From a virus: DNA of 64,000 nucleotides. The DNA is taken from the IMG/VR virus record IMGVR_UViG_3300014202_001521, positions 66,931 through 130,930 of that record. One strand, given 5' to 3'. Positions within the stretch are counted from its first letter, which is position 1. Each line of letters begins with the position of its first letter. The translations under genes were made by a program, and so were the position numbers. This document shows positions 1 to 64,000 of the stretch, in pieces. Below the pieces are notes generated by a model. That model searched no databases. It saw only the letters and a program-made list of their open reading frames with translations, and was not told where the DNA came from.

Positions 1-339
1 CCTAAGAAGAACGCCAAGATCGTTCCTATGGGCTTTGGTGGCATTGTAAACCACAGCGATGACCCCTGGCTACAAAACTGTAGGCTGGAGTATGTAGCTG
101 GTCTGAACAAGCGTAATGAGCATTCTGGACAAGTGATCTATCGCTTTACCAGAGATATCCTCGTCAATGAAGAGTTGATTGGTAACTACGGCCCCGATAT
201 CGGGGAAGAAATTAAGAAAATGAACACAAATGTTAATTTCCTCGACAGCAATATCGAGGAAATTAACCGATTCCTGAAGTTTGACCTTTATGATACAAAT
301 AGTATTGTTGACAAATTGCGCAAAATTGGTATAAAGTAA
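1..339 (+). CDS. SET-domain protein (5'-truncated by window edge)
   Basis: Frame open from position 1; GFGGIVNHSDDP...TRDILVNEELIGNYG matches SET NHS and RDI..EE...Y motifs. Confidence 0.75.
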   Translation, partial: PKKNAKIVPMGFGGIVNHSDDPWLQNCRLEYVAGLNKRNEHSGQVIYRFTRDILVNEELIGNYGPDIGEEIKKMNTNVNFLDSNIEEINRFLKFDLYDTNSIVDKLRKIGIK

Positions 340-411
340 CTTTCATGTTCGCAGACACAATTATCTATGCCTTGTTTTTCTTCTTCGCCTATAAGATGGT
401 TAACAAGGAAC

Positions 412-1836
412 CTAAAAATCAATGTCGTCCTTGATTACCACTTCATGCTTTTCCTTCTTCAAAACCTTGATTCTTTGGTGCGAGTGGTCATCCAAATAAG
501 GGTTGATTTCAAAGATAAAGTCATAGTAATTCAATATTTCCTTGTCAGCCGCCGTTCTCAAACCACGACCCATTCTCTGAATAATGTCATGCTCTGCCTT
601 ACCGCCAGCCGCATTAATCATGTTGTGGACGAAGAAGTTGATGCCAACGCTGAAAATACCCTGCGTAGCAATGGCCACAACGTTATCTTTAGCCTTCTGT
701 AACTGTTCAATAACCTGCTCTCTTGTCTCCGTTGTATCCTTGCCATAAACCCACAGAGAGTTCGGAATCAAACGATTTAGAATATCCCCGTGAATAACCC
801 TTTCTACCAAGATTAGTGTTCTGCCCTTGAGACTCTTCGCTAGCTTTTCCACCATATGATGGAAAGTCCAGTTATTGGCGATGCCATTCGTCACCGCGTC
901 AATGTAGATATCATACGGAAGTTTAGGCTCAGTTACCTTGTAGAAAGTGCAGCGTGAGTCTGATACGGTGCCACGATCTTGTAAAAAGTTGGTAGTCAGG
1001 ATGCCAGACTCAGTTATCTTTTTGTCAATTTTAAGGACTGGCCCAAAGTAACCCTTAACCGTGTATATTTGCACATCGTCTTTGCCACCATGCTTAAACG
1101 GAGTTGCGGACACCGCAAGACGGATGGATGCACCTTTACATTTCTTGAAGGTAGCAATGCCTGTATCATTGCTCAACATGTGGATTTCGTCAGCAATAAC
1201 CACTTGGAACTTAGGTAGCAACTTTTCTAAATGGTGGGCAGATTGCACGGTGGAGCATGTAATAATGTCTGGTTCATGATACTCGCCGTAGAAGCGACCT
1301 ACGTTCTTTAGCCCCCACTGCTTCATTCTGTTATAGTTTTGTGTAATCAATGACTTCCTGTTTGCCAGGAAAAGAATAGGGGTTTTGGGTGGCAAAGCCT
1401 TCATAATGGCAATCATTATTTCGGTTTTACCTGCACTGGTTGGAGCCTGGATGATACCTCTGCCGTGTTTAATCGACTTATTTACCAAATCTACCTGATA
1501 GTCATATAAGGTGATTGGGTTGTCTTTGCTGTTTAGGAAATTTTCATCTATGGACTCGTAAAGAAACTTCGTTATCTCCCGATCATCAACAACAGTGAAG
1601 GGAATGTTAAAATGATTAAGAACAAGACGTACTTCTGGCAATAGACCCGTCAGGAAACGACCTGTTTTCTTGTTGAAGAAGTCAATAAATCCATCCCAAA
1701 TGCCTTGTTTGTAGGCGCGGGTGTGGAAGTATCCTTCTTTGCGGAAACGGAGTTTGGTCCAGAGAAGGGTTCTCACGTTTTGGTCGGTGGTGACGACGTA
1801 GCTGTAATCGTTATTAATTTTTAGTGTCGTGTCCAT
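412..1836 (-). CDS. Superfamily II DNA helicase (UvsW/D10-like)
   Basis: APTSAGKT Walker A, IADEIH (DExH), SAT motif III, QRMGRGLR motif VI. Confidence 0.9.
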   Translation of the reverse strand: MDTTLKINNDYSYVVTTDQNVRTLLWTKLRFRKEGYFHTRAYKQGIWDGFIDFFNKKTGRFLTGLLPEVRLVLNHFNIPFTVVDDREITKFLYESIDENFLNSKDNPITLYDYQVDLVNKSIKHGRGIIQAPTSAGKTEIMIAIMKALPPKTPILFLANRKSLITQNYNRMKQWGLKNVGRFYGEYHEPDIITCSTVQSAHHLEKLLPKFQVVIADEIHMLSNDTGIATFKKCKGASIRLAVSATPFKHGGKDDVQIYTVKGYFGPVLKIDKKITESGILTTNFLQDRGTVSDSRCTFYKVTEPKLPYDIYIDAVTNGIANNWTFHHMVEKLAKSLKGRTLILVERVIHGDILNRLIPNSLWVYGKDTTETREQVIEQLQKAKDNVVAIATQGIFSVGINFFVHNMINAAGGKAEHDIIQRMGRGLRTAADKEILNYYDFIFEINPYLDDHSHQRIKVLKKEKHEVVIKDDIDF

Positions 1837-1914
1837 GAAGCTGATTGTAGCAAATATGCAATTTATTGTCTACTTGTATCTATCAAGATATTAATAAGAA
1901 TACTAACTAATTGT

Positions 1915-2661
1915 ATGTTCCTAGAATTTGTCAATCGTAAAAGAGCCAAGAAATTCAACGAAGATTTGATCCGTGCAACGGAAGGTAAGTCTGATTTGAT
2001 GCAAATTGGCACAGAAAAGGACGAACAGATATTCAAAGTTGTCATCAACCCAAAAGCGAAACAAACGATCTGTTTTATCGCAGGGATACACGGAAATGAA
2101 CAGGCTGGACCTTACGGAGTGTTGTCGTTCCTAGAGAGTGGATATCAAGTTCCTAGTCACAAGCGGGTTATCATTATTCCGTTAGCCAATCCGATTGGAT
2201 TTCAAAAGGATAAAAGAGAAAATGCCGATAATGAAGACATTAATCGGCATTTTCTCGACAAGGAACTAAAAGGTGAGTGCAAAATTCTATGGGATGCTCT
2301 CAAACAAGAAAATATAGATTTGCTCCATACGCTTCATGAAGACCCTTCTACAGATAAGTTCTATTTGTATTACACTCACCATAAAAAACTTGCCGAGGAC
2401 TTAAGAGAGCTAGCTAAAAAATATTTCGATATTCAAGAAAAAGGTGAGGCTTTGTCTAAAGACGAAAAACAGGGGCAGGGAGATAAAGTCCATAATGGTT
2501 TAGTCCCACTGCCCCATGTAGTTCGAGGCTGTCTCGAAGACAAAGCAATTATCGAACGAGCCATACCGTATATTACTACGGAAAGTCCTGGCAAGGTTGA
2601 TCTTAAAAAGAGAATCGCTTACAACAAAGACGCTATTAAAATGTCAATTAATTCATTTTAA
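1915..2661 (+). CDS. M14-type zinc carboxypeptidase / succinylglutamate desuccinylase-aspartoacylase family
   Basis: AGIHGNEQAG, NP.G...KREN...DINRHF, LHED, terminal TESP motifs. Confidence 0.75.
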   Translation: MFLEFVNRKRAKKFNEDLIRATEGKSDLMQIGTEKDEQIFKVVINPKAKQTICFIAGIHGNEQAGPYGVLSFLESGYQVPSHKRVIIIPLANPIGFQKDKRENADNEDINRHFLDKELKGECKILWDALKQENIDLLHTLHEDPSTDKFYLYYTHHKKLAEDLRELAKKYFDIQEKGEALSKDEKQGQGDKVHNGLVPLPHVVRGCLEDKAIIERAIPYITTESPGKVDLKKRIAYNKDAIKMSINSF

Positions 2662-3641
2662 CAAGGCGTTGACACTGGCTTAGTCTTCTCATAGATAATA
2701 TGAGCAAACTCTGGAATTAAAAAGCTACCGTCTTTCCTACTGGAAATTAATCCTTGTTTCATTTCATAATTCTTTTGAGTTTGCAACTGCTTATATGCAA
2801 CCAAAGAAATATGAGAAGGATAGTTTTCAGGGAAACGAGTATCTGGCTCATGTTCAAATAGGCTAGTAAGCCAGCCGCTTACATAATACTGGTGGCCAGA
2901 CCCACATTGATCGAGCTTGAACATATTCCTCCACAAGTCAGGATCATTGAAAGAAAGACAAATCCTTTCTATTGTGTCTTGAACGCGAGCCATGTAATCC
3001 TGATGCTTTGTAAACATCGGTGTAATCTTACGCCAACTGTCTACTAATTTGGTCCAATCGCTCAAATCACCACGAACGTCAATGGCTGGGAAGCCACAGC
3101 AGTACATACAGTAATTGTAATATGGCGACACCATATCAGCAAATGCAGCATAACGTGCAAAAATCGACCGCTGGTTAGACGTAGAAAATTCAGGCAAGAA
3201 TGCCTTAATCTCAGATGGAATCTTCTTCTCCAAAGCTGCCATTAGAGTGTCCAATGGCATTACTGTCAATGATGGAGAGTAAACAGTGATAGTTTCCTTT
3301 TCCTGGGATGTAGTGAATAAATCCCTGTAGGTATCAACGTGAGTAGCTACAATGCTTGTTAGCTCACACTGAAGAGTATACCAGATGATATCGGGATTGA
3401 TAACAATGCCCCAATGAGAATCCCACGCCGCCAACAGGTAGTCAATGTAGTTCTTATGAGAATACTCGCCAGTTATGTTGTCTTCAACATAAAATAGCTC
3501 TTGAACCTTTAGTCTTTTGCTATAGTTCTTCGGGTCGGGATATTCCGTCTTGGCATTAGACAATTTTTCAATTAGTTCATTTTTTGGATGCGGCTTGTAG
3601 TATTTTGATTCTTCTAGTTTTTCATTCAGTGTGATAATCAT
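2658..3641 (-). CDS. DUF4419-like protein
   Basis: AAWDSHWGIVINPDIIW, FSTS, CGFPAIDVRGDLSDW, SGWLTSLF resemble DUF4419. Confidence 0.6.
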   Translation of the reverse strand: MIITLNEKLEESKYYKPHPKNELIEKLSNAKTEYPDPKNYSKRLKVQELFYVEDNITGEYSHKNYIDYLLAAWDSHWGIVINPDIIWYTLQCELTSIVATHVDTYRDLFTTSQEKETITVYSPSLTVMPLDTLMAALEKKIPSEIKAFLPEFSTSNQRSIFARYAAFADMVSPYYNYCMYCCGFPAIDVRGDLSDWTKLVDSWRKITPMFTKHQDYMARVQDTIERICLSFNDPDLWRNMFKLDQCGSGHQYYVSGWLTSLFEHEPDTRFPENYPSHISLVAYKQLQTQKNYEMKQGLISSRKDGSFLIPEFAHIIYEKTKPVSTPC

Positions 3642-4246
3642 TAGTGCCTCGGATACTTTCTTCTCAATAATCTAACTACATTCATTGCGTCTTCTAATGC
3701 AGTATGCTGGTTTTTCATTTCCAGGTTTGCTCGCTTCATGCAAACATCTGTGCTGGGCAGAGTGTCGGCGTCCAACTCTGGATCGAAATACAGCATTGCT
3801 GGGTCTAATATACGGTGATTGAACTTAACAAGCAAGTTGTGATGTGGTAATTTTTCCAAAAACTTACTGTCAAAGTTACCAAAATTCTTACCCGCGACAT
3901 TGATCTTGATGATACCGAGATTGTTACGCCCAAGTGGGTCTTTGGGGTTGGGATACCCAGCTAATGTAGTAAGGAATGTATGCAAACGCGGTAGTAAGTC
4001 AGCGGGAGAACACACATTAATGCCGCTCTTTTGCCAATTGCCTATCTTTTTGAAAATCTCAGCGTGCATCCCTAACGCATAAGGTTCGCCAATATAATGA
4101 TCTTGCAGAATATAAGTCTGAAAGACTGGTAGGCTTTCAATAGGTAATTGACATTTCAAATCGTCAGCAATGGCAGCAAATTCAATAATGTTACAAATAT
4201 CGTGATTCAGACCAGTGGTTTCTATGTCAATAGAGACGTATTTCAT
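3641..4246 (-). CDS. DEDDh 3'-5' exonuclease (DnaQ/oligoribonuclease-like)
   Basis: SIDIETTGL, AGKNFGNFD, HTALEDA motifs. Confidence 0.85.
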   Translation of the reverse strand: MKYVSIDIETTGLNHDICNIIEFAAIADDLKCQLPIESLPVFQTYILQDHYIGEPYALGMHAEIFKKIGNWQKSGINVCSPADLLPRLHTFLTTLAGYPNPKDPLGRNNLGIIKINVAGKNFGNFDSKFLEKLPHHNLLVKFNHRILDPAMLYFDPELDADTLPSTDVCMKRANLEMKNQHTALEDAMNVVRLLRRKYPRH

Positions 4247-4632
4247 TTACTTTCTCTTCCTTTATCGGGAGTAGGGTCAGTAACTACACCATAGGTTTCT
4301 CTGGCTTCATGCCCTTCTGGTAGATATTCCGTTATTGGCAATCCATCAGGCCGAACAAATAATAGACAATGACAGAACTTGTACTTTTTCATCTCGTCAC
4401 AAGCACAAACCCAACGCCGACCATTTTCTTCTAGTTCTTTTTTCTTGTCTGGATAGAAGTTACACGGGCATAAAGGACGGCCCACTTCTTCCATGTTGGC
4501 CGATAGACCCAAAACGACAGCTTCGGTTACACCCTCGTCAGGATGACCGTTAGTGCCAGTCTTAGTGCGATACTTCTCGACGTAATTGTTGATTTTCGCT
4601 TTAGTTTCTTCGCTGGGTTCTTTTCTCATCAC
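4243..4632 (-). CDS. Ferredoxin:thioredoxin reductase catalytic subunit
   Basis: GRPLCPC...WVCACDEM...FCHCLLF = CPC/CxC/CHC FTR signature. Confidence 0.85.
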   Translation of the reverse strand: MMRKEPSEETKAKINNYVEKYRTKTGTNGHPDEGVTEAVVLGLSANMEEVGRPLCPCNFYPDKKKELEENGRRWVCACDEMKKYKFCHCLLFVRPDGLPITEYLPEGHEARETYGVVTDPTPDKGRESK

Positions 4633-4660
4633 AGAATGATACGGTAATGAAAATTAAAAA

Positions 4661-5179
4661 TCAATAGTGCTTTGCGTTTTCATTGCTAATAACATCTGGT
4701 GCAAATTGACCAATAAGCTGCAATGGCTCATCCAAGTTGTGGATTGGCAAACCAAGCCTTGGCAACCACAATTTTAACATCGGAATTGATAATCCTTCAT
4801 AAGTGATAATTTCTATTTTACAGTTATAACTAACACCTATATTGATTGCACCTTGAGTGTTATTAATTCTTCCTTGGTAGGCTTGGTCCATGTCTTGATA
4901 GAATCCACCCTTGACCATCGACCTAGCGTTGGCCTCTGGCTCTCTAATAACGATGATAAAGGTGATTTCTTCAAACCCAGCAAGCCGCAGATCGTCAGGA
5001 ATGGATTCTATATTAGGTGGATGAATCCAGACAATATCTTTGGCGTCTAGTGGGATTTCACTTATAGATTTGGGCTGATTAGTGCTTCCTTCGCCCCAAC
5101 AACCAGCACGGACTAGAATTGCACCAACAAGTCTATTGCCACTACTTGGCGGTCCACAAACGATAAATGCCCTTTTCAT
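4661..5179 (-). CDS. Sulfotransferase-like P-loop protein
   Basis: N-terminal IVCGPPSSGNRLV, IVIIREP, IITYEGL. Confidence 0.5.
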   Translation of the reverse strand: MKRAFIVCGPPSSGNRLVGAILVRAGCWGEGSTNQPKSISEIPLDAKDIVWIHPPNIESIPDDLRLAGFEEITFIIVIREPEANARSMVKGGFYQDMDQAYQGRINNTQGAINIGVSYNCKIEIITYEGLSIPMLKLWLPRLGLPIHNLDEPLQLIGQFAPDVISNENAKHY

Positions 5180-5342
5180 ACCTTATATATGAAAAGGGCA
5201 TTAGTATCTTAAACAATGATCGTATGTAAAAGTATCAGATAAATAAACATACCTGTCTTTAATTTCTTTTGGTTTTTCACCATATACCCGCTCACGAAAA
5301 GACTTGTCCCTTCCGCAAACAGGACACTCCCCTACATGCATT

Positions 5343-5570
5343 TTATACCAGTGCTTTTTTGCTGGTTTTCTCTTCGTTTTCATGTAGCCTCCTGTGGAGA
5401 TTCTCCAATTCCTTAAGAGGTAGATCATCAGCCTCAAACTGGTGTTTTTCCGCTAAATGTCTCTTTATGTCATCGGGAGTTAATGGGTGTGATGTTAAGT
5501 TCTTCAATGTCCATTCTGGCAACCTGCCAGGAATCCATGTTTTAATTCACAGAAAATCAATCTCTTCCAT
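5343..5570 (-). pseudogene. 75-codon frame with in-frame TGA at codon 8 (pseudogene, readthrough or sequence error)
   Basis: ATG coupled to the cobB stop (TAATG), AAGGAG upstream; MEEIDFL*IKTWIPGRLPEW...HLAEKH...LENLHRRLH...; not in ORF track. Confidence 0.45.
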
Positions 5571-6304
5571 TATGCTCCTTTTAACAACTGTTCCGCTAGC
5601 TTTGGCAATTCATCACCCGCCTTGCCAGTCAAGAGTGTATAATCCGCGATTCTCTTCGGATTTGGGTCAATGATATACTTGTTCTTGACCTGTGCGAAGA
5701 GTGGGATTAGTGCTGCGGCAGGATAGACCTGTGCCGATGTGCCCACACAAATGAAGACGCCATCGTTGTATTTAACTTCTTTAACCAACTCGCGGACCTG
5801 TTCAAAGTTAAATAGAACAGGTTCATCGAACCAAACTACGTCAGGCCGCATCTGACCACCGCACATAATGCATTTGTCGCCTAGCTTTACCGCTTCTTTA
5901 TGTTCTTCGGCAAATAGACAAGTGTATCTGGTGTCACCGTCTAACATACAACAGCTTTTATGCCATTCACACTTGCGTAAGTTAATGCTGCCGTGCATAT
6001 GCCTTACAAGGGCACAGCCTGCTCGCTCAAGCAAATCGTCAATGTTCTGTGTAATATTGACGACATTAAATTTGTCTTGGAGCTTGGCGATAGCCTTGTG
6101 TGCGGCGTTAGGCTCACACTTCTTGCATCCTTCGAAGCGTTGGCGGTAGAACTCAATGACTAGCTCTTTGTTTTTGGCCCAACCGCTAGGGTGTGCTACA
6201 TCTTCGACCTTATGGTTTTCCCATAGGCCATTGGAATCCCTGAACGTTGGGACGCCAGATTCGGCAGATAATCCTGCCCCTGAAAAAACTACGATTGTTC
6301 TCAT
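5570..6304 (-). CDS. cobB: NAD-dependent sirtuin deacylase (CobB/Sir2)
   Basis: GAGLSAESGVPTFR, TQNIDDL, HMHGS, RPDVVWFDE, VGTSAQVYPAA. Confidence 0.95.
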   Translation of the reverse strand: MRTIVVFSGAGLSAESGVPTFRDSNGLWENHKVEDVAHPSGWAKNKELVIEFYRQRFEGCKKCEPNAAHKAIAKLQDKFNVVNITQNIDDLLERAGCALVRHMHGSINLRKCEWHKSCCMLDGDTRYTCLFAEEHKEAVKLGDKCIMCGGQMRPDVVWFDEPVLFNFEQVRELVKEVKYNDGVFICVGTSAQVYPAAALIPLFAQVKNKYIIDPNPKRIADYTLLTGKAGDELPKLAEQLLKGA

Positions 6305-6310
6305 GGTATA

Positions 6311-6907
6311 TTAGAGTGGGTTTGTTAGGGTTTTCTTAACGTCAGGATGCAGAAGTAAGTCTAGTTCTTTTTGATCTTTGGATTGAAGGGCGTTTCTCAC
6401 TCTTGTTGAACTAAAACCATCTCTTGGTGTTGCCACCCATTGAAAACCGCCTTGATTAGCGATCCCTGGATACTTTTCTAGGCTGCAATTGTCTTCTCCA
6501 CATACAAACATAACGTTGATATCAGGGTGCATTTGTCTTATTTTGCTAACAACTTCACTTTTATTGCGCGGTGAATTTTGTCTTGATTCCCAATCGAAAA
6601 CTTTAATCCAATCCATTCCAGCATTATTGATTGCCTGATTAATCATCCCGATACGTTGGTCTATATTGAAGAAAGGTTCCCCAGGCCGTAATTTGCTCTT
6701 AACATATTCGTCATGTTTAGGGCTAATATAGCCGCCAACTATTTCATGTCCCTGTGATTCTAAATATTCTCTCGCCTGCCTAAACATGTCTAAATGTCCA
6801 CGGTGGATTGGAGCAAAAGCACCAGTAGCTAGAAGAACCGCTTTTCCTGGCTCATTCGCCTCACATATGTCCTCTAAGAGACGTTTAAATACATAAAACC
6901 TAAACAT
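6311..6907 (-). CDS. Nicotinamide/nicotinate mononucleotide adenylyltransferase (NMNAT/NadD family)
   Basis: TGAFAPIHRGH (HxGH), GGYISP.HD.Y, CGED, SSTRVR. Confidence 0.8.
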   Translation of the reverse strand: MFRFYVFKRLLEDICEANEPGKAVLLATGAFAPIHRGHLDMFRQAREYLESQGHEIVGGYISPKHDEYVKSKLRPGEPFFNIDQRIGMINQAINNAGMDWIKVFDWESRQNSPRNKSEVVSKIRQMHPDINVMFVCGEDNCSLEKYPGIANQGGFQWVATPRDGFSSTRVRNALQSKDQKELDLLLHPDVKKTLTNPL

Positions 6908-7742
6908 GGAATTATATATTACTTCAATATCATTATTATAGAAAGAACTAATGACGCCAAAGAAGCTAGTGTGGACATGACAGTAAGAACGGTTATGACC
7001 TTGGTGAAATAAGCGAGGTCATAAGTGTATTTGAGCATTTTCTCGTTTAGTTTTTCATTCTCTCTTCGCACTAACTCTTCGCAGAAAAAGACTGGCCCTA
7101 GATTCGCAGACTCAGCCAGCTTGTTGAACTCTTCAATAAGCTCCTCATCAGACAGTTGTTTTAGTCTGTAATAGTCGTGCGGCATCAATTAGTTATGCAG
7201 GCGAAGATAATTGCAGCTTGGGCAAAATTTTCCATTTCTATAAGAAGGATGCTGAGCCAAACCTGTAAAGCAACGTGGACATTTATTGATTGACCAGATG
7301 AAGAACCACATTATTAATACAAATACAATTACTGCTAAACACAGCAATACTGCGTACATATTAGTCCTTTGGCCAAACCCCTGATATATAACTACCTAAT
7401 AACAACACAAATACAATTGCGGCAATAGCTCCTGCGGCAGTGCCGTACCAAGCTGATTTTAACGAAATGTTAGAATGTGGATAGACAAATATCATCCAAA
7501 ATAACCACAATGTAGATGCAAAAGTGCTAACGAACGAAAAAGTGAATTTTATAGTTTCCATTGGGTTCTTTCATTGAAATTTATCTAACTTTTTAAATTG
7601 TATTGCATCCGAAAAGTGTGTCCAATAAGTCATGTTGTTGGCTTTTGGATTATTTATCTGCCACATAATAGATGTTAGGCTGACAAATATTAAAGCACAG
7701 GCTAAAAATGCTAAAAGCAGTTTTTTCATATTGCACCTGTAG

Positions 7743-7825
7743 TAGCCGAGGCGGGATTCGAACCCGCAAGCCCTAACGGGCGAGGGATTTTAAGTCCCTT
7801 GTGTATACCGTTCCACCACTCGGCC
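7743..7825 (-). tRNA. tRNA-Leu(UAA), long variable arm
   Basis: GGCCGAG/CTCGGCT acceptor, loop CT-TAA-AA, GGTTCGAATCC, A73. Confidence 0.95.
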
Positions 7826-8098
7826 ATTACTTTCCATAATTCAAACCAAATTCAAATGCCAGTCTCGACAAGTTACGAAACGCTGGATTTTCACGATCCG
7901 CCTTAGTCAGTCGTTTGTGCCGAACCGCAAACCATTCATCAAACACCTTATCAATTTCATCTTCTGATAGTCTTGTTTCCAATTCCATAATACGCCTGTG
8001 AGCCGCACAATACCCTACTTCACCCCGATTCATTTCAGGGTCGGATGCCATGTTATACCTGATTCTCTCACATGCTTCACAAGGCATAACTCACTCCA

Positions 8099-8380
8099 TT
8101 ATTTTTTAACTGGCATAGTTCCATAAACGTCACCGTTCTGCTTGATCTTTTCGTCTTCATAAGGCGCAGCAATACGTCGGTAGTATTCCTGCTTTACACA
8201 TTCCAGAACGCCAATCACTTCATTCAGGTTAGCATAGTTCTTGCCTTTCACCTGAATGTAGGTGTCAACAATTCTGCTAATCAGGTAATTAAGTTCTCCT
8301 GCATCGGATGGCATTGTCTGGACGAGTTGATGCAGGAGATTTTCAAAGCGATTTCGGTTGGCTAATTTGATGTATGGCAT
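8099..8380 (-). CDS. Conserved small phage hypothetical protein
   Basis: MPYIK...GELNY...Y...[17 protein letters not shown]...PYED.K...NGDVY pattern recalled from other large phages. Confidence 0.6.
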
Positions 8381-8865
8381 TAACGTCTCTGAACAAAGGA
8401 TTTGGGGAGTGCGCCATAGCCGCTGCCCGACGAACTATTGTAGAGCGATTTCTTAGAGATTTCGATTCTCATGCCTTTAGGCAAATCGGGCGTCTTCGTA
8501 ACCAGTTTCTCAATTTTAGCATTGTCCGTCAAGTAGAAACTGGTTACTTTTCCGTAAGACTGAATAGGCGGATCAGGATGTTCCAATGTAAAAACTGCAT
8601 TCTCATCAGGCTGCAAATCAAGCAGCAATTCTATATTGTTACCAAAATACATTGCTTGGTTGATTACATCCCACTTTACTTTGGCTGCTGTTTTACCAGT
8701 ATTCTTAATTGAATACATATAAACATAGCCATCGCCAACTTTACTAACCTTACACGACATTTCTATAGAGGAATTGTCGCCGCCGAAACTACTTTTCATT
8801 TCTTGATCTAGTGGGTAGGGCGTTTGGGCGACTAATAACGACGACAGGGCTAGTGCCAAAAACAT
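8380..8865 (-). CDS. Hypothetical exported protein
   Basis: N-terminal signal peptide [13 protein letters not shown]. Confidence 0.55.
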
Positions 8866-9143
8866 AAAGACTCCTATGAGTTTACAAGATTCTCTTCTTT
8901 GTCAAAGTAGTATTTTAGCACATTTTCCATAGATGACCTAGTTTTTTTTAATTCTTTTACCAACGATTGTTCCATTTCATTAAGTGTGCCAAGATAGCCG
9001 TGTTCAACACAGTCTAGGTAGTTTTTCAATTGCATGTGGGCACCGATCAGCATAGAATGACGAACTCTGGTGGTTTGAAGGTCCATGTTTTTCTCCTCAT
9101 GGGAAATTCACAACATTTTAACGCCAGGGATATATAATACAAG

Positions 9144-9686
9144 ATGAAATTTTCACAATGGTTTGCTGAAATGGATCAACAACAGCCGCTACCCGACCCA
9201 AGGCAATTTTCCTATCTTGCCTGTGTCCTAGATTTGTCTAGTCAAACCCACTTGGAAGCCTTAGCAGAGAAGTGGGCTATGGAGAAAATGGGGCATAGTA
9301 TTCCTCCTAACTGGCGTTGGCGTTCCCACCACATGACCGTCTTACCGCCTCGTAGCGGTGGTCTAACACTGCCAGACCTAGAACTTTATAAGCCATTCTT
9401 TGGCCAAACGGTCAAACTACATGTTACCGCCATCGCCGCCGATGATAAATGCATGGCTGTAACCGTAAAAGCCGATCCAGCCAACTTCAAGATAGTTGCG
9501 CCAATACCTCATATAACTGTTGCACATAGCAATGATGTATCACCAGTTTACAGCAACAATCTATTGATGGATCGCAGTAAAATCCATGCTTTGGACACCA
9601 CTGAACTTCTCTCAACATTTGTCGCTGTAAAGAGAAATCAGTCAGATGTTTGGCCTATGCCTAGATTCCAGATAGCTAAGGCTTAA
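9144..9686 (+). CDS. 2H phosphoesterase
   Basis: Two HxT motifs (HHMTV, PHITV) about 70 aa apart. Confidence 0.75.
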   Translation: MKFSQWFAEMDQQQPLPDPRQFSYLACVLDLSSQTHLEALAEKWAMEKMGHSIPPNWRWRSHHMTVLPPRSGGLTLPDLELYKPFFGQTVKLHVTAIAADDKCMAVTVKADPANFKIVAPIPHITVAHSNDVSPVYSNNLLMDRSKIHALDTTELLSTFVAVKRNQSDVWPMPRFQIAKA

Positions 9687-10248
9687 ATATAACCCGTCTA
9701 CCAACAACCTCTAGTTTTTGGGCAGCAAACATGTTAATTGCCTGACGGTAAGCGACTTTCTCTTGTTCAAAGACCCTCGCCGCCAACGTCTCGGAAGTAT
9801 CTTCAGGATAGACTGATACAGTTCTTTGTATTATTATAGGTCCGTGGTCGTACTCATTATCAACGAAATGCACCGTACAACCAGACACTTTTACTCCACT
9901 GGCAATTACTGCGTCGTGAACATGGTGCCCATACATCCCCTTTCCACAGAAGGATGGGATAAGTGATGGGTGGATGTTCATAACTCGATTAGTCCAGGCT
10001 GGCGGTATTTCTAGTAACTTAATCCAACCAGCCATGACAACTAAATTGACTGAATGACTTTCCATGTAAGGGAAAATGTCATTTGTGCATGTATAGGGTA
10101 TGTTATTAGCTCTTGCATATTCTATTCCTGGCACTTCTTTGTGAGCTACTACACACTGGACAGTTGCATATAGTATGCTTTGCTTAGACAGGTCTATCAG
10201 ATGTTTTAGGGTTCTGCCCGTACCCCCGATTAAGACACCGATTTTCAT
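9676..10248 (-). CDS. purN: Phosphoribosylglycinamide formyltransferase
   Basis: NIHPSLIPSF.G.GMYG, SGCTVHFVDNEYDHGPII, LAARV...E. Confidence 0.92.
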   Translation of the reverse strand: MKIGVLIGGTGRTLKHLIDLSKQSILYATVQCVVAHKEVPGIEYARANNIPYTCTNDIFPYMESHSVNLVVMAGWIKLLEIPPAWTNRVMNIHPSLIPSFCGKGMYGHHVHDAVIASGVKVSGCTVHFVDNEYDHGPIIIQRTVSVYPEDTSETLAARVFEQEKVAYRQAINMFAAQKLEVVGRRVIFKP

Positions 10249-10971
10249 AGGTCCATCTCAAAAAGTTCTTCTTCACCAGAGAAAATACGTTTTACCGTTG
10301 CGTTCATTTCACCTTTAATTGAGTTGCGGTCTTTAGGGCTGCCGTGGAAGCCGATATCGTAGTAAATAGGGTGTAACACTTCCAATAACGTAAAGTTGGA
10401 CGTGTAATCAATTACAGGCTTATCTTCTTTCTTCTGGTTTGGCCCCCAAATTTTGAATTTGGTGTTCAATTTCACTGGAACATGTGCAATATTACATAAT
10501 TCGACATAGGAAAGACTAACCTGCTTGCCCTCTGTCTTGCTCTTACGCTTACGGACACCAAGCCATTCCAGCCAAATCTGGATATCTTTCTTCCATATCT
10601 GACCACTGCGGAAAATTTCAATGTAGGCTAGTTCATCATCCTTCTTAGCCTTACGATTCACTTCCTTATGCCAGTCGTCAATGCTGTTTATATCTGAATA
10701 AACGGAAACAATGGCAGAGAGAGCTTCATTGTTGGCGACGACGTTCATAATTTGTTTGAGCGTGACGCCTTCTTCGATATCACAGTGATGGTTAATGTGA
10801 CGGGCAGGTTCTTTTTCGAGATAAACTTCTTCTTTATCTAGTTTGTCATTCCAGCGGTAAGTTTTAAGGCCACGTTTCGTAAAAACGCAATAAGACATTG
10901 TTTCTCCTAAGTTTTCAGGAAGTAAACTCCTATTATATTGTTATTTTATTATGGAGTCAATGTAAATATAC

Positions 10972-11625
10972 TTGATGGAATTTCTTCTACAACATTACAA
11001 GATAATCAAGGAAGACAAAGAATTGGTCTATTTTGATGGCGGCATAGCTGTTCAAAAGGACCGTACTCAAAGTATTGAGTATGATAAAGACTACTTCGAA
11101 AAGTACACCAGCTATGAAGGTACGCCAATAGCTATTGTATTGAACGAAAGCCGCGTGTCAATCACGCAAAAATATTGTAAAAAAGCTTTACTTGATATCG
11201 GGATAGGTTCTGGAGAATTTATAAAGTCTTCAAGCCGTAAGGTTTATGGATTCGATATTAACCCTTTGGGGGTTGAATGGCTAAAATCCCGTGATTTGTA
11301 TGTCAATCCCTACGAAAGTGTTCCAGAAGATTTAGGCGGCTGGACGTTTTGGGATAGTCTTGAGCATTTTGCGGAACCGCAGGACATTCTGACACAGATT
11401 CCAGCAAATCACTATGTATTTATATCAATTCCCGTGTTTCATGATGTATTATTGGTCAAAGAGTGGAAACATTATAGACCTAATGAGCATTATTACTATT
11501 TCAGTTTTCGCGGAGTAGTCAACTACATGAAACACTCTGGTTTCAAGTTAATAGACCATAACGATGAAGAAATTGTAGCGGGACGCCAGGATATACTTAC
11601 TTTTGTGTTTCAGCGTCAACCATAA
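10972..11625 (+). CDS. Class I SAM-dependent methyltransferase
   Basis: LLDIGIGSG, YGFDINP, WDSLEHF. Confidence 0.75.
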   Translation: MMEFLLQHYKIIKEDKELVYFDGGIAVQKDRTQSIEYDKDYFEKYTSYEGTPIAIVLNESRVSITQKYCKKALLDIGIGSGEFIKSSSRKVYGFDINPLGVEWLKSRDLYVNPYESVPEDLGGWTFWDSLEHFAEPQDILTQIPANHYVFISIPVFHDVLLVKEWKHYRPNEHYYYFSFRGVVNYMKHSGFKLIDHNDEEIVAGRQDILTFVFQRQP

Positions 11626-11817
11626 AGAACTTCAACTGAATATCGCCCAATTCAGTTGCAATTTCCTTCTTGGTGGCATTGGTCATGCCCTTGCGGTAGC
11701 AAATCCATACTGCCCATTTGCCATGTTCGTTCATTTCAACTTTGGAACTCTCGAAGAATGGCTGTCTTTTTAAGAACTCGCTGTAATTTCTTTCCAATCT
11801 TTTTAACTTATCAAACA

Positions 11818-12183
11818 TTATTGAACCTTGTCTTCTTTACCCCTTACTTGGACATAAAACACAAAAGAGTTTGGTAAAGGCTGTCCTGTCTTTTTATCAG
11901 TTTGTTGATGATAACGCAAGAATAATTTAGTATTTCCTTGGTCATAATTCAAGATATCTTTCAATCTTGATGCACATGCATTGATAAACTGGTGGCTTCC
12001 CGTAACTCTTAATCCATCATACATATACGTCGAGCCACGGTACTCATCTGGAACAATATTCAGTGGCTGAATTGGGATAGATGAGGGAAGTGTCTTCCAA
12101 AATTGCACTATCTCCTTCTTTTTAGCCTTCCAGGGCTTTTGGGTAAATTCTGCTTGTTCGCACCAATTCTTGAAACTGAACAT
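11818..12183 (-). CDS. Hypothetical protein with capsid-targeting-like N-terminus
   Basis: Likely start MFSFKNWCEQ at 12183, preceded by CATAAATACAAT. Confidence 0.6.
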   Translation of the reverse strand: MFSFKNWCEQAEFTQKPWKAKKKEIVQFWKTLPSSIPIQPLNIVPDEYRGSTYMYDGLRVTGSHQFINACASRLKDILNYDQGNTKLFLRYHQQTDKKTGQPLPNSFVFYVQVRGKEDKVQ

Positions 12184-12539
12184 ATTGTATTTATGCCTAG
12201 TTAGCACTTTTATATAAAATTACCCAAAATGGATCGGAAGGTTGATTTATTTTGTCGTGTAGGACATAGAAATTCAGCCTGTGGAACTTTCTAGGTGCCT
12301 TTAAAACAGCTTCAATCCCAAAGTTGGAATAACGCAGGTGATGTGCTATTCCAACTTTGGGACCAAATTCTGAGGGACAAGCTGGCTGTTTTCTCTCAGG
12401 GAAAATAACTGGTAAAACGTTAGGCATTTTATTAAACCATGCCTTGGTTTCTGACGAACTTTTTACCAGAACTAACTCCTGCTCTAAAATAGCCTCGCCT
12501 CGGTTTAGCCAATAATTCATCATCGTACAGTATGTACGA

Positions 12540-13336
12540 TTATTGGTTGATTAATAGTTCAAATTGTCCCTTTTTCAATATTGCGTCTACATTGGACACC
12601 TTTTTGTTAAATCGGTGATCTGTAACCCTATGTTCTAAAAGGTTATAAGTTCTAATCTTATTGCCGCGATTACCGTCCATGAGTTCCTTCCTCATTTGGG
12701 AGTAAACTGACTGCTCCTTATTCTGGAGATAGTCATTCACTTTCGCGGTAATAATCCTAGTGGCTTCACGTTTGTTGCTATGCTGGTCACGTCCATTAAT
12801 GAATACTTGTATCCCTGTGGGGATATGACGCATACGAACAGCGCTAGCTGTCTTATTTTGGTGCTGTCCACCTGGACCGTGACCGCATTGTGTGGTAACA
12901 TCCAATTCGTTCTGAGGAATTGGTTTCTGAGTGTTATCAGGTGGCAACGGTAAGATAGCAACAGCCACTACGGATGTTTGCTTTCTTCCCCGCGTCTCTG
13001 TAGGAGGTATACGTTGAATAATATGCTTGCCAGTTTCGTGCTTAAAGAAGCGTCCTGCCCCTCTACCACTCACTTTGGCAACCACATGGCCATTTTCAGA
13101 ATCCAAAATCTCTACAGCCAGAGCATGAGCCACAGCATATTTCACATATGCAGCGAATAAGTCGTGGACAAAGAGCTTGGAGTCTGTGCCACCTTCACCG
13201 AATTGTATTTCTAAAATTATTTCCGAACTTTTGTCAAAGACAGTCTAGGAGCGGAGATTGGGCGGGAGTGGTAGCGGAGCTAAAGAGACACCATTTTCTG
13301 GCCATTTTCTTGCGATTTCCAATTTTTCTTCTTCAT
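12540..13336 (-). CDS. Class I peptide chain release factor (RF1-like, lacking domain 1) encoded through two +1 frameshifts
   Basis: GPGGQ, QRIPPTE (PxT), IRTYN. Conserved ILEIQFGEGG...F..DLF..Y lies upstream of the track's GTG start. SD AAGGAG with ATG at 13336, slippery CTT-TAG-C at 13285-13279 and CTT-TGA-C at 13239-13233. Confidence 0.85.
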
Positions 13337-13366
13337 GATACTTTCTCCTTTGGTAATATATAGAAC

Positions 13367-13693
13367 ATGAAAACATTTCTTTTTTGGCTTTTCCTTTTCG
13401 CCTTGATCTGGATTCACTCCGTAGATATGGAGCTTACCAGATACTATATAGGCAATCAATGGGAAAACGAAACCTTCCCATTAATGAGGATGTGCATTAA
13501 AGAATTTGGCATTTATAATGCCCTCTGGATCAGTAGAGTATTTAGCTACCTATTTTTCTTCTTCTGTTTCCTTCGCAGGAAAGAAGACAACATTGTATTC
13601 ATGATGTTCCTTATCACTATAATTTATTACACAGGTATGATCCCGTGGCTGTTTAACTTGGGTCTAATGGAATGGCCACTGCCCCAATGTTAA
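13367..13693 (+). CDS. Small integral membrane protein
   Basis: Three hydrophobic segments. Confidence 0.6.
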   Translation: MKTFLFWLFLFALIWIHSVDMELTRYYIGNQWENETFPLMRMCIKEFGIYNALWISRVFSYLFFFFCFLRRKEDNIVFMMFLITIIYYTGMIPWLFNLGLMEWPLPQC

Positions 13694-13930
13694 TCACCAC
13701 ATGTAACGGACAAAGTTCCATATTTCTTCAGCCTCAAGCCAGAAGTCTACTTCGTGGTACATTGGCTTACCTTGTTTCTCCCACAATTTGTAAGCAATGT
13801 AGGCCAAAACCGTATCCTTGATAGCGTTGAAATCCTTGGCTTCTGGTCCCCAACCGTGTTGACATTGTGGTAACTTTTTAATTTCCTCGTCAATCTTTTT
13901 CTTGATTTCGAGAACTTCTAAGTCGTTCAT
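13694..13930 (-). CDS. DUF2934-like protein
   Basis: AYKLWEKQGKP...DFWLEAE. Confidence 0.6.
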   Translation of the reverse strand: MNDLEVLEIKKKIDEEIKKLPQCQHGWGPEAKDFNAIKDTVLAYIAYKLWEKQGKPMYHEVDFWLEAEEIWNFVRYMW

Positions 13931-14577
13931 AGCGTACCTCGCATCCGTTCGGAAGTGTATCTAGTGCTTAAATTCCTGTAAAGCGCCCTGCCATCCTTCT
14001 TGGCGTAACACATATCATTGAAATAATGACTTTCATCTTTCATCTGTTCATAAAATGCCCAATCGTTTGCTATGCCGTTCTTCAAATTGTAACAGGTGGA
14101 ATACTTGTATTTCTCTGCCATCTTTCTTGAGAATGAATAATTGGCAATGTCAATCTTCCCCTTCACTATTGGGAAAATCGGCAGTTCAATTAAACCCTTA
14201 AACAGTATCTTCGAAAGGATAACATCTGCCTTGTCGTGGACTCCAGCAACAACATCAAGGAAGTTATGAGCATATACCAATAGGTCGGCATCAAAGAAAA
14301 AGTAACGCTCCGATTTGAAGTTTTCAATAGCGTAGTTGCGTCTTTTGGCAATATTGACTAATATGGTTTCTAACTTTGGCGTCTCTTCATATGGCGTCTC
14401 AACGTATATGAATCGGTCATCGTTTGCTGCAATTACGATATTTTTAATAATTGGGGATGCGCCATTACTAATTAATATATGTTTGAAATTTTTATAAGTT
14501 TGATCTTTAAGGTCTTGGAGTAATCCAGGTACGGCTGCGAAAGCTTCATCAAAAACAGGTGTAATTATACAAAACAT
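13927..14577 (-). CDS. Glycosyltransferase family 2-like
   Basis: IITPVF...HILISNG...FFFDAD (DxD). Confidence 0.75.
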   Translation of the reverse strand: MFCIITPVFDEAFAAVPGLLQDLKDQTYKNFKHILISNGASPIIKNIVIAANDDRFIYVETPYEETPKLETILVNIAKRRNYAIENFKSERYFFFDADLLVYAHNFLDVVAGVHDKADVILSKILFKGLIELPIFPIVKGKIDIANYSFSRKMAEKYKYSTCYNLKNGIANDWAFYEQMKDESHYFNDMCYAKKDGRALYRNLSTRYTSERMRGTL

Positions 14578-14586
14578 AGGATATTT

Positions 14587-15201
14587 ATGAATAAATGGAC
14601 CATTTTCGGTACTAGCGATTTAATGCTAGAAATGATAGACGCTATCTATGACACTGGTGATGAACTTCATCAAATAGTCATCAATATGCCCATCCCCGAA
14701 AAGTCTATGCCAGATATTAAAGAATATAATATCACTAAAATAGAAGATTATAAGCCAAATTATGAGCAAAATATATTTGGTTTCACCGATTGCAACAAAG
14801 ATGCCTTTCTTAAAGCCTTGCCAGTCATTGCTTTTTCTAATCTGATCCATCCAGTTTCATATCAAGCTTCTACCGCCCATTTTGGGTGGGGTAATTATGT
14901 TGCCGCAGGCGCTGTTATTGGTGCCAAAGTAGTCTTTCAATGCCATAACATAGTGAATCGTAACGCTTCCATTGGGCATCACACCGAAATTGATTCATTT
15001 AACAACTTTGGGCCTGGAAGCATTATTTGTGGGCGATGCCAAATAGGTTGTAAGAATTTCTTTGGTGCAGGTAGCATTGTCAAAGACCGAATACGAATAG
15101 GCAACAACGTCACCATAGGCGCTGGTGCCGTTGTTGTGAATGATATTTTAGATGCGGGAGTCTATGTTGGCATCCCAGCCAAGAGATTCAATCCTTCTTG
15201 A
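14587..15201 (+). CDS. Sugar O/N-acyltransferase (NeuD/PglD family, hexapeptide repeats)
   Basis: NLIHP, ASIGHH, IGAGAVVVNDI, YVGIPAK. Confidence 0.85.
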   Translation: MNKWTIFGTSDLMLEMIDAIYDTGDELHQIVINMPIPEKSMPDIKEYNITKIEDYKPNYEQNIFGFTDCNKDAFLKALPVIAFSNLIHPVSYQASTAHFGWGNYVAAGAVIGAKVVFQCHNIVNRNASIGHHTEIDSFNNFGPGSIICGRCQIGCKNFFGAGSIVKDRIRIGNNVTIGAGAVVVNDILDAGVYVGIPAKRFNPS

Positions 15202-15654
15202 TCTTGTCGAGTAGAGCTTGCTTGTCAGCCAAAGGCAAATCCTGCCCCTTGGCACCTTCAGCCCTGGCTAGCATTTCTCGCACCTGTTCTGATGCTTCAG
15301 GTGACAATTTAACTTCGGCTTCTTCCATGTCGTCAGGGTCGCCCAAGCAAATTTCCATCCACCGCTTCATGGTCATTTGGGGAAGGGGTTGGGTTGGGTC
15401 TGTAAAGGTATCAGGCATTTGTTTTTCTAGCTTGGGTGGATTGGCCTGAAACCACACTTCGGCGGGATAATTACCAACTTTAATGCCAATCCCGAAGTTC
15501 GGGATGGACATTTGAGAGTCTTCAAGAAGACTTTCCAGGTTGGCTGCTGCCATTTCGGGGGTTGGCCCGTCCATGCGGATATTAACTTTGGCAACTATGC
15601 TAAATTCATAAACTGGCATGATTTTTGTTCCTTTGGGCAATATATAAGTTTATA

Positions 15655-16032
15655 ATGAAGACGTTTAAAGAGTATGTGGTTATGCGAGAAGATGAAGCAC
15701 CACCTGTTGGTGTAGACCCTGACATGTGGGCCGCTGCTAGTGAGCGTATGAGAAACTATTTGAGAACTCAAGCTCAAGGTGCCGTCCCACAGGCTCCACA
15801 GGCCATTCCACAGCAGCCTGTCACTTACAGGGCCGCTAGAGCGTTGGGCACTAGATCGTCGTTGGGTGGCCCAATCCAGGGTCAAACAGGTCAGGGACTA
15901 GAAAGTATCCCAGCAGGCGGTAGAGTACCTTCCCATTTAGTAGCCCAAATACCTAGTGGTGATATCGCCCCAGGTTGGGAAACCGCCACTAAGTTCTACA
16001 AGGGCCGCGACGGAAGAATCTACAAGAAATAA
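15655..16032 (+). CDS. Putative internal head protein
   Basis: Likely start MKTFKEYVVMRE, nearly identical to the T4 IPI N-terminus as I recall it; TATATA 9 nt upstream. Confidence 0.55.
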   Translation: MKTFKEYVVMREDEAPPVGVDPDMWAAASERMRNYLRTQAQGAVPQAPQAIPQQPVTYRAARALGTRSSLGGPIQGQTGQGLESIPAGGRVPSHLVAQIPSGDIAPGWETATKFYKGRDGRIYKK

Positions 16033-17552
16033 TTTAACCAAATAGCTCACGACATATGATTTGTGCTTCCCGATCTTCGGGATCATTGTCAATTGCCTTT
16101 TTAGCACACTCCATGTGGACAAAAGTATCAAATTCAAAGCAGAACACAAGATCATCGTCTTTGGTGTTGCAATACCAACAACCGCCGTCTTGTGGCGAGC
16201 ATGTCATAATACATTCCTTACAAACCAATTGAACATGAACCCTAACAGGAAGACCTGTATCAACAATGATATAAACCCGACATAAAAAGGATCAGTGTCG
16301 GAACACCATTCCAGTCGTCTGCTGCGGCCAATTAGATTGGCGGTGATGCTGATTAACAGACAGACGATGATTAACAGTGGGTAAATCATAGAATTAGGTC
16401 AATTAACCTCTCCCGAAGTTCTGCTTTCGTCCACTTATCAGTAGTGTATTGGGCAAACAGCAGTTTAATGCTATACACTAGCTTACTGGCGCGTTGATCT
16501 TTGGGGTCGATTTCCCAGGTGGTGGGAACGAACCAATCAGAAAATTCTTTGGCTGTGATAACGCCGTCGATGTATTTGCATAGTTTATCAATGATGGCGT
16601 TCTCAAGAGACATTGGGTTGGCCTTTGGCGCAATCGAGGTAATCTTCGAGGGCTTTTTCCAAACCGTATTCCTCAATTTCATTGCCATAACGAATATTGA
16701 ACTCATTACGGTCGCCAACGAAGAACCTGTTTTGGCACGCATGGCATTCACACCCATTAGGAATGTAAGGGTATTCACGCTCTGAATGACTATCATATAG
16801 CCAGTTTACGGCTTTACACTTTGGGCAATAGAACTTCCTATAGAACTCATAAAATTCTTGGATGTATAAGTCGCTCATGCGGTTGCTGCTTCACAATGTA
16901 ACTTCAGTTTTTCTTGTAATTCTTCATTGGTTTTGACACCGAATAAGAAGTTGATTGGGACATACACTGAATATCCCCCTTCTTTGTACCAAAGCCAAGT
17001 GCCATGCTTCCTAAAGATGGCTTCTTTGTCATTTAGATAATTGTTTGCTTTTTTCTCTCCTCGCGTTATTAAAGTATTCATGATTCGACTTTCCTCCATT
17101 TTTTATATTGTCTGGTATGTAAACACCACTCTTCGAATGCATTGCTTTTGATCCCATCATTTTACAAATTTGTTCCCCTAATACAAAACAGGCGAACCAC
17201 TCTTGACATTCGGATTCATTTTCCAAGTCGATATCGTTTATCAGTGCCCATGTAGTGAAAGTCCTCCATAACGGATGATCTGCCAGCAAATTCCTATGTG
17301 GCATTAATAGTCCCCTATAATAGTGTCGGTCGCACTGTCATATAGGCTGACTCTACGGATAATCTTCCTACTAGGAATCTTATCCACTTTCACACCAGCC
17401 AATGCCTGTAAATCACTTCGCTCATCAACAAACACCACAAGCATCTTATCAAATGTCTGTGCGTCATGTGGAGCGTCAACTACCTCTAAAACACAATCTG
17501 CTTGTGCCCAAAACTTCTTCAATTGGTCTATTTTGCTCATATACTATTATAG

Positions 17553-17675
17553 TGGCCAAGGCTGGAATTGAACCAACTCCTACGGAACAGAGGTAAGGTG
17601 CTTACTATGATGTGGGCATTTTCAGCCTCACGACACCTTACTTTTTCCGCCGCTCTGCCGTTGAGCTACTTAGCC
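17553..17675 (-). ncRNA. 123-nt tRNA-like gene with ~50-nt structured expansion of the anticodon arm
   Basis: Acceptor GGCTAAG/CTTGGCC plus A73, D arm GCTC-AACGGCA-GAGC, T arm GTTGG-TTCAATT-CCAGC; stem GCGGA/TCCGT encloses GTAAGGTG/CACCTTAC and an inner hairpin. Confidence 0.8.
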
Positions 17676-18022
17676 AGCTTTGCTTTAGCTTTCTCTAATT
17701 CTTGCTCAAGTTCTCGCAAGTCTTCTGGAACGTCTTCTTCATCGTGGCAGGACCGCTCACTATCGGATTCATACCAGCCAATAACATCCTCAGCCGCCTT
17801 TAGTGCTGCTTCCAGAAGTTTGATTTTGCTCATTGTCCAATTCCTGATAGTGTCGCTCCACCATAACCATAAACGGCATGGCTAGTGAGTAGCCTACCGT
17901 AATGGCGATGAATATTGGCCAGCTTGGAACAGGCCAACAGATAACCAGAGTGAATAAAATCCAAGCGTACCAAATCCAGTGAGTCCAGATACGCTTGATC
18001 GTTTTGAAATAGTTGTGCATAG

Positions 18023-18047
18023 AAAAGGGGGCGGGTTTCCCCGCCCC
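18023..18047 (-). terminator. Intrinsic terminator
   Basis: GGGGCGGG-GAAA-CCCGCCCC-CTTTT. Confidence 0.8.
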
Positions 18048-19496
18048 ACCATTTTACTCTTTATCCCGCAGGTCTTTCAAGCTTTCTTTGAACTTAATGT
18101 TGGATTTCTTTTCCTGATCGGTCAAAGAACGCTTCGGAAACTTATCCTGATGACAAATGCCGCATTTAGGATTGCCGCAGTCCCACGCATCCTTTTTGCG
18201 GAATCTGCCTACCTGATCGTCACATGCGCAATCAACGACGTATGGATCAACCCCGATTTTGTCGGGGCGACCGCCACGATCCTTGTTGCTGTCAACGTGT
18301 GACTTCCTATGAATCTTCCACTGACGATAGAATACGTTGTATTCTTCGTGCCATCTTTTCATGAGAACCTCCGTAGTGAAAAAAGTACCTAATACTGAGT
18401 TCACTACTGCGAGTCTTAAATAACGTTCTCATTTGACCACCTCTTTAACTTCTTTGTCTATATCAAACTCTTTCCTTCGATAAAGCACCGCCGCCTTATC
18501 GTTGTAACGATCTTTCTCTATATATAGACCGCCCCAATCCAGAGGCTCCCAATTATTTTTATGGAATGTGCTGTAATACACCGACAAATTAACTTTGCTG
18601 TATTTCTCCGCAATCGTCTTAATCTGTGGTAGTATGTAGGTGTTCAAGGCGCTCCGTAGAGCATATCTGATCCTAGCTGGAACCGAATAGACCGATATGT
18701 GCGTATCGTAGTCCATGATGGTTCCAGGTTCTCCCCATCGCTTAGCATACTTAGCATACGACAAAAGATTGATCTTGGTAAAAGAAAAATCTCGGAGTCT
18801 TCTGATTTTCTTGGGATTGCCTGGACTGTAACTATAAGTTAAAGCCAGACCATCTGTACTAAGAACAGAAGTTATGTCCGTAGTCTGGAGAACATAACTT
18901 AAACCCTTCGGCAATTTGTTTTTAGATATTCGATCTTCGAATTTACAGACGTATAAATCACTCATATTTCACTACTATTACATCAGGTTTAATGTTATAA
19001 ACACCACGATAAGCAATAATGTCTTCCGCAGTGATGCGGGGCCGAAGTTTAAACCAATCCGTGTGGTCAGTATCAGAGATATGATCCACCGACAACTGGA
19101 TTTCTTCGGTCTTTTGTGGGTGGTTATATCCTTCAAAGCGGTATTCCGCATCAAGGTATTTCCAACTGTTTTCCTGGCCAACTGTACCCTTGATAAACGT
19201 CACATTTTCAAGGACACAATAACCATAACTGGCCCAATATCCAAGCTGTCTCTTGTTAGATATACAGTCGGGTGCCGTCCACGTCTCCAAAGTCACCTTG
19301 TCGTACTTTTCGCCAATTAAATCCAGATGCTCAGGCAGTGGATTCCAAAAGCGAATGGCAACTCTGTTAGGATCGTCGTAAAACGGGTGCGATCCCTCAA
19401 TGTCTGATGGCCTTGGGGACTTATACCAGTAGCAAGGAATAAGTTTATATTCCCCGCCAACTTCTATCCCAAAGAATCTACGGGTTGGGTGGGCCA

Positions 19497-19889
19497 TTAC
19501 TTCATTGTGACTGTGCCGCCACAATCCTCCAAAAGTGCCTTCAATTTCTCAGCTTCCGCCTTTGGCATATTTTCCTTAACAGTCGCAGGGCAGGCATTAA
19601 TTGCTGCCATTGCATCCTTCAAGCCAACACCTGTGGCTTCACGGTAGCTCTTAACCAACGAAATTTTCTTCGCCTGGTCATAGCTCTCCAAAACAAGTGT
19701 AAACTCAGTTTGTTCTGGAGCCTTTTCAACCTGCTTTTCCTTTGGCTGTTCTTGGATCGGTGGCGCACCGAATGGCTCGATGTTGTAAGTCTCTTTCAAG
19801 TAGGTGAGCAAGTCACCTGCTTTGGAAGGACTAAGAGCCGCAATCCTATCGCCAATTTCTACCACCGAAGCCGAATATTCTGCGCTCAT
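19497..19889 (-). CDS. rplL: Ribosomal protein bL12 (L7/L12)
   Basis: EQTEFTLVLES...KISLVKSYREATGVGLKDA...P..VKENMPKAEAEKLKALLEDCGGTV. Confidence 0.9.
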   Translation of the reverse strand: MSAEYSASVVEIGDRIAALSPSKAGDLLTYLKETYNIEPFGAPPIQEQPKEKQVEKAPEQTEFTLVLESYDQAKKISLVKSYREATGVGLKDAMAAINACPATVKENMPKAEAEKLKALLEDCGGTVTMK

Positions 19890-22014
19890 ATTAACCTCTT
19901 TCAAAAGAAAGCCCTACAAAGTAAATATAGCGTTAGCACTAACATTGCCAACGCTACTTTTGCTGCGTACCTACTGTATAATCCTATTAGCACACCATAC
20001 AGTGCATAACAAATCATGAACAAATGTGCTAAGAATGCTACCATGCGCCGCGTTTTTCGTCTTCTGTTCTATAGTCCACCGATGGATATTCCCGAAGGAC
20101 TTTGCCACAATTCTGACATATCAAACAGTCGTGGCTAAAGCCGCCACTGCATTTATATTCTTTTACTGGAAAACAGTTATTGCAACAACCCCAATTAGGT
20201 CTGTCCCAAAACTGCGGTAGTTGTTCCATTTGGCTCCTTTATAACAACAATCGGTTCTCGGCAAGTGTTAAGCTTCTTTTTAAGCTCGTCTGCTTTCTCA
20301 TTCAACTCTTTATATAATTTTTCACTGCACATCAACCACTTCCACTCTTTGGTGTCTGCATCTTGCACGGGCACCATATAACGCTTCGGTCCCAATTGCT
20401 CACAGGTTAAGCCCATGACAATCCCTTACCTTTTACGAGTAGATCATACAGGTTATTCACGAAAATGTCGAAATTCCCGTCCTTGCCAGGAATACCAACG
20501 TGAGTATGCATTTTACCCTTTGTGATGGTCGCTGTCCAGCCACCCCAATCTTCCTCAAAACCGATCTTTTCGCCCTTGTTAGCAAGTTCTATGATCTTCT
20601 CCAGAATGACTTTGCACTTCTCTTCAATTGTCACTTGGACACCGTGTTTCTCTTTAGCTAACAAATATTCCGTGTCCGTACAGCCAGGGTCACGAATTAA
20701 ACAGACACAGCTAATTTGGGGAGGTTCGCTCCAAGTTATGCTAATCTTGGGAACATCAGGACACGTCACGCTAATCGTGAAGGGCGGTAAGTCCTTGCTT
20801 ATTGGCGTTCCACAAATTATTGGTGGAAAGTTAATGTCACAAGGCGGAAAGCTTATAAACTGTGGAATGTTTGGTGTCGTGAACGCAAGAGGCGGAAAAC
20901 AAATATCATGTGTTCCGCTGGGTATATTGCCAACATCTTCTAAATTAATCTTGCTTGGTATTTCCATCACATTTCCTTATAAATTGAACTATATCTTCCA
21001 CTATATGATTATTTTTTCTATCGTCGTCAATAGTTATACTAATCTCTTTGGAATCCTTGTCTAGTATGACGTAGATCATCGTCTCGTCATTTGCTTCAGA
21101 CCAACCTTCTTCATCCCATGCAATCTTAGCAGCTTCGTCTTTGTATAGGAATAAGTCGATGCTGCCGTTTGAAGAAAAAAGCTCATGCACCATATTCGGC
21201 CAATGGTCTTGAACCAATAATCTAATTAGATTTTCAGCTATTGGGATTGAGCTTGTAAGTAGCGTATCAGAACCATGAATTTCCATTCTATATATTAGTT
21301 ATTTCTTCTCTCGTATTGAAAGTTCTTTTTCAAAATCTTCAATGCACCTGACTATCTTTTGCATTCGTTCTTTGTAGACTCTGGCTTCTTCCGCGTTATT
21401 GATTTCAACAGTAACAGAAGACCCAGCATTCGCATGTCGTATTTTCAACTTCACCGTGTTATTACTGCTTACATAAGTAGTAATTTCTTCCTGTGGTGCC
21501 GTGCAACCAATCAGAACGAACAGGCTAAGGGAAAGCAAAATGCCAGTAAGTTTTTTCATGATTATACTCCTATAGGTTATGCAAAAACTTATTACTCGTA
21601 TATGTTGGACAAGGCATGGCGTCGATCTTTTTACCGATGAAATTAACAATTATTTGGATGAAGGCTGGAATATCTCTGCTCTTAACATCGAGAAAAAGGG
21701 TCTAAGGTTTGTGTGCTTTGCAATATTAGTTGATCTTCCACTAGAGCCTGGTCTTGAAATAGCGGGCGAATAGCATCCTTCATTAACTCCCAGGTTTCAT
21801 AGTCGGGCACACAACCACCGTCAATAAACATTGCGGCAATTGCTGGGTCTTTATATTTAAACCCACCAATGGTGAAGCTCCACTCTTTGTTATCGAAACA
21901 CTGCCAGCATCGGATTTTGCGGCCTTCTACCCATAAATCCAATGAAGAAACAGGCTCTCGATTTACAATTGTTGTTGATCTACAGATGACTGTGACGTGC
22001 ATCAAAGACTCCAG

Positions 22015-22098
22015 TGGCCGAGGCGAGACTTGAACTCGCACGCCCTTACGGGCACTAGCTCCTAAGGCTAGCGTGTATGCCAATTTCACCACTCGGCC
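22015..22098 (-). tRNA. tRNA-Leu(UAG), long variable arm
   Basis: GGCCGAG/CTCGGCC, CTAGC-CT-TAG-GA-GCTAG, A73. Confidence 0.95.
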
Positions 22099-22223
22099 TA
22101 TTTCCCAAAAACTGATTTCACTACTTCTACTAGGAATCTCCAATAGAGTGTTGCTTTAATTGCGGCGGTGAAAATCCATCTTCTTACTGTATCCATACTT
22201 TATTTAGTAATCCACACCAATTT

Positions 22224-22820
22224 TTACGAAGGCAATGGACTAAAAGCAACCGTGATTGTGTCGTTAGCACAAGGTCCACAAGCACAGGTTCCAGTTTGGC
22301 TAAATATAATTGCCGCCGTACCCGTCATGGTATCACAGTCTAATGGAAAATTCAAGTGGTTTCCGTCAACACAGGTGAACCCTATTTCGTTTTTTAAGGC
22401 AAGATAGCACACCCAATTACTGCCCGAACAGTATAGTTCAGCATGAAAAGTGACGCAATCACAGATTCCAGGGTAATCAAATTCATATTTTTGATTTGCG
22501 ACGTTCCACGGCAAAATATAAGCTTCATTGACTAAGCAACTACAACCTGCATTGGTATCGCTAATAGTCAACAACATCACGCTCGGCAGACATTGTGAAC
22601 AACAAGGCTGTACTATTAGGCACAGGTTTGGAATTATTGATTCAGCATCATCTAATTGTAAGAAAGTTATAAAACAACACCCATCTACCCAAATCTGGAT
22701 AGGATACTGAACATCCAATGGATCGTAATGTAATATGCCTTCGTAGATTTGCCCTGTATAATCAACAATCGCTACGTTTTGACCATTATATAATTCTAAT
22801 TGTTCAGGAGTAACACCCAT
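22224..22820 (-). CDS. Cys-rich hypothetical protein
   Basis: Many Cys (PCCSQC, GCSC, CDC, CACGPC); no family recognised. Confidence 0.55.
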   Translation of the reverse strand: MGVTPEQLELYNGQNVAIVDYTGQIYEGILHYDPLDVQYPIQIWVDGCCFITFLQLDDAESIIPNLCLIVQPCCSQCLPSVMLLTISDTNAGCSCLVNEAYILPWNVANQKYEFDYPGICDCVTFHAELYCSGSNWVCYLALKNEIGFTCVDGNHLNFPLDCDTMTGTAAIIFSQTGTCACGPCANDTITVAFSPLPS

Positions 22821-22827
22821 ATATGCC

Positions 22828-23628
22828 TTATGCTTGCTGTGGCTGCATCATTTGTTGTTGCGGCTGCTGTCCTAATCCCGTCACGCCTTGCCAACCTTGC
22901 TGCTGTTGTTGTTCCTGTGCTTTCCTCTTAACTACCTTGCTGGAAATAATGTTTAACGCCTTTATCACTTGCCAAAAACCTTGACGTATAATATGTCCGT
23001 CTTCAGTTATAAACAATGGCACGCTAAACCTTTTAGCCAGGTATTCACTGTCAGCTATTGGGACTTCTCTATCATTAATACCATGAACGATAATACTTTC
23101 AGGGTTCAAATGATTAGGTTGAACGTGGAATATCTTCCATGCTGGGCACAGAAGCAACATCGGAACTTCAGGGTGTTCTGCCGCTAAAGACAATGCAATA
23201 GCTCCACCTTGACTGCTGCCAATGATTATATCAGGAGTTCCATCTACTTTATTACGATACAATTCTTTGTTTTTCTCAATATGAGCCTGCCCAAAGTTTT
23301 GCAATGCTTTAGGGACGTTGAATCCATGAGCCAATCTACCAGCACCAGCAGCGAATATGTTAGCCTTGGTGTTGACTGTCTTGATATTATACCCTAATGG
23401 CTTTAATAACGCCCCGTAGTTACCAGTTCCAGGTATACGTCCACTCCACATACCTGTAATCCAGACAATGTTTAGATCGCTTACACTCGGCGCAGACGCA
23501 GCGAAGCTCCTGATGGGGTCTTTTGGCGCAACCAATCCTTGCTTTCGCATCGCAAGGTGGTACGGGTTCTGTCCTTGCAATTTAGCTATATCAGCAACTT
23601 GGGCTTCGAAAAACTCCTTAAAGTTCAT
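22828..23628 (-). CDS. Alpha/beta hydrolase with Gln-rich tail
   Basis: GSSQGG nucleophile elbow, VHGINDREV, DGH; likely start MNFKEFFE. Confidence 0.75.
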   Translation of the reverse strand: MNFKEFFEAQVADIAKLQGQNPYHLAMRKQGLVAPKDPIRSFAASAPSVSDLNIVWITGMWSGRIPGTGNYGALLKPLGYNIKTVNTKANIFAAGAGRLAHGFNVPKALQNFGQAHIEKNKELYRNKVDGTPDIIIGSSQGGAIALSLAAEHPEVPMLLLCPAWKIFHVQPNHLNPESIIVHGINDREVPIADSEYLAKRFSVPLFITEDGHIIRQGFWQVIKALNIISSKVVKRKAQEQQQQQGWQGVTGLGQQPQQQMMQPQQA

Positions 23629-23818
23629 GCTAACCATACTGTAGTTAGTTTAGCTACAACTAATTTTGCGGGCGAATTGCAATTGTACCAAGATGGGTAG
23701 AGGAAGCCCCGCCCCCGCTTATTCTAGCCAAGAATAAAGAGGTCGCTTACCAAACGAAAGAAAGCTAGTAAACTGATGGTAGGCGGTAAAAGATGCACCA
23801 GAAGCACTATATAACTCC

Positions 23819-24568
23819 ATGAATTTCAGACAATGGACAGAAGCGGCTGCTGAGTATAATCCCTACGCCTTTCATGCTATCATTCTAGCTGGCGGGCCTG
23901 GAAGTGGTAAAAGCCGTGTAGGACGCACAATCGCTGGTGCTTTCGGCTTCAATATCTCTGATAGTGACCGCCTTCTTGAACTAATGGCAGCCCATAGAAA
24001 AGAAGAATATCTGCTGGGTTTAACCAGCGGTCAGCCAGGTTACGACCAGAAAATGTCCAATACCAACAAAGCGGTAGAACTAAACGTAAAAAGAACCGCT
24101 CTGTGGCGACAGCAAGGAATACCTTACATTGTTGACATAACTGGAAGAGACGTTGGCTTAGTCTCCAAGATTAAAGAAGAACTAGAACAAGAAGGATACG
24201 ACGTATTCATGGTCTTCATTAATACTCCCCTTGAAACCGCCCGAAAAAGAAACAAGGGAAGAAGTAGAATCGTGGATGATGATTTTTTGGTAGATGCTTG
24301 GAACAAATCGAGAAAGTCTATTAGTGCCTATATCAACATCTTTGGTAAGAAGTTCTTGATGATAGACAATGACGATGATATTAATAATCGAGCTTCTCTG
24401 CCAGCAGTTGAAGCAAGAATCCCAAGGATGATGACTCATCTGCTTACCCCAAATCAAATAGAGAACCCAATCGGGGAAAAAAAGCTCCAAGACATGAAGG
24501 GCAAACCGATTAACCAAATCTCGACAGACAAACCATTACCGCAGGTGGCCAATGTTGGACTATATTAA
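23819..24568 (+). CDS. Zeta-toxin/AAA_33-like P-loop kinase
   Basis: LAGGPGSGKS, IVDITG, VFINTPLETARKRN..R. Confidence 0.75.
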   Translation: MNFRQWTEAAAEYNPYAFHAIILAGGPGSGKSRVGRTIAGAFGFNISDSDRLLELMAAHRKEEYLLGLTSGQPGYDQKMSNTNKAVELNVKRTALWRQQGIPYIVDITGRDVGLVSKIKEELEQEGYDVFMVFINTPLETARKRNKGRSRIVDDDFLVDAWNKSRKSISAYINIFGKKFLMIDNDDDINNRASLPAVEARIPRMMTHLLTPNQIENPIGEKKLQDMKGKPINQISTDKPLPQVANVGLY

Positions 24569-24805
24569 AAACAGAATCAAAGCTAGGAAATGGTTTAAGG
24601 ATGTAGTTGAATCCAAATTGACTCCTGACTGTAACCGCGATGAAGTAGAAAATAAAGCACTAGAATGCGAATTTTATTTCTATCTCAAAGAAGGTCTGCT
24701 GTACTATAAGGCACATGATGATACTATCCCGTGCGTTATAGATGAATCAACTTGTCGTTGTAAAATCTGTGGTCTATAAACAATTGAATTGAAAGAGGTT
24801 CAATC

Positions 24806-25168
24806 ATGTGGATGTTCACGAAGTACGGGTTCTTCGCTTCTGCCAACGCACGTCAGGGCGAGGGAGAGCCTTGGCAACCCGTCGATAAGGACCGCATCGC
24901 GGTCAGGGCACGGGATAAGCAACACCTTGCTAATCTCGCGGGACGATTCCCAGCGTTGGCCAGCGTGCCGATTCACGATGACACGCTTGCAGACTATCGT
25001 TATAGGATTTTTATTCCCAAAACACAATGGGCAGAGATTGTTTCTGAACTTGCCGATGAAATGGATTATGACCGCTTTAAGCCTTCCGTAATCCCATTTG
25101 AAGGCGACAAGGACTATAAGCATACTCTTCTCGACGTTTGGAGCCTGATGTATGCTACTCAAAAGTGA
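24806..25168 (+). CDS. Hypothetical protein
   Basis: MWMFTKYGFF...VRAR...L...DYRYR pattern; locally GC-richer. Confidence 0.6.
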   Translation: MWMFTKYGFFASANARQGEGEPWQPVDKDRIAVRARDKQHLANLAGRFPALASVPIHDDTLADYRYRIFIPKTQWAEIVSELADEMDYDRFKPSVIPFEGDKDYKHTLLDVWSLMYATQK

Positions 25169-25640
25169 TCCAATCAAGAAAAAAGAAGCTAAAGTCCTGT
25201 TTTTGCACGGGTTGTTCTCAAACGGAGAACAAAGCTGTAAGTGTCATTCAATGCGTTGTGACGGCTATGAAGTAACCGCGCCGCCTCTCAATAACTGGTT
25301 TTTGTCTTGGGCTATAAGCTCAGTAAATCTCAACAGAATTAAACCAAATGTTATTGTTGGATCGTCCAGAGGTGGTGCGGTTGCTTTAAGCCTGAAAACC
25401 AAGCTGCCGCTTATCCTGCTCGCTCCCGCCTGGAAGTATTATGGTGTTAAATCCAAATTTACGAACAGATGCGTCGTGATTCATGGTGTTAAAGACACCC
25501 TGATCCCATATCAAGATAGCATTGAGCTAGTAAATAAGAATCCAAATGCCGAACTACTTCTAGTTGACGATGACCACAGGCTAAATTCTATTTTCACCCA
25601 CAGGTGGCTAATTAAGAAACTTGCTGAAGTAACCACTTGA
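25152..25640 (+). CDS. YqiA-like alpha/beta hydrolase (esterase)
   Basis: FLHGL, GSSRGG, IHGVKDTLIP, DDHRL. Confidence 0.8.
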   Translation: MLLKSDPIKKKEAKVLFLHGLFSNGEQSCKCHSMRCDGYEVTAPPLNNWFLSWAISSVNLNRIKPNVIVGSSRGGAVALSLKTKLPLILLAPAWKYYGVKSKFTNRCVVIHGVKDTLIPYQDSIELVNKNPNAELLLVDDDHRLNSIFTHRWLIKKLAEVTT

Positions 25641-26589
25641 CGCCTTCTTGCCCCAATGGTGGTGCATTTGGCATCTTACTCTGAAGAGTCTTGTTGACCA
25701 TATTCACCACCATTGGTGGCAAATCGCCGCTCGTATGAGCATATTGAGCAATCATTGGCTTCATCATCGGGTTGGCCATTACACCCTGACCCAAAGCATT
25801 CTGAAGCTGTTTCTGCCACAAATGCTTATTCGCGTAGATGTATTTATCTCTTAGTCCAGAACCACTTAGATTGAACTTAAATGCTCCTGTTTCTGGATTG
25901 TAACCCTGCCACTGTCCACTTCCTTGTGCCAAATTGCTCTTAGATATTAAGTCATAAAGCATCGGCATGACCTCTTTAGGCGGCTGAGCAATATTCATCT
26001 GCGGCGACGGAACTGCACCCTTCTGATGTAGTTTTGGCATCAGTTTCTGTGAAGAATCCAACATGTCTTTTAGCTCTTTATCGACACCCAAGAAGATTTG
26101 CAAACCCTGCTGATCCGCTTCGTGGGTTAAATGTGCCATTGCGGTCATTTTTGGCATTTTTGCTTGGCCGTAACTACCAGTTATCTTAACCCCGTCATCT
26201 TTTATTCTATAGGTAATTCCACCTACGTTACTTAATAACGTGGGATTGCTCTTTAGCAGACTGTTTATGGTAGCTTCGACGTTCCCACCATTGTTTTGAA
26301 GCTCTTGGTTGACGACATTCAATTCTTGTTCCGTTGGGAAAGTCCCATAGAAAGTCCAGGCTGGCGCTCTAGTACCACCAGATGCTGGCCGTGTCCACTC
26401 GCCGTGGGACCAGGAGGTAGCATTAGGGTCTTTATTATCTTTTTGGGCTATTGGGTCGTATGCTGATCGGTAAGCCATATACATAGCAGCTTCCATTGCT
26501 GGGTTTGAAAAAATTTGCTTGCCCGTCATTTTTTGAATTTGGGTTTCTCCAATTTCTTTTAACACTAACCAGTCCTGAAATCTTTGCAT
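25612..26589 (-). CDS. Hypothetical protein with capsid-targeting-like N-terminus
   Basis: MQRFQDWLVLKE; divergent from 26608 across 18 bp. Confidence 0.65.
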   Translation of the reverse strand: MQRFQDWLVLKEIGETQIQKMTGKQIFSNPAMEAAMYMAYRSAYDPIAQKDNKDPNATSWSHGEWTRPASGGTRAPAWTFYGTFPTEQELNVVNQELQNNGGNVEATINSLLKSNPTLLSNVGGITYRIKDDGVKITGSYGQAKMPKMTAMAHLTHEADQQGLQIFLGVDKELKDMLDSSQKLMPKLHQKGAVPSPQMNIAQPPKEVMPMLYDLISKSNLAQGSGQWQGYNPETGAFKFNLSGSGLRDKYIYANKHLWQKQLQNALGQGVMANPMMKPMIAQYAHTSGDLPPMVVNMVNKTLQSKMPNAPPLGQEGVKWLLQQVS

Positions 26590-26607
26590 AAACTATATAT
26601 ATTTTAC
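26590..26607. promoter_or_regulatory. Putative bidirectional late-type promoter (TATATATA)
   Basis: Only 18 bp (aaactatatatattttac) separate two divergent ATGs; same motif precedes many other genes. Confidence 0.6.
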
Positions 26608-29600
26608 ATGTTAAACTTTCGTAGTTTTTTGGAATATAGTGACCCGTTCTTCTTAGAGACGATCCTCCATCATCCCCAGCAGTGGAGCTACCTAAACCCT
26701 GAAACGGGCAAGAAATGGCGTCATGAAGACAAATATAAGCAATTAGCTAGAATTGTCAAAGATCAATCTAGGATGGGCGTCCACCCCAATAGACTTTGGG
26801 TTACATTCAGCGATGTGCCTAGAATCAACATTACAACGAAAGTTAAAAAAGATAAAAATACTCCACACGGTATATTCGCCTATCCAGTCAGCTATGTTTT
26901 GAAGAAAGAAGGTGCTGATTACGCTTCTGACCGTGCCTATATGATTGTTTTCAAAGTAAAAGGCAACGTGATCGAAGTAGGTCGAGACGATACCAAACCA
27001 AAGGACAAGAATCTAAACGCTCTTGTTAATAAAGATGATTTTCCAAGTGAACTTGATTACAGAAGAATCTCTTCTAAGTTCTATGATCTATCATATGACA
27101 CATATGATGCAACAAAAAAGAAACTTTATAGAGACTTTTCAGAGATTTTATCAGATGTAAGTAGCCATATTGCTGAAGCTGAAAGCGACGGCAGGGATTT
27201 GAAAAAACTTACCACCATTGAAGGACTCGCTAAAAGCTATACCGAAAGTGGATTCGCCACTTATTTGAAAGATTATTACGGCGGTACGATAGAAGGCGAC
27301 AATGTAATAATCAACAAACCATATCAGTATAACGATAAAGTAACGGTTGGCACCCATCCAATCCAGTATATGTTGGATAATGATGGTGATGCTGCGTATT
27401 ACATCAATGACATGAAGGCCAAACAAATCAAAGTAGCCAAAGCATTAGAAGATGAAGAGTTTAAAACGGCTTTGAGTAAAATGGCCTCACAGGTGCAGGG
27501 TAGAATAGACCATAAAAACAAGAAAGCAACCGACACAACCAGACCAATTATTAACAAGGTAGCGGAATTAGCCAAAGAATATGGCATTGATGATATTAAA
27601 CCACATATAAAGCGAATTAGCGCCAACAATACCTTCCATCGTGGCACGCAGTTTGTATACTTGCTACTCAAAGACATTGCTGGTGAAGTAGCCAACAAAA
27701 CAGGCAGAAATAGAGCTATTATTTGGGCTGGCATGTTGAAGAAAATAGGTTATACCCACGTTGTAGACACCAAACATAGTTCCGTTATCCATGCTGGCGA
27801 ACCAACTCAAGGTGTCTTTATGGACACCACACAAATCGAACCAGTCAGCGTTATCTTCAACAAGAAAAATGCTGATCCTAGAATGGTCCCACCAGGATTT
27901 CCTTGGACTGATGCAGATGCTGACCAACATTGGCAGAGCAGCGTAGGTCAACATTCTCGCACTGGATTAAAAACCCTAAAAGCTGGTGATGCGATTAGTA
28001 GCGGCGTTGACAAAAAGAACATTGTTTCCGTTCTTTCAAAGCGAATAGAACAGGTTAAAAACAGTGCTGGCTCTGATTTTTATGGCGATGAATTTCAGAA
28101 GAAAATATCCATATTAGTCAAGCTTACCAAGCAACTGAAAAGTTCTGTTGATCCAAATAACTTTGTGCAAAAGGATGAAGCTGAACGCACTCTCAAAAGA
28201 CTTAAATCACATGTTGAAGTCTTAAAAGATAAGTTGCTGTCAAATACTAAAGACAAGCAAATATCGCCAGCTATCCAAAAATATAATGATGACTTAAATT
28301 CTCGGTTTGACATGCTGGATAAGGTCATCAGTGAGCCTGGATTCAAAACTGGCACTGTCAAAAAGTTAGATGGATTCAACATAGAAGATTTTGTTACAGA
28401 TTTGCTAAAGAATAAAGGTCCATTAACCGCAGATGCGGTTAAGAAAGAGTTTATCAATTATGGCATTGGCAACCCATATGGCATGTGGGGGAATGTTGAA
28501 AGTCTTGTGTCAGATGGAAAGATTTCAAAAAAGTATTCCGACCTTTATGGCGGATATGTTTACTATTTATCAGGCCAAAAAATACCTTCTGTCGAAGATT
28601 ATGCTCCATATGTTATAAAAGCATTACAGAATACTTATAAAACCACAGAGGAGCTTGAAGAGATTCTTCAGGATAAGGTTCCCGCAGACATGTTGGAACC
28701 AATCCTGAGTAACATGGAATACGGCGTGTTTAGCGGTGATAACCAAATATCAAAAAGCAAGAAAGCAAGTGGTGAATGGGCTTGGCACATTGCTGGCCAC
28801 GACGTTGAAGGTAAGGAAACCGAAATCTACAAGGTAGCAATCCTTAATAAGCTTGAGGAAATGCAGAAGAAAGAAGCCACGTCTGCGATTCCAGCTAGAA
28901 ATATCATATTCTATTTTAAACATAATGAAAACGCTGATATCAAAAAAATACTTACCAAGTTAATTCAAGACAAAACAATCCACGTCGAAGAAGGAACATT
29001 TGGAAAAGACGAAATAGGAACATTGCATATAACAACCAACCCTGTTGCTGAATCCAGACCGCTGTATTATACAGACGTAAGGGATTTTATATACAATTTA
29101 TTTAAAAACGATGATGACAATGCCCTTGGAGACGATCCAATTAAAACTCAGGAAGGCATGAAGACCGCCCAAATAGCTAATAAAATAGCTTATGATTACA
29201 GTGTTGATTCAATTAGGGTGCAGTCAATACTTCAATACATGATTAAACATGGTGAACTTCATATTATTGAAGACCATCCAGAAAACTTTTGGGCAAAGAA
29301 AGTTAGTATTCATAAGCCAAAACCAGTTGCCGCGACAGCAACACCAGCCGTTACCCCTACAGTACCAGCCGCGACAACAACACCGACTCCAGCAGCGGCA
29401 CCACACCCTGGAACTACACCAGCGGCATCAGCCCATAAAGTCGCAGATGCTTATGGACATGACATTAAGGTGGGTGACACAGTTAAAAAGGTGGGGGAAC
29501 CAACCAAAGTTGGCACTGTTACAACTTTATCAGCAGGCAATTCGGTTGCTATTAATTGGGAAGATGGTGCGTATAGTGGAAATTATTACTATGGCACTTC

Positions 29601-30183
29601 CCTTATTGTGGTGAAGTCAGCACCAGCTGCACCTTGGCATGGTCTTGGTGCAGCACCAGCCGCACCAAAGGCTGCTTGGGCGGCTCCAACTCCAGAAGAA
29701 GTCAAGCAGACGACTTCTACAAAGGCTTTGGGTATTTTCAGTGGATTGCCAAAGGTTGCAAAACCTCTTCAATACGCAAGAGTTATTCGTGGTTTACACA
29801 CAATGCTTTCTTTCGATAATATTCTAAATGAATTGGAAGGTGTATTTGGAATCAAATTCAACCCTAGTGATCGTGAAGCAATTAAAAATGCTTATAACGA
29901 AGAAACCAATACAATTAATTACTATAAAGCTAGGGGACACTTGAAATTTCCGAAGGGTTTGTCAGCGGAACAAGCGTATTCTTCACAATTGGAGAAGTTC
30001 CCAAACCCACCGTATGTTACTATGGACGCTGACACTAATAAGGCGATTGATGATTTATTAGTTAAACATGAAGATGTGGCTGCCGTGAATTTAGTAAAGA
30101 AGGCTACACAGTTTGATACTGGTGCGGCTACTGGTGTTGTTATTTTGAAAAAGCTTGAATTGCATATAGAAGGCAAACTTTAA
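26608..30183 (+). CDS. Large (~1190 aa) multidomain putative virion-internal protein with possible ADP-ribosyltransferase-like N-terminal domain
   Basis: Likely start MLNFRSFLE; TPHGIFAYP...GYTHVVD...EPTQGVFMD..QI; Ala/Thr/Pro linkers; KOW-like IKVGDTV segment. Confidence 0.6.
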   Translation: MLNFRSFLEYSDPFFLETILHHPQQWSYLNPETGKKWRHEDKYKQLARIVKDQSRMGVHPNRLWVTFSDVPRINITTKVKKDKNTPHGIFAYPVSYVLKKEGADYASDRAYMIVFKVKGNVIEVGRDDTKPKDKNLNALVNKDDFPSELDYRRISSKFYDLSYDTYDATKKKLYRDFSEILSDVSSHIAEAESDGRDLKKLTTIEGLAKSYTESGFATYLKDYYGGTIEGDNVIINKPYQYNDKVTVGTHPIQYMLDNDGDAAYYINDMKAKQIKVAKALEDEEFKTALSKMASQVQGRIDHKNKKATDTTRPIINKVAELAKEYGIDDIKPHIKRISANNTFHRGTQFVYLLLKDIAGEVANKTGRNRAIIWAGMLKKIGYTHVVDTKHSSVIHAGEPTQGVFMDTTQIEPVSVIFNKKNADPRMVPPGFPWTDADADQHWQSSVGQHSRTGLKTLKAGDAISSGVDKKNIVSVLSKRIEQVKNSAGSDFYGDEFQKKISILVKLTKQLKSSVDPNNFVQKDEAERTLKRLKSHVEVLKDKLLSNTKDKQISPAIQKYNDDLNSRFDMLDKVISEPGFKTGTVKKLDGFNIEDFVTDLLKNKGPLTADAVKKEFINYGIGNPYGMWGNVESLVSDGKISKKYSDLYGGYVYYLSGQKIPSVEDYAPYVIKALQNTYKTTEELEEILQDKVPADMLEPILSNMEYGVFSGDNQISKSKKASGEWAWHIAGHDVEGKETEIYKVAILNKLEEMQKKEATSAIPARNIIFYFKHNENADIKKILTKLIQDKTIHVEEGTFGKDEIGTLHITTNPVAESRPLYYTDVRDFIYNLFKNDDDNALGDDPIKTQEGMKTAQIANKIAYDYSVDSIRVQSILQYMIKHGELHIIEDHPENFWAKKVSIHKPKPVAATATPAVTPTVPAATTTPTPAAAPHPGTTPAASAHKVADAYGHDIKVGDTVKKVGEPTKVGTVTTLSAGNSVAINWEDGAYSGNYYYGTSLIVVKSAPAAPWHGLGAAPAAPKAAWAAPTPEEVKQTTSTKALGIFSGLPKVAKPLQYARVIRGLHTMLSFDNILNELEGVFGIKFNPSDREAIKNAYNEETNTINYYKARGHLKFPKGLSAEQAYSSQLEKFPNPPYVTMDADTNKAIDDLLVKHEDVAAVNLVKKATQFDTGAATGVVILKKLELHIEGKL

Positions 30184-30863
30184 CTAAACTCTCCAGTGCC
30201 CATTGCATAAATGGCAATTAAAACTTGTTCGTAATCACCCTGCTCAATAGCATAACGGGGTGTTTTACGAAACGATGGGCTTGGTGTGTCTAGCCACATG
30301 TCTACATTCTTTTCGTTGATTACCGTTGCACAGGCTTTCTTGATGTGTTCCATGTCGTCACGACCCCAAGTAAATCCCCAAGGTTCTGTGCAATCTTTCT
30401 CCATGTTGTATGCGCCAGTTTCGTTTAGCTTCTTCCACAAATCTTTGTAGTCACTGCCTTCGATATCTTTGCAATCCTGACAATAAACGTAATACTTTGT
30501 TTCTTCGAATAATTCGATATCTGGATGGTGGTTGTATTCCAAATTTTCAACCTTGAAGTCTTTGTGGCAAAACTCACACTTGTCCATGTAGCCAGTGTTT
30601 GCTTGTTTCACTGGCTCCTGCTTCATGTATGTGCCCCAACTCACTAGATCGGATTTGTGGTATACATGAGTGCGATGATGCTCTGTGAAAATGAAAATGT
30701 GATCTTTCCACTCTCTAACGAAAGCGGATTTGAAGTTAAGTATCGTGCCTTCTTCATGGACTACTTCCACCATGCTATAAGGATGGAAGTCGTAGGCGGT
30801 TAGAGTCTTATCAACTTCCCTGGCAACTTGTTCCGCTTCACGGTAATTAGTGAAATTATCCAT
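30180..30863 (-). CDS. Hypothetical protein with CxxC motifs and Xre/MbcA-like C-terminal segment
   Basis: CEFC, CQDC, VDMWLDTPSPSFRKTPRYAIEQG. Confidence 0.5.
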   Translation of the reverse strand: MDNFTNYREAEQVAREVDKTLTAYDFHPYSMVEVVHEEGTILNFKSAFVREWKDHIFIFTEHHRTHVYHKSDLVSWGTYMKQEPVKQANTGYMDKCEFCHKDFKVENLEYNHHPDIELFEETKYYVYCQDCKDIEGSDYKDLWKKLNETGAYNMEKDCTEPWGFTWGRDDMEHIKKACATVINEKNVDMWLDTPSPSFRKTPRYAIEQGDYEQVLIAIYAMGTGEFS

Positions 30864-31148
30864 TATACTTCTCCAGATACTCAGTGAGTTCCTTTAGCCT
30901 GTTCTTCTGAAATTCTAATTGATCTTCATGTGCTTTCTTTTGGCCTTGCATATATTCGAGCAAACTACTAACTGCCTCTTCCTTGGTTGCACTGCCTTTG
31001 GAAGAATAATGCCAACCACCAACACTTGTAGTCGCTAGCCACGGTTTGTCCAGTGGCCAAGACTCTACTTCACAGTCATTCCAATATGTCTTTCGACGGA
31101 CATATATGCCATTAGGAAGGGTTTCATCATCTGTGAATGCTTCAAGCA

Positions 31149-32375
31149 TCAGAATTGCTCCGCTTCGGTTGACTCTTTAAGAGCCGTTAGTTTGGACCCT
31201 ATGGTTTCCGCAACCATATCAAAATACCCTACGCCAACTTCCCTTTGGTGCTTAACCGCTGTATATCCTTGATCTTGTAAATCAAACTCCTTCTCCTGCA
31301 CATCCACATAAGCTTCCATATCTCTACGGTTGTATTCATAAGCCAAATCAAACATACCTTGATTTAGAACATGGAACCCAGCCAATGTTATAAACTGGAA
31401 CTTATAGCCCATCGCCCCTAGCTCTTTCTGGAAATCGAATATTTGTTTTTCATTTAGCTTTTTCTTCCAATGGAAACTTGGAGAACAATTATAGGCTAAT
31501 AGCTTGCCAGGATACTTGGCGTGAATGCCTTCTGCGAACTTTTTGGCTTCTTCCAGGTCAGGATGGCTGGTTTCACACCACAGCAGATCGGCATAAGGAG
31601 CGTAGGCTAACCCCCTGGCAATAGCCATGTCAATGCCGCCAGTGATATTACAAAATCCTTCTTCGGTTCTCGCACCCTTGACGAAAGGTTTATCAATATC
31701 ATCTATATCTGAAGTTAGAAGTTTAGCTGAGTCAGCATCTGTGCGTGCGATAATGACTGTTGGCACATTGAGAACATCAGCGGCAAGACGTGCAGCTACT
31801 AGGGTTTTAATGAAATGAGAGGCAGGTATTAGTACCTTGCCTCCCAAATGTCCACACTTTTTGGCCGATGATAATTGATCTTCAAAGTGTATGCCTGCTG
31901 TTCCTGCTTCTATCATCGCCTTTGTTAGTTCAAAGGCGTTTAGCGGTCCACCAAAGCCAGCTTCAGCGTCTGCCACGATTGGCACCCAATAGTCAGTGGT
32001 AATTTTGCCTTCCATCCACTGAATTTGGTCAGCACGTCTTAAACAGTTATTGATTCTACGCACTAGATTGGGAACACTATTGACAGCGTATAGAGATTGG
32101 TCTGGATACATTTGCATTGAGTCATTATTGTCGGCGGCGACTTGCCAACCAGAACAATAGATTGCTGGTAATTTAGCTTTGGCCATTTGCATAGCCTGAT
32201 TGCCTGTTACCGCTCCCAAAGCATGAACATAAGGCTTGTCATGCAACCTTTCCCAAAGTTTCTCTGAAGTTAATCTCGCTAAGCTGTGTTCTTCGACAAA
32301 AGAACCTTGAAGTTTTCTAACCTGATCTATATTGTAAGGACGCTCAACACCATGCCAACGGGTTTGTGTTTCCAT
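31149..32375 (-). CDS. aceA: Isocitrate lyase
   Basis: KKCGHLGGK catalytic motif, [32 protein letters not shown]. Confidence 0.97.
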
Positions 32376-32431
32376 AAACTATCTACCCCTGAAAAGTTAT
32401 ATTAAAATATAAAAGTATTGATAAATATTAT

Positions 32432-32863
32432 ATGATAAACTTTATCAGATGGATTAAAATAAGAGAAGCATGGAATCAAAGCACCGTATGGACACCAGAA
32501 CGTGTTGCTCAACAAAATGGTGGTCGTAGTCTTAACCAACCAGAAGATACCAATAAGGTAATTGGCAGATTTAATCCAGTTTTTCCAGAATCCCGTGGAA
32601 AAGCTGAAATTTTGGCAGACCTTGTTTCTAAAGCTACAGGCATACCAACACCAGATTTACTTTCTAGCAGAAAACAAGGGACGGCTGACGCAAGATGGAT
32701 ACTTTATGCTTTATTATTAGACGCTGGTAAAATATCTGGCGCAAAAGTTTTACAAATGATGGGTCAAAGAAATTTAATCCCAAGAAAATTACTAGCTGCT
32801 CGTAATAGCCCATTATATCAAAACCTACTAGCACAATCTCATGCCGCTTTAGTCGCACGCTAG
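32432..32863 (+). CDS. Hypothetical protein with capsid-targeting-like N-terminus
   Basis: MINFIRWIKIRE; ATAAATA upstream. Confidence 0.55.
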   Translation: MINFIRWIKIREAWNQSTVWTPERVAQQNGGRSLNQPEDTNKVIGRFNPVFPESRGKAEILADLVSKATGIPTPDLLSSRKQGTADARWILYALLLDAGKISGAKVLQMMGQRNLIPRKLLAARNSPLYQNLLAQSHAALVAR

Positions 32864-33435
32864 ATTATATTTCTAAATGTCAAATTAATCCTTGGACCTA
32901 CAACTGTAGTAGTCTTTGGAACACAATGCTGCCAGTGATGTTGCATTGTGCCATCCATGATTAATAGACTACCGTGTTTGAGTAGATATTCCTTCTTTTC
33001 ACGGGATTTGATATGTCGAATCTGGAACAGTCTCTCAGCCCCTAATGAGATTGATGGCACTGTTGGATTCTGTCCTAGCTCGCGTTCATTATCGGAATGC
33101 CAGCCAATAGAATCCTTGCCATATCTGTAATAATTGAGGAGAAGACTGTTAAACGGTTTGCCTGTTTCTTTTTCGACTCGCTTTTTAACTTCCTCTAAAT
33201 ACCAAGGCCAAGGAAGTGAGTCGTGAGATACGCCCGAATAAGCGTAATTAACGCCTGGATCGGAGTAGTAAGCGGTCATGCGTGGAAAGAAGTTACCATA
33301 AAAGGTCTTCTCTTGTTTCCAAGTGGTTTTTAATTTTAATACCTGAAATAGCTTATCAGCAATTGGCTGTGTGAAAAAGTCAGGTATGTAAAGTAAAATT
33401 CCGCCGTCAGTTAGTTCTTCTTGCGTAGTTTCCAT
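32860..33435 (-). CDS. AlkB-family 2OG-Fe(II) dioxygenase (ALKBH2/3-like)
   Basis: NSLLLNYYR.GKDSIGWHSD, WQHCVPK, RINLTFR. Confidence 0.92.
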   Translation of the reverse strand: METTQEELTDGGILLYIPDFFTQPIADKLFQVLKLKTTWKQEKTFYGNFFPRMTAYYSDPGVNYAYSGVSHDSLPWPWYLEEVKKRVEKETGKPFNSLLLNYYRYGKDSIGWHSDNERELGQNPTVPSISLGAERLFQIRHIKSREKKEYLLKHGSLLIMDGTMQHHWQHCVPKTTTVVGPRINLTFRNII

Positions 33436-33496
33436 AGTAGTTTTATAGCTTCGGTAAGTCCGATAGCCTTGAAAAAGTCAGTCCAACTCATAGTAG

Positions 33497-33580
33497 TAGC
33501 CAAGGTGGGAGTCGAACCCACACACCCTTAACGGGTACTGGATTTTGAGTCCAGCGCGTCTGCCATTCCGCCACTTGGCC
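33497..33580 (-). tRNA. tRNA-Leu(CAA), long variable arm
   Basis: GGCCAAG/CTTGGCT, CTGGA-CT-CAA-AA-TCCAG, A73. Confidence 0.95.
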
Positions 33581-33584
33581 ACGA

Positions 33585-34187
33585 TCATTCCACATATAAT
33601 GAAATGTTCTTTCTGCAATTGTCACGCTTATAACAGCCTTCCAATGCAGCCTTTACTTCATCATAGTTTGTTCCATCCCATTTGATGCACCTTGGATGGG
33701 AATAATTCTTATTCGTATCATTAACAGGCATAATCCCTACGCCGCGTGGCCGTGCTTTTAACCAATTATCCATGTAGTCAGGAAAATCATCATAAAGGAA
33801 TTTTCCATAAACCATTGCCTTGTTTGAAGTTATGTGAACATCTATCAACTCGCCTAAATGAGTCTGACACCATTCTACCTTTTCTTTCCAGGCACGGGGA
33901 TAGCGTTTTGGACCTTTTGTTAGAATGTGATTTTTAAACCCGATGGTTTCAGCGAGAGTAAAAATCTTCATTCCTGCGGTCAGAACGGGTAGATTGCGCC
34001 ACCAACAAGGCTGTTTCTTGATTAAGCGAATCAGCGATTTGAAAGGCTCCTGTTCATCAGCCTGCCACATGCCAAGTTCGTCAAACCTTTTTAGGTCACT
34101 TTCGCTGACAAGTTTGCGAATGTCGGTTCGCAATTGTCCTTCATAGTCAGCGAGGCTACCATCCATATCAAACAGGCCGATGTTCAT
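33585..34187 (-). CDS. HAD 5'(3')-deoxyribonucleotidase
   Basis: FDMDGSLAD, ILTKGP, EKVEWC, LYDD. Confidence 0.85.
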   Translation of the reverse strand: MNIGLFDMDGSLADYEGQLRTDIRKLVSESDLKRFDELGMWQADEQEPFKSLIRLIKKQPCWWRNLPVLTAGMKIFTLAETIGFKNHILTKGPKRYPRAWKEKVEWCQTHLGELIDVHITSNKAMVYGKFLYDDFPDYMDNWLKARPRGVGIMPVNDTNKNYSHPRCIKWDGTNYDEVKAALEGCYKRDNCRKNISLYVE

Positions 34188-34453
34188 TGTATGCTCCTAA
34201 GCCATTCTCCAAATGCTGAGGCTGGTTGTGGTTGACCCTGAATTGTATCAATTTCTGTCATTTGCCACCACTATATTTTTTCATATTTTCTGTCTTGCAG
34301 TTTCCGTAATCCATGTCCTTTTCAAAGTGGGTTTCATCAGGATTTTGCATTAAATCCTGTTTCAGCCTTTTGCGAGCTTTCTTATTACCTTCTTTTTTAA
34401 GCTTGCTTTTTAGCTGTCTGTATTCGCGTTTATCCATGTTTACTCCGTTGTAT

Positions 34454-35482
34454 TTATATCATTTCAGCTATCATTGTTTCTAATGTATGTTCGCACTTCC
34501 AAGCAGGAAAATGACTCATGAACTTTCTGGTATCGCTGATCCACCAGCGATGATCCCCAATCCTACTCTCATTCACAAGCTCATAGTTTAGCTTAGAGTT
34601 TGTGATTCTTTCAGCTAAGGATATTGCTTCAACCACGGAGCAACTGTTCTTCCTGCCTCCCCCTATGTTATACGCTTCACCTGGACGTGGGTTTTGGTAA
34701 AACTCGAAAAAAGCTGCAACCAAGTCATCTGCGTGGATGTTATCCCGAACTTGTTTCCCTTCGTAACCATATATTATGTAAGGGGTTTGGTTTATTATAC
34801 ATTTCGTCAAGTAGGAAAGAAAGCCATGAAGCGGAACGCTTTGGTGTTCTTTTCCAGTAATACAACCACAGCGAAACACGCCAGTTTTTAACCCGTTAAA
34901 TTTTGCGTATTCTTGGGTTAAAAGATCGGCTGCGGCCTTTGACACTCCAAAGAAAGTGTGGAGTGAATTGTCAATCGACATGGACTCATCAATTCCGTTA
35001 TAGAATGGATGGTCAACTGGCAAGTCGCATCTTGTTTCCAGGTCTATTAGCGGTAGATGATTTGGAGTATTCCCATATACTTTGTTTGTTGACGTGAAAA
35101 TGAATACAGCTTCGGGAGAGTATCTTTTAGTCAAGTCAAGGACGTTAAGAGTCCCATTTGCATTGATGTTAAAGTCAGTTATTACATTTCTGGACCAATC
35201 GTGTGAAGGCTGTGCCGCCGTATGAATCACTAAGTCTATTTTGTGGGTTCTAAAGACGTTCTCAACGCTGTTATAATCCCTTATGTCCAAATCATAATTG
35301 TAGAAATTCTCAACACTGTTCTGTATAAGAACTAGGTTATTCTTTATAGATGCATTTTTACCAAAGAAAGTTTCGCGGCTATTGTTTTCAATGCCTATTA
35401 TTTGATCGAATTTGGTTCCCAAGAGCCTTACGCTTGCACTACCAACCAAGCCGCCCGCCCCTGTGATGAGAGCTATGGACAT
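34454..35482 (-). CDS. NAD-dependent epimerase/dehydratase (CDP-paratose epimerase-like SDR)
   Basis: ITGAGGLVG, HTAAQPSH, STNKVYG, FGVSKAAAD, QVRDNIH. Confidence 0.9.
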   Translation of the reverse strand: MSIALITGAGGLVGSASVRLLGTKFDQIIGIENNSRETFFGKNASIKNNLVLIQNSVENFYNYDLDIRDYNSVENVFRTHKIDLVIHTAAQPSHDWSRNVITDFNINANGTLNVLDLTKRYSPEAVFIFTSTNKVYGNTPNHLPLIDLETRCDLPVDHPFYNGIDESMSIDNSLHTFFGVSKAAADLLTQEYAKFNGLKTGVFRCGCITGKEHQSVPLHGFLSYLTKCIINQTPYIIYGYEGKQVRDNIHADDLVAAFFEFYQNPRPGEAYNIGGGRKNSCSVVEAISLAERITNSKLNYELVNESRIGDHRWWISDTRKFMSHFPAWKCEHTLETMIAEMI

Positions 35483-35485
35483 GCA

Positions 35486-36172
35486 TTATTTATGGTTATG
35501 AATAGCGAAATAATGGTAGAACCCATATTCTCTTGGCATTATTTTAGGTTTAACCCCTGTTTTCCATAAAGCATAAACTAAACAAGCTTGGCTACAAGGC
35601 CAAGCTGCTTTTGTTTCGTTTATATCAGTCCACCATGTTTCCGCTAGTTCATTTGAGAATTTATGCATGTTGTAAACAATGAATCCGTCCCAATAAAGAC
35701 CCAGCTTAGTCGGCATCCCTTCTTTTTGATACTTTTCAATTCTGCTTGTCAGGGCTTCACGACCAGTTTCTACATATTTACCTATGCTAAGAACGTGGGT
35801 GAGTTCTTCGATAGGGCAATGTCTGTCACCGTGAACACTTAAAGCAAGATTGTAGTCAAAAATGTTCGACTCAACAATTTCTTTAACGAAATTCTTATTA
35901 ATGATTTGATCTTGAGCGTCAAGGTGTATGACTAAATCATAACCTTCTAGTTTCTTACACTTGTTAGGAAATACTCTGTAGGCTTTAGCCTGCATACACC
36001 AAGGCCATCTAACCAAGTGAGGTGGTCGAGGATCGGTTAAAGGCATTAGGTTTTCTTCGTCATGAGTGTAATAAACGAAATCGCAAGGATATGTTTGTGG
36101 CTCATGAGTGTCTTGGATTTCTGGTCTATCCCAGCCACCAAGGTTAGCAGAATAAATACATACAGATGTCAT
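35486..36172 (-). CDS. Glycosyltransferase-like (DUF616-like)
   Basis: Likely start MTSVCIYSANLGGWD; HLDA, H.DR.C..EE, Q..L.YALW. Confidence 0.65.
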   Translation of the reverse strand: MTSVCIYSANLGGWDRPEIQDTHEPQTYPCDFVYYTHDEENLMPLTDPRPPHLVRWPWCMQAKAYRVFPNKCKKLEGYDLVIHLDAQDQIINKNFVKEIVESNIFDYNLALSVHGDRHCPIEELTHVLSIGKYVETGREALTSRIEKYQKEGMPTKLGLYWDGFIVYNMHKFSNELAETWWTDINETKAAWPCSQACLVYALWKTGVKPKIMPREYGFYHYFAIHNHK

Positions 36173-36184
36173 ACTGTATATAGG

Positions 36185-36268
36185 TGCGTAGGGCAGGATT
36201 CGAACCTGCGAAGAACTAAGTTCGCCAGATTTACAGTCTGGTGCAATTGGCCACTCTGCCACCTACGC
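36185..36268 (-). tRNA. tRNA-Tyr(GUA)
   Basis: GCGTAGG/CCTACGC, CCAGA-CT-GTA-AA-TCTGG, long V arm, A73. Confidence 0.95.
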
Positions 36269-36462
36269 ATAGAGCATTTGTTCTTGTATTTTAATCCATG
36301 CTAAAGTTTCGATTTCAAGTTCTTTGATAAGAAAATAACTTCTTGGAAACACCTCTTCGATTTCTTCGATACTATCCGCTTGGACATAACGGACAGGGCC
36401 GTAAAGATCATCGTCGTCTTCGCTTTCATATCTATAAATTGCATATATCATTGTATTATAAT

Positions 36463-36534
36463 CCTCGATTCTGTGTTCGTCAGGGCTTTCACCCTGGCAT
36501 GGCCCTGGCCTTTCGGCTGTTCCATGACTAACAG
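36463..36534 (-). ncRNA. Candidate structured RNA 3' of tRNA-Leu(CAG)
   Basis: Nested stems CTGT/ACAG, GTC/GAC, ATGG/CCAT, GCC-GAAA-GGC, AGGG-TGAAAG-CCCT. Confidence 0.45.
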
Positions 36535-36609
36535 TGACCACCGTGGGATTCGAACCCACACATTCCACGTTCTGAGCGTGGCGACTCCTGCCAATTGGTC
36601 TAGGTGGCC
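36535..36609 (-). tRNA. tRNA-Leu(CAG) with short (5-nt) variable loop
   Basis: GGCCACC/GGTGGTC, CCACG-CT-CAG-AA-CGTGG, V=AATGT, A73. Confidence 0.9.
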
Positions 36610-36822
36610 CTATTTTTCTTCATCGAATCACCCGTTGCATTACGATGATCCTTAATCTGCTTGTGATAATCTGGAATATCATCGTCGGCATGACAAGTAG
36701 TGCTTACACTAATTACTTTCCAACCATCATCCCACACACCTTCGCTGTCACGCAGTTTGAGGAACTTATTCAAGACAGCAAATTCCTCTGGAATATAACT
36801 AACTTGTTCTGAGTACGATGTT

Positions 36823-37536
36823 TCAGAATGCTTTTTCCGCATCTTGCATTGTCTGTAATAAACTGTCTTGCTCATATATTCTCAATTCAATCTTCCCGTT
36901 ATCTACTACTAGGTATGTTGGCGAAGATTCAGTCCAACAGCCACTATTATAATAATCTTTATCCTCTTCCGCAAGATGAGTGTGCCCACAACACACAAAA
37001 TCGCATCTTTCTTTTTCTTTATGCTTACGGGCCAACCCTTTAATTCGGTCAGCACACCGCAGGAACGTTTTGGAGTTGTGTTTGGCTAATTTAGCCAGGT
37101 AAAAACTCCCATCTAGTTTCTGTAGGAACCAGTATATCACATCTCCAAACCATGTTAGGATTGGATGTTCACTCAAGAAATCATCGTATATGTCTCCGTG
37201 GAAACATAAAACCTGTTTCCCACCTGATTCGAAAATAAATTCGTCAGTATAATGAACCCCTATCAAATGGGCGATGTATTGTGCTGGTCCATGAGCATCA
37301 TGGTTGCCCCTAATCCAAATTACTTCAATGGTGTCGGAAACTTTCCTTATAGTAGATAGGATTTTCCAGTGCCACTTGTGTAATCGGGAGTCGAAATTCT
37401 CGAAAACGTCACCGTTCAGGATCAGTTTCTTTGTTTCTATTTCTTTGTTTTGTATTTTTTCTAGGAAATTAACCAGCGACTTTGCTTGACAGTTATCAGC
37501 ACCAATATGTAAATCGGAAATAATGATTGCATCCAT
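36823..37536 (-). CDS. Calcineurin-like metallophosphoesterase (LpxH/YbbF-like)
   Basis: ISDLHIG, LNGDVFE, RGNHD, HGD, CGHTH. Confidence 0.85.
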   Translation of the reverse strand: MDAIIISDLHIGADNCQAKSLVNFLEKIQNKEIETKKLILNGDVFENFDSRLHKWHWKILSTIRKVSDTIEVIWIRGNHDAHGPAQYIAHLIGVHYTDEFIFESGGKQVLCFHGDIYDDFLSEHPILTWFGDVIYWFLQKLDGSFYLAKLAKHNSKTFLRCADRIKGLARKHKEKERCDFVCCGHTHLAEEDKDYYNSGCWTESSPTYLVVDNGKIELRIYEQDSLLQTMQDAEKAF

Positions 37537-37594
37537 ACTAAGTATTTACATTATTAGTCCCTTCGTATATGTTAATTTTCAGAGAAGATTTCAG

Positions 37595-37675
37595 TGGCCA
37601 AGGTGGGAGTCGAACCCACAATCCCGAAGGAACAAGTTTCTAAAACTTGCGCGTATACCGTTTCGCCACAAGGCC
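37595..37675 (-). tRNA. tRNA-Leu(UAG), long V arm, two acceptor-stem mismatches
   Basis: GGCCTTG/CTTGGCC (two T.T), CAAGT-TT-TAG-AA-ACTTG. Confidence 0.8.
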
Positions 37676-37784
37676 ATAAAGATCGACTAGCAGGTGTCAC
37701 GCCTTTTGATACCGCCGATCAGAATATCCGCCGCTCATTCTGGTTGTCATAGCTAGATGAACTTAAACCTCTTTGGGTAGCCAC

Positions 37785-38276
37785 TTACATATCCATATGT
37801 AAAGGAGGATCGCTCACCGCTCGCTCGACCAGCCCTTCGTTCGCGGAACTTGCGTTTTCGCCCCTGCAATGCTCACTGTCCGCTACGACCGTTCCTTTTA
37901 AATCTCTTTTTTGGGAAGGACTTAACCTTCTAATTTTGGTGTCAGAAGTTAAACAAATTGAAGCTCCATCATTCCAGATTTTCGAATTTGTCTCAAAAGC
38001 TTCAACAATTTTTCTTTCTTCTAGCTCCGCATTACCAAAAACTGCAAATTTTCCACCAAAACTACCAGCTACTATAAATGGGTTATTTCGGTCTATTTTA
38101 ACTTTTGTGCGTCTTATTTCCAAGTGAGCAAAGTCGAGTGTGGTCCAAACGTACTTCCACGGCTGGTCATTAAGCCGAGTGTACTTTTTAGGCCATTTTA
38201 TAACTTCAAGCCCACAGAAATGCCACTCCTGTAGTGGCATTTTTAAGAGCCAATAGTCCAATTCTTCGAAAAACAT
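37785..38276 (-). CDS. Hypothetical protein
   Basis: Likely start MFFEELDY just 3' of tRNA-Ser; the track's extension runs through the tRNA. Confidence 0.5.
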   Translation of the reverse strand: MFFEELDYWLLKMPLQEWHFCGLEVIKWPKKYTRLNDQPWKYVWTTLDFAHLEIRRTKVKIDRNNPFIVAGSFGGKFAVFGNAELEERKIVEAFETNSKIWNDGASICLTSDTKIRRLSPSQKRDLKGTVVADSEHCRGENASSANEGLVERAVSDPPLHMDM

Positions 38277-38279
38277 AAG

Positions 38280-38366
38280 CGGAGGGTGTAGGATTTGAAC
38301 CCACGGTCCCCTTGCGGGGACTCTAGTTTTCAAGACTAGCGCAATCGGCCACTCTGCCAACCCTCC
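38280..38366 (-). tRNA. tRNA-Ser(UGA)
   Basis: GGAGGGT/ACCCTCC, CTAGT-CT-TGA-AA-ACTAG, long V arm, G73. Confidence 0.95.
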
Positions 38367-38401
38367 AGCAATTTCACACCCCGTTAGACATATATAACAG
38401 T

Positions 38402-38992
38402 ATGCTAAACTTTAGGGGGTGGTTTATGGAGACTTTCAGCGTACCAAAGTCGCATATAAAAGTCAAGTTGCCTTCTGCTAAACAACCCAAAAACTTTTCC
38501 TGTGGGGCTTCCGCTTTAAGGGCTATCGCAGTCCATTTTAACGTCGGTCCTAACAACGAACAATTCTATATAGACAAGTGTAACACAACTTATAAAGATG
38601 GTACACACCCAAAAGATATTATTCGTGTTGCCCGTGAACTTGGCCTAACCGTAAGGTCTAAGTCCAAAATGTCCATCAAAGACCTACATGAGTATCTTGA
38701 TGACGGTATTCCTGTTGTCTGCTCCATCCAAGCATGGGGCGATCAGAAAAAATATCCCGACACCGACCACAGCGGGCATTATGTCGTCGCCATCGGCTAC
38801 ACCAATGACAAAATCTATTTCATGGACCCGTCAATTAAAGGCCACCGTGGATTCCTGCCTAATGACGAATTTATCGAACGCTGGCACGATGAAGAAGCTG
38901 ATGGCACCAAACTCAATCGCTATGGAATCGCCATCTGGAATCCCACAGCAATTAAAAAACAACATTTGAACAAAGTCAAAAAGATTCAATGA
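38402..38992 (+). CDS. Peptidase C39-like cysteine protease
   Basis: QPKNFSCGA, GHYVVAIGY, YFMDP. Confidence 0.85.
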   Translation: MLNFRGWFMETFSVPKSHIKVKLPSAKQPKNFSCGASALRAIAVHFNVGPNNEQFYIDKCNTTYKDGTHPKDIIRVARELGLTVRSKSKMSIKDLHEYLDDGIPVVCSIQAWGDQKKYPDTDHSGHYVVAIGYTNDKIYFMDPSIKGHRGFLPNDEFIERWHDEEADGTKLNRYGIAIWNPTAIKKQHLNKVKKIQ

Positions 38993-39749
38993 TAGTGTTC
39001 GGGCTTACGTCGATCCGAACGCTTTAACTTCATGATGGCCGACCTATAGCAATCCAACCAATATTCGTGTTGGAAGTTGTCAGGATTCCAGCCACTGAGA
39101 ATCTTTTTGATGTAATCGTCCCACTTCATCTTGTTCTTGGCACAATTATCATCCAAAACTCGTTCTTCAAAAACCGTTGTTAGTTCATCAAGGATATCAA
39201 CTAGGGGTATTTTCTTGCTCATTTTTATTTCCAATATAATTACCGTCGTCGTCCCAATCGTCATCGTTTCTTGGCTTGACTATCATCAATACTAATTTGT
39301 CTCCGCACCACACAGGAGCGCGAAGCGTCGTCCATTTTTCATGTGTGTATTTTGTGTTCAATTGAAGGTATAAGTCTTCTAGGGAATCTGCACAAAGCAC
39401 TTCTGAATCTATGCGTTTTCCTAGTTCTTTCAATTCTTTAAGTGTAATTGGTTCCCAACTCATTACCAACAATCCTCTTCATATTCATTGCGCTGTGAAG
39501 CATAGTAGTCTTCCCATGCTTCCTTTTCGTATTTCGCTTCTAGCTCTCTATCTCTGATTTCTTGCAGTGATGGATAGCCATTGGCTTTCCTGTCCCTGCC
39601 AGGGTTAATCAGTTTTGAAAGCTGTCGTTCTGGATCGGTTGCATGAGCGTCCCCGTAGTAGAACTCATATTTGCATTCTGGACAATAATCTCTGCGGGGG
39701 TCATTACCTAAATTCGGATGGTCGCAAAAATCCATTATTAAACTCCTAG

Positions 39750-39824
39750 TAGCACGGAAGGGATTCGAACCCTTACTGCCCACGTTTTAAATGTGGTGAC
39801 TCCTGCCAGTTGGTCTACCGTGCC
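39750..39824 (-). tRNA. tRNA-Leu(UAA) with short variable loop
   Basis: GGCACGG/CCGTGCT, CCACA-TT-TAA-AA-CGTGG, V=GCAGT, A73. Confidence 0.85.
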
Positions 39825-40019
39825 ATAAGTGGCCCTAGTCTTAACTCAGTATTACTAAATCGTTGCCCATATTGTCAGGTTTTGTATCCTTTTTAGTCGC
39901 GTCGTTAATTGCCTGGAAAAATCCTTGCATCTGCTCGTTAATATGTTCAACAGCTTCAATCTCTTCCTGACTCCAGCCAGCATCTTGATACATTTTCCGC
40001 AATTCGTCTTTTGTCATAG

Positions 40020-40107
40020 TGGCCTTGGCGGGATTCGAACCCGCACCCTCTTACGAGGACAACGTTCTCAACGTTGCGCGTTTACCTGTATGTTACACCA
40101 CAAGGCC
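40020..40107 (-). tRNA. tRNA-Leu(GAG), long V arm, enlarged D loop
   Basis: GGCCTTG/CAAGGCC, CAACG-TT-GAG-AA-CGTTG, A73. Confidence 0.9.
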
Positions 40108-40111
40108 ATAG

Positions 40112-40192
40112 TGTGGTAGGTGGGACTTGAACCCACACCCCTTTCGGGACACGCCCCTCAAGCGTGCGCGGCTGCCATTACGCCACTACCAC
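40112..40192 (-). tRNA. tRNA-Leu(GAG), long V arm
   Basis: GTGGTAG/CTACCAC, CACGC-TT-GAG-GG-GCGTG, A73. Confidence 0.92.
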
Positions 40193-40690
40193 ATGTTTTT
40201 CTTCGCTTCGTCAAAAAATATCTTCGAGCATTCAGACAGGTGCGTTTTTGTATATCTTTCTCCTGTCTTTATCCAGAAGAAATTGTAAATTTCTCTAATG
40301 GCTTGCACCAAGCCATCCTCGGTCAACTCACCTCTGTAAGCTGCCAAGCGAAAACTTGGTCAGCCATATTCAGGGCATTGTAGTCCTTGAGTTAAAGGAA
40401 GCCTATAGCCATCCCTCCAAGCCCAACATCGCGGATTGTTCCATTCCTGAATCCGCTTTCCAACTACAATTAGTTCTGTAGGTGTCATTTAACCTCCATA
40501 GGAAAAGGTTATATATCGTATGCTTCCCATTTCTTGTTATATTCTGCTCGCCATACTGAGTATCGTTGTTTTGGACCACGATATCCTAGTCGCTCTTTAT
40601 TACGGATTTTGAATCCACATTCTGTGACCATTTTCCTGCGAACGAACTTATAGAACCCAGGATGGTCTAATATTCCATATTTATTCATAG

Positions 40691-40765
40691 TAGCACGGGT
40701 GGGATTCGAACCCACACTGTCCACGTTCTAAGCGTGGCGACTCCTGCCAATTGGTCTACCGTGCC
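40691..40765 (-). tRNA. tRNA-Leu(UAG) with short variable loop
   Basis: GGCACGG/CCGTGCT, CCACG-CT-TAG-AA-CGTGG, V=ACAGT, A73. Confidence 0.9.
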
Positions 40766-41631
40766 GTTCTTCTTCTAACTGCTTGCGTAATTTCGCAATT
40801 CTTAACCGCAAGCAATCCACACAAGTCACCTGTTCATCGACATAACTAAGCACTACTTGATCGTGGCCACTAATACCATACATTTTACCGCAAAGAGCCA
40901 TCAAGTCACTGCCCATGCCAGCATGAACTAATCCGTCCATATTCTATACCCCGTTGGTTTACCGTGCCGATCATACTTCGTCCAACCTACCTGCCTACAA
41001 AACCAATTCCAAACCTTTTTTCTCCAAGGACGCGAGAAATCCATAGGATAACCGTCTGCGTCCAAAGTTGCTCTATACCTTTCTGTCTCACGGTTATGTT
41101 CTGCTAGTTCTTCTGGATGCGTTTCCCAATATTCTCTTGACCGCTTTATATTCTCTGACTCGGCTTCCACCATTACTTTGACACACTCGCTGTCACGATT
41201 CTTTTCACATTCAGGACAGAAAGTAAAACTAAGGTGGCCATCCCACCAGGACCAACTTTCGCCTTCTAGTTTAACTCTCTTGCATAAATCGCAATTCATT
41301 GTCCATATATCTTCCATTAATACCTCATGTCACTCTTGTCGCCGCCCTTATTCAAACGAGCAAGTATTGCTTCTGGAAATTCCTTGGTAGGTTTACCCCA
41401 CCATTTATTCATTTTGCGATCCCATATTTGCCAGCCCTTGGGATTAGTTCTTACGCAATATCTAGCGTTTCTTTTGCCCATAATCAAAGTTGCGATATTT
41501 GATCCTATAGTATACCTTTCTAGCCTTCTCTTCCAGGTAATTGTATCCTTTAATTACCCAATACATCGCTAAAAGAGAATAGAGATAGAATATACTACGC
41601 CACGTCATTCGTTCATATCTGTTTTCCATAG

Positions 41632-41715
41632 CGGTAGGTGCGAGAGTTGAACTCACAAAACCTTTCGGTTTGTCCCGCTTCAAACGGGGTGGGCCTGCCA
41701 ATGCCCAAACCTACC
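41632..41715 (-). tRNA. tRNA-Ser(UGA)
   Basis: GGTAGGT/ACCTACC, loop TT-TGA-AG, long V arm with GAAA, G73. Confidence 0.88.
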
Positions 41716-41718
41716 AAG

Positions 41719-41805
41719 CGGAAGGTGTCGGAGTCGAACCGACAAGCCCCTTTCGGGACTACTCGTTTTCGAAACGAGCCGACTTGCCAATGTGCAAAAC
41801 CTTCC
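41719..41805 (-). tRNA. tRNA-Ser(CGA)
   Basis: GGAAGGT/ACCTTCC, CTCGT-TT-CGA-AA-ACGAG, G73. Confidence 0.9.
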
Positions 41806-41808
41806 AAG

Positions 41809-41889
41809 TAGTCTAGGTGGGAGTCGAACCCACAATCCCGAAGGAACGAATTTTTAAGACTCGCGCGTATACCGTTTCGCCACAAGACC
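41809..41889 (-). tRNA. tRNA-Leu(UAA), long V arm
   Basis: GGTCTTG/CTAGACT (one T.T), CGAGT-CT-TAA-AA-ATTCG, A73. Confidence 0.88.
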
Positions 41890-41895
41890 ATGAAG

Positions 41896-41982
41896 CGGAA
41901 AGTGTGGGAGTCGAACCCACAAGCCCCTTTCGGGACTACTTAGTTTCCAACCAAGCTGACTTGCCAATGTGCAAAACTTTCC
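41896..41982 (-). tRNA. tRNA-Ser(GGA)
   Basis: GGAAAGT/ACTTTCC, CTTGG-TT-GGA-AA-CTAAG, G73. Confidence 0.9.
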
Positions 41983-42144
41983 GTTACTTATCCTTACAAA
42001 AATACCATATTACAAATCCTATAGCAACAAAAACTAATGTAAAAGCCGCTGCCTGCAAAAACATTTCTGGTGTAATCGGCGGATTATCATAATGGTTCTT
42101 ACCAGGCCCGCTTAATGCCTGATTTATAATTACAGTATCCATAG

Positions 42145-42219
42145 TAGCCACCGTGGGATTCGAACCCACACTGTTACCCTTTTGAGAGGTACGACTCCTA
42201 CCAGTTGGTCTAGGTGGCC
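42145..42219 (-). tRNA. tRNA-Leu(CAA) with short variable loop
   Basis: GGCCACC/GGTGGCT, TACCT-CT-CAA-AA-GGGTA, V=ACAGT, A73. Confidence 0.9.
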
Positions 42220-42224
42220 ATATA

Positions 42225-42308
42225 AGCGACTGAATAAAGCTGAAAGTCACCCTTATTCACTTAAATTGAGGGCACTCCGAATTTACGCAGACTACATCAA
42301 TCATCGCT
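42225..42308 (-). ncRNA. Candidate structured spacer RNA (possible pseudoknot)
   Basis: Ends pair (AGCGAT/GTCGCT); hairpin GCCCT/AGGGT whose loop TGAATA is complementary to downstream TATTCA. Confidence 0.4.
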
Positions 42309-42310
42309 AG

Positions 42311-42390
42311 TGTAGCGTGCAGGAGTCGAACCTGCAAGGCTTTCGCGTCAAGGTTACAGCTTGGTGGGCCTGCCAATGCCCAAACGCTAC
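42311..42390 (-). tRNA. tRNA-Tyr(GUA)
   Basis: GTAGCGT/ACGCTAC, loop CT-GTA-AC, V arm with GAAA, A73. Confidence 0.9.
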
Positions 42391-42397
42391 ATAAGAG

Positions 42398-42480
42398 TGG
42401 GTGTATGAGGATTCGAACCCCTTAGCACTTAGTACAATCGGGTTACAGCCGATTTCGCTTCCCACAGACGTAGTACACCC
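42398..42480 (-). tRNA. tRNA-Tyr(GUA), atypical D and T arms
   Basis: GGGTGTA/TACACCC, ATCGG-CT-GTA-AC-CCGAT, weak D stem, A.A at T-stem base. Confidence 0.75.
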
Positions 42481-42481
42481 A

Positions 42482-42657
42482 ATTTGGTAGCAGGCTTAAA
42501 GTGCTACTCGGACTATGACCTTGTTTTTCAGACGGAATTTCACCGCCAGGCCAGCCGTCCGCACCCTATTGCTTGCGTGCGAACCGCCTTACTACCAAAT
42601 AACTCGTATCCCTATTCCGTTAGACGAGTCCACTAACGGCTGAGCGGATTGCTCCAC
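42482..42657 (-). ncRNA. Candidate novel structured ncRNA (~175 nt): GNRA hairpin, H-type pseudoknot and multibranch domain
   Basis: GTGGA-GCAA-TCCGC; CCGTTAG/CTAACGG with loop GACTCGT pairing ACGAGTT; 14-bp closing helix ATTTGGTAG..AGGC/GCCT..CTACCAAAT enclosing GTTCGCAC/GTGCGGAC and a GG-TGAAA-TT-CC T-loop. Confidence 0.65.
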
Positions 42658-42667
42658 TTGGGTTTAG

Positions 42668-42756
42668 CGGAAGGTGAGGGAGTCGAACCCTCAGCACCCG
42701 TGAGGGTGCGCTAGCTTAGCAGGCTAGTGTGACGAACCGATAGTCACCTACCTTCC
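42668..42756 (-). tRNA. tRNA-Ser(GCU), first gene of the array
   Basis: GGAAGGT/ACCTTCC, CTAGC-CT-GCT-AA-GCTAG, long V arm, G73. Confidence 0.95.
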
Positions 42757-42769
42757 AAGGCAAACCGAA

Positions 42770-42782
42770 TTTTCAAAGAACA
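42770..42782 (-). promoter_or_regulatory. rrn-type boxA antitermination site
   Basis: TGTTCTTTGAAAA, 13 nt before the first tRNA and just after the attenuator terminator. Confidence 0.65.
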
Positions 42783-42814
42783 GAAAACTTTGGTACAATT
42801 GCAATTGCGGGTAT

Positions 42815-42860
42815 AAAAAAAAAGAAACCCGCCGTGACCTTTCAGCCACGGCGGGTTTCT
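42815..42860 (-). terminator. Attenuator intrinsic terminator of the tRNA array
   Basis: AGAAACCCGCCGTG-GCT-GAAA-GGT-CACGGCGGGTTTCT followed by a further T8; perfect 14-bp stem. Confidence 0.92.
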
Positions 42861-42879
42861 ACCCCTGTTTCCGCTAAGC

Positions 42880-42963
42880 CTATTCGGTCCATCTTCCTGC
42901 GCTCGACAACGAGAGCGATAATGAATAATAACTGGACAGTAGGTTAACGGAGAAAGTATGCAC
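42880..42963 (-). CDS. Attenuator leader peptide MHTFSVNLLSSYYSLSLSLSSAGRWTE
   Basis: SD AAGGA, GTG start; codons 8-21 CTA CTG TCC AGT TAT TAT TCA TTA TCG CTC TCG TTG TCG AGC; TAG 19 nt before the terminator stem; below ORF-track cutoff. Confidence 0.88.
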   Translation of the reverse strand: MHTFSVNLLSSYYSLSLSLSSAGRWTE

Positions 42964-43071
42964 CTTAAAGTTTCCTTTTAGTTAATATATGCAGCAAGCC
43001 GCAAATATTTTCGTGAAAATCATCAACTTCCCTTATCTTACGCCGAAAATTCGGTTTGTCAAGAAGATTTT

Positions 43072-43485
43072 TTATCGCCAGTAGCCCCAACGATTCCATC
43101 TGCCGTAGTTGTATGGGTTCCCATAGTATGGGTACGGGTACTGATACACTGGTGGTTGCACCGCTGGCAACGGCACTAATTGGCCATTACCATTGTAGGC
43201 GTAACCATTTGGGACAACACGACCATACCCATCAATATAGTAGTTTGCTGGAGCCGCCTGCACTGGTGCTGGATAGTACCAGTTGCCCCATCCATATGTA
43301 GGATGCTGCCAGTAGTGCCTTCCTGGTAGTGGACGAACGTTCGGTAGCGGTACGCCAACCCTTGGCACAACCTTCACATCTACGACACTCCTCTTCTGCT
43401 GAGGTTCACTCTTTTTTTCGTCCGCGACGGCCATGCTACCGCAAACAAGCAAACACGCAAACGCACTTACAATCATTTTCATCAT
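43072..43485 (-). CDS. Exported Pro/Tyr/Gly-rich protein
   Basis: Signal peptide MKMIVSAFACLLVCGSMAVA, low-complexity YP/YG body. Confidence 0.65.
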   Translation of the reverse strand: MMKMIVSAFACLLVCGSMAVADEKKSEPQQKRSVVDVKVVPRVGVPLPNVRPLPGRHYWQHPTYGWGNWYYPAPVQAAPANYYIDGYGRVVPNGYAYNGNGQLVPLPAVQPPVYQYPYPYYGNPYNYGRWNRWGYWR

Positions 43486-44321
43486 TTTATTGCCCCTTTT
43501 AACTCATCAAATACGTTATTTCCCTTTATATCCTTCATGTGTTCATCCTCTAATCCATACCACAGACCATTGTAATTTTCTTCACTTACTGGTAGCGGCA
43601 ACTCTTTACCTGTGATTTCTGAAAACTCAGAAGCATTAATTAAGTAGACCTTCATTGTTTTTGTTGGAGTTTCTTTCCATTCTTCAATTCCATATGGATC
43701 ATCGTATATCTTTTGAATGATCTTGCCACCCTTCCCTAGACCCATTTCATTCGTCAAACTAGCACAACCTGATGCGCATTGAACCAGTGAACAACACTCT
43801 AAACCCCCACCGAAAGCCAATACGTTTCTACCAACAAATTGATTTTTGAACTTTTCTGGATTCTTAGGCTCGTAAACTGAAAATACTATCGCATGATCCT
43901 TTGTTTTGGCTAACTGCTCACCTATTGTTTTGTTTTCCCCAGCTTCTGTGGCTATAAATTGATAAACACTTCCGTCTTCAGTTTTCCAACCGTCTAGCCA
44001 AGGCTGCGGTGGTGTCACTAAATAGTTATCCTTCTCTAGTTTCTCACCAAATGGCTTGCCGTCTAAAGCATTGACACTGCCAGCCCCGATCATAACCGCA
44101 ACTGGTGTAACTGTTTGGAAACTAATCCACATAGCTTCCTTTGAGTGCATGGCAATAAAGTATGCATCTTTATCCCAAGATTCAGGACACATATAATCTG
44201 ACACCTTAAAAAGCTCAAAATTTCCTAAACTTGGTGGCAAATTAGCGGGTTCTTCGTTGTCAGCAACCCTTACTGTTTTGTGGAAACTAAAAGATAATGG
44301 GCCTAATTCTATATTGTACAT
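43482..44321 (-). CDS. Conserved hypothetical protein
   Basis: SFHKTVRV...LPPSLG.F...V.DY..P..W...MHSKEAMWISF...QPWLDG pattern of an uncharacterised family. Confidence 0.6.
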   Translation of the reverse strand: MYNIELGPLSFSFHKTVRVADNEEPANLPPSLGNFELFKVSDYMCPESWDKDAYFIAMHSKEAMWISFQTVTPVAVMIGAGSVNALDGKPFGEKLEKDNYLVTPPQPWLDGWKTEDGSVYQFIATEAGENKTIGEQLAKTKDHAIVFSVYEPKNPEKFKNQFVGRNVLAFGGGLECCSLVQCASGCASLTNEMGLGKGGKIIQKIYDDPYGIEEWKETPTKTMKVYLINASEFSEITGKELPLPVSEENYNGLWYGLEDEHMKDIKGNNVFDELKGAIK

Positions 44322-44349
44322 TTTAACCTCTTTCGACTATATAACTTAA

Positions 44350-44685
44350 ATGAGAACGTTTCGCAAGTTTTTAAATGAAGTTTCACTATTAAATGAGCAA
44401 CCGCCAGGTGGCCCTCCTCCAATGGGTGGTCCACCTCCTGGTGGTTTAGGCGCTCCCGCTGGTTTACCCCCAGGTGGTCCACCATTAGGTGGTCCTCCAG
44501 GCGGTGGTTTACCTCCACCGATGCCAGGCGGCGGCGGTGCCCCGCCTATGGGCGGTCCTCCAATGGGTGGTCCACCTCCTGGTGGTCCAGGTGGCGCTCC
44601 AGGCGGTGGTATTATGAAACTGCCTGAACTTAATGTCTGGAAGATATTGGAAAAATTACTTTCAGGTGAAACTAAAAAACAGTAA
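44350..44685 (+). CDS. Pro/Gly-rich low-complexity protein with capsid-targeting-like N-terminus
   Basis: MRTFRKFLNE, repeated PP(P/M)GG units, short folded C-terminus. Confidence 0.7.
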   Translation: MRTFRKFLNEVSLLNEQPPGGPPPMGGPPPGGLGAPAGLPPGGPPLGGPPGGGLPPPMPGGGGAPPMGGPPMGGPPPGGPGGAPGGGIMKLPELNVWKILEKLLSGETKKQ

Positions 44686-44720
44686 TTGTGCTTTCGGAAG
44701 AATGTTGCTATAATCCTTTG

Positions 44721-45788
44721 ATGAGTAACATTCTTCTTTTTTCTGATGTGCATATTCATGCGCACAAAAAATCGTTCGACCGCCTGAAGGACTGTTTGAC
44801 TACGCTGGATTGGGTTTTTGAAACAGCCAAACAACATAAAATCAAAGACATTGTATTCGCTGGTGATCTTTTCCAAGATAGGCAAAGGATCGACGTAGCG
44901 ACATACAGCATGACTTTTGATGTTCTTTTCAAGCATTGTGACGGCAGTATCAATCTATGGTTGTTACTAGGCAACCACGACATGTGGTATCACGACAAAT
45001 GGGATATCAGTAGTGTCCTTCCATTCTCTGCATTGCCTAATGTAACAGTAATTAACAAAGCTTGCACATTAGAAATCCTTGGTAAAGAAATTGATTTCTT
45101 ACCCTATGTCCGTGACCCCATCGAACATCTTAAAGAACTAGAGAATATCGCTAAACAACGCAAGGGCTTAAAAACCTTAGTTGGGCATTTGGCGGTTCAT
45201 GGAGCAGAGTTGAATACTCTGTATCATACTCTTGCTGACGTTGTTTTAGAGCATGATGGTGACATGGTATGCGTAGGACCAGAGTTGTTCAAAGCATGGG
45301 ACAAGGTGTTTTTAGGACACTATCACGGCGCTCAACAAATTGAAAATCTTGAATATATTGGTTCGCCACTCCAATTAACTTTCGGAGAAGCATTTCAGGA
45401 AAAACATATAATTGTTTATGACCTGAAAACTGGCAAACAAGAATATATCACCAATGATTTCAGTCCTAAACATTTGATATTATCTGAAAGTGATGTTCAT
45501 AACCATGATGTTGAAAATAACTTTGTGAGGTTGAACGTTGAGAATCGTAAATCTATTGACATTCTTGACTTGAAGAAAGAAGTGCAGGGCAGAAAGCCAA
45601 GCACTTTAGAAGTGGTACAAAAGCCGAAGAAAGAACAGAAACAAGTTGTAGAAGATGCTAAGTCCATCTTGAATAAGGAAGACGAGATGCTCGAAACTTA
45701 TGTCAAAGAAGTGGACACAGGCGATTTGGAAAAACCGTATCTGGTTGATATCGGCAAGTACATTTGTACTCAATCGACAGTTGCATAA
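44721..45788 (+). CDS. SbcD/Mre11/gp47-type nuclease
   Basis: FSDVH, AGDLF, GNHD, GHL, GHYH, YIGSP. Confidence 0.92.
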   Translation: MSNILLFSDVHIHAHKKSFDRLKDCLTTLDWVFETAKQHKIKDIVFAGDLFQDRQRIDVATYSMTFDVLFKHCDGSINLWLLLGNHDMWYHDKWDISSVLPFSALPNVTVINKACTLEILGKEIDFLPYVRDPIEHLKELENIAKQRKGLKTLVGHLAVHGAELNTLYHTLADVVLEHDGDMVCVGPELFKAWDKVFLGHYHGAQQIENLEYIGSPLQLTFGEAFQEKHIIVYDLKTGKQEYITNDFSPKHLILSESDVHNHDVENNFVRLNVENRKSIDILDLKKEVQGRKPSTLEVVQKPKKEQKQVVEDAKSILNKEDEMLETYVKEVDTGDLEKPYLVDIGKYICTQSTVA

Positions 45789-45801
45789 AGAAGTTTAATA
45801 T

Positions 45802-47829
45802 ATGAGAAATTTACAATTTAAATACGCTAGGGCAGAAAACTTCCTTTGTTTTGGTGAAGAAGGAATTGAGATTAATTTTGAGCAATACGGCAACATAGTA
45901 TGCATTAAAGGCAAGAACCTGGACGTTAACAACGAAGATGGTTCTATTGCCAGTAATGGTAGCGGCAAAAGCAGTATACCAGAAATCATTGTGTATGCGC
46001 TGTATGGTAAGACTATCAAGAAGCCGAAGAAATTATCTCATTCCAACATCATCAACAACAAGGCTGGTAGCTCATTGATGGTGGAACTAAGATGGGACGA
46101 TTATCGTCTAGTGCGGACAAGAAGTGCTGACAATAAAGGCACTCTTAGGTTGTGGCGAAGTGATAAGGGTGAATGGAACAAAAAAAGTGAAATCACAGCT
46201 AGTGGATTACCAGCAACCCAAAAAGAGATTGAGAAGATCGTCGGACTGACCTACGAATCCTTCATCAACATATTCATCTTTAGCGATGATAACACACTGC
46301 CATTCTTAGAGTGTGACGGCCCTACCAAGCGAGAGATAGTTGAAAATCTATTATCTCTTGAGAAATATCGTAACTATTCTCAAAGCGCTAAGGATTTACT
46401 CAAGACCTTGAAAGACAAGATCAAGGATTTAACTAAGGACTATGAATCCCTTAACTCCCAAAAGGATGCGGCTACTGTAAGGGTTACACAGATAGAAAGA
46501 CAGGAGAAGGATTGGCACGATGCGCGAAAGAAAGAGCTTGATAGCCTATTGAATGAAATTAAGAAGAAAAGAGATGAATTAGAAAAGTCAAAGACTGGTG
46601 AGGCTCTGGCTCTTTATCAAGAAGCTCAAGATCAAATTGCCGAATTGAAGAAGACAATTCCTGATTTAGAAGCAAAGAAAGATAGAATTAATGATCTTGT
46701 TGTTGAGACTACTCCAAAACTAAGCACACTTGATGAGAAAATAAGTTCACTTGAATTGCATCTTAAAGAGATAAAGCCAGAATATCAAGAACTTGATAAA
46801 GTTGTAGCTGACAATAAGAAGATAATAGAAGATGCGAAGAAGAAAAGCGGCAAGGCTTGCCCATATTGTTTGAGCGTTGTCGATGAGTCTAGGTTCGCTG
46901 ATATTATTGCTAATGCGCAAGCTGTTTTGGATGACGCTACTCCTTTGTTTGAAGAAGCTGAGAAACAATATAATGCAACTAAGGCAAACTGCGAACACTT
47001 CATTGACTTAAAGAAGAGAATAGAGAAGGGACTTGCTGATGCCAGGAATAAGTTGAGCAAGATAAACTCCGAAATCAGTGCGGTTCATTGTGAGATTACA
47101 GACCTGAACAAGCGAGAGAAACCTGATGCAGCGGTTACTGAGTTGTTGGCTTGTGAACAGCTTGAGTCTTTGAAAAAGCAGTCTATTGAAAAACAAGAAC
47201 AGTTAGATGGGGATACGCCTTTCATTGACATTAAGCAGATTGCATTTACTGACTTAGCCCAAAAAGTAAAAGAATGTGATGATAAGAGGGAAGAAATTAA
47301 AAAGGTCGAGAAAGATGTGCCTTATTACGAATTTTGGGTAAAAGCGTTTGGTGATACTGGTATTAGAAAGTATATCATTGATGGAATCATTCCCACCCTG
47401 AATGATCGAATTGAATATTGGTTGCAGTTCTTAATTGATAATAAGATCAAGCTCACGTTCAATAATGAATTGGATGAGACGATTGACCGTTATCCTTTCA
47501 ACGGCAGACCTTACGTTTACCACGGTATGTCGGGTGGACAACGGCGAAGGTTGAATTTGACGGTGGCTGCGGCGTGGGCATTTATCTCTGCTCTCAATTC
47601 TGGCGCATCTCCATCGACTATTTTCCTTGATGAAGTTACTATGAACATGGATATCATTGGCATCCAAGGTATCTTCAGGATGATTTGCGAGTTGGCAAAA
47701 GAGAAACAAGTGTTTGTTATTGACCATAACGAGAATTTGTTACAGATGCTGGACGGCTGTGATACAGTTTATTTGGAAATGCAGGACGAAATTAGTCAAA
47801 AAGTTGTTGAAACTTCTGATGGCAATTGA
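45802..47829 (+). CDS. SbcC/Rad50/gp46-type ATPase
   Basis: NGSGKSS, coiled coil with CPYC hook, MSGGQ signature, FLDEV. Confidence 0.93.
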   Translation: MRNLQFKYARAENFLCFGEEGIEINFEQYGNIVCIKGKNLDVNNEDGSIASNGSGKSSIPEIIVYALYGKTIKKPKKLSHSNIINNKAGSSLMVELRWDDYRLVRTRSADNKGTLRLWRSDKGEWNKKSEITASGLPATQKEIEKIVGLTYESFINIFIFSDDNTLPFLECDGPTKREIVENLLSLEKYRNYSQSAKDLLKTLKDKIKDLTKDYESLNSQKDAATVRVTQIERQEKDWHDARKKELDSLLNEIKKKRDELEKSKTGEALALYQEAQDQIAELKKTIPDLEAKKDRINDLVVETTPKLSTLDEKISSLELHLKEIKPEYQELDKVVADNKKIIEDAKKKSGKACPYCLSVVDESRFADIIANAQAVLDDATPLFEEAEKQYNATKANCEHFIDLKKRIEKGLADARNKLSKINSEISAVHCEITDLNKREKPDAAVTELLACEQLESLKKQSIEKQEQLDGDTPFIDIKQIAFTDLAQKVKECDDKREEIKKVEKDVPYYEFWVKAFGDTGIRKYIIDGIIPTLNDRIEYWLQFLIDNKIKLTFNNELDETIDRYPFNGRPYVYHGMSGGQRRRLNLTVAAAWAFISALNSGASPSTIFLDEVTMNMDIIGIQGIFRMICELAKEKQVFVIDHNENLLQMLDGCDTVYLEMQDEISQKVVETSDGN

Positions 47830-47913
47830 TAATATCCTCCTCCCAAATTAATAACCGAAATAATTTAGTTCCTAACACTTACATATAGTCCCTCGATAGA
47901 AATAGGAGATAAA

Positions 47914-48888
47914 ATGGGCGTCTTCGATAAGCGCGTCGTTTTTAAACCGTTTGAATATCCCGAAATTTTGAAGTATAAAGACGCGATAAATCATAGTTAT
48001 TGGCTAGTCAGCGAATGGAATTTCATTGGCGATACACAAGATTTCAATGTGAAATTAAATGATGTAGAAAAGCATGTTATTAAGAATGCTCTGCTCGCTA
48101 TTTCACAAATTGAAGTCTCTGTAAAGAAGTTTTGGACTAAATTAGGGGACAGATTCCCTAAAGCAGAATTTGAACAAGTGGGTGTGACATTTGGTGAAAG
48201 TGAAGTTAGACATTCCGACGCTTATTCCCATTTACTCCAGGTTCTAGGCTTCAATGACGATTTTGCACTGCTGTTGCAGAATCCAGTTATTCAAGGTCGT
48301 GTTGACTATTTGACAAAATACCTTAAAGGCGCATCCGATAATAGCAACGAAAACTACACTCTTACTCTCACTTTGTTTTCGTTGTTTATTGAGAATGTTA
48401 GCTTGTTTTCACAGTTTGTTATCATTAAGTCGTTTAATAAATACAAGAACATGCTGAAGGATATAGATAACGTTGTCCAGGCTACTCAGAAAGAAGAAGT
48501 TATCCACGCGATGTTCGGCATGGCATTAATCAAGATTATTAAAGAAGAACAACCAGATTGGTTTAATGAAGAGTTTTATGCCAAACTTGCCAGAGCTTGC
48601 AAGAAGGCGTATGAGGCTGAGTGTAATATCATTGATTGGATATTTGAGAAGGGCGAGTTAGAGTTCCTGACTAAAGATGTAGTGAAAGAATTTGTAAAGA
48701 ATAGATTTAACGAGAGTCTCGAATTGATCGGTGGTGGTAAAATCTTCGAAGTCGATGGCAGTAAGCTAGAACAGGTGAAATGGTTCGATGAAGAAATTTA
48801 TGCGGAAGTAAATACCGACTTCTTCCACAAGAAGCCAGTTACTTACTCCAAGAAGATGCAAGCGATTAATGCGGAAGATATATTTTAA
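47914..48888 (+). CDS. nrdB: Ribonucleotide reductase class Ia beta subunit
   Basis: PFEYP, ESEVRHSDAY, ENVSLF, EEVIH, DFFHK. Confidence 0.95.
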   Translation: MGVFDKRVVFKPFEYPEILKYKDAINHSYWLVSEWNFIGDTQDFNVKLNDVEKHVIKNALLAISQIEVSVKKFWTKLGDRFPKAEFEQVGVTFGESEVRHSDAYSHLLQVLGFNDDFALLLQNPVIQGRVDYLTKYLKGASDNSNENYTLTLTLFSLFIENVSLFSQFVIIKSFNKYKNMLKDIDNVVQATQKEEVIHAMFGMALIKIIKEEQPDWFNEEFYAKLARACKKAYEAECNIIDWIFEKGELEFLTKDVVKEFVKNRFNESLELIGGGKIFEVDGSKLEQVKWFDEEIYAEVNTDFFHKKPVTYSKKMQAINAEDIF

Positions 48889-48900
48889 GGAAATAGAACA

Positions 48901-50541
48901 ATGAGTGAATATAGATGGCTAACAGACCTTTCTCGACAGTTTTTAGAGAGGGATTACCTAGTAAATGGTCAAACTGTAGAAGATAGAATTGATGTAATAT
49001 GCACTACTGCTGAGCGGATATTGAATAAGCCTGGGTTCGCTCAAGCATTTGAGCGTAACTTAAAGAAGGGCTGGTATTCCCTTAGCAGTCCGATATGGTC
49101 TAATTTTGGTACAAAGCGTGGTCTACCCATCAGTTGCTTCGGTTCAATGATCGAAGATACGATGGAGAACATCCTCTATACTCACGCCGAAGTTGGCATG
49201 ATGACCAAACACGGTGGCGGCACCTCTGCGTACTTTGGGAAGCTTCGTGGACGTGGCGAGCCTATTAAGAACAATGGAGAAAGCTCAGGCTCCGTCCACT
49301 TTATGTCCTTGTTTGAGAATCTAATTAATATCGTCAGCCAAGGAACCACAAGGCGAGGTAATTTCGCCGCGTATCTCCCAATTGACCACAAAGACATTCC
49401 TGAATTTCTTGGAATCAGAAGCGAAGGCCATATGATTCAAGATTTGTCGTTTGGGGTATGTGTGCATGATGCCTGGATGGAAGAAATGATCGCAGGCGAT
49501 GCTGAGAAACGAAAGATATGGGCTAAAGTCCTAGAAAGCCGAACCAACAAAGGATACCCATACCTATTCTTTACAGACAATGTAAATAAGAATAAGCCAG
49601 ATTGCTACAGAGATTTTCTTATTACGCATTCCAATCTCTGTACGGAGATTATGCTTCCTGACACAGTAGATGAATCATTCGTCTGTGACCTTTCCAGCAT
49701 GAATATTCTCTATTTCGATGAATGGAAAGACACCAATGCAATCGAACTATTAGTCTACTTTCTTGACGCTGTAATGACCGAATTTATTGACAAGGCCAAG
49801 AAGGTTGACTTCATGCAGCGACCTGTTCGTTTTGCAGAGAGACACCGCGCACTTGGTATTGGCTGGCTTGGTTATCACAGCTATCTACAGAGTAAGATGA
49901 TTCCATTTGAAAGCATGGAAGCGAAGTACGCTAACGTCACTATCGCCAAGAACATGAAGGAAGCTGCCTACAAAGCTTCTGCAAAGATGGCTGAAGAATA
50001 TGGTGAGCCAGAAGTCTTGAAGGGCTACGGTCGCAGGAACTCTACATTATTGGCTATTGCGCCAACAAAATCTTCGGCGTTCATCATGGGTCAGGTTTCA
50101 GAGAATACAGAGCCTAATCGTGCCAATATTGTCATTAAGGATTTGCAGAAGGGTAAGTACACAATGAAAAACACTTACCTTGAGGCTTTGCTTGAAAGCA
50201 AGGGTAAGAACGATGAATCAACGTGGTCCAGCATATTGAAAAACTCTGGCAGTGTTCAACACTTAGATTTCCTTACTGACCATGAGAAGGCTGTATTTAA
50301 GACTTTCGCTGAGATTACGCCTAGAGAGATTATCATTCAGGCGGCTCAGCGTCAGAAATACATAGATCAGGCACAATCTATTAACATAATGATTCATCCA
50401 TCTATACCAATTAAGGATGTGAATGCTTTGATTATAGAAGGGTGGCAAATGGGTATCAAGAGTTTCTACTACCAATACTCAGTCAATGCCGCCCAAAATT
50501 TTGCTAGAAATATATTAGCGTGTTCTAGTTGTGAGGCTTAG
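48901..50541 (+). CDS. nrdA: Ribonucleotide reductase class Ia alpha subunit
   Basis: ISCF, SNLCTE, IAPTKSS, C-terminal CSSCEA. Confidence 0.95.
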   Translation: MSEYRWLTDLSRQFLERDYLVNGQTVEDRIDVICTTAERILNKPGFAQAFERNLKKGWYSLSSPIWSNFGTKRGLPISCFGSMIEDTMENILYTHAEVGMMTKHGGGTSAYFGKLRGRGEPIKNNGESSGSVHFMSLFENLINIVSQGTTRRGNFAAYLPIDHKDIPEFLGIRSEGHMIQDLSFGVCVHDAWMEEMIAGDAEKRKIWAKVLESRTNKGYPYLFFTDNVNKNKPDCYRDFLITHSNLCTEIMLPDTVDESFVCDLSSMNILYFDEWKDTNAIELLVYFLDAVMTEFIDKAKKVDFMQRPVRFAERHRALGIGWLGYHSYLQSKMIPFESMEAKYANVTIAKNMKEAAYKASAKMAEEYGEPEVLKGYGRRNSTLLAIAPTKSSAFIMGQVSENTEPNRANIVIKDLQKGKYTMKNTYLEALLESKGKNDESTWSSILKNSGSVQHLDFLTDHEKAVFKTFAEITPREIIIQAAQRQKYIDQAQSINIMIHPSIPIKDVNALIIEGWQMGIKSFYYQYSVNAAQNFARNILACSSCEA

Positions 50542-51183
50542 AGTAGTTTTGATATTGGAATTATTTACATGATTGATTATTCTGTCTTGCAGAAACATTT
50601 TGGTGTCAACAATGCCGAGGCAGCAGCGAAGTTGTTGTTCCGCTGCGTAGGATCAAACGCGGAATCTCACGTTAAGGGTGTCTCTGCGGAAATCTATGGC
50701 GAGGCTGATCTGTCTAGCTATTTTGATCTTATAAAAGCTGGCGATAACGACAAAGGTAAAAGGTACGATTATGAGATTTTCATTAAGGGTTGAAACTAAG
50801 GTTGCTAACGTTAAGGGTGAAACTAATATAGGTTTTAGGGACAGCCGTACAATCGTACTATCAAATGGGGAGCTTATCAAATCTAGCAAATTAAGAAATG
50901 TTTTAAATGAAGGGTTTGATGTATTGCAAATTTGTCTCTGCAATATTACTGGTAGTTGGGAAGACTTTGCTTATGTCTTATCCAAGGACTTGCCGCTACA
51001 CGAAATCAATAATATGAATTTAAGATATTATAAACATTTGAGTGAGGCGGCTAAAAAAGAGTTAGAACACAATTACTTTAAATCTATTGTCAAATATCAA
51101 GATTGCAAGTTGACAGATAAGGCAGAATTGGCTAGTATGTTAATATCAAAGAATATTCAAATAGAAAAGGACAGGTACTTCTA

Positions 51184-52272
51184 ATGGTTATGAATGATAC
51201 ATATTTGAATCAAAAATTCAATATCTATTGTGGTGACAGTAAGGACTTGGTAAAAGAAATTGAATTAGTTCATTGTGTTGTTACTTCACCACCGTATTTT
51301 CAAAAGCGACAATATGGTGAAAGTGAGAAGGAAATAGGCAATGAAGACAATATTAATTTCTATGTAAATGCTCTTTGTGATTTGTTTGATTCTATTAATC
51401 TTCATCCACAAGGAAATATTTGGGTTAATATTGGAGATAAGCGCAACAAAGATGGCGGATTGTTGATGGTGCCTGAACAGTTTGCTCTAGCCATGATTGC
51501 TCGTAAGTGGCGACTGGTTGATAACGTCATATGGGCCAAAGTGTTCGATGAGGTTAATGGAGAAACAGAAGGCCATTGTATGATCGAGCCAGCCACCAAA
51601 CGGCTGAATGGTAATGGTTGGGAGTATTTCTATCGCTTTACCAAGAGTAAAGATGCTTATTGCGATCATTGTGCTGTAAGGATTCCTCGTCATGGTGGGG
51701 AGCATATAAGATATATGCCCAAAGAGCTTATGGAACTAGAAACATCTACAGATGGCAGGGTTGCTCACAATGTATGGAAAGTCCATATGGGACAAACCAG
51801 TAAGAAGCACTATGCAGTGTTCCCGACACAGCTATGCGAAAGACCTATTGCCATGACCTGTCCGATGCGAGTCAAAGCTAATGGTGATCCTATTGAACGT
51901 ATCGTAGAAATGGTAGAATATGATGAAGGCAGAAATGCCAAACGAGTTTTTGGCAAATACAAAAGTCTAGGCAATGAATATGATGAGGAACAGAGCAAAG
52001 CAATTACTGGAAGAGTAGATAGTGGTAAACAATATATACCTAGAAAACCAGCCACCAAAGGATGGACAAAGGCTGATGATTATGCTGCTGGGATAGTTTT
52101 AGACCCATTTTGTGGAACTGGAACTACTGGCGAGGTGGCCTTGAAACTTGGTAGATCATTCATAGGAATAGACCTCTATGAGGAGTTCCAAAAAATTGCT
52201 TACGACAGATGTAAAGATGTTTTTACCAACTTGAATAAACAAAAGTTAAATCCTTGGGAACTAGAAAAATAA
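51184..52272 (+). CDS. DNA amino-methyltransferase (N4-C/N6-A, beta class)
   Basis: VTSPPYF, HYAVFP, VLDPFCGTGTT. Confidence 0.9.
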   Translation: MVMNDTYLNQKFNIYCGDSKDLVKEIELVHCVVTSPPYFQKRQYGESEKEIGNEDNINFYVNALCDLFDSINLHPQGNIWVNIGDKRNKDGGLLMVPEQFALAMIARKWRLVDNVIWAKVFDEVNGETEGHCMIEPATKRLNGNGWEYFYRFTKSKDAYCDHCAVRIPRHGGEHIRYMPKELMELETSTDGRVAHNVWKVHMGQTSKKHYAVFPTQLCERPIAMTCPMRVKANGDPIERIVEMVEYDEGRNAKRVFGKYKSLGNEYDEEQSKAITGRVDSGKQYIPRKPATKGWTKADDYAAGIVLDPFCGTGTTGEVALKLGRSFIGIDLYEEFQKIAYDRCKDVFTNLNKQKLNPWELEK

Positions 52273-52619
52273 ATATTGACAAAAGTTGATTTATTAGCTA
52301 GCTTGTGGTTAAGGAGATATCAATGTATTCATTATTAGGAATCGGGTCAATTTTTGTGCTAGATGGCACCCATCATCGTATCACTGCGGTTGAGAGCGAC
52401 GAAAATGATGTGCAGCAAGTGTTTGAATATGATTTTAGGCATCGTGTTTATGCTGAAGATTTATATGCATCACTGGATGGAGAATAATTTATGGATTACT
52501 TAACTTTGTATATTAAAAGTCTCGCTGAGATAAACTTGTTAGTATCTCGGCGGCGTGGTATTAAACGTGCCATTGCTCGGTCAAAAAAACTTGGAAAATT
52601 AGCTGGTGTTTTATAACAG

Positions 52620-52653
52620 AAAAAGGCGAGTCTTTAAAGACTCGCCTTTTTTT
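52620..52653. terminator. Bidirectional intrinsic terminator
   Basis: AAAAGGCGAGTCTT-TA-AAGACTCGCCTTTTTTT between convergent genes. Confidence 0.88.
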
Positions 52654-52662
52654 AATTTCTTT

Positions 52663-53424
52663 TTATTCTACAAATGTCGCTGTCCAGAAATCATCTGCTA
52701 ATTGCATATTGCACAAATATGCGTATGGCATGTAGCAATAACCTTTATCACCCCACATGCCCCAACTATTGCGGACTATGAATCTTTGTTTAGTATCATC
52801 ATAGCCAACAATCATGATCGCGTGGCCACCAAGCATTCTTTCACTGCGGGCAGGCATTGGAACCATGCCAGTGCGGGCGACCGCTGGAGTTTCAAATGAA
52901 CTATAAACCGCAAACCCACCCACAATTGGAAAACCATTTGCAAGGCAGGATCGCATGTCTTCCAATCGGGAATTGTTTACGCGAGTATAACGCAAAACTT
53001 GATAATTCAATCCATCTTTGTAGACATTTGCATTTGGCTTAACTGCGAACTTTTTGATATCATACCACCAGAGATTTTCATTCGGATTGCCCAACTGAGA
53101 TACTACTTTGAAACCACTTCTGATGGTAGCACCTGCGTCTACTCTCACAGTGCCTTCCAAAACTCTCTCATTGTAATAAATGAACAATCTCGATGGAGTA
53201 AATGTCGTTTGGTTTTGTTTCTTCTTCAAGTATTCAACTAACCCAGCAATAGCTTGGGCTGTGCAAGACCCTAAACTACCCTGATCGTAAACCTTTGGGC
53301 AGCCAGGTCTTAAGTCAATTAATGGTGGTGATGCCGCCAATGTCATAGGTGGCGCATAATGGAAATCTCTAAAGTCGGGTACGCTATTCTTCCAGCCGTA
53401 ACCCTTTTTTGTTACTTTGCTCAT
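52663..53424 (-). CDS. Papain-family (C1A) cysteine peptidase
   Basis: DQGSLGSCT, GGHAI, RNSWG. Confidence 0.93.
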   Translation of the reverse strand: MSKVTKKGYGWKNSVPDFRDFHYAPPMTLAASPPLIDLRPGCPKVYDQGSLGSCTAQAIAGLVEYLKKKQNQTTFTPSRLFIYYNERVLEGTVRVDAGATIRSGFKVVSQLGNPNENLWWYDIKKFAVKPNANVYKDGLNYQVLRYTRVNNSRLEDMRSCLANGFPIVGGFAVYSSFETPAVARTGMVPMPARSERMLGGHAIMIVGYDDTKQRFIVRNSWGMWGDKGYCYMPYAYLCNMQLADDFWTATFVE

Positions 53425-53453
53425 ACAATAATTATAGTTTGTTTTGGGGATTT

Positions 53454-54110
53454 ATGAATAAAATAACATGTGGTAATTGTATAGAATTAATGAAAGCAAT
53501 GGATGCCGATTCTGTAGAAATGACTCTAACGGACATCCCTTACGATGTTGTTAACCGTGACTCAAATGGGATTAGAAACTTCGATAAGACTGATGCCGAT
53601 GAGAAGACGTTTAATTTGGATGTTTTTGTTGCGGAAGTGGCAAGAGTGACAAAAGGAAGTGTTTACATCTTTTGCTCAACTGAACAGGTAAGTTTCTTGA
53701 GAGCAGAACTAATCAAATATGGATTGTCAACAAGGCTATGTATATGGGAAAAAACGAACCCAAGCCCTGTAAATGGGCAATATATATGGCTTTCTGGCGT
53801 GGAATGCTGTGTTTATGGCAAAAAGAAGAAAGCGGCGTTCAATGAACACTGCAAAAACACAGTATGGCGTTATCCAGTGGTAAGAAAACAATTGCATCCT
53901 ACACAGAAACCACTTGATCTATTTCGCTATCTTGTTAAAGTAAGTAGCAATCAGGGAGATACTGTTTTCGATCCATGTGTCGGTAGTGGGACTACTCCGC
54001 TGGCGGCAGCACTGGAAGGGCGTAAATACATCGCTTTTGATCTTAGTGAAGAATATGTGGCAATAGCTAAAAAGCGCATTGAGGAAACTCAATTAGTGCA
54101 TGAAGTATAA
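53454..54110 (+). CDS. DNA amino-methyltransferase (N6_N4 family)
   Basis: TDIPY, HPTQKP, VFDPCVGSGTT. Confidence 0.88.
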   Translation: MNKITCGNCIELMKAMDADSVEMTLTDIPYDVVNRDSNGIRNFDKTDADEKTFNLDVFVAEVARVTKGSVYIFCSTEQVSFLRAELIKYGLSTRLCIWEKTNPSPVNGQYIWLSGVECCVYGKKKKAAFNEHCKNTVWRYPVVRKQLHPTQKPLDLFRYLVKVSSNQGDTVFDPCVGSGTTPLAAALEGRKYIAFDLSEEYVAIAKKRIEETQLVHEV

Positions 54111-54341
54111 TTCAATTTGTTGCATTTGCGGTCGAAAAACCCCTGAATGCGAAAGCATCTCAGAGCATGGCTACATGAAAAATAAGTTAGGGTTTTCGGA
54201 AGTTACTATTATAAGCGGTTATTATCCTAATGGATATCATTATTCAATACGCAAGATAGATTTTTGCCCTTCTTGTTCCAAGAAATCTTATACGATAGAG
54301 GATTTAAAGACTATCGGCAACTACAATCAGTGGAGCTACTG

Positions 54342-55982
54342 ATGGCAAAGTATATTGCAATTTTAGGTGGTGTAATTAGTGGCACTGGAAAGGGTATTTC
54401 CGCTGCTTCTATTGGTTTTCTATTGAGTTTGCGTGGTCATAAGGTTCAACCTATTAAGTTTGATCCTTATTTCAACACAAACGCAGGAGTCCTTGCACCT
54501 AGAGAACATGGCGAAGTGTTCCTCTGCGATGACGGCAGCGAAACGGATTTAGATTTAGGACACTACGAACGTATTATTGGCGTACCAGTTTCAGGCAAGA
54601 ATATCATGACCAGCGGTACGCTCTACAAGGAACTTCTCAATGAAGAAGAAGAGGGTAAATATCTTGGTCAGACTGTCCAGGTTATTCCACATCTTACAGA
54701 TAAAATACAAGCCCGTCTAACCGAATTAGGAAAGGACACAGAAATTGTAATTTGTGAGATTGGTGGCACCGTTGGCGACCTGGAAAGCGGCCCCTACCTA
54801 GAAGCTATACGCCAATTCAAACAAAAGAATTGGGACGATGTTTTGATTATGTTGGTTGGCCCTATTCTATGGATTCCAACAATCAAAGAGTTTAAGACCA
54901 AACCACTGCAAAACAGTGTCAAGGAAATGCAGTCATTCGGCTTGCAGCCTGATATATTGCTTTGCCGTATTGATCGTGAAATGCCAACGAAGATGTTAGA
55001 CAAAATCGCCAATCTAACCAATGTGCCCCGTGAAGCGGTCTTTGATGCTCCTGACGTTAAGACCATTTACCAAGTCCCAATCGAGTTTTATAACCGTCAT
55101 ATTGACGACCTTATCGCTGATAAGTTCCACTTAAAGCGTAATGGCTGTCGCATCCACAAGTATCGTGAGCTAGTAGAAAAGTATGTAGATCATGAGGATA
55201 TGCCTGTAGTGACCATAGCCATTGTAGGCAAGTATGATAACTGCGACGAAGCTTATCTTTCTCTAAAAGAAGCTGTTTATCATGCTGCGGTCGAACATGA
55301 AGTAAGGGCCGATATCAAGTGGATTAATGCCAAAGAACTTGAGCAAGCCAAGGATATGCGTGGTGTATGGAAGTATTTCGAAGACGTGGATGGCGTAATC
55401 GTTCCAGGTGGATTTGATTCATCTGGCGTCGAGGGTAAGATTCGTGCCATTAAGTATGTCCGCGAGAAAAAGATTCCTTTCCTGGGCATTTGTTTAGGTT
55501 TGCAATGTGCTGTTATTGAAATTGCTCGCAATCTGTGCCACTTGGAAGGTGCCAATAGCGTTGAGTTCGATAAAGAAACCAAGCATCCTGTTATTCACTT
55601 TGTAGAAGGGCAGGAGAAGATTAGGAAGAAGTCAGGGACAATGAGGTTGGGTGCTTTTGATTGTGAATTAGTCAAGGGCAGTATTATACATGAATTGTAT
55701 AAGAAGTCTTTAATTAGTGAAAGACACCGCCATCGTTATGAAGTTAATTCTGAGTATGTTAGTTCTCTTGAGAAAGCACAATTTATAACTTCTGGAGTAA
55801 ATCCTGACACCAAGTTAATTGAAATGATGGAGTTAGAGCGTGGTACTAATCAGTTCTTCGTAGCTACCCAGGCTCACCCTGAGTTTAAGAGTAGATTAGG
55901 GAGTCCTGCCCCACTGTTTATTGGTTTAATTCAGGCGGCTATTAAATCAAAAGGCGAAAAAGCTCCTGCTAATACTACATAA
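54342..55982 (+). CDS. pyrG: CTP synthase
   Basis: GGVISGTGKG, DLDLGHYER, EIGGTVGD, KTKPLQ, GICLG, HRHRYE, QAHPE. Confidence 0.97.
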   Translation: MAKYIAILGGVISGTGKGISAASIGFLLSLRGHKVQPIKFDPYFNTNAGVLAPREHGEVFLCDDGSETDLDLGHYERIIGVPVSGKNIMTSGTLYKELLNEEEEGKYLGQTVQVIPHLTDKIQARLTELGKDTEIVICEIGGTVGDLESGPYLEAIRQFKQKNWDDVLIMLVGPILWIPTIKEFKTKPLQNSVKEMQSFGLQPDILLCRIDREMPTKMLDKIANLTNVPREAVFDAPDVKTIYQVPIEFYNRHIDDLIADKFHLKRNGCRIHKYRELVEKYVDHEDMPVVTIAIVGKYDNCDEAYLSLKEAVYHAAVEHEVRADIKWINAKELEQAKDMRGVWKYFEDVDGVIVPGGFDSSGVEGKIRAIKYVREKKIPFLGICLGLQCAVIEIARNLCHLEGANSVEFDKETKHPVIHFVEGQEKIRKKSGTMRLGAFDCELVKGSIIHELYKKSLISERHRHRYEVNSEYVSSLEKAQFITSGVNPDTKLIEMMELERGTNQFFVATQAHPEFKSRLGSPAPLFIGLIQAAIKSKGEKAPANTT

Positions 55983-56004
55983 TTGTAGTTTTAGAAAGGG
56001 AATT

Positions 56005-56472
56005 ATGGAGTTTAAGAATTTTTTGCTTACAGAACAGAAAGGTTATCTAGCTCATAAGGTTAATGATGTATTAACTGGCATCCACGAATTGCTTGCGGCA
56101 AAGAAGCAAATGGGTGCAAAACAGATGGTTAGAAACGCGGAAGACGTTGCGAACCAGATTCGCAAAATTCTTCATTCAGCTTGGCCACGCTCGGAACATA
56201 AGTATTTAAAGGTCTTGCAACAATGTGGAGTTGCACTGATGAAAGCCATTGAGGACAAAGGCGACTTGCCCGACGTGTTTAATAGCGTAAGATCAGAGTT
56301 GGAAAAGCTGAGTCACAGGTTCCGAGTTCCAGCGAACAAGCTAGGCACAGGCAAGGAAGACACGCCAAAGCGTCCAGAAGGCCCACCACCTGGACAGGAA
56401 CAGGCACCGCTGCCTCCGACACAGCAGCCAACGATGCCACAACAAGGCGGGCCACCACCAATGGGAATGTAA
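56005..56472 (+). CDS. Hypothetical protein with capsid-targeting-like N-terminus and Pro/Gln tail
   Basis: MEFKNFLLTE. Confidence 0.6.
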   Translation: MEFKNFLLTEQKGYLAHKVNDVLTGIHELLAAKKQMGAKQMVRNAEDVANQIRKILHSAWPRSEHKYLKVLQQCGVALMKAIEDKGDLPDVFNSVRSELEKLSHRFRVPANKLGTGKEDTPKRPEGPPPGQEQAPLPPTQQPTMPQQGGPPPMGM

Positions 56473-56896
56473 ATGAGAATTGCTTCTGAAGTACATAAAT
56501 TAACCGTTTTAATCGAGAGATATTGGGTTGGGTGTAAGAAACAATTTCTCCACTATGGAGATTGTGAAATATACTCAGCCCATCGCCCTTTTTGTAGCTG
56601 TGGCTTACTCCACCAACTAAGATATTTAGACTATACACTTGCAGAGATAGTTTTTCCTAGATTCACCGATGATCTATATTACCAAGATATGGGGACCAGG
56701 AAAAAGAAAAGAAACAAGAAAGAAACAGCCGAGGCCATGAAACTACTAGAAAGTGTATTTGGACCTATACAAAAGCCTAACTACGAAGACTTAAAGATGG
56801 ATTATGAAGACATGAGTAAGATTCTTAATACTGTGTTTACCAAGAAAATGTTCCCAGGTGCTTTTAGAAGATTGGATAAATGGATTGAAAAAGAAG

Positions 56897-57409
56897 TCAC
56901 TCATCAGGAATAGGCTTTTGTTCTTCATGCTCATCTTCCAAATGTTCTAACACTTCTGCAACACCTTCGCTAGTCAACTGACCCAACGTAACCGCATGAT
57001 GCAATGCTTCCAACAATTTATTTTGTGTGGCTATTAATCGCTCCAGATCAGACTGTAGTTGTCTTTGAAGTCCTTTAATCTCTTCTTCGTGTGCGATATC
57101 CTGTTCTACTAGCTCTTTTAACTCTATAAAAATAGCACGATATGCTATATCTTGTTTCTTTTCAGAACGGTTTTGGCTCATCATAATGAATGGAGCCTGA
57201 AATGCGGCGACAAAACTGAGCAATAGATTGAGTAGAATGTAGGGGTAAGGATCAAAATGGTATGGCTGGAACATCTCTAATGAATTGAATATAATCCAAC
57301 ACGCCAGTAGAGAACCGAATAGAATAATGAACTTCCACGATCCTGCAAACTCGGCTACATCATCTGCTATTCTTTCTCCGAATGTCCTATCATCATTTTT
57401 CACCACCAA
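56897..57409 (-). CDS. DUF1003 membrane protein
   Basis: ERIADDVAEFAGSW, FDPYPYILLNL.LS..AAFQAP.IMMSQNR. Confidence 0.88.
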   Translation of the reverse strand: MVVKNDDRTFGERIADDVAEFAGSWKFIILFGSLLACWIIFNSLEMFQPYHFDPYPYILLNLLLSFVAAFQAPFIMMSQNRSEKKQDIAYRAIFIELKELVEQDIAHEEEIKGLQRQLQSDLERLIATQNKLLEALHHAVTLGQLTSEGVAEVLEHLEDEHEEQKPIPDE

Positions 57410-57463
57410 TTATTTATAGATTGACAAAACTTTTTAATATTGATAATCTTACTAAATAACTTC

Positions 57464-58000
57464 ATGGATGATGATTTTATTGTGGATGACAGCTTTCTTA
57501 TGCCAAAGAAAAAAAAGATTAATACAGGCCGCAAGGGTAAGCGACGTGAGCGTGAAGTAGCCAAGATTTTCAATGAGCGATTTGGCGGCGGATTCTCGCG
57601 GTCAGTAGGCTCTGGCAACCGTTGGTCACAGGTAGCCAATTTACCAAAGCACGCGCAGGATACGTTCTCTGGCGACTTAGTGACACCAGAAAACTTTGCT
57701 TTCACGATTGAAAGCAAAGGCGGCTATGATGACATAGATTTGGTGTCTGTTTTCGACGGTGGCCATTCGCAAATTGACGAATTTTTAGAACAGGCTCAAT
57801 TCGACGCTGATAGGTGCGGTCGCAAACCTATGCTCGTCTGGAAGAAAAGCCGCAAGCCTTTATTGGGCATGATAAAAACAACCGATATTCCCCATGAAAA
57901 TTGGGAATATCGGTTGTTTTATAGAGAATGGTCTATGGTCAATCTTGAAGAACTTCTTAAGGTTGACAACGCATTCTGGTTTAAGTCGGACTCCCACTAA
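57464..58000 (+). CDS. PD-(D/E)xK nuclease, probable Holliday-junction resolvase
   Basis: KGKRRER, GDLV, IESK, LVWKK. Confidence 0.7.
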   Translation: MDDDFIVDDSFLMPKKKKINTGRKGKRREREVAKIFNERFGGGFSRSVGSGNRWSQVANLPKHAQDTFSGDLVTPENFAFTIESKGGYDDIDLVSVFDGGHSQIDEFLEQAQFDADRCGRKPMLVWKKSRKPLLGMIKTTDIPHENWEYRLFYREWSMVNLEELLKVDNAFWFKSDSH

Positions 58001-58568
58001 GCGCATCTTCCACATCAGCCTGAATTGCTTCATCGGTTTGTCTGGTGTCAGACTTTGAGCTAACAGACGTATGTTGATTTCTCTTTGGTCGATACATTGT
58101 GCGATAGTTATTCTGCCACTCGAAAATGTCATCCAAAGCAGGACGTAGGTGTGTCCTGAACTTACCTCCCCGTAGAAAGATACGAATGGCCGCGACCGTG
58201 CGACGGTAAATTTCCTCGGTGTTATTGCGCTTGTTATGACGAATGAGCCATTCCCACAGCGCCAGGCAAGGATCACCGTGGCCTTTAAATTCACGCTTAG
58301 CAACCGCTTCTACAAACGGCTGCATCTTCTTTTTGCCTTCCCATAGGATTGCCTTACCAAGTGCGCCAGCGACCGCACTACTCATAGTTTTTGGCAACAC
58401 TTCTTCAAGGTACGCGATTGTTTCGCCATAGACTCTCTTGAAGTCTTCCATGTCCCTGTCGCTTGCGGCAACGTTGTTGGCTTTGATTATGCCGTTACAT
58501 CCTTTCATCATTTGATTGGCGATACTATCGAATCTGTTGCCACGGGCGCGAGTTCGATCAGAAGACAT
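57981..58568 (-). CDS. Stand-alone paralog of the C-terminal domain of the 61419-62648 protein
   Basis: GDPCLALWEWL / IYRRTVAAI / DIFEW vs GDPAKALYLWL / YYKKALAAI / DIFEW. Confidence 0.6.
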   Translation of the reverse strand: MSSDRTRARGNRFDSIANQMMKGCNGIIKANNVAASDRDMEDFKRVYGETIAYLEEVLPKTMSSAVAGALGKAILWEGKKKMQPFVEAVAKREFKGHGDPCLALWEWLIRHNKRNNTEEIYRRTVAAIRIFLRGGKFRTHLRPALDDIFEWQNNYRTMYRPKRNQHTSVSSKSDTRQTDEAIQADVEDALSGSPT

Positions 58569-58577
58569 TAGACCCTC

Positions 58578-59837
58578 CTATTCAAAATTATCGAGTTTAT
58601 AAGTCTTGCTTGTCGCTGGGATATAGGCAGACGAGGCGTTCCTAGTCATGAACCAATGCCATCGGTCGGGAATTTGCGGAGTCACTGGACCTCCCTTGCC
58701 ATCCGTAATCAGAAATACCCCTTCTGGATAGGCTGATTTTTCGCTACGGATGATCTTCTGAATGTTCCGCTCGATAATGTCGAATGCAGTCCCGCCGCCG
58801 CCGTAGATTTTTTTGGACGCCAGACTCGTTTCCTCTACCCGCGTGTCGAAGCAGAATAATCTTACTACGAAACGATCCTTTGGCAAGGACAGCGCAGCGC
58901 GGAAAAACCGTTCCTTGTACTTTATACAAGAACCAGATGTGTCCATATACAAATGAATAGGTATACGGTCAAAGTCCTTGGATTCATCCTCCATTTCACT
59001 TGGAAGGAAAATGTCTTGTGGAAGTAGCTCAAAACGGCGGGCCATCTTAGCCCACTGTTCATGTTCATCCAATCCATCCTTCATATACTTCAAGCTCCAC
59101 TTGAAGATAACACTCTCCCATTTCTTCTTAGCGGCAACAGGTTCTACCTTAACGAAAGACCATCCCCCATAGCCACTCCCACCAACATCATCGTCTGGTG
59201 GTGGTTCTTCAAAGTGCTTCTTAATTATGTCCTTAATCGTATCTTTTTCTTCTGGAGACAGTCTACCATCAAGCTTACCAATGATCTTATCGACTTGGCC
59301 TTTCATCATGGAATGATCGTCAATCGTGAACACTTCGATCACCATTGTTTCTGGAATCTTCTGATAGTAGTATTCATATGATTCATCCGTTGGGATTTCC
59401 GCCACAGCAGGATCATCTTTGAACACAGTATCAGTCCAGCATAAAACATCTTCATCCCTGATTCGCGTGCGGTCAAATCCGAATGAGCTTACCAACAGAT
59501 GGTTTACGACAATATCCAGTGCGGTGTTGATCCGTCTTGCATCAGTGCCCTTAGTAGTGCGGGTGCCGTGGTTCAAAACGACGTGCAGACATTCGTGCGC
59601 AATTACGAACAGTCGTTCATAGGGTGTTAGATTGTTCCAATAATCAGGATTAAACAAAAACTCTACAAACTCGCCACCGTTGGCAAAACGGACGGCAGCG
59701 GTTTCAATTTCGTCAGAGAAGAATGGACGACCCATATGCCATAGTTCATAGAACAAAGCATGATGGCTTTCTAGCTCAAGACTAATTTCCATCCAATCCG
59801 CTTGGCTAATCATTAATTGACCTTCCTTAAAGGACAA
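58578..59837 (-). CDS. DUF2201-type metallopeptidase-vWA protein
   Basis: AHECLH (HExxH), MDTSGS (MIDAS), GGGT, TDG. Confidence 0.85.
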   Translation of the reverse strand: MSFKEGQLMISQADWMEISLELESHHALFYELWHMGRPFFSDEIETAAVRFANGGEFVEFLFNPDYWNNLTPYERLFVIAHECLHVVLNHGTRTTKGTDARRINTALDIVVNHLLVSSFGFDRTRIRDEDVLCWTDTVFKDDPAVAEIPTDESYEYYYQKIPETMVIEVFTIDDHSMMKGQVDKIIGKLDGRLSPEEKDTIKDIIKKHFEEPPPDDDVGGSGYGGWSFVKVEPVAAKKKWESVIFKWSLKYMKDGLDEHEQWAKMARRFELLPQDIFLPSEMEDESKDFDRIPIHLYMDTSGSCIKYKERFFRAALSLPKDRFVVRLFCFDTRVEETSLASKKIYGGGGTAFDIIERNIQKIIRSEKSAYPEGVFLITDGKGGPVTPQIPDRWHWFMTRNASSAYIPATSKTYKLDNFE

Positions 59838-61291
59838 TAGATTCTCTTGTCCATACCACTGTCCTTCATCTTCCCTAAGAGTTTGTCGAACTTGTCGCCA
59901 TAGTTCGTCAAAATCTCATTCCAAGAAAGACTGCTGGCCTTGTTAATTTGGTCAATACAATGATTGAAGATCGGCACAAGCTTTCTAAATTGTTTGAGCG
60001 TACCCGCATGGGTGCGTGCCGCAAGCATGTTAACCAATTCCAACGATCCTTTGGCTTCTTCCAGGGTCATAGTCGCTGGAATCCAATCCGCAAGTTCATC
60101 ATAAATCTTCATTCGCTGTGGAGTGGTATCCATTGGCTCAGTAAGCCAATTTGCTATGCGAGTTGACCACGGCGTTCCTGATACACGACCGCTATGCCAG
60201 GGCTTTTCAAAGCCGACTGGTGCCGCATTGGTGCCAAAGGATGCCGCCAACAGTTTATTAGAGTCTATTTCTTTCCTCAGTCTTCGGACTAGCACCTTGT
60301 CTGTGTTAGTCCTTAGAGCATCTTTAACTAGACGCTGAAACAAGGGTACGGTATCACAGTTTGCAACAATGAATTTATAAGCCGATTCATTAGTGGCCAT
60401 CATTGATGCTAATTTTTCTGTAGACACTGCCTGTAGAAAGAACATCATCCAAGCGTTCTCTTCTACATCGTCTGGAATATGACTACTGAGCAGCTTGTAC
60501 GCCGCCGCGTAGTTATTCTCAACCGCAAGATACTTCTTAGCGGCCTCTAGATCGGCACCCTTAAACAAATCCTTCAACCGTTCGTCAATAGGACCAGTCT
60601 TTAATAGACCACTTAGCTTAGAAGGACCAGAAGAATGCGGCAGTACGTCTTTGATATCACCAGACAAATTGTAGACTTTCAGCGCATATTCGAGACGGCG
60701 CGGACTTACTTCCATCTTTTGTTCGTCTGAGAGAGCTTCCCACCAACTGACCGCTGCTTTCGCCTGGCGCTGGTCAAATCTCTTAATGAAATAGTCCAAG
60801 CTAACGTCATATGGAACGCCGATTTGGATTTCAAAACGATCCTTTTGTGTTTTGTCTAATGCTTCAACCTGATAATCCCCCTCTTCTTCGGGATTAATTG
60901 AAGCCCAAATCATGCGGAGATTATTGAATGGCCTGCCATTCATGCTCTTGAATTGGAGCAATTCCATGACCGCGTTGCGCACCTTTTTGTGCGAGCGGTT
61001 AAATTCATCCATGTAGATCACTTCAACGTCGCCATCCCGCATATCGCGTGGCAGAACGTATTCGAGATATGGACCACGTTCATCGGTCACGACTTTAGGA
61101 ACACCGATGAAGTCACACCACGGGTCCATTGTGGCTGCGCTGAAGTATTTGAATTTTAGATTGTGTCTTTTGAAAGCGTCGATAATGCGAGTTGTTTTAC
61201 CTACGCCATAGTGCCCTACCAACATGACATTGAGATTGTTCTTAATCCAGAAATCAAGTTTTTCGTCTCGCAACTCTCGAATGACTTGCAT
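59813..61291 (-). CDS. MoxR-like AAA+ ATPase
   Basis: Likely start MQVIRE; GHYGVGKT, MDEFNR, ASINP, DRF, SPRR. Confidence 0.85.
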   Translation of the reverse strand: MQVIRELRDEKLDFWIKNNLNVMLVGHYGVGKTTRIIDAFKRHNLKFKYFSAATMDPWCDFIGVPKVVTDERGPYLEYVLPRDMRDGDVEVIYMDEFNRSHKKVRNAVMELLQFKSMNGRPFNNLRMIWASINPEEEGDYQVEALDKTQKDRFEIQIGVPYDVSLDYFIKRFDQRQAKAAVSWWEALSDEQKMEVSPRRLEYALKVYNLSGDIKDVLPHSSGPSKLSGLLKTGPIDERLKDLFKGADLEAAKKYLAVENNYAAAYKLLSSHIPDDVEENAWMMFFLQAVSTEKLASMMATNESAYKFIVANCDTVPLFQRLVKDALRTNTDKVLVRRLRKEIDSNKLLAASFGTNAAPVGFEKPWHSGRVSGTPWSTRIANWLTEPMDTTPQRMKIYDELADWIPATMTLEEAKGSLELVNMLAARTHAGTLKQFRKLVPIFNHCIDQINKASSLSWNEILTNYGDKFDKLLGKMKDSGMDKRIYCPLRKVN

Positions 61292-61418
61292 GTTCGCGCC
61301 CCATGTTTTTTGATGCTTCTCTCCTATTAGTATACTACGAATTAACGGAAAGTAAAAGAACCAAAGTAGGTGGATAAATGTCCACCTACTTTGGTTCTTA
61401 AAGACTATACAACCTCTT

Positions 61419-62648
61419 TTATTCGGTTGGTTCGTTTTCATCGCTGTGGATGAAGACTTTACCCTTGCACAGCGCATTCTCTGGCACGTTCCATCCTGGC
61501 AACCATTCGAAGATATCCTGCTCTTTCGCTGTGATTCGCTTGGCGTCACGCTTAGCCGCGTGTGCATGAATCGCGGCCAATGCCTTCTTATAGTAGATCA
61601 CAGGGGAGACATAGGCGGTACGCCGTCCCTGTTGCTTGGCGTTTTGCAGCCACAAATACAACGCCTTAGCGGGATCACCGTCACCGCAGAACTGAACCGT
61701 CCGCAACCGTTCTATGAACGGGCCGCAGACCTCTTCGCCCCACCACAAAAGGCTCTTGCCAACCACGGCTTGCAGGTCAGCACGATAAGCCTTCATATGA
61801 TCCAGGGTCCAGTTAATGACCCGCTTGTGCTTGAACATAAACGCGGCAACTTCGCTTTCGGTATAACGAATGCCACGATTGCTCAAACCCCACATCATAG
61901 AACGGCAGACCGCCGCCGTCTTTTGGGTCATCTTCAATTCGGGGAACAAGAAGCCCAGCTTCTCGTTAATACCACGCTTATCGCCCGAATCCGTGGCATA
62001 GATGCCTTCTGGCGGTACATTCCAGGTGCAATAGAACGGCCAGCCAGAACCCGCCTTAATGACGGCCACGGCACGGTGTTGCCCATCGTGCATGTTGCCG
62101 AGCTTATTAATGGCGATGGATTCGTGCGTCTGGAGCCAGCGGTGATTCTGAATATCCCGCTTTAGCCCCTCAACGTGGGTCATCTTGATCTTGCGGTTCA
62201 GCGGGTTGAAGTCTAGCAGCCGCTGCGCCATTTCAGGCGTGATATAGACGAACTCACTATACTGGTGGCCCAAACGCGGATACTGGAACCACGGCTTGAC
62301 GTTGCCTTCCTTTGCGGCACAATCCAGGTAGTAATCGTGATTCTCCATCGCACGACGCCATTCATCAGCGTCACAGGAGCTAGGACAGGCAGGCCAGTGT
62401 GCGGGATGGACCACAGGTGGCACAGAAGGTGCGATGGCCAAAGGCAGATTAGACGTGGGCATGACCGCGAGTGTCGGCGGTGCAGTACCATTACCCATCT
62501 TTTTCATCGTCAATCGGTTAATAAGATCACCGATGGTATTCTCAGTCATTTCTCCCGCCCCAGCATCCTGTTGCAACGCAACCTGTTCATCCTTGCGGCG
62601 CTGGGAATCAATCCTACGGTACTTCCGCTGCCGTGACTTCTTGGACAT
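61419..62648 (-). CDS. ParB/Srx-like N-terminal domain protein
   Basis: ITPEMA..LL..NP.NR, W..T.E.I, DGQHR. Confidence 0.7.
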   Translation of the reverse strand: MSKKSRQRKYRRIDSQRRKDEQVALQQDAGAGEMTENTIGDLINRLTMKKMGNGTAPPTLAVMPTSNLPLAIAPSVPPVVHPAHWPACPSSCDADEWRRAMENHDYYLDCAAKEGNVKPWFQYPRLGHQYSEFVYITPEMAQRLLDFNPLNRKIKMTHVEGLKRDIQNHRWLQTHESIAINKLGNMHDGQHRAVAVIKAGSGWPFYCTWNVPPEGIYATDSGDKRGINEKLGFLFPELKMTQKTAAVCRSMMWGLSNRGIRYTESEVAAFMFKHKRVINWTLDHMKAYRADLQAVVGKSLLWWGEEVCGPFIERLRTVQFCGDGDPAKALYLWLQNAKQQGRRTAYVSPVIYYKKALAAIHAHAAKRDAKRITAKEQDIFEWLPGWNVPENALCKGKVFIHSDENEPTE

Positions 62649-62767
62649 ATTTCCCCCAAAAAATAGGCTGATCGGTTTAGGTCTACGTTAACTTACTACC
62701 TTTTTCAGCAACCGCAAATGGAATTTTAGTTTCAGTCGAAAAGGAGGCAACCCACATAAGATACGAC

Positions 62768-62801
62768 AAAATCCGCCCTTGGTAAGTGCCAGGGCGGATT
62801 T
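62768..62801 (-). terminator. Intrinsic terminator
   Basis: AAATCCGCCCTGG-CACTTA-CC(A)AGGGCGGATTTT. Confidence 0.7.
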
Positions 62802-62827
62802 GACATAAGTTGTTTAAAACAAACGGT

Positions 62828-63283
62828 TTAGTTCACGTTGACTTGATTGATTCTGCTGGTTTTGTAGTAGGACAGTACGACCTTGTTGGTCAAAACTTCG
62901 CTACTTCCGTAATCATATTCGGTCAAATGTTCTTCGATTTTCAATCCGACGAAATTAATTATGGTGATTGGCGTACCTGCACCGTCAAAATGGGTTAGTG
63001 TGGCGGTAGATGCGTTCTTATTTTTGTCTACTAAAGCCTGAAGCCAATCAAAAACAGTGCCTTTGGCATCGTCCATGACTTCGAGAATGATTTTCTTGTT
63101 TACATAATCGGTTTTCATGGTCCTCATCCAATAATGAATTTCTGGATGGTTCTCATTGGTGAATGTCCAACGAAATGCTCTAGGTATAACTATTGTAGGG
63201 GAATGCGCTGGATGACCCTGCATATCCATTTTTGGTTTTTCACTTCTTTTCTCTCTAATCTTACACTTTACGTCCTGATCCAT
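62828..63283 (-). CDS. T4 gp19-like tail tube protein
   Basis: PRAFRW, W, L..FDGAG, YDYGSSEVLT..V.L.Y. Confidence 0.55.
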   Translation of the reverse strand: MDQDVKCKIREKRSEKPKMDMQGHPAHSPTIVIPRAFRWTFTNENHPEIHYWMRTMKTDYVNKKIILEVMDDAKGTVFDWLQALVDKNKNASTATLTHFDGAGTPITIINFVGLKIEEHLTEYDYGSSEVLTNKVVLSYYKTSRINQVNVN

Positions 63284-63291
63284 TAGTCTCC

Positions 63292-63957
63292 TTAAGAATA
63301 AATTTGCAATTGGTTTGTGTCTGATATATAAACGTTGCCGCCAAAATCTAGCTCAAACCATATATCATATAAACCGCAATCAAATAGATTTGTGTCAATC
63401 TTATAAAATCCCCTATTTTTCTCTCTATAAAAAGTAGGTTCCCTATCTACGATTAATCGTAAATCGCTTTCGCACGGTAAGCAATCACCACATCTTTGTG
63501 CAATATATACGAAAAGTTGTGCTGAGATAGCTAGATTTTCATAATATGCACAAAGGTCAGTTGCCCTTGGCACGTTAGGTATGATTTCTATTTCAATAGA
63601 CTTAATCTCGCCCATTCTCATTTTATTTGGCTGGAAATAGAAACTAAAATCATAAACTATAGGAATTGGTGTCGTATACCACAATTCAGGGTAAATTTGG
63701 AACAATTGTGCGTGATTAGCTGGCAGATCGCCTGGCTGGAATACAACTTCCCACTCATCAATATAACGTCCTGTTTTAGTATAAATTACAGGGTCTAAGT
63801 ATAAATCATAATAGTATTCACCTTGTTGTGGATTCAGTACACTGGCCCCTGGTATAGTCTGAACTAATACCATGCCTGATGGATTCACTACAGTCACTGC
63901 CGCTGGGTCCAAATAGTATATTCGAACCACGTTAATTGCTGCAACTTCTGCGGTCAT
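63292..63957 (-). CDS. Hypothetical, probably structural protein
   Basis: Beta-rich composition, upstream of tail-tube-like gene. Confidence 0.5.
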   Translation of the reverse strand: MTAEVAAINVVRIYYLDPAAVTVVNPSGMVLVQTIPGASVLNPQQGEYYYDLYLDPVIYTKTGRYIDEWEVVFQPGDLPANHAQLFQIYPELWYTTPIPIVYDFSFYFQPNKMRMGEIKSIEIEIIPNVPRATDLCAYYENLAISAQLFVYIAQRCGDCLPCESDLRLIVDREPTFYREKNRGFYKIDTNLFDCGLYDIWFELDFGGNVYISDTNQLQIYS

Positions 63958-64000
63958 ATTGGAGTTTAAGACAAAGAATTTAAGTCTTACCGTGTCTCCA

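Follow-up and report, generated by a model that had tools for sequence, protein, structure and literature searches.

At least ten unrelated genes in the stretch of viral DNA studied here (hereafter the window; 64,000 nucleotides, IMG/VR record IMGVR_UViG_3300014202_001521) begin with a peptide like that which loads proteins into the T4 head, and a set of enzymes is therefore probably packaged in the capsid of this phage. We give a probability of about 0.6 to the reading that these shared N-termini act as capsid targeting sequences of the T4 type and that the proteins bearing them are packaged. The source phage is a relative of T4 with a genome of roughly 600 kb. The window lies on a 103-kb contig representing ~21% of a genome, and the contig is syntenic with a 595-kb relative, LR756511.1, at ~60-70% amino-acid identity.

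A common leader precedes unrelated proteins

The original prediction had listed 13 genes of the window with a shared N-terminus, and every start codon and peptide was found where it had been placed (Table 1; genes are named by the position of their start codon). The tight motif M-x(1-3)-F-x-x-[WFY]-hydrophobic-x(0-4)-E describes ten of the 13. Two more, genes 56005 and 6907, probably fit as members through their relatives: the orthologue of 56005 in LR756511.1 begins MEFKKFLITE, is 76% identical and retains the motif, and 11 of 13 homologues of 6907 have a canonical MKxFxEWL leader. The membership of gene 1915 is doubtful because it has neither a Glu site nor an adjacent promoter element. Orthologues in LR756511.1 also carry the leader for genes 38402 (MLEFRQWFEA), 44350 (MRSFRQYITE) and 12183 (MLSFREWCE).

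As had been predicted, the extensions stand before unrelated folds, with Pfam reporting 2H, cytidylyltransferase, C39, P-loop kinase and hydrolase domains. The individual assignments (NMNAT-like, 2H, M14-like, C39, P-loop kinase) agree with Pfam, the agreement being weak for the alpha/beta hydrolase. Catalytic motifs are kept in several of the carriers, including the 2H HxT pair, the NMNAT motif, the C39 cysteine and the P-loop. The 1191-aa protein, previously labelled ART-like, gave no Pfam or ESM atlas match; its one PHROG match, with a family of unknown function, is weak (E 0.0075), and BLASTP against the T4 proteins, including Alt, ModA and ModB, returned nothing; the label is therefore without basis. 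A megablast search of 12 kb of the window against a phage collection gave no match.

Table 1. Leader-bearing genes of the window and their promoter-like elements. Positions count from the first letter of the window; bits are scores with the leader HMM.
Gene	Product	Coordinates	Strand	N-terminal leader	Bits	Element	Remarks
1915	M14/AstE-like carboxypeptidase	1915..2661	+	MFLEFVNRK	4.5	none	no Glu site; doubtful carrier
6907	NMNAT-like cytidylyltransferase	6311..6907	-	MFRFYVFKRLLE (long, divergent)	3.2	6913-6919	Pfam PF01467 from residue 26
9144	2H (CNPase-like) phosphoesterase	9144..9686	+	MKFSQWFAE	10.3	ATATATA at 9130-9136, 7 nt before ATG	Pfam PF08302; Foldseek match CNPase
12183	121-aa basic protein	11818..12183	-	MFSFKNWCE	8.3	ATAAATA at 12188-12194, 4-nt spacer
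15655	125-aa basic protein, no assigned function	15655..16032	+	MKTFKEYVVMRE	12.6	15640-15646	pI 9.7
23628	weak alpha/beta-hydrolase-like protein	22828..23628	-	MNFKEFFE	12.5	none adjacent
23819	P-loop kinase (AAA_33 / Zeta-toxin-like)	23819..24568	+	MNFRQWTE	12.5	23807-23813, 5-nt spacer	Pfam domain from residue 21
26589	325-aa protein, no assigned function	25612..26589	-	MQRFQDWLVLKE (long variant)	8.4	26594-26600, 4-nt spacer
	divergent spacer, 18 nt	26590-26607				palindromic TATATATA, -10-like element on both strands	common to genes 26589 and 26608
26608	1191-aa protein, no assigned function	26608..30183	+	MLNFRSFLE	11.6
32432	143-aa very basic protein	32432..32863	+	MINFIRWIKIRE	9.2	ATAAATA at 32421-32427, 4-nt spacer	pI 10.7
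38402	C39-like cysteine peptidase	38402..38992	+	MLNFRGWFME	16.1	38390-38396, 5-nt spacer	Pfam PF13529 + PF03412; top score
44350	111-aa basic Gly/Pro-rich protein	44350..44685	+	MRTFRKFLNE	10.7	44337-44343
56005	155-aa basic protein	56005..56472	+	MEFKNFLLTE	5.8	none adjacent	Shine-Dalgarno-like sequence

The leader is enriched far above chance and confined to N-termini

A scan of N-termini against shuffled controls, together with a motif HMM, had been proposed with the original prediction, and it bore the enrichment out. On the contig the tight regular expression matched 14 times, against a mean of 1.2 in shuffled sequences (maximum of 5 in 500 shuffles), and in LR756511.1 it matched 46 times against 4.8. 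An HMM trained on the leaders of LR756511.1 scored at least 9 bits for 14 of 172 contig genes; in KVP40 (390 genes) and phiKZ (365 genes) a single gene each reached that score. When the scores of internal Met residues served as the control, 27 contig N-termini surpassed their 99.5% quantile. High-scoring matches were confined to the N-terminal Met, and two apparently internal ones turned out to be mis-called upstream starts; internal leader copies, which would be a sign of polyprotein junctions, were sought in the proteins here and none was found.

Beyond the window, the contig holds 6 or 7 further members. We count at least 12-14 carriers on the 103-kb fragment (~8% of contig genes) and at least 32-46 in LR756511.1 (3-4% of genes). 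Carriers were not enriched among genes without a LR756511.1 orthologue (7/18 versus 77/172). Two candidates were set aside: gene 13367 (MKTFLFW...) has a leader-like score, but its next residues form a hydrophobic membrane segment and the anchor F is missing from the orthologue, and gene 30863 (MDNFTNYRE) was dropped since the motif is absent from its orthologue.

The leader is conserved at the protein level as a portable add-on

The leader spans ~10-12 residues directly behind the initiator Met and is kept at the protein level while its codons are free to vary: TTT/TTC and GAA/GAG alternate, and W, F and Y interchange at the aromatic site. In the 2H enzyme, M1, F3, W6 and E9 are invariant in 14 homologues with identity down to 54%, and the leader is followed by a linker of variable length. 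In general the anchor is F (rarely Y) with W/F/Y three residues on, invariant within orthologue families; this aromatic pair itself defined the leader set for the position statistics. Measured from the anchor, the Glu peaks at F+5, F+6 and F+8, mostly at F+5 or F+8, with a hydrophobic residue at F+4 or F+6, and P3 is often W, F or Y, not L/I.

The Pfam domains of carriers begin at residues 21-50, and across the 2H, cytidylyltransferase, C39, P-loop kinase and hydrolase domains the starts span residues 17-50. Consistent with a separate module, the AlphaFold2 model of the 9144 protein places a helix at residues 3-11 and coil at 12-18, with the core starting near residue 19, and one NMNAT homologue is without any leader. 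The leader is thus a portable add-on to unrelated folds. In addition, motif proteins are more basic than the remaining proteins, with a median pI of 9.1 versus 7.2 on the contig (p = 0.02) and 8.4 versus 6.7 in LR756511.1 (p = 7e-4).

A late-like element abuts the start codons

In ten of the 13 genes a T4-late-like TA(A/T)ATA element precedes the ATG by 4-8 nt and a Shine-Dalgarno sequence is lacking, from which we infer that these genes are probably expressed late, from leaderless mRNAs. The position of the element peaks 4-5 nt ahead of start codons. Among element-adjacent genes, 0 of 23 and 2 of 60 have a Shine-Dalgarno-like sequence, compared with ~40% of other genes, and ATG makes up 87-90% of the starts in the element-adjacent group, a combination that would fit leaderless late transcripts. 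Divergent element-adjacent starts can lie just 11-21 nt apart; the spacer at 26590-26607 offers no space for a Shine-Dalgarno leader. Some tail and head genes with a Shine-Dalgarno sequence have the same element 16-40 nt upstream.

The reading of TA(A/T)ATA as a late promoter would follow from its resemblance to the T4 element. Against this reading, gp47 and gp46 come immediately downstream of gene 44350, one of the genes with the element. A gp55 homologue was sought with the T4 protein in the contig and LR756511.1 and was not detected; gp55 diverges fast, so this result is uninformative. A search of sequencing runs for expression listed no RNA run, and one DNA run with a 0.06 share of words.

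The leader is equivalent to that of the T4 internal proteins

The T4 starts given in the original prediction (IPI, MKTFKEF; IPII and IPIII, MKTYQEFIAE) agree with the T4 sequences, and the function ascribed to them, directing head packaging with cleavage by gp21, is documented (PMC8442874; PMC9026906). When the HMM trained on LR756511.1 was run on 267 T4 ORFs, the top five were gp61.1, IPIII, IPII, IPI and gp57B, so that the internal proteins took ranks 2 to 4, at 10.7-11.2 bits. The T4 leader, M-K-T-[FY]-x-E-F-hydrophobic-x-E, is likewise about ten residues long, has aromatics at positions 4 and 7 and is portable across unrelated proteins, and its cargo is highly basic (PMC8442874); the hydrophobic-x-Glu that follows its aromatics has a putative counterpart here. 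Mutagenesis of the IPIII leader showed that residues 4 and 7 drive targeting and residues 8 and 10 drive processing (PMC9026906); the positions conserved here correspond to these functionally mapped ones, the processing site being a putative one.

There are also differences. T4 has three known carriers, whereas far more are found here, recognisable enzymes among them. The Glu lies at F+6 in T4 but here usually one residue earlier or two later, and the gp21 motif is L/I-x-E (PMC9026906). The T4 internal-protein genes have Shine-Dalgarno leaders, whereas most genes here appear leaderless behind the late-like element.

The lineage also has T4-type head genes. LR756511.1 encodes TerL, the portal, an S77 protease, a coiled-coil scaffold-like protein and a gp23-type capsid protein. 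A Peptidase_S77 search of the window's own contig gave no match, because the contig is a 21% fragment, and no head genes lie on it. A contig from JGI sample 3300014198 also has the T4-type row of genes for the S77 protease, the scaffold-like protein and Gp23, and this sample holds an NMNAT identical to the window's as well; for both the proteins of this row and the window's NMNAT, the longest contig listed is 623,153 bp. Through the relative, the same-sample contig and this shared listing, such head genes plausibly belong to the window's phage too.

A packaging model and its alternatives

In the model that we prefer, the leader would form a short amphipathic helix that docks the protein on the scaffolding core of the prohead by means of two aromatic residues, an F near position 4 and a W/F/Y three positions on. 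At the hydrophobic-x-Glu site behind this pair, the S77 (gp21-type) prohead protease of the lineage would cut and set the mature protein free inside the head, and the cargo would probably enter the next host along with the DNA. The proposed late, leaderless synthesis would coincide with prohead assembly. Element and leader together would make a compact unit of ~45 bp that could in principle turn any captured gene into virion cargo, and two such units may sometimes stand back to back around one palindromic TATATATA. Candidates for delivered enzymes, judged by their domains, are the NAD-salvage NMNAT, the CNPase-type 2H phosphoesterase, the peptidases and the kinase. We advance more tentatively, at somewhat below even odds, the general proposal that huge T4-related phages use this unit (a late -10 element, a leaderless AUG and a capsid-address peptide of 10-12 codons) to make captured genes capsid cargo, so that dozens of finished enzymes would leave the virion as the DNA enters the cell, ahead of any phage gene expression. 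Counterpoints to packaging are a scale far beyond anything shown for T4, the shifted Glu with its often aromatic P3, and the fact that gp61.1 and gp57B match the leader model with no head role annotated in the T4 record.

These same two T4 proteins, as well as the number and variety of carriers, which would be unusual for capsid cargo, could instead speak for a docking or regulatory peptide whose partner is not the prohead (another phage assembly, a chaperone, or a protease-controlled degron or activation peptide), with the proteins acting unpackaged in the producing cell; a short amphipathic helix on a flexible linker, as modelled, might bind many partners. We consider this unlikely: among such peptides, experimental characterisation exists only for the T4 capsid targeting sequences, the match covers the residues mapped for targeting and for processing, and the basic bias and late-like promoter context of the carriers fit head loading. 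That the proteins are loaded only as assembly or DNA-condensing components of the core, not as enzymes for the next host, is suggested by the small Gly/Pro-rich or very basic carriers 44350, 32432 and 15655, which resemble structural or DNA-binding fillers, and by the degradation of most T4 core proteins once assembly is done (PMC9026906). It appears rather improbable given that several carriers are predicted to be intact enzymes with conserved catalytic motifs and that T4 is known to inject active cargo, namely IPI and Alt (PMC9026906).

Could the conserved start be a nucleotide or nascent-peptide signal for the translation or stability of leaderless late mRNAs, with no role in the mature protein? 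The motif is present in half of the leaderless-type genes of LR756511.1 against a few per cent of others, and the first codons are A/U-rich. Yet the other 30 of those 60 genes lack the motif, ~25 motif genes are not leaderless (several have a clear Shine-Dalgarno sequence), synonymous codons vary around invariant aromatic and Glu residues, and the T4 internal-protein genes have the same leader behind an ordinary Shine-Dalgarno sequence; we hold this account to be highly improbable. Chance resemblance, or common descent of a single N-terminal domain, is barely credible: the motif is short and single chance matches do occur in KVP40 and phiKZ, but the shuffle and internal-Met controls give roughly tenfold or greater enrichment, and the leaders precede unrelated Pfam folds.

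Comparison with known packaged proteins

For the packaging model, T4 Alt is a precedent of an active enzyme, an ADP-ribosyltransferase, that is head-loaded, trimmed by the prohead protease and injected; it differs in being processed at both termini (PMC9026906), and no Alt homologue was found here. The giant phages phiKZ, 201phi2-1 and SPN3US have dozens of packed ejection or inner-body proteins, cleaved after Glu by a diverged gp21 homologue (gp175, gp245). Their cleavage motif, however, is S/A-x-E, the propeptides are long and there is no common short N-terminal tag. The leader model gave a single, chance-level match in phiKZ.

If the leaders work as in T4, the proteins brought into the cell would be far more numerous than in any model phage shown. 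The imported set would include metabolic and RNA- or nucleotide-processing enzymes, with which NAD-depleting or cyclic-nucleotide defences could be weakened ahead of any transcription. Virion-delivered effectors of uncultured T4-related huge phages could then be predicted from the leader by a simple sequence rule, and promoter, leaderless start and tag together would be nature's parallel to the T4 system engineered for packaging proteins.

The hypervariable internal-protein loci of T-even phages resemble the present arrangement in placing diverse cargo genes behind one conserved leader (PMC3012670). Theirs is one locus of small anti-restriction proteins, whereas the carriers here are found in many parts of the genome, frequently as units of one gene with a promoter element to itself.

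The N-terminal leader is enriched above chance and conserved at the protein level

We checked in the sequence each of the 13 N-terminal peptides that the original prediction had likened to T4 internal-protein starts, and all are present where they had been placed; when all ATG codons of the contig were scanned, more motif members came up outside the window. For comparison we used the whole sequence of a complete relative, the uncultured phage LR756511.1 (595,163 bases). The 96 instances from the two sequences yield the consensus M-[KLR]-[TNS]-F-[RK]-[EQD]-[WFY]-[LVFI], followed by an immediate E or by x-L-[KR]-E. Tested against 500 shuffles, the control proposed originally, the motif lies above chance: the tight pattern was observed 14 times on the contig (shuffle mean 1.2, maximum 5) and 46 times in LR756511.1 (mean 4.8, maximum 11). 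Internal-Met scores gave a further control: their 99.5% quantile was exceeded by 27 N-termini on the contig and 50 in LR756511.1. The leader model found no true internal copies of the leader; two high-scoring "internal" matches were rejected, being real gene starts whose ORF calls had run upstream.

The leader is conserved at the protein level, since codons for the anchor Phe (TTT and TTC) and the Glu (GAA and GAG) vary while the aromatic and Glu residues stay, the second aromatic being W, F or Y. Fourteen 2H-enzyme homologues, with identity down to 54%, all keep M1, F3, W6 and E9, and the linker behind the leader is variable in sequence and length. The NMNAT family has the canonical MKxFxEWL start in 11 of 13 homologues and lacks the leader in one.

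The leader matches the T4 capsid targeting sequence

The T4 record bears out the internal-protein starts given in the original prediction: IPI begins with MKTFKEFTST, IPII and IPIII with MKTYQEFIAE. The capsid targeting sequence MKTYQEFIAE undergoes one cleavage and then exits the capsid (PMC8442874). Head incorporation of IPIII needs its first ten residues only, of which residues 4 and 7 mainly govern targeting and residues 8 and 10 processing, and gp21 cleaves after Glu in L/I-x-E (PMC9026906). In the motif described here, the equivalents of these four positions are, in order, the anchor Phe, the second aromatic, the hydrophobic residue after it and the Glu. When all T4 ORF N-termini were searched with a profile HMM trained on LR756511.1 leaders only, the first five places among 267 ORFs went to gp61.1, IPIII, IPII, IPI and gp57B. 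Genes reaching at least 9 bits numbered 14/172 on the contig, at least 32/1061 in LR756511.1, 5/267 in T4, 1/390 in KVP40 and 1/365 in phiKZ. T4 gp61.1 and gp57B score level with or above the T4 internal proteins.

The leader precedes separate domains

Pfam domains start at residue 21 in the kinase, 24 in the C39 protein, 26 in the NMNAT and 50 in the M14-like protein. For the 2H enzyme, AlphaFold predicts a helix at residues 3-11 (modest confidence), coil at 12-18 and a confident core from about residue 19; by structure comparison, this core matches CNPase-type 2H phosphodiesterases. Judged by these boundaries and the model, the leader is an add-on to separate domains. Proteins that bear it are more basic than the rest, and T4 internal proteins are likewise highly basic. 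From the payload originally listed, the NMNAT-like, 2H, M14-like, C39 and kinase members stand and the hydrolase does so weakly; the "ART-like" label of the 1191-aa protein (gene 26608) is without support.

The NMNAT-like and SIR2-family pair could form an NAD-handling module. Rather than enzymes, the two basic, low-complexity leader-bearing products could be internal proteins, either of the matrix or associated with DNA.

A late-promoter-like element lies close to the start codon

The element (A/C/T)TA(A/T)ATA stands 4-8 nt before ATG in 10 of the 13 leader genes, with no -35 box apparent upstream. Across the contig and LR756511.1, its distance to the start codon shows a sharp peak at 4-5 nt and a further, broader cluster at 16-40 nt. 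The apparently leaderless class (4-5 nt) comprises 23 contig genes and 60 LR756511.1 genes, half without the leader motif. Shine-Dalgarno-like sequences occur in 0/23 and 2/60 close-element genes, versus about 40% elsewhere, and the start codon is mostly ATG. The element resembles the T4 late promoter, TATAAATA, and under T4 geometry transcription would begin at or beside the A of ATG; we infer that the arrangement represents leaderless late expression. Several tail and head genes are preceded by the element plus a Shine-Dalgarno leader, and the element is mostly missing ahead of replication and nucleotide-metabolism genes.

In several divergent pairs, the start codons are separated by just 11-21 nt. 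In the 26589/26608 pair, the spacer holds a single palindromic TATATATA that is -10-like on both strands. A second contig pair lies left of the window; in these two pairs the start codons are 18-20 nt apart, and one such palindrome serves both genes of each pair. Similar divergent pairs, with spacers of 11-21 nt, occur in LR756511.1.

Capsid targeting is the best explanation of the leaders

Could the leader instead be a translation signal? In LR756511.1, 30 genes have both motif and close element, 30 have the element only, and about 25 real motif genes are without the element, several of these with clear Shine-Dalgarno sequences. Leader motif and leaderless arrangement are thus separable, and T4 internal-protein genes themselves have Shine-Dalgarno leaders; together these observations argue against a translation signal. 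We consider capsid targeting the best explanation, with a probability of roughly 0.6. Packaging, cleavage and ejection of the carriers are predictions from sequence and from the T4 analogy.

Reviews already suggest that T4-like phages diversify their cargo by the targeting-sequence mechanism known from T4 (PMC9026906), and our literature search found no paper linking capsid targeting sequences to huge phages. New here are the scale, the predicted enzyme cargo and the joining of late-like element, apparently leaderless start and tag in one compact unit.

The phage very probably has T4-like head machinery

LR756511.1 encodes a Peptidase_S77 protein (Pfam E 6.7e-28) 35% identical to T4 gp21, within a T4-like row of large terminase, portal, 616-aa protein, S77 protease, 310-aa protein and gp23-type capsid protein. 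The Glu/Lys-rich, helical 310-aa protein looks like a scaffold. The window's contig (linear IMG/VR virus record, 103,371 bases, 21% complete by CheckV) has no head genes. In JGI sample 3300014198, one contig bears a protease 84% identical, in the same gene row and adjoining a Pfam Gp23 protein, and an identical copy of the window's NMNAT is also on a contig of that sample; for both proteins, protease and NMNAT, the longest contig listed is 623,153 bases. Since the sample holds both and the figure is shared, the window's phage very probably has this S77 protease/scaffold-like/Gp23 machinery, the window and the head-gene row lying on separate contigs so far.

The gp23-type capsid protein begins with MNANAKFLNE-A or MSANAKFLNE-A; the hydrophobic-x-Glu site that this places at residue 10 is similar to the latter half of the cargo leader.

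Features with coordinates
Feature	Sequence	Position	Observation
NMNAT-like gene directly adjoining SIR2-family gene	window	5570-6907	same pair on JGI contig L076
Small membrane protein	window	13367-13693	leader-like start MKTFLFW and close promoter element, then hydrophobic segment; not counted as member
Spacer of 26589/26608 pair	window	26590-26607	18 nt
Dense tRNA region	window	36500-43100	many short minus-strand ORFs listed here are tRNA-gene read-through
Basic leader-bearing protein	window	44350-44685	Gly/Pro-rich low-complexity stretches, GGPPP-type
Basic leader-bearing protein	window	56005-56472	Gly/Pro-rich low-complexity stretches, GGPPP-type
Large ribonucleotide reductase subunit	window	48901-50541	546 aa
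Large ribonucleotide reductase subunit	LR756511.1	444162-448055	1297 aa
Second divergent pair	L001 (contig left of window)	~6740-6759	
gp23-type capsid protein	L075 (same-sample contig)	5486-6922	
gp23-type capsid protein	LR756511.1	523506-524981	
ADP-ribosylglycohydrolase-family gene	L075	13193-14062	few kilobases from head genes
T4 gp61.1	AF158101	18966-19130	function unknown; leader-like start MKTFKEFIKED
T4 gp57B	AF158101	73952-74410	function unknown; leader-like start MMEFKDFSTG

About 95 kb of the contig is syntenic with LR756511.1 (392.7-488.1 kb), amino-acid identity being typically 60-70%. Its T4-type genes encode a gp46/gp47-like nuclease, helicase, DNA polymerase, ribonucleotide reductase and CTP synthase, together with tail sheath, tail tube, gp15-like sheath stabiliser and baseplate hub. 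The ribonucleotide reductase match with LR756511.1 picks up again past an insertion of about 750 aa in the latter, which may be an intein or homing element.

Follow-up and report, generated by a model that had tools for sequence, protein, structure and literature searches.

A release-factor gene of a huge bacteriophage appears to need two successive +1 slips at CTT-stop signals

We describe a release-factor gene of a huge bacteriophage whose full reading appears to need two successive +1 slips, each at a CTT-stop signal. The gene lies in a window of 64,000 nucleotides, by which we mean the whole stretch of DNA that was analyzed. It comes from a 103,371 bp fragment in IMG/VR, which CheckV rates as 21% complete, so the phage genome should be roughly 500 kb. 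The bacterial gene prfB, which encodes RF2, is autoregulated by a programmed +1 frameshift at SD-N3-CUU UGA C. In the phage gene, two tandem frameshifts of this type would be needed to make a class-I release factor of about 264 amino acids, which is predicted to be of the RF1 type and to lack domain 1. We consider this reading to be about 85% likely.

All of the features of the gene lie on the minus strand of the window. A Shine-Dalgarno (SD) sequence, AAGGAG (13345..13350), lies 8 nt 5' of the ATG at 13336, which opens a leader ORF of 18 codons in frame 0 with a lysine-rich start (13283..13336; MKKKNWKSQENGQKMVSL). The leader ends at shift site 1, CTT TAG C (13279..13285, with CTT at 13285-83, TAG at 13282-80, and C at 13279), and an SD-like GGTG (13289..13292) is 3 nt 5' of this CTT, which is the spacing of the prfB stimulator. 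The middle (+1) frame then has a segment of 15 codons (13237..13281; SSATTPAQSPLLDCL) that would be translated only after the first shift; the residues encoded by the spacer between the two shift sites are SSATTPAQSPLLDC. The middle frame ends at shift site 2, CTT TGA C (13233..13239, with CTT at 13239-37, TGA at 13236-34, and C at 13233), which is the exact prfB heptamer, and no SD-like element precedes this second CTT in the window. A second +1 shift would enter the RF1-like core (12540..13235), which starts DKSSEIILEIQFGEGG and has 231 codons plus a TAA stop at 12542-12540. The product of both shifts would have 264 amino acids in total. Direct entry to the RF frame upstream of site 2 is barred by a TAG in that frame within the spacer (13245..13247): it lies three codons before the start of the core, with no start codon in between, and the RF frame is open for only these 3 codons upstream of the core. 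An initial annotation, made from the letters alone, had described these coordinates, frames, and signals, including the GGTG at site 1, the lack of an SD at site 2, the TAG in the RF frame, and a core with PPT and GGQ motifs, and it was correct in all of these.

The core matches the Pfam families PCRF (positions 99-194 of 194) and RF-1. Its best match among NCBIfam models is RF1, over positions 103-336 of 347, with 214 bits, which is under the equivalog cut-off of 400; the RF2 model gives 156 bits, and PrfH (TIGR03072) gives 78 bits versus a cut-off of 166.65. In the PDB, RF1 again comes first: the E. coli protein aligns over residues 110-341 of 360 (E = 7e-43), and RF2 (E = 4e-28) and PrfH (7sa4, E = 4.5e-13) are weaker. 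Because the matches to the RF1 model and structure begin at positions 103 and 110, respectively, the predicted protein corresponds to domains 2-4 of RF1, without domain 1. As a candidate RF1 equivalog, it has the GGQ and PxT motifs, but it has neither domain 1 nor a score that reaches the full-length cut-off. The catalytic GGQ (12864..12872) is invariant in our alignment (A1). The tripeptide PPT (12999..13007), placed by alignment, is the RF1-type PxT motif for stop-codon recognition; the Q and T that flank PPT are conserved, and a recognition loop of the form QR(V/I/C)-PxT-E..GR.(Q/H)TS is common to most of the family. Across the family, the PxT loop is of the RF1 type irrespective of the stop codon at the shift site, and we saw no covariation between the recognition tripeptide and that stop codon: PxT is alike in genes with TGA and with TAG. 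Given an RF1-type loop, only UAG or UAA sites could be autoregulatory, and UGA sites could not. In this gene, PPT would fit the UAG of site 1 as an autoregulatory stop, and not the UGA of site 2. The six ORFs that flank the gene have no match to Pfam or PHROG; they include no RtcB and no informative family.

We compared the gene of the window to six diverged relatives with 93-73% amino acid identity: one JGI contig, four loci in Logan assemblies, and LR756511 (a 595-kb uncultured phage whose core is 84% identical in amino acids). Automatic annotation begins the gene at a GTG within the core (13143..13145) that has no SD. However, the first 30 codons of the core, which lie upstream of this GTG, are under strong purifying selection: in pairwise comparisons with the six relatives, pS was 0.54-0.89 and pN was 0.01-0.20, and dN/dS was around 0.01-0.13 where it could be computed. 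The other two frames of the same DNA show no such pattern. The selection on these codons shows that the stretch is translated in the RF frame, which, as the frames are laid out, would be entered only via a +1 shift at CTT TGA C. Judging from the substitutions, the annotated GTG is the wrong start, as it would drop 30 conserved codons; the initial annotation had objected that it has no SD and would delete a conserved strand.

We considered whether the interrupted frames might be an artefact or be decoded in a nonstandard way. The breaks might reflect assembly indels; the gene might be a pseudogene expressed from the GTG, and gene callers do pick the GTG; or TAG might be read as an amino acid, as the RF frame is open from an ATG at 13376 to the TAG at 13247. 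We view these explanations as hardly plausible. The breaks are common to more than 20 independent assemblies. No public run contains this exact phage (the best share of words was 0.17), but contigs from four runs, one of them a metatranscriptome, span the region in relatives that are 90-99% similar. These contigs have at most 35 substitutions and zero indels relative to the window, and both 7-nt sites are unchanged, which speaks against assembly indels, a concern of the initial annotation. Of about 57 related genes, 16 share this layout (see below), which indicates genuine recoding rather than an error in the sequence. A pseudogene does not account for a dN/dS far below 1 upstream of the GTG. 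As for TAG as a sense codon, coding coverage is 0.888 with genetic code 11, 0.890 if TAG is a sense codon, and 0.889 if TGA is, and there is no suppressor tRNA among the 18 tRNAs of the record. Since the coverage hardly changes and no suppressor was found, the phage uses the standard code. Furthermore, ATG 13376 has no SD, and in LR756511 (locus L001) other stops interrupt the RF frame 5' of the TAG.

Both shift sites are conserved across the clade. All six relatives have a short leader with its SD and ATG, and this leads to GG(T/A)G-N3-CTT-stop-C; in each of them, the middle frame is open and CTT TGA C is retained. At site 1, CTT-stop-C is invariant in all seven members, and the stop is TAG in five of them, TAA in one (L001), and TGA in one (L034). 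At site 2, the block (G/A)AC (T/C)G(T/C) CTT TGA C AAA is invariant (7/7), and none of the seven has an SD-like element before it. Synonymous sites among these genes are near saturation, so the site blocks must be held at the nucleotide level. The initial annotation had suggested aligning homologs to see if both sites and a 45-nt spacer are conserved. The sites are kept in all six relatives, but the spacer length is not: the CTT-to-CTT distance is 46, 43, or 37 nt. All of these differences in length are multiples of 3. The peptide that the spacer encodes shows poor conservation, and the leader varies from 8 to 27 codons across the relatives.

The substitutions within the spacer also indicate that it is read in the middle frame. 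In near-identical strains, the substitutions at 13249 and 13270 are synonymous only in this frame. Beside site 2, L036 has TGC in place of TGT, a change that is silent in the middle frame and would replace Val with Ala in the RF frame.

Could translation begin in the middle frame, so that only the shift at CTT TGA C is needed and the small upstream ORF is independent of the gene? The window does have a middle-frame ATG (13303..13305; MARKWCLFSSATT...), and our simulation finds a path from it with one shift. We think this very unlikely, as this ATG has no SD, and five of the seven clade members (L038, L031/32, L001, L035, and L036) have no ATG, GTG, or TTG at all in the middle frame. In those five, ribosomes can therefore reach the middle frame only by shifting out of the leader. 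Also, a single shift would not account for site 1 and its SD-like element at 3 nt, which are invariant across the clade. We rejected ATG 13305 as the main start.

We also considered a bypass like that in gene 60 of T4, in which the peptidyl-tRNA-Leu would detach from the first CUU and land again on the second one, 46 nt further downstream, leaving the spacer untranslated. Matched take-off and landing codons and a stop codon after the take-off codon are features of gene 60, and the phage gene has both (CUU and CUU, with a 46-nt gap). However, UGA comes directly after the landing CUU, and a +1 shift would be needed in addition to the hop. A bypass would not impose CTT-to-CTT distances of 1 mod 3 or an open middle frame, yet both are found in all 16 of the tandem genes that are described below. 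Neither is there a take-off hairpin: the leader of the window folds worse than shuffled sequence (z = +1.75). A bypass is highly improbable. Our preferred reading, two +1 shifts in series, explains both the register and the open spacer. We also tried conserved RNA structure as a stimulator for site 2 and rejected it: RNAalifold gives -4.4 kcal/mol with no covarying pair, and there was no conserved structure at either shift site.

We then asked how widespread this arrangement is. A search of 5.8 billion proteins gave 501 matches with E <= 1e-20, and these are mostly 190-250 amino acids long with truncated or odd starts. We obtained DNA for about 57 distinct members from IMG/VR, metagenomes from JGI and ENA, and Logan. 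Most of these are on viral contigs of 34-572 kb. A scan of genomes found at least 4 loci from the short family, all of them on contigs from MAGs. Loci with about 43% identity or less to the core of the window have more than 100 open codons upstream, which is the form of an ordinary full-length RF1; the short member with the lowest identity is L142, at 43%. In a phylogenetic tree, the short family forms one clade (support of 99/93), apart from the full-length RF1 loci.

We classified these genes by a forward simulation (from the ATG to the first stop and through a +1 shift, with the requirement that the true stop of the RF frame be reached) and by hand curation. Of about 57 genes, 16 have two tandem sites in the leader and 28 have one site at the end of the leader. 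Another six have one site inside the core, which is TAT CTT TA(A/G) at core codon 31 in five genes and CGT CTT TGA C at codon 50 in the other. Three genes have no interruption, and four have an in-frame stop in place of the shift. No gene of any shift type has an RF-frame ATG upstream of the core. Together, the 50 genes with shifts have 66 sites, of which 62 have CTT as the P-site codon, 3 have GTT, and 1 has ATT; CTT is also used by the GC-rich members. The stop codon is TGA in 38, TAG in 22, and TAA in 6. The RF-frame phenylalanine codon that the motif creates is always TTT, even in GC-rich members, which distinguishes a nucleotide signal from an amino acid motif. Automatic annotation mis-calls the start of most of the sampled family members or truncates them.

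The tandem pattern is far beyond chance. Two successive +1 shifts are possible only if the spacing is 1 mod 3. In the 44 genes with a site at the end of the leader, we looked for a further CTT-stop motif in the 120 nt that precede the main site. Of these second motifs, 17 are spaced at 1 mod 3, 1 at 0 mod 3, and 1 at 2 mod 3. The 16 tandem genes have inter-site distances of 34-70 nt, and all 16 distances are 1 mod 3. In every one of the 16 spacers, the middle frame is open and the RF frame is stopped; the original frame is stopped in 6 of them. The leader is preceded by an SD and an ATG in 16/16. The first site has an SD-like element exactly 3 nt before CTT in all 16 genes, as does the second site in 6 of 16. 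Besides the clade of the window, there are nine tandem genes from other lineages (L041, L042, L043, L044, L124, L126, L133, L134, and L144). The seven tandem genes of the window's clade are monophyletic in the tree (100/96) and are sister to genes with one site; across the family, the tandem state has changed at least five times on well-supported branches.

How might a second site be gained? Several of the pairs of cassettes are near-repeats of each other, which suggests an origin by duplication. In L144, for example, the two are GGGGG-TGT-CTT-TAG-C and GGGGG-TGC-CTT-TAG-C, 34 nt apart. A duplication of 3n+1 nucleotides would be frame-neutral because the copy brings its own +1 site, and the tandem layout probably arises in this way. 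That both sites are kept means that both are needed for expression. It does not prove that two sites are better than one because, once the second site is fixed, the loss of either site kills the gene.

The initial annotation had proposed that the gene is a sensor for depletion of RF1 and RF2 together: site 1 (UAG) would sense only RF1, site 2 (UGA) would sense only RF2, and the full-length factor would appear only under a shortage of both host proteins. We considered this reading in the form in which selection maintains the pairing. RF1 alone reads UAG and RF2 alone reads UGA (PMC12421855), and the proposal fits the stops of this gene and of five other genes that also have TAG and then TGA. 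However, the first stop is not constant even within the clade, as noted above for L001 and L034. Across the 16 tandem genes, the pairs of stops are TAG/TGA (6 genes), TAA/TGA (2 genes), TGA/TGA (4 genes), TAG/TAG (3 genes, including L043, L044, and L144), and TAA/TAG (1 gene), so that 7 of 16 have the same stop twice. Also, five of the six TAG/TGA cases are from one clade, so the pairing may be inherited instead of selected. Overall, we think that such a sensor with a selected pairing is rather doubtful. As judged from these comparisons, the conserved property is a pair of shifts in series and not a pairing of RF1 with RF2.

Under the reading with two shifts, expression would proceed as follows. 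Ribosomes would start at ATG 13336. At codon 18, the peptidyl-tRNA-Leu would be paired with CUU while UAG-C occupied the A site, and the SD-like GGUG would lie 3 nt before the CUU. A release factor would then terminate translation, or else the tRNA would re-pair on UUU and reading would resume at AGC. Fourteen codons after the first slip, ribosomes would face the same choice at CUU UGA C, and only ribosomes that slip at both sites would make the 264-aa factor. The output would then be the product of the two shift efficiencies, each of which should drop as the termination activity at its stop rises. By analogy with prfB, we infer that the slip competes with termination. If so, site 1 (UAG) should respond to the host's RF1 and probably to the phage factor as well, and site 2 (UGA) should respond to the host's RF2.

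How efficient might these shifts be? The core contains an in-frame CTT TTA at codon 199, so CUU-U by itself is not sufficient, and the stop codon is part of the signal. Because site 2 has no SD-like stimulator or conserved RNA structure, its efficiency may be low, and the combined yield of both shifts could be only a few per cent. We rejected quadruplet decoding of CUUU by a phage tRNA, as no 4-base anticodon is reported and the in-frame CTT TTA is tolerated in the core. The phage does encode a tRNA-Leu(GAG) (40111..40192, minus strand) that could read the P-site CUU. The initial annotation had counted two such tRNAs, but ARAGORN finds only this one in the 103-kb record.

A more general proposal, which we offer tentatively, is that tandem CUU-stop sites are a logic or gain element that arises repeatedly by 3n+1 duplication of the cassette. 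Two sites with the same stop might give a squared, switch-like response, and two sites with different stops might form a two-input gate. Huge phages would then make their own RF1-type factor, independent of RF3, only when host termination collapses, and site 1 would also be autoregulatory through the phage factor.

This gene shares several features with prfB. A P-site CUU, a stop codon, and an open +1 frame that encodes a conserved protein are present at both sites. Site 2 is the same heptamer as in prfB, and site 1, unlike site 2, has an SD-like element at the same 3-nt spacing. Both genes encode class-I release factors, and both have a short leader ORF with its own SD and ATG. Unlike prfB, the phage gene encodes an RF1-type factor, apparently without domain 1, and has two sites in series. 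Across the phage family, the shift sites occur at three or more positions, and the stops include UAG (22/66 sites) and UAA. Also, at UGA sites, the RF1-type specificity of the phage factor could not close the feedback loop, in contrast to prfB.

PrfH (also known as RFH) is a release-factor paralog that lacks domain 1 and is coupled to RtcB. The phage family differs from it: the similarity is weak, the PrfH model scores below its cut-off, there is no RtcB in the six flanking ORFs, and the family keeps the PxT loop of RF1.

Frameshifts of this kind have been surveyed in bacteria. A study published in 2025 covered more than 12,000 genomes; the stop codon was TGA in 98.6% of 8,164 prfB motifs and TAG in none of them, and no programmed shift was found in prfA (PMC12421855). 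The closest viral parallel is the release-factor gene of Mimivirus (R726) and Megavirus (mg280), which is expressed by readthrough of a UGA and then one +1 shift, for which the motif is CUU UAG C or CUU UAA C; the +1 shift of the Mimivirus gene was demonstrated in E. coli with mass spectrometry (PMC3521657). The window and LR756511, respectively, have these same motifs at site 1, and, as in the reading proposed here, a viral release-factor gene depends on two recoding events. However, the proteins from these amoebal viruses are eRF1-like (the eukaryotic/archaeal type) and have no homology to the phage factor, and only one of their two recoding events is a frameshift.

RF1 or RF2 genes have been reported in Lak, crAss-like, Agate, Jade, and huge phages, and these reports tie the factors to the recoding of stop codons, with no mention of frameshifting (bioRxiv 10.1101/2021.08.26.457843; PMC7162821). 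The phage of the window uses the standard code. A review of the evolution of release factors mentions neither phages nor frameshifts (PMC6514570), and our literature search found no paper on frameshifting in the release-factor genes of phages.

So far, programmed +1 slips at CUU-stop have been regarded as a signature of bacterial prfB. An RF1-type family from huge phages now seems to employ them too: the stop codon may be UGA, UAG, or UAA, the sites lie in various parts of the gene, and many genes have two in series. With a length of about 110 nt, the tandem leader offers a compact natural system in which to study the joint effect of two recoding events and the tuning of slipping by the identity of the stop codon and by the SD-like element. 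It also raises the question of why large phages bring a termination factor without domain 1 whose synthesis would depend on the state of the host's termination.

Finally, a scan for sigma-70 promoters found nothing on the gene's strand. A TATATA motif 5' of the SD (13357..13362, minus strand) could be a phage promoter element; TATATA or a near-identical block is aligned in those members of the clade whose aligned stretch extends that far.

In the viral release factor gene (positions 13336 to 12540 of the window, minus strand), both +1 sites precede the core, but the shift is not confined to that region across the family. In six relatives (L070, L061, L064, L063, L071, and L106), the gene begins directly at the core and the +1 site lies within the core rather than in a leader. 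Five of them (all except L106) have TAT CTT TA(A/G) at about core codon 31, at the AY-L|NY position, with UAU as the E-site codon, as in prfB of Escherichia coli. The sixth, L106, has CGT CTT TGA C at about core codon 50. Given these core-internal sites, a single protein family has the shift device at no fewer than three positions.

Four other relatives have an in-frame stop within the release factor frame instead of a shift. The stop is a TGA in the leader in L123, L058, and L059/L062, and a TAG at core codon 38 in L142. Readthrough is a candidate explanation for the TGA in L059. The release factor gene of L059 itself terminates with TGA, so recoding of TGA is unlikely there. The Mimivirus release factor gene, which is eRF1-like and combines readthrough of UGA with a single +1 shift, resembles these four relatives in its readthrough step.

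Family-wide, the codon that precedes CTT is usually NGT, and in 32 of 66 sites it is TGT. The sequence (A/C)CTGT CTT T is frequent at sites without a Shine-Dalgarno-like element, where it might serve as another, second kind of stimulatory context.

In the tandem genes, the spacer between the two sites also contains stop codons in other frames. All 16 of these genes have at least one stop in the release factor frame of the spacer (13245-13247 in the window), and 6 of the 16 have a stop in the leader frame. The stops in the release factor frame may guard against premature entry into that frame, or they may have arisen by chance.

Directly downstream of the release factor gene, on the minus strand, are three small open reading frames (108, 129, and 73 amino acids; 11597-12523). 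They did not match any family in Pfam or PHROG. Their synteny is retained in L031, L033, L034, and L036, which makes a functional partnership with the release factor conceivable. On the other side of the gene, upstream of the Shine-Dalgarno sequence, a TATATA block (13357-13362) is conserved across the clade (columns 14-21 of the clade alignment), identical or nearly so in those members whose aligned part extends that far. No sigma-70-like promoter was predicted at this block, which might instead act as a promoter element specific to the phage.

Roughly 20-100 nucleotides upstream of the release factor start in L070 and L061 there is a sequence resembling a tRNA (T-arm GGTTCGAATCC / GGTTCGATTCC), so the release factor adjoins tRNA genes there. 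All 18 tRNA genes of the viral record (7742-42756 in the window, minus strand) belong to the class II types, being for leucine, serine, or tyrosine. Among the tRNA-Leu genes, four (at 36534, 39749, 40690, and 42144) are just 76 nucleotides each and, given this short length, lack the long variable arm.

Follow-up and report, generated by a model that had tools for sequence, protein, structure and literature searches.

Does a tRNA-like gene of 123 nt, with a large hairpin in place of its anticodon loop, represent a real gene of a huge phage, and could its RNA become a functional tRNA? The window analyzed here is a stretch of 64,000 nucleotides, which corresponds to bases 9376-73375 of a 103,371-bp IMG/VR viral contig. 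Since the estimated completeness of this contig is only 21%, it must be a fragment of the genome of a phage of about 0.5 Mb. In summary, the insert-bearing tRNA gene is real, conserved, and of the tRNA-Arg type. As judged from sequence comparison, the insert may be a mini-intron that is spliced by proteins to yield a tRNA, and I assign a probability of roughly 0.5 to this reading.

The features of the gene are listed in Table 1. The Rfam tRNA model RF00005, whose gathering cut-off is 29 bits, matches the gene from end to end (model 1-71) at 47.6 bits, with a 59-nt insertion at the loop. These 59 nt occupy the place of the 7-nt anticodon loop and consist of AAAA, P1, UC, P2, J, and CUCUGU in this order. 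The minimum free energy (MFE) fold is identical to the structure described in Table 1; its energy is -47 kcal/mol (z = -4.5), and 1 of 200 shuffles was equally stable. All four tRNA helices are fully paired in the window copy, including the acceptor stem GGCUAAG/CUUGGCC and the anticodon stem GCGGA(A)/(U)UCCGU, and pairing is standard at 35 of the 35 modelled pairs. Thus, the canonical acceptor, D, and T arms, the anticodon stem, the 8-bp P1 helix, and the inner P2 hairpin, all of which had been described in an earlier note on this DNA, were confirmed on the minus strand. The same note had placed a loop of CUGAAAA at the tip. This 7-mer is present, but the loop that is actually closed, by the GGC/GCC pairs, is UGAAAAU. 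The gene was missed by ARAGORN in its default mode, and was reported as a tRNA-Arg(tct) with a 52-nt intron when introns were allowed (-i). In an Rfam search of the gene at E<=1, tRNA was the sole match.

Table 1. Features of the insert-bearing tRNA gene in the window (sequences are written as RNA, 5′ to 3′ on the minus strand)
Feature	Position	Strand	Basis
Whole insert-bearing gene, tRNA-Arg(UCU) type, 123 nt	17553..17675	-	Rfam RF00005; ARAGORN -i; homologues via models R1/R2
5′ part: acceptor 5′ strand, U8A9, D arm GCUC-AACGGCA-GAGC, G26, anticodon-stem 5′ strand GCGGA	17646..17675	-	Helices covary with homologues
5′ junction AAAA (relatives: AUUAC); putative 5′ splice site, after tRNA position 31 or 33	17642..17645	-	Alignments A5/A6
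P1 5′ strand GUAAGGUG	17634..17641	-	8 bp with 17593-17600
P2 hairpin GUG(A)GGC-UGAAAAU-GCCCAC; tip GGCUGAAAAUGCC identical in L252, L195, and L253	17612..17631	-	
J, 11-nt single strand AUCAUAGUAAG, consensus WUYAUAGU (core strand AUYAUAGU)	17601..17611	-	
P1 3′ strand CACCUUAC	17593..17600	-	Pairs with GUAAGGUG
3′ junction CUCUGU, presumed anticodon UCU at 17589-17591 (relatives: CUCUAA, CCCUAA)	17587..17592	-	
3′ part: UCCGU, variable AGGA, T arm GUUGG-UUCAAUU-CCAGC, acceptor CUUGGCC, A73	17553..17586	-	

Is this insert found in other phages? A covariance model made from the window sequence alone (R1) was searched over 48 phage records. It matched L252 (G045:113934-114057) at 76 bits and L253 (G041:81714-81837) at 75 bits; the ordinary tRNAs of the window scored 27 bits at most. 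A scan for the J strand and the T loop revealed L165:5833-5951, a 119-nt tRNA-like gene on a 259-kb contig, which scores 39 bits with R1 and 32.4 bits with the Rfam tRNA model. L165 has the same acceptor 3′ strand as the window copy and also the same UCAUAGUAAGC. A pattern of the conserved P2 tip and J further revealed L195:7957-8080, whose sequence is identical to that of the G045 copy (L252). The L195 locus is syntenic with the window contig, the flanking genes being 44-89% identical at the protein level; the gene upstream of the element matches window 18066-18377 (70-89% amino-acid identity), and the gene downstream matches window 16046-16228. The shared gene neighbourhood indicates that the window and L195 copies are orthologues in related huge phages. 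In total, the insert is conserved in G045, G041, G071, and G037; the related phages are of about 0.5 Mb, and the same neighbourhood was demonstrated in one case (L195). The five records that hold the element, all of them fragments, are the window contig, IMGVR_UViG_3300003310_000098, 3300036766_002288, 3300015615_000163, and 3300022555_003232.

Other searches set the limits of this family. A blastn search of the locus and of the gene against the INPHARED phages gave no match, and no relatives were reached via the neighbouring 78-aa ORF. Relatives reached via the ribonucleotide reductase (RNR) or release-factor gene have up to 63 tRNAs and no insert-bearing gene among them. The exact pattern of the T-arm and acceptor 22-mer has no copies in IMG/VR. 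An exon-flank pattern gave three chance matches in coding DNA in metagenome contigs, and the P2 and J pattern gave four in GTDB genomes, also in coding DNA, none of which fits model R2. Two "introns" reported by ARAGORN in L021 were found to be artefacts.

The earlier note had proposed to look for covariation in relatives, and the covariance-model search provided it. In alignment A5, which consists of four distinct sequences fitted to the structure, 92% of the pair cells are standard and 20 of the 35 pairs are changed on both sides with the pairing kept; none of 500 shuffles was as good. When the partners were slid by 1-3 columns as a control, pairing was 38-47% and double changes were seen in 1-5 pairs. 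The double-changed pairs include four of eight in P1, four of six in P2, and four of five in the anticodon stem. Separate MFE folds of L252, L253, and L165 have the same architecture as the window copy. The thermodynamic z-scores of these relatives are unremarkable (-0.7 to -2.1), the window copy being the most stable fold of the family.

The conservation is uneven along the gene. L252 and L253 share P2 and J with 100% identity and differ in the D stem, the variable region, the T stem, and P1. The 11-nt J strand is shared at all 11 positions by L252 and L253, at 10 by the window copy and L165, and at 7 by the window copy and L252. Thus, the insert core (the tip GGC-UGAAAAU-GCC plus J) is at least as conserved as the exons. 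These results show that the gene, its fold, and its insert have been kept by selection across related phages. As judged from this pattern of conservation, the insert is not junk, a recent insertion of mobile DNA, or an assembly artefact. The UGAAA of the P2 loop fits the pattern U-G-N-R-A and is presumably T-loop-like, which may explain why it is fixed.

From which tRNA does this family derive? L252 has the anticodon stem GUAGA/UCUAC, the 5′ junction AUUAC, and the 3′ junction CUCUAA. Removal of 52 nt would join AU to UCUAA and make the loop AUUCUAA, with U33, the anticodon UCU, A37, and A38. At the predicted junction, the joined exons of the relatives read GUAGAAU + UCUAAUCUAC, and the window equivalent is GCGGAA(A) + (C)UCUGU. 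The same removal from L253 would make AUCCUAA with the anticodon CCU. The two joined loops differ at the wobble base alone, and both would read arginine AGR codons. It was thus shown that, in the relatives, one excision would restore the exact loop of a normal tRNA-Arg(UCU); these canonical loops come from two closely related sequences, and the chance of U33 together with R37 is about 1 in 8. ARAGORN reports the G045 copy, too, as a tRNA-Arg(tct) with a 52-nt intron. The joined L252 exons match only the tRNA-Arg genes of Escherichia coli jumbo phages (81% over 48 nt), in the stretch of the 3′ half that comprises the loop, the variable region, and the T arm. One of these genes, the insert-free gene of the Asteriusvirus vB_Eco_slurp01 (LT603033.1 13907-13983), is annotated as tRNA-Arg(tct) and has the loop AUUCUAA, identical to the joined L252 loop. 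AGA is the commonest arginine codon in both the window phage and the G045 phage, and AGA and AGG together account for 46% and 61% of their arginine codons, respectively. The Arg(UCU) and Arg(CCU) loops, the match to tRNA-Arg(tct), and the codon use indicate that the family derives from tRNA-Arg(YCU). The genes of the close relatives look, as far as their loops and exons tell, fully able to become tRNA-Arg(YCU).

The window copy differs at the loop. Where vB_Eco_slurp01 has AU..UCUAA, the window copy has AA..UCUGU, and the window copy itself has no blastn match to an annotated tRNA-Arg(tct) in INPHARED. The UCU is kept; any single excision would make the loop AAUCUGU or (A/C)CUCUGU, with A33 or C33, G37, and U38. 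Position 20 in the D loop is C. A20 is normally required by bacterial ArgRS as its main determinant, and tRNAs with U36, which read codons starting with A, normally carry A37. The unusual loop suggests that decoding by the window copy may be poor or even absent. In L165, the D stem is of only 2 bp, and no anticodon loop can be recovered. Either the changed loop flanks are tolerated in the window copy, or the use of the RNA is independent of decoding in some lineages.

The surroundings of the gene were also analyzed. The contig has 18 other tRNA genes, all for Leu, Ser, or Tyr, and the long variable arm of the tRNA-Tyr genes, a feature of bacterial tRNA-Tyr, shows that the host is bacterial. 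The tRNA-Arg gene is solitary, about 16 kb away from the main tRNA array. G045 has the same odd repertoire, with 11 Leu/Ser/Tyr tRNAs and the insert-bearing gene within 210 kb; window 7742-42756 and G045:99864-112301 each hold only Leu, Ser, and Tyr tRNAs plus the single Arg gene. In G018, a related phage with a complete 527-kb genome, the other tRNAs lie in separate clusters. Another Rfam tRNA match (51.6 bits) in the window, at 40020-40107 on the minus strand, is not reported by ARAGORN. Small ORFs of the same orientation surround the tRNA-Arg gene; its first 10 nt are overlapped by a 55-aa ORF, the next ORF begins 13 nt past its end, and none of the ten flanking ORFs belongs to a Pfam or PHROG family. 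A strong intrinsic-terminator-like hairpin, GGGGCGGG-GAAA-CCCGCCCC followed by a U-rich tail, lies at window 18047-18028 (minus), where it ends a conserved 116-aa gene; about 350 nt separate it from the tRNA-Arg gene downstream. The tRNA-Arg gene probably has its own start signal in the gap after this hairpin. According to Pfam, the window phage also encodes an isocitrate lyase-family protein, the large subunit of ribonucleotide reductase, and a CTP synthase (31149-32375, 48901-50541, and 54264-55982).

How could the insert be removed? The 52-nt structured element, made of P1, P2, and J, lies 5′ of the anticodon after tRNA position 31 or 33. A protein endonuclease would cut the internal loop that separates the anticodon stem from P1, on both of its strands, and host RNase III or tRNA-processing enzymes are candidates for this nuclease. 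Pairing in the acceptor, D, T, and anticodon stems would keep the two tRNA halves together. An ATP-dependent RNA ligase such as those encoded by the relatives might then reseal the halves to make a tRNA for AGA and AGG.

A PF09414 RNA ligase is encoded in G045, G041, and G037. In G037, 2.7 kb separate the ligase gene (186089-186604) from the tRNA-like element. In G045, the locus L278:3391-5253 (G045:63391-65253) encodes an RNA ligase with PF09414 and a PHA02142 OB fold, directly followed by a Thg1-like gene; the Thg1-like family is known for tRNA 5′-end repair. A gene of the uracil-DNA glycosylase family comes after this pair in G045. The PF09414 ligase is absent from the window's 103-kb contig. 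EndA (PF01974) had no match in 18 phage records including the window contig, while archaeal controls were positive. RtcB was found in 3 of the 18 records searched and was absent from all five element-bearing records. Phage RNase III was not found in these five records, nor was T4 Rnl1 in a search that had no positive control; all five are fragments.

In the early RNAs of phage T7, the RNase III processing signals are hairpins with an internal loop, and the insert hairpin with its internal loop resembles these signals. RNase III and RNase P leave 3′-OH and 5′-phosphate ends. Since Rnl-type ligases join such ends, a model of a host endonuclease plus a phage ligase, conjectural as a whole, would be chemically coherent. 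A wider proposal is tentative and somewhat doubtful: bacterial viruses might have a third kind of tRNA intron besides group I and the bulge-helix-bulge type, a structured hairpin module of about 50 nt on the 5′ side of the anticodon. It would be excised at the foot of its outer helix by host RNase III or an RNase P/Z-type activity, and the tRNA would be resealed by Rnl2-family and Thg1-like enzymes, with the P2 tip and J as the recognition signal. Such a module could gate the timing at which the phage tRNA for AGA/AGG becomes available.

Two structural ideas on the insert were rejected. A pseudoknot between the P2 loop and J would have only 3 bp in the window copy; it suits several members, but not all, of the insert family with AC(A/C/U)GC(A/G)A described below. 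A mini-tRNA-shaped intron was also considered, as P1 and P2 resemble an acceptor/T-arm minihelix. However, the 11-nt strand is on the wrong side of the junction compared with a real tRNA, and thus recognition by RNase P or RNase Z is not implied by the shape alone.

Does the RNA have to be spliced at all? The earlier note had named a tRNA mimic or decoy and a regulatory RNA among its readings. The RNA might be an unspliced, non-decoding tRNA-like RNA, whose acceptor/T/D scaffold recruits tRNA enzymes such as RNase P, the CCA-adding enzyme, and perhaps an anticodon-blind synthetase, and whose long arm is the working part. With its P2 tip and J, this arm would then serve as a decoy, as a sensor, or as a docking site for a partner protein. 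The strong conservation of the insert core, the J strand shared by the window copy and the otherwise very different L165, and the lack of a splicing enzyme among the phage records searched are all in line with this idea. Moreover, the window copy and L165 have no canonical loop, yet compensatory changes keep every helix. Phage tRNA-Leu genes often have the acceptor GGCYRAG/CUUGGCC with A73, and bacterial LeuRS is not known to read the anticodon. However, one excision from L252 and L253 would give exactly the Arg(UCU) and Arg(CCU) loops, with a change at the wobble base only as in isoacceptors, and this speaks against a non-decoding RNA. Neither a Ro/TROVE gene nor a YrlA match was found, and no partner was identified. 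An unspliced RNA is the main rival of the spliced reading, and I regard it as rather unlikely.

It is less probable still that the window copy is a defunct, decaying intron-bearing tRNA-Arg with a damaged loop. Compared with the canonical loop of the relatives, the window copy is changed at three of seven positions (U33 lost, A37G, and A38U), and the solitary position of the gene would suit decay. Nevertheless, compensatory double changes in the stems are a mark of selection on structure and not of decay. The complete set of standard pairs and the most stable fold of the family make plain decay unlikely.

The earlier note had also taken the gene for a doubly interrupted tRNA-Phe. An interruption of the anticodon arm stood the analysis; the tRNA-Phe with two interruptions did not, and is very improbable. 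If two segments of 20 and 32 nt were removed, the arm GCGGA-CUGAAAA-UCCGU would result, and L252 permits the same construction (GUAGA-CUGAAAA-UCUAC). At the tip, CUGAAAA is kept in three close copies, and the window exons resemble phage tRNA-Phe genes with the same acceptor and anticodon stem (L202 and L221). On the other hand, the loop closed by pairing is UGAAAAU, the distant L165 has a GUGA tetraloop at the tip, and a 7-mer of the form Y-U-N-N-N-R-N is expected by chance about once per 16 positions. The exons of the relatives align with tRNA-Arg(tct), the L252 anticodon stem is not Phe-like, and two excisions would be needed where one suffices for Arg. As for an assembly chimera or a recent mobile DNA hairpin (MITE), the source is a metagenome assembly and hairpin inserts can be DNA elements, but both are hardly credible: four other assemblies from different samples have the same insert at the same site with covarying stems, which rules out the chimera and the lack of conservation that the earlier note had named as ways to refute its reading, and the 103-kb contig has no second copy of the insert.

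Are inserts common in the tRNA genes of other phages? In a D-arm-anchored scan of IMG/VR, phage contigs were commonly seen to have tRNA genes of 100-127 nt, and three or four of these genes are often adjacent. In 22 of 46 long phage tRNAs, deletion of one contiguous segment leaves a near-perfect anticodon arm, while 0.7 would be expected from shuffles. The sites inferred for these inserts are mostly at positions 26-34, 5′ of or just inside the anticodon loop; some are ambiguous (L029). In 16 loci with such inserts, no small self-cleaving ribozyme was matched at E<=0.1 or E<=1.

Several types of insert were recognized. One recurrent family has an outer helix, an inner hairpin, and then a strand with AC(A/C/U)GC(A/G)A, and has no Rfam match. 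It was found in L024, L027 (10451-10932, four adjacent), L038 (526-947), L081 (6657-7187), L092, L106, L132, and L133, and occurs in several neighbouring tRNAs of one phage at differing positions (26/27 to 33/34). The window insert was considered as a member, with the same order of parts, the same site, and the same length; its AUAGUAA differs from ACAGCAA by two C-to-U changes. True members never show U at those Cs, and the window insert was therefore treated as a separate family. A second recurrent family has a CCCU../..AGGG helix, GCA(A/G)NACUUG, a hairpin in which a CG bulge is conserved, CCGAAG, and a 3′-terminal GGUUAYC. It was found in L086 (three adjacent, 2336-2721 minus), L108 (two), L065, and L119, and the 5′ and 3′ ends of these inserts pair across the putative splice sites. 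The inserts of L232, L235, L237 (122 nt), L029, and L049 (118 nt) have a canonical T arm (e.g., CUGG-UUCGAUU-CCAG) and D-arm-like pieces, and represent the "tRNA inside a tRNA" type known from published work. Two long-arm tRNA-Leu genes (L197:7030-7147 and L214:5169-5272) have a hairpin insert of about 20-33 nt in the anticodon loop after U33. In a tRNA cluster of the 488-kb record G029, L108:2370-2619 (minus) matches RF00010 at 53 bits (the cut-off being 100), with model 1-367 fitted in about 250 nt. This may be a phage-encoded reduced RNase P RNA.

Protein-based tRNA splicing is not known in bacteria. The window locus offers a small and defined test case, with an insert of 52 nt, a fold backed by covariation, and invariant elements that are open to mutation. 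It also offers a natural contrast: the relatives give a perfect Arg(UCU) loop whereas the window variant does not, and candidate repair enzymes are encoded in the same phage lineage. If the RNA is spliced, a new route of RNA processing would exist in bacteria. If it is not, it would represent a new class of tRNA-like RNA of giant phages.

How does the insert compare with known systems? The gene resembles YrlA, the bacterial Y RNA (RF02553), in that a tRNA-like module of acceptor, T, and D arms is combined with a long helix replacing the anticodon arm. The topology of YrlA is permuted, its two ends being in the long stem. RF02553 had no match in the window gene, and Ro60/TROVE (PF05731) is absent from the window contig and from four relatives found through the release-factor gene (G015-G018). 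Hammerhead, twister, pistol, hatchet, and HDV-like ribozymes had no Rfam match in the window gene at E<=1. Group I introns are known in the anticodon loops of bacterial and phage tRNAs, such as cyanobacterial tRNA-Leu(UAA) (PMC3984707), and the window insert likewise interrupts the anticodon loop of a tRNA in the bacterial world. However, group I introns have a catalytic core (P1-P9) and a length of about 200 nt or more, while the window insert is of 52 nt and has no match to RF00028 or any other Rfam ribozyme; the earlier note had rightly judged it too short. In archaea and eukaryotes, the EndA/Sen endonuclease cuts tRNA introns at a bulge-helix-bulge (PMC4090602). The window insert is similarly short, its position may be non-canonical, the exons are held by the tRNA body, and its splicing by proteins is putative. 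In contrast to the bulge-helix-bulge, which has two 3-nt bulges and a 4-bp helix, the window junction is a 4x6-nt internal loop before an 8-bp helix, and in the relatives the anticodon stem is longer by 3 bp and has a small loop in addition, in agreement with the earlier statement that no clear bulge-helix-bulge is visible. PF01974 is also absent from the 18 phage records, and the host is bacterial.

The closest known counterparts are among huge phages themselves. "Enigmatic" introns were reported in tRNAs of huge phages, among them the Lak megaphages (Devoto et al. 2019, PMC6784885 / bioRxiv 10.1101/356790), and a 2026 survey found intronic tRNAs in 262 jumbo phages (PMC13037316). In both papers, the inserts were reported without a structure or mechanism, and some were described as "encoding another tRNA"; a literature search revealed no paper that gives a structure or mechanism for the tRNA introns of huge phages. 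Like these introns, the window gene is over-long, has an insert of tens of nucleotides in the anticodon arm, and is conserved among relatives. Thus, the window gene belongs to a known, unexplained class of huge-phage tRNA introns. Compared with the published inserts, the window insert lies 5′ of the wobble base of a tRNA-Arg(YCU), and it is not a whole mini-tRNA but a P1-P2-J element supported by covariation.

Follow-up and report, generated by a model that had tools for sequence, protein, structure and literature searches.

Four type I tRNALeu genes without a long variable arm in a phage cluster of leucine, serine and tyrosine tRNAs

The window, a stretch of 64,000 nucleotides from an IMG/VR virus record, carries four tRNALeu genes of type I, short and lacking the long variable arm. 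They are ordinary new members of a tRNA family that is biochemically characterised in one bacterium of the genus Streptomyces and annotated in many phages. The type I lineage is conserved on the chromosomes of actinomycetes, in tRNA arrays of bacteria and in numerous phages. Probably the four genes encode functional elongator tRNAs, charged by the LeuRS of the host and reading UUR and CUN codons. Three of the anticodons are doubled here in two architectures, which simple supply does not explain.

The four genes and the surrounding cluster

Both ARAGORN and Rfam call the four 75-nt Leu tRNA genes described in an earlier note on this DNA (Table 1). The common D arm, the 5-nt variable loops ending in T and the nucleotides A15, U48 and A73 recorded there are borne out by the sequences. 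Matches to Rfam RF00005 (gathering score 29) reach 47.3–56.6 bits, with E values of 1.6e-9 to 5.6e-7. The sequence UAGACCAAYUGGYAGGAGUC occupies positions 8–27 in all four genes. A14, A15 and the discriminator A73 are present in each, the 5-nt variable loop ends in U48, a long arm (>10 nt with a stem) is absent, and CCA is encoded in none. The cloverleaf of each gene has an acceptor stem of 7 bp, anticodon and T stems of 5 bp each and a stemless variable loop; in MFE folds the acceptor, anticodon and T arms reappear, as does the 5-nt loop. All four anticodons (CAG, UAA, UAG and CAA) are leucine anticodons. Pairwise identity among the paralogues is 67–87%. The acceptor stem GGCCACC is common to the CAG and CAA genes, GGCACGG to the UAA and UAG genes, and the anticodon stem CCACG/CGUGG to the CAG, UAG and UAA genes. 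Within the phage lineage the genes would have arisen through duplication, a switch of anticodon and stem exchange. The two short-arm CUN readers have A37, whereas bacterial tRNALeu(NAG) usually has G37.

Table 1. Short-arm tRNALeu genes, long-arm tRNA genes and a terminator-like element, with positions in the window
Feature	Position	Strand	Called by	ARAGORN interval and anticodon	Remarks
Type I tRNALeu(CAG)	36535-36609	minus	ARAGORN; Rfam, 52.9 bits	36534-36609 cag	V loop AAUGU; A73; CCA not encoded
Type I tRNALeu(UAA)	39750-39824	minus	ARAGORN; Rfam, 47.3 bits	39749-39824 taa	V loop GCAGU; A73
Type I tRNALeu(UAG)	40691-40765	minus	ARAGORN; Rfam, 56.6 bits	40690-40765 tag	V loop ACAGU; A73
Type I tRNALeu(CAA)	42145-42219	minus	ARAGORN; Rfam, 49.5 bits	42144-42219 caa	V loop ACAGU; A73
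Long-arm (class II) tRNALeu(UAA)	41809-41889 (41808 in ARAGORN)	minus	ARAGORN; Rfam		Anticodon shared with short gene at 39750
Long-arm tRNALeu(UAG)	37595-37675 (37594 in ARAGORN)	minus	ARAGORN; Rfam		Anticodon shared with short gene at 40691
Long-arm tRNALeu(CAA)	33497-33580 (33496 in ARAGORN)	minus	ARAGORN; Rfam		Anticodon shared with short gene at 42145
Second long-arm tRNALeu(UAA)	7742-7825		ARAGORN
Second long-arm tRNALeu(UAG)	22014-22098		ARAGORN
Long-arm tRNALeu(GAG)	40112-40192 (40111 in ARAGORN)	minus	ARAGORN
Long-arm tRNALeu(GAG)	40020-40107	minus	Rfam only		Enlarged D loop
Dense cluster head, remaining genes	41631-42756	minus	ARAGORN		Ser(GCU), Tyr (two), Ser(GGA), Ser(CGA), Ser(UGA); all long-arm
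Terminator-like hairpin	42823-42860	minus			17 bp and a T run; directly upstream of first tRNA of array

Long-arm versions of the UAA, UAG and CAA genes lie alongside the short ones, as the earlier note had it. Long- and short-arm copies together cover every Leu anticodon; a long-arm CAG and a short-arm GAG gene were not found in the record. The ATG of two small ORFs stands two bases past a tRNA 3' end. The minus-strand genes would be co-transcribed with the neighbouring Leu/Ser/Tyr tRNA cluster and the small ORFs, after which RNase P, together with an enzyme of 3' processing, would excise them from the transcript. CCA would be added post-transcriptionally, because the genes do not encode it. 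For positions 36000-43000, a search for RNA runs that cover the region returned none.

The 103-kb record has 20 tRNAs, each of them for Leu, Ser or Tyr. The record is a linear IMG/VR entry with an estimated completeness of 21%. The partly related 595-kb phage LR756511.1 has 60 tRNAs, the class II tRNAs being clustered apart from about 45 short ones; the Leu/Ser/Tyr-only content is therefore a property of the cluster, not of the repertoire. On the same two grounds, a 'class II only' repertoire as a sign of class-II-directed attack is rejected. The CTP synthase of the record has a close match in LR756511.1 only, and its tail-sheath-like protein has no match among cultured phages. In this record, about 21% complete, no match to LeuRS (PF00133) or to the CCA-adding enzyme (PF01743) was found; T4-type RNA ligase (PF09511) has no match in the record, but none in any control genome searched either, so this negative carries no weight.

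Conservation and distribution of the type I family

Covariation supports the cloverleaf of the family. In the family alignment (136 sequences, 75 gap-free columns), paired cells make up 98.3%, compared with 62.8% after shuffling and 37–44% in slid controls; compensatory changes on both sides are seen in 18 of the 20 pairs. U8, A14, A15, G18, G19, G47, U48, U54, U55, C56 and A58 are conserved at about 100% in 217 family members; A73 is found in 227 of 230 unique sequences. The pair 3-70 is CG, GC, UA or AU only.

A survey of short-arm Leu tRNAs in phages, suggested in the earlier note, finds the D-arm motif in at least 119 IMG/VR loci and 170 cultured-phage records, and additionally in at least 120 bacterial contigs. 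Among the hosts are Mycobacterium, Streptomyces, Erwinia and cyanobacteria. All 258 motif-bearing tRNAs of phage and bacterial contigs are short (75–80 nt), and 257 have Leu anticodons (CAA, UAA, CAG, UAG, GAG, AAG). On the same contigs, Ser tRNAs are long in 138 cases and short in one, and Tyr tRNAs long in 29 and short in one. SerRS and TyrRS need the long arm; LeuRS does not. The almost invariably long Ser and Tyr tRNAs and the short Leu tRNAs fit this difference.

The set of four anticodons, considered unusual before the survey, proves not to be so: among loci with short Leu tRNAs, four or five different short-arm anticodons occur in 18 of 139 from IMG/VR and in 10 of 102 from bacteria, counted over the fetched flank of each locus alone. 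Less common, at 6 of 139 phage loci, is a short and a long tRNA with one and the same anticodon. Short-arm Leu tRNAs are built on at least two different scaffolds, one with U8-A9 and AGGAG, the other with U8-G9. The motif is also present in Streptomyces and Micromonospora chromosomes. On the complete chromosome of Micromonospora sp. SH-82, the UAG and CAA isoacceptors exist in short form only, so the short forms must decode there. Annotated tRNA-Leu genes of 75–78 nt are found in phages of Streptomyces, Mycobacterium, Erwinia, Microcystis and Synechococcus; all three Leu tRNAs of Erwinia phage Rouille are short. Phage T5 proper is rejected as a precedent, its annotated tRNA-Leu(UAG) being 85 nt and long-arm. 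The relaxed motif lies at 22 loci without a tRNA call; most of these are chance matches in coding DNA, with positions 11 and 24 unpaired.

The closest characterised relative is the type I tRNALeu(CAA) of Streptomyces coelicolor, compared from its published description and not by aligned genes (Fan, Huang, Ji, Wang 2019, NAR 47:6369, PMC6614811). It likewise has a Leu anticodon, a 5-nt variable loop and A73, and coexists in the cell with long-arm tRNALeu. The genes of the window differ in being phage-borne, in their four-anticodon set and long-arm duplicates, in U48 (C48 there) and in lacking CCA. The same or a close D arm, an ACAGU-type variable loop, A73 and Leu anticodons are found in Streptomyces phages Tomas and LilMartin, Mycobacterium cluster C phages, Microcystis phage Mwe-JY26, Synechococcus phage S-CRM01 and Erwinia phage Rouille; their genes, however, lie mostly in mixed all-isotype arrays without long-arm duplicates, and many encode CCA. 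The earlier note allowed for a precedent in bacterial tRNA arrays. One exists in a tRNA cluster that Mycobacterium mucogenicum and M. phocaicum acquired horizontally and whose tRNALeu(TAG) has a short loop and stands beside a normal chromosomal long-loop isoacceptor (Behra et al. 2019, PMC6582537), and the precedent extends much further, to annotated phage genes. The mycobacterial tRNA is bacterial, is reported with a single anticodon and comes without a functional test. Canonical bacterial class II tRNALeu shares A73, U8-A14, A15-U48, an AAYUGGYAG-type D loop, the same placement of G18G19 and the same anticodons, but has a variable stem-loop of 10–17 nt that the type I genes lack. The type I genes also have A9, in contrast to G9 in the long-arm Leu copies of the record, and one additional nucleotide on the 3' side of the D arm.

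Probable charging by LeuRS

The type I tRNALeu(CAA) of S. coelicolor, with variable loop ACAGC, is leucylated by the single LeuRS of that organism, with a kcat/Km of 6.25 s-1 uM-1 compared with 14.2 s-1 uM-1 for the long form; five variable-loop nucleotides are the minimum for good activity of this enzyme (ScoLeuRS) (PMC6614811). The four loops of the window have these five nucleotides, nucleotide 48 included. The LeuRS recognition nucleotides listed in the same work (A73, U8-A14, A15-N48, G18G19/U55C56, U54-A58) are present in all four genes. Bacterial LeuRS reads A73, U8-A14, A15-U48 and the G18G19/U55C56 elbow, and neither the anticodon nor the long arm. The host LeuRS would leucylate the four tRNAs, and UUR and CUN codons would be read. 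The view of the earlier note that leucylation of such class-I-shaped tRNAs is plausible gains from the conserved recognition nucleotides, from the near-exclusive Leu anticodons and from the S. coelicolor precedent. Neither Escherichia coli LeuRS nor that of S. purpurogeneiscleroticus charged the type I tRNA of S. coelicolor (PMC6614811); charging therefore depends on the host enzyme.

Bacterial tRNALeu is described as almost all type II, and the Streptomyces LeuRS as the only prokaryotic LeuRS charging both types (PMC6614811). The family is far wider than this suggests, with hundreds of phage contigs, phages of Proteobacteria and Cyanobacteria, and bacteria of several phyla. Its wide spread with Leu anticodons implies that many bacterial LeuRS accept arm-less tRNALeu.

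Possible mischarging, non-translating roles and escape from variable-arm effectors

The short-arm scaffold differs from canonical tRNALeu, and A73 is common to several other isoacceptor families. Another synthetase might thus charge it, Leu codons being partly read as another amino acid. The D loop resembles that of array tRNAGln. By score, its core is closest to other short Leu tRNAs and then to array tRNAGln rather than to long-arm Leu tRNAs; the score depended on the stem flanks, and no ancestry of the scaffold is read from it. However, purifying selection on a tRNA charged with Leu would be expected to confine the family to Leu anticodons, as is seen (257 of 258). The family lacks G3:U70, so AlaRS is ruled out, and the anticodon is read by most other A73 synthetases, which also counts against mischarging. 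The short forms are the only UAG and CAA tRNAs of the Micromonospora strain, and S. coelicolor LeuRS treats type I and type II the same in charging and in editing (PMC6614811). The mischarged tRNAs that the earlier note had offered as an alternative are, with anticodons so strictly Leu, hardly credible. A swapped-identity mistranslating tRNA like tRNAProX is likewise rejected: anticodon and identity nucleotides are those of Leu, and G3:U70, G73 and a long arm are lacking. It is also very improbable, if a little less so, that the genes are non-translating elements, whether as decoys or sponges of a protein that binds tRNA, as punctuation in the processing of the interleaved small ORFs, or as pseudogenes in decay. 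The start codons placed directly behind tRNAs mean that tRNA excision would also shape the mRNAs of the two small ORFs, and a short-arm tRNALeu truncated to its 5' half is present in the relatives L032 and L034. In the window, on the other hand, the stems, the anticodon loop with U33 and the elbow nucleotides are intact in all four genes. Copies in the related IMG/VR contig L021 are 100% (CAA) and 97.3% (UAG) identical, while the family shows compensatory changes elsewhere, and decoys would not need confinement to Leu anticodons. A group I intron in the anticodon loop was considered for the 5' halves in L032 and L034 and is rejected; Rfam finds no intron there.

Functional, host-charged tRNALeu remains the preferred reading of the four genes. 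Added to it as a further layer, the short-arm copies may be kept beside the long-arm ones because they escape host effectors that pick out class II tRNAs by the long arm, so that Leu decoding survives inactivation of host and long-arm phage tRNALeu. This is possible but unlikely. Only Leu can take the route of arm loss, since SerRS and TyrRS need the arm. MenT3 requires the long variable loop found in tRNASer, and tRNAMet becomes a good substrate once this loop is grafted onto it; on the other side, MenT3 prefers Ser to Leu tRNAs even among long-arm tRNAs (PMC11541572). AbiEii is counted among the effectors directed at the variable arm, and human SLFN11 and SLFN14 cleave type II tRNAs. The existence of at least two scaffolds suggests repeated loss of the arm. 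Nothing in the sequence, however, links a variable-arm effector to this phage. The short form is simply the sole Leu tRNA in most phage arrays, and as a normal chromosomal isoacceptor of actinomycetes it needs no defence rationale. A literature search found no paper proposing or testing escape by arm loss. Van den Berg et al. 2023 (eLife, PMC10264068) also concerns phage tRNAs proposed to function when host tRNAs are attacked; escape there is attributed to anticodon-loop changes against anticodon nucleases, whereas here a whole arm is lost. Somewhat more doubtful still is the fuller version, in which arm loss would be an adaptive escape from AbiEii/MenT-type nucleotidyltransferases or Schlafen-like RNases, and the two architectures insurance within a Leu/Ser/Tyr cassette answering class-II-directed attack. 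Of the class II tRNAs, only tRNALeu has a synthetase that can do without the arm; why phages so commonly lose the arm of just this tRNA is a testable question. On the side of escape stand the rarely seen double architecture of UAA, UAG and CAA and, in the same record, structurally divergent copies of Ser(UGA) and Tyr(GUA).

Architecture and paralogy of the four genes

The four short-arm tRNALeu genes (CAG, UAA, UAG and CAA anticodons) are real, well-supported type I genes, of a kind already described. Their coordinates, Rfam scores and minus-strand sequences confirm the earlier note's observation of them in every detail. Each is 75 nt long. A 7-bp acceptor stem leads through U8 A9 into the D arm GACCAAYUGGYAGGAGUC; the anticodon stem has 5 bp and its 7-nt loop keeps U33. 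The variable loops are 5 nt each (AAUGU, GCAGU, ACAGU and ACAGU), and every gene has the T stem GUGGG/AAGGG with UUCGAAU, and A73. Rfam scores are 47–57 bits (threshold 29). MFE folds reproduce the acceptor, anticodon and T arms as well as the short variable loop; the D stem is backed by covariation in the family alignment. CCA is encoded in none of the four. For maturation the 3' end would have to be trimmed and CCA added, whether the enzyme comes from the host or is a phage enzyme that was not sampled.

Pairwise identity is 67–87%. The acceptor stem GGCCACC is common to the CAG and CAA genes, GGCACGG to UAA and UAG, and the anticodon stem CCACG/CGUGG to CAG, UAG and UAA. The four are paralogues, and sharing of this kind would arise if genes were duplicated, changed their anticodons and exchanged stems within the lineage.

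The CUN-reading short-arm tRNAs (CAG, UAG) carry A37, not G37 (loops CUCAGAA, CUUAGAA). Actinomycete chromosomal type I members, in contrast, have G37 (UUUAGGU); m1G37 would therefore be absent from the phage copies. ORFs of 59 and 52 aa begin with an ATG exactly two bases past A73 of the UAG and CAA tRNAs (40686–40688, 42140–42142). At this A73-CU-AUG junction, tRNA 3' processing would yield nearly leaderless mRNAs.

Features of the tRNA region (window positions)
Feature	Position	Strand	Remarks
tRNA, 123 nt, ~50-nt insertion	17553–17675		Rfam 47.6 bits; expanded anticodon arm and Phe-type loop according to the earlier note
tRNATyr, more canonical copy	36183–36268	minus
Short-arm tRNALeu(CAG)	36535–36609	minus
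Calcineurin-like metallophosphoesterase	36823–37536		Pfam E 6e-12; inside tRNA cluster
tRNASer(UGA), more canonical copy	38279–38366	minus
C39-like papain-fold peptidase	38402–38992	opposite	E 1.5e-14; inside tRNA cluster
Short-arm tRNALeu(UAA)	39750–39824	minus
Long-arm tRNALeu(GAG), 88 nt, enlarged D loop	40020–40107		Rfam 51.6 bits, missed by ARAGORN; cloverleaf fold z = -3.9
Short-arm tRNALeu(UAG)	40691–40765	minus
tRNASer(UGA), divergent copy	41631–41715	minus	Unusual D arm
Short-arm tRNALeu(CAA)	42145–42219	minus
tRNATyr(GUA), divergent copy	42310–42390	minus	Unusual D arm
17-bp GC-rich hairpin, then nine-T run	42823–42860	minus	Directly upstream of the array's first tRNA

Type I tRNALeu in phages and bacteria

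Thirty-three IMG/VR contigs contain the exact D-arm string, as do Streptomyces BE-cluster phages, whose 75–76-nt genes with this string are already annotated as tRNA-Leu. A relaxed motif (TAGNCCAAYNGGYAGGAGNC) was searched in viral (IMG/VR) and bacterial collections. It was found in at least 120 bacterial contigs, which among the matches listed belong to Micromonospora, Nocardiopsis, Actinoplanes, Streptomyces, Gemmataceae, Acidobacteriota, Verrucomicrobiota and others. A survey of phage databases, as the earlier note had proposed, gave at least 119 viral loci with the motif and 170 cultured-phage records by BLAST (Mycobacterium 76, Streptomyces 64, Erwinia 14; the remainder cyanophages, Rhodococcus, Gordonia and Pseudomonas). 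Verified cultured carriers are Microcystis phage Mwe-JY26, Synechococcus phage S-CRM01 and Erwinia phage Rouille; in the last, all three Leu tRNAs are short and the Ser tRNA is 93 nt.

Among the matches listed, all 258 motif-containing ARAGORN tRNAs are 75–80 nt long, none with a long arm; 257 have Leu anticodons (CAA, UAA, CAG, UAG, GAG, AAG), and A73 ends 227 of the 230 unique sequences. Alignment of 136 family sequences is free of gaps. Cloverleaf pairing holds in 98.3% of its cells, versus 62.8% in shuffles and 37–44% in slid controls, and in 18 of 20 pairs both partners vary, D-stem pair 11–24 (C-G 85, A-U 25, U-A 25) among them. Essentially invariant are U8, A14, A15, G18, G19, G47, U48, U54, U55, C56, A58 and A73; ACAGU is the variable loop of 136 of 217 members. 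The 5-nt loops, cloverleaf covariation, Leu anticodons and A73 bear out the reading of these genes as class-I-shaped Leu tRNAs.

Precedent in bacterial tRNA arrays, which had been thought possible, exists besides the motif-bearing contigs: a short variable loop was remarked for tRNALeu(TAG) of a mycobacterial tRNA cluster (Behra et al. 2019, PMC6582537). The complete chromosome of Micromonospora sp. SH-82 encodes 48 tRNAs, with long-arm Leu UAA, CAG and GAG and short-arm UAG and CAA; the last two isoacceptors are solely short and therefore must be working tRNAs there. On the contigs with short Leu tRNAs, Ser tRNAs are 138 long to 1 short and Tyr tRNAs 29 to 1, so that short forms are confined to Leu.

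The four-anticodon short-arm set, earlier held to be unusual, is common: of the listed loci that have short Leu tRNAs, 18 of 139 viral and 10 of 102 bacterial ones carry four or five different short-arm anticodons in the fetched flank. Less common is an anticodon that occurs in long-arm and short-arm form alike (6 of 139 viral loci, among the matches listed); this record has three such anticodons.

Other short-arm Leu tRNAs are built on a second scaffold, with U8-G9 and a D arm resembling that of class II (e.g. UGAUGCAAUCUUGGUAGACAUC; locus L267 (G004), 2781–2936; also L013, L025, L027). Some phage contigs carry both this scaffold and the main family.

Leucylation and its alternatives

Every arm-independent tRNALeu recognition nucleotide is conserved, alongside tRNA architecture and Leu anticodons. 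The arm is needed by SerRS and bacterial TyrRS but, like the anticodon, is not read by LeuRS; Leu would therefore be the sole class II tRNA able to lose it. The A15-U48 pair belongs to the E. coli recognition set. Because an anticodon change would put Leu at wrong codons, strict confinement to Leu anticodons is predicted by purifying selection on a Leu-charged tRNA; it also makes mischarging, offered earlier as an alternative, unlikely.

In Streptomyces coelicolor, tRNALeu(CAA) is type I, with the variable loop A44C45A46G47C48, and the single LeuRS reaches a kcat/Km of 6.25 s-1 uM-1 on it, versus 14.2 on the long-arm UAA tRNA (Fan et al. 2019, PMC6614811). Good leucylation takes a minimum of five variable-loop nucleotides, nucleotide 48 included, and U8-A14 is important in recognition; neither E. 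coli LeuRS nor a second Streptomyces LeuRS charges this tRNA (PMC6614811). Unlike its C48, nearly all phage members have U48, so the A15-U48 pair is retained. U48 in place of C48 may be how Erwinia phages can use such tRNAs.

A tRNALeu lacking the arm could plausibly be spared by effectors that recognise tRNAs through it, although the defence idea as a whole is improbable. Such effectors exist in the literature: the long variable loop of tRNASer is required by MenT3 and, placed on tRNAMet, makes that tRNA a good substrate (PMC11541572); the abortive-infection toxin AbiEii apparently prefers class II tRNAs; human SLFN11 and SLFN14 cleave type II tRNAs. This phage, however, is tied to no effector and no host, and the literature searched holds no proposal or test of arm-loss escape by tRNALeu. 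Duplicated architectures in this record hint at escape, as does the occurrence in phages of two or more short-arm scaffolds that are unrelated (U8-A9 with AGGAG; U8-G9). On the other side, actinomycete chromosomes encode members of the family as normal isoacceptors, and most phage arrays among the matches listed have no Leu tRNAs but short ones.

tRNA cluster and related genomes

The window covers bases 9376–73375 of one 103,371-bp IMG/VR virus record, classed as linear and 21% complete (CheckV estimate). ARAGORN finds 18 tRNAs, the same in window and whole record, all on the minus strand; Rfam adds the 88-nt and 123-nt tRNAs. All 20 (window 7742–42756) are Leu, Ser or Tyr. Such clusters, some with Phe, also occur in LR756511.1, a partly related 595-kb phage genome, and three IMG/VR contigs, that is, in 4 of 92 viral loci with at least six tRNAs among the matches listed (loci given: L003, L008, L021, L032). 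A striking repertoire was rejected as a reading of this content, which is a cluster property within an incomplete genome, as comparison with LR756511.1 indicates. There, 11 class II tRNAs of 60 are clustered at about 434–437 kb, about 150 kb from about 45 tRNAs of 70–76 nt at 176–291 kb.

Between LR756511.1 and this record, CTP synthase is 76% identical in amino acids and the tRNA cluster 77% identical in nucleotides. LR756511.1 has no type I Leu tRNA; therefore the four short-arm genes were gained in this record's lineage. The same four anticodons recur in L021, a related IMG/VR fragment of 38.8 kb, likewise inside a Leu/Ser/Tyr cluster; its CAA copy is 100% and its UAG copy 97.3% identical to the copies here. 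Loci L032 (13774–13810) and L034 carry a type I tRNALeu 5' half with the GGCACGG acceptor of this record's copies; it stops after C32-U33-U34 and continues into an ORF, with no intron by Rfam.

One unusual D arm (UUUGGGCAUUGGCAGGCCCAC) is common to a Ser(UGA) and a Tyr(GUA) tRNA, and more canonical copies lie alongside. The record therefore holds structurally divergent duplicates for Ser and Tyr as well as Leu. The hairpin and T run upstream of the array probably end the preceding transcription unit.
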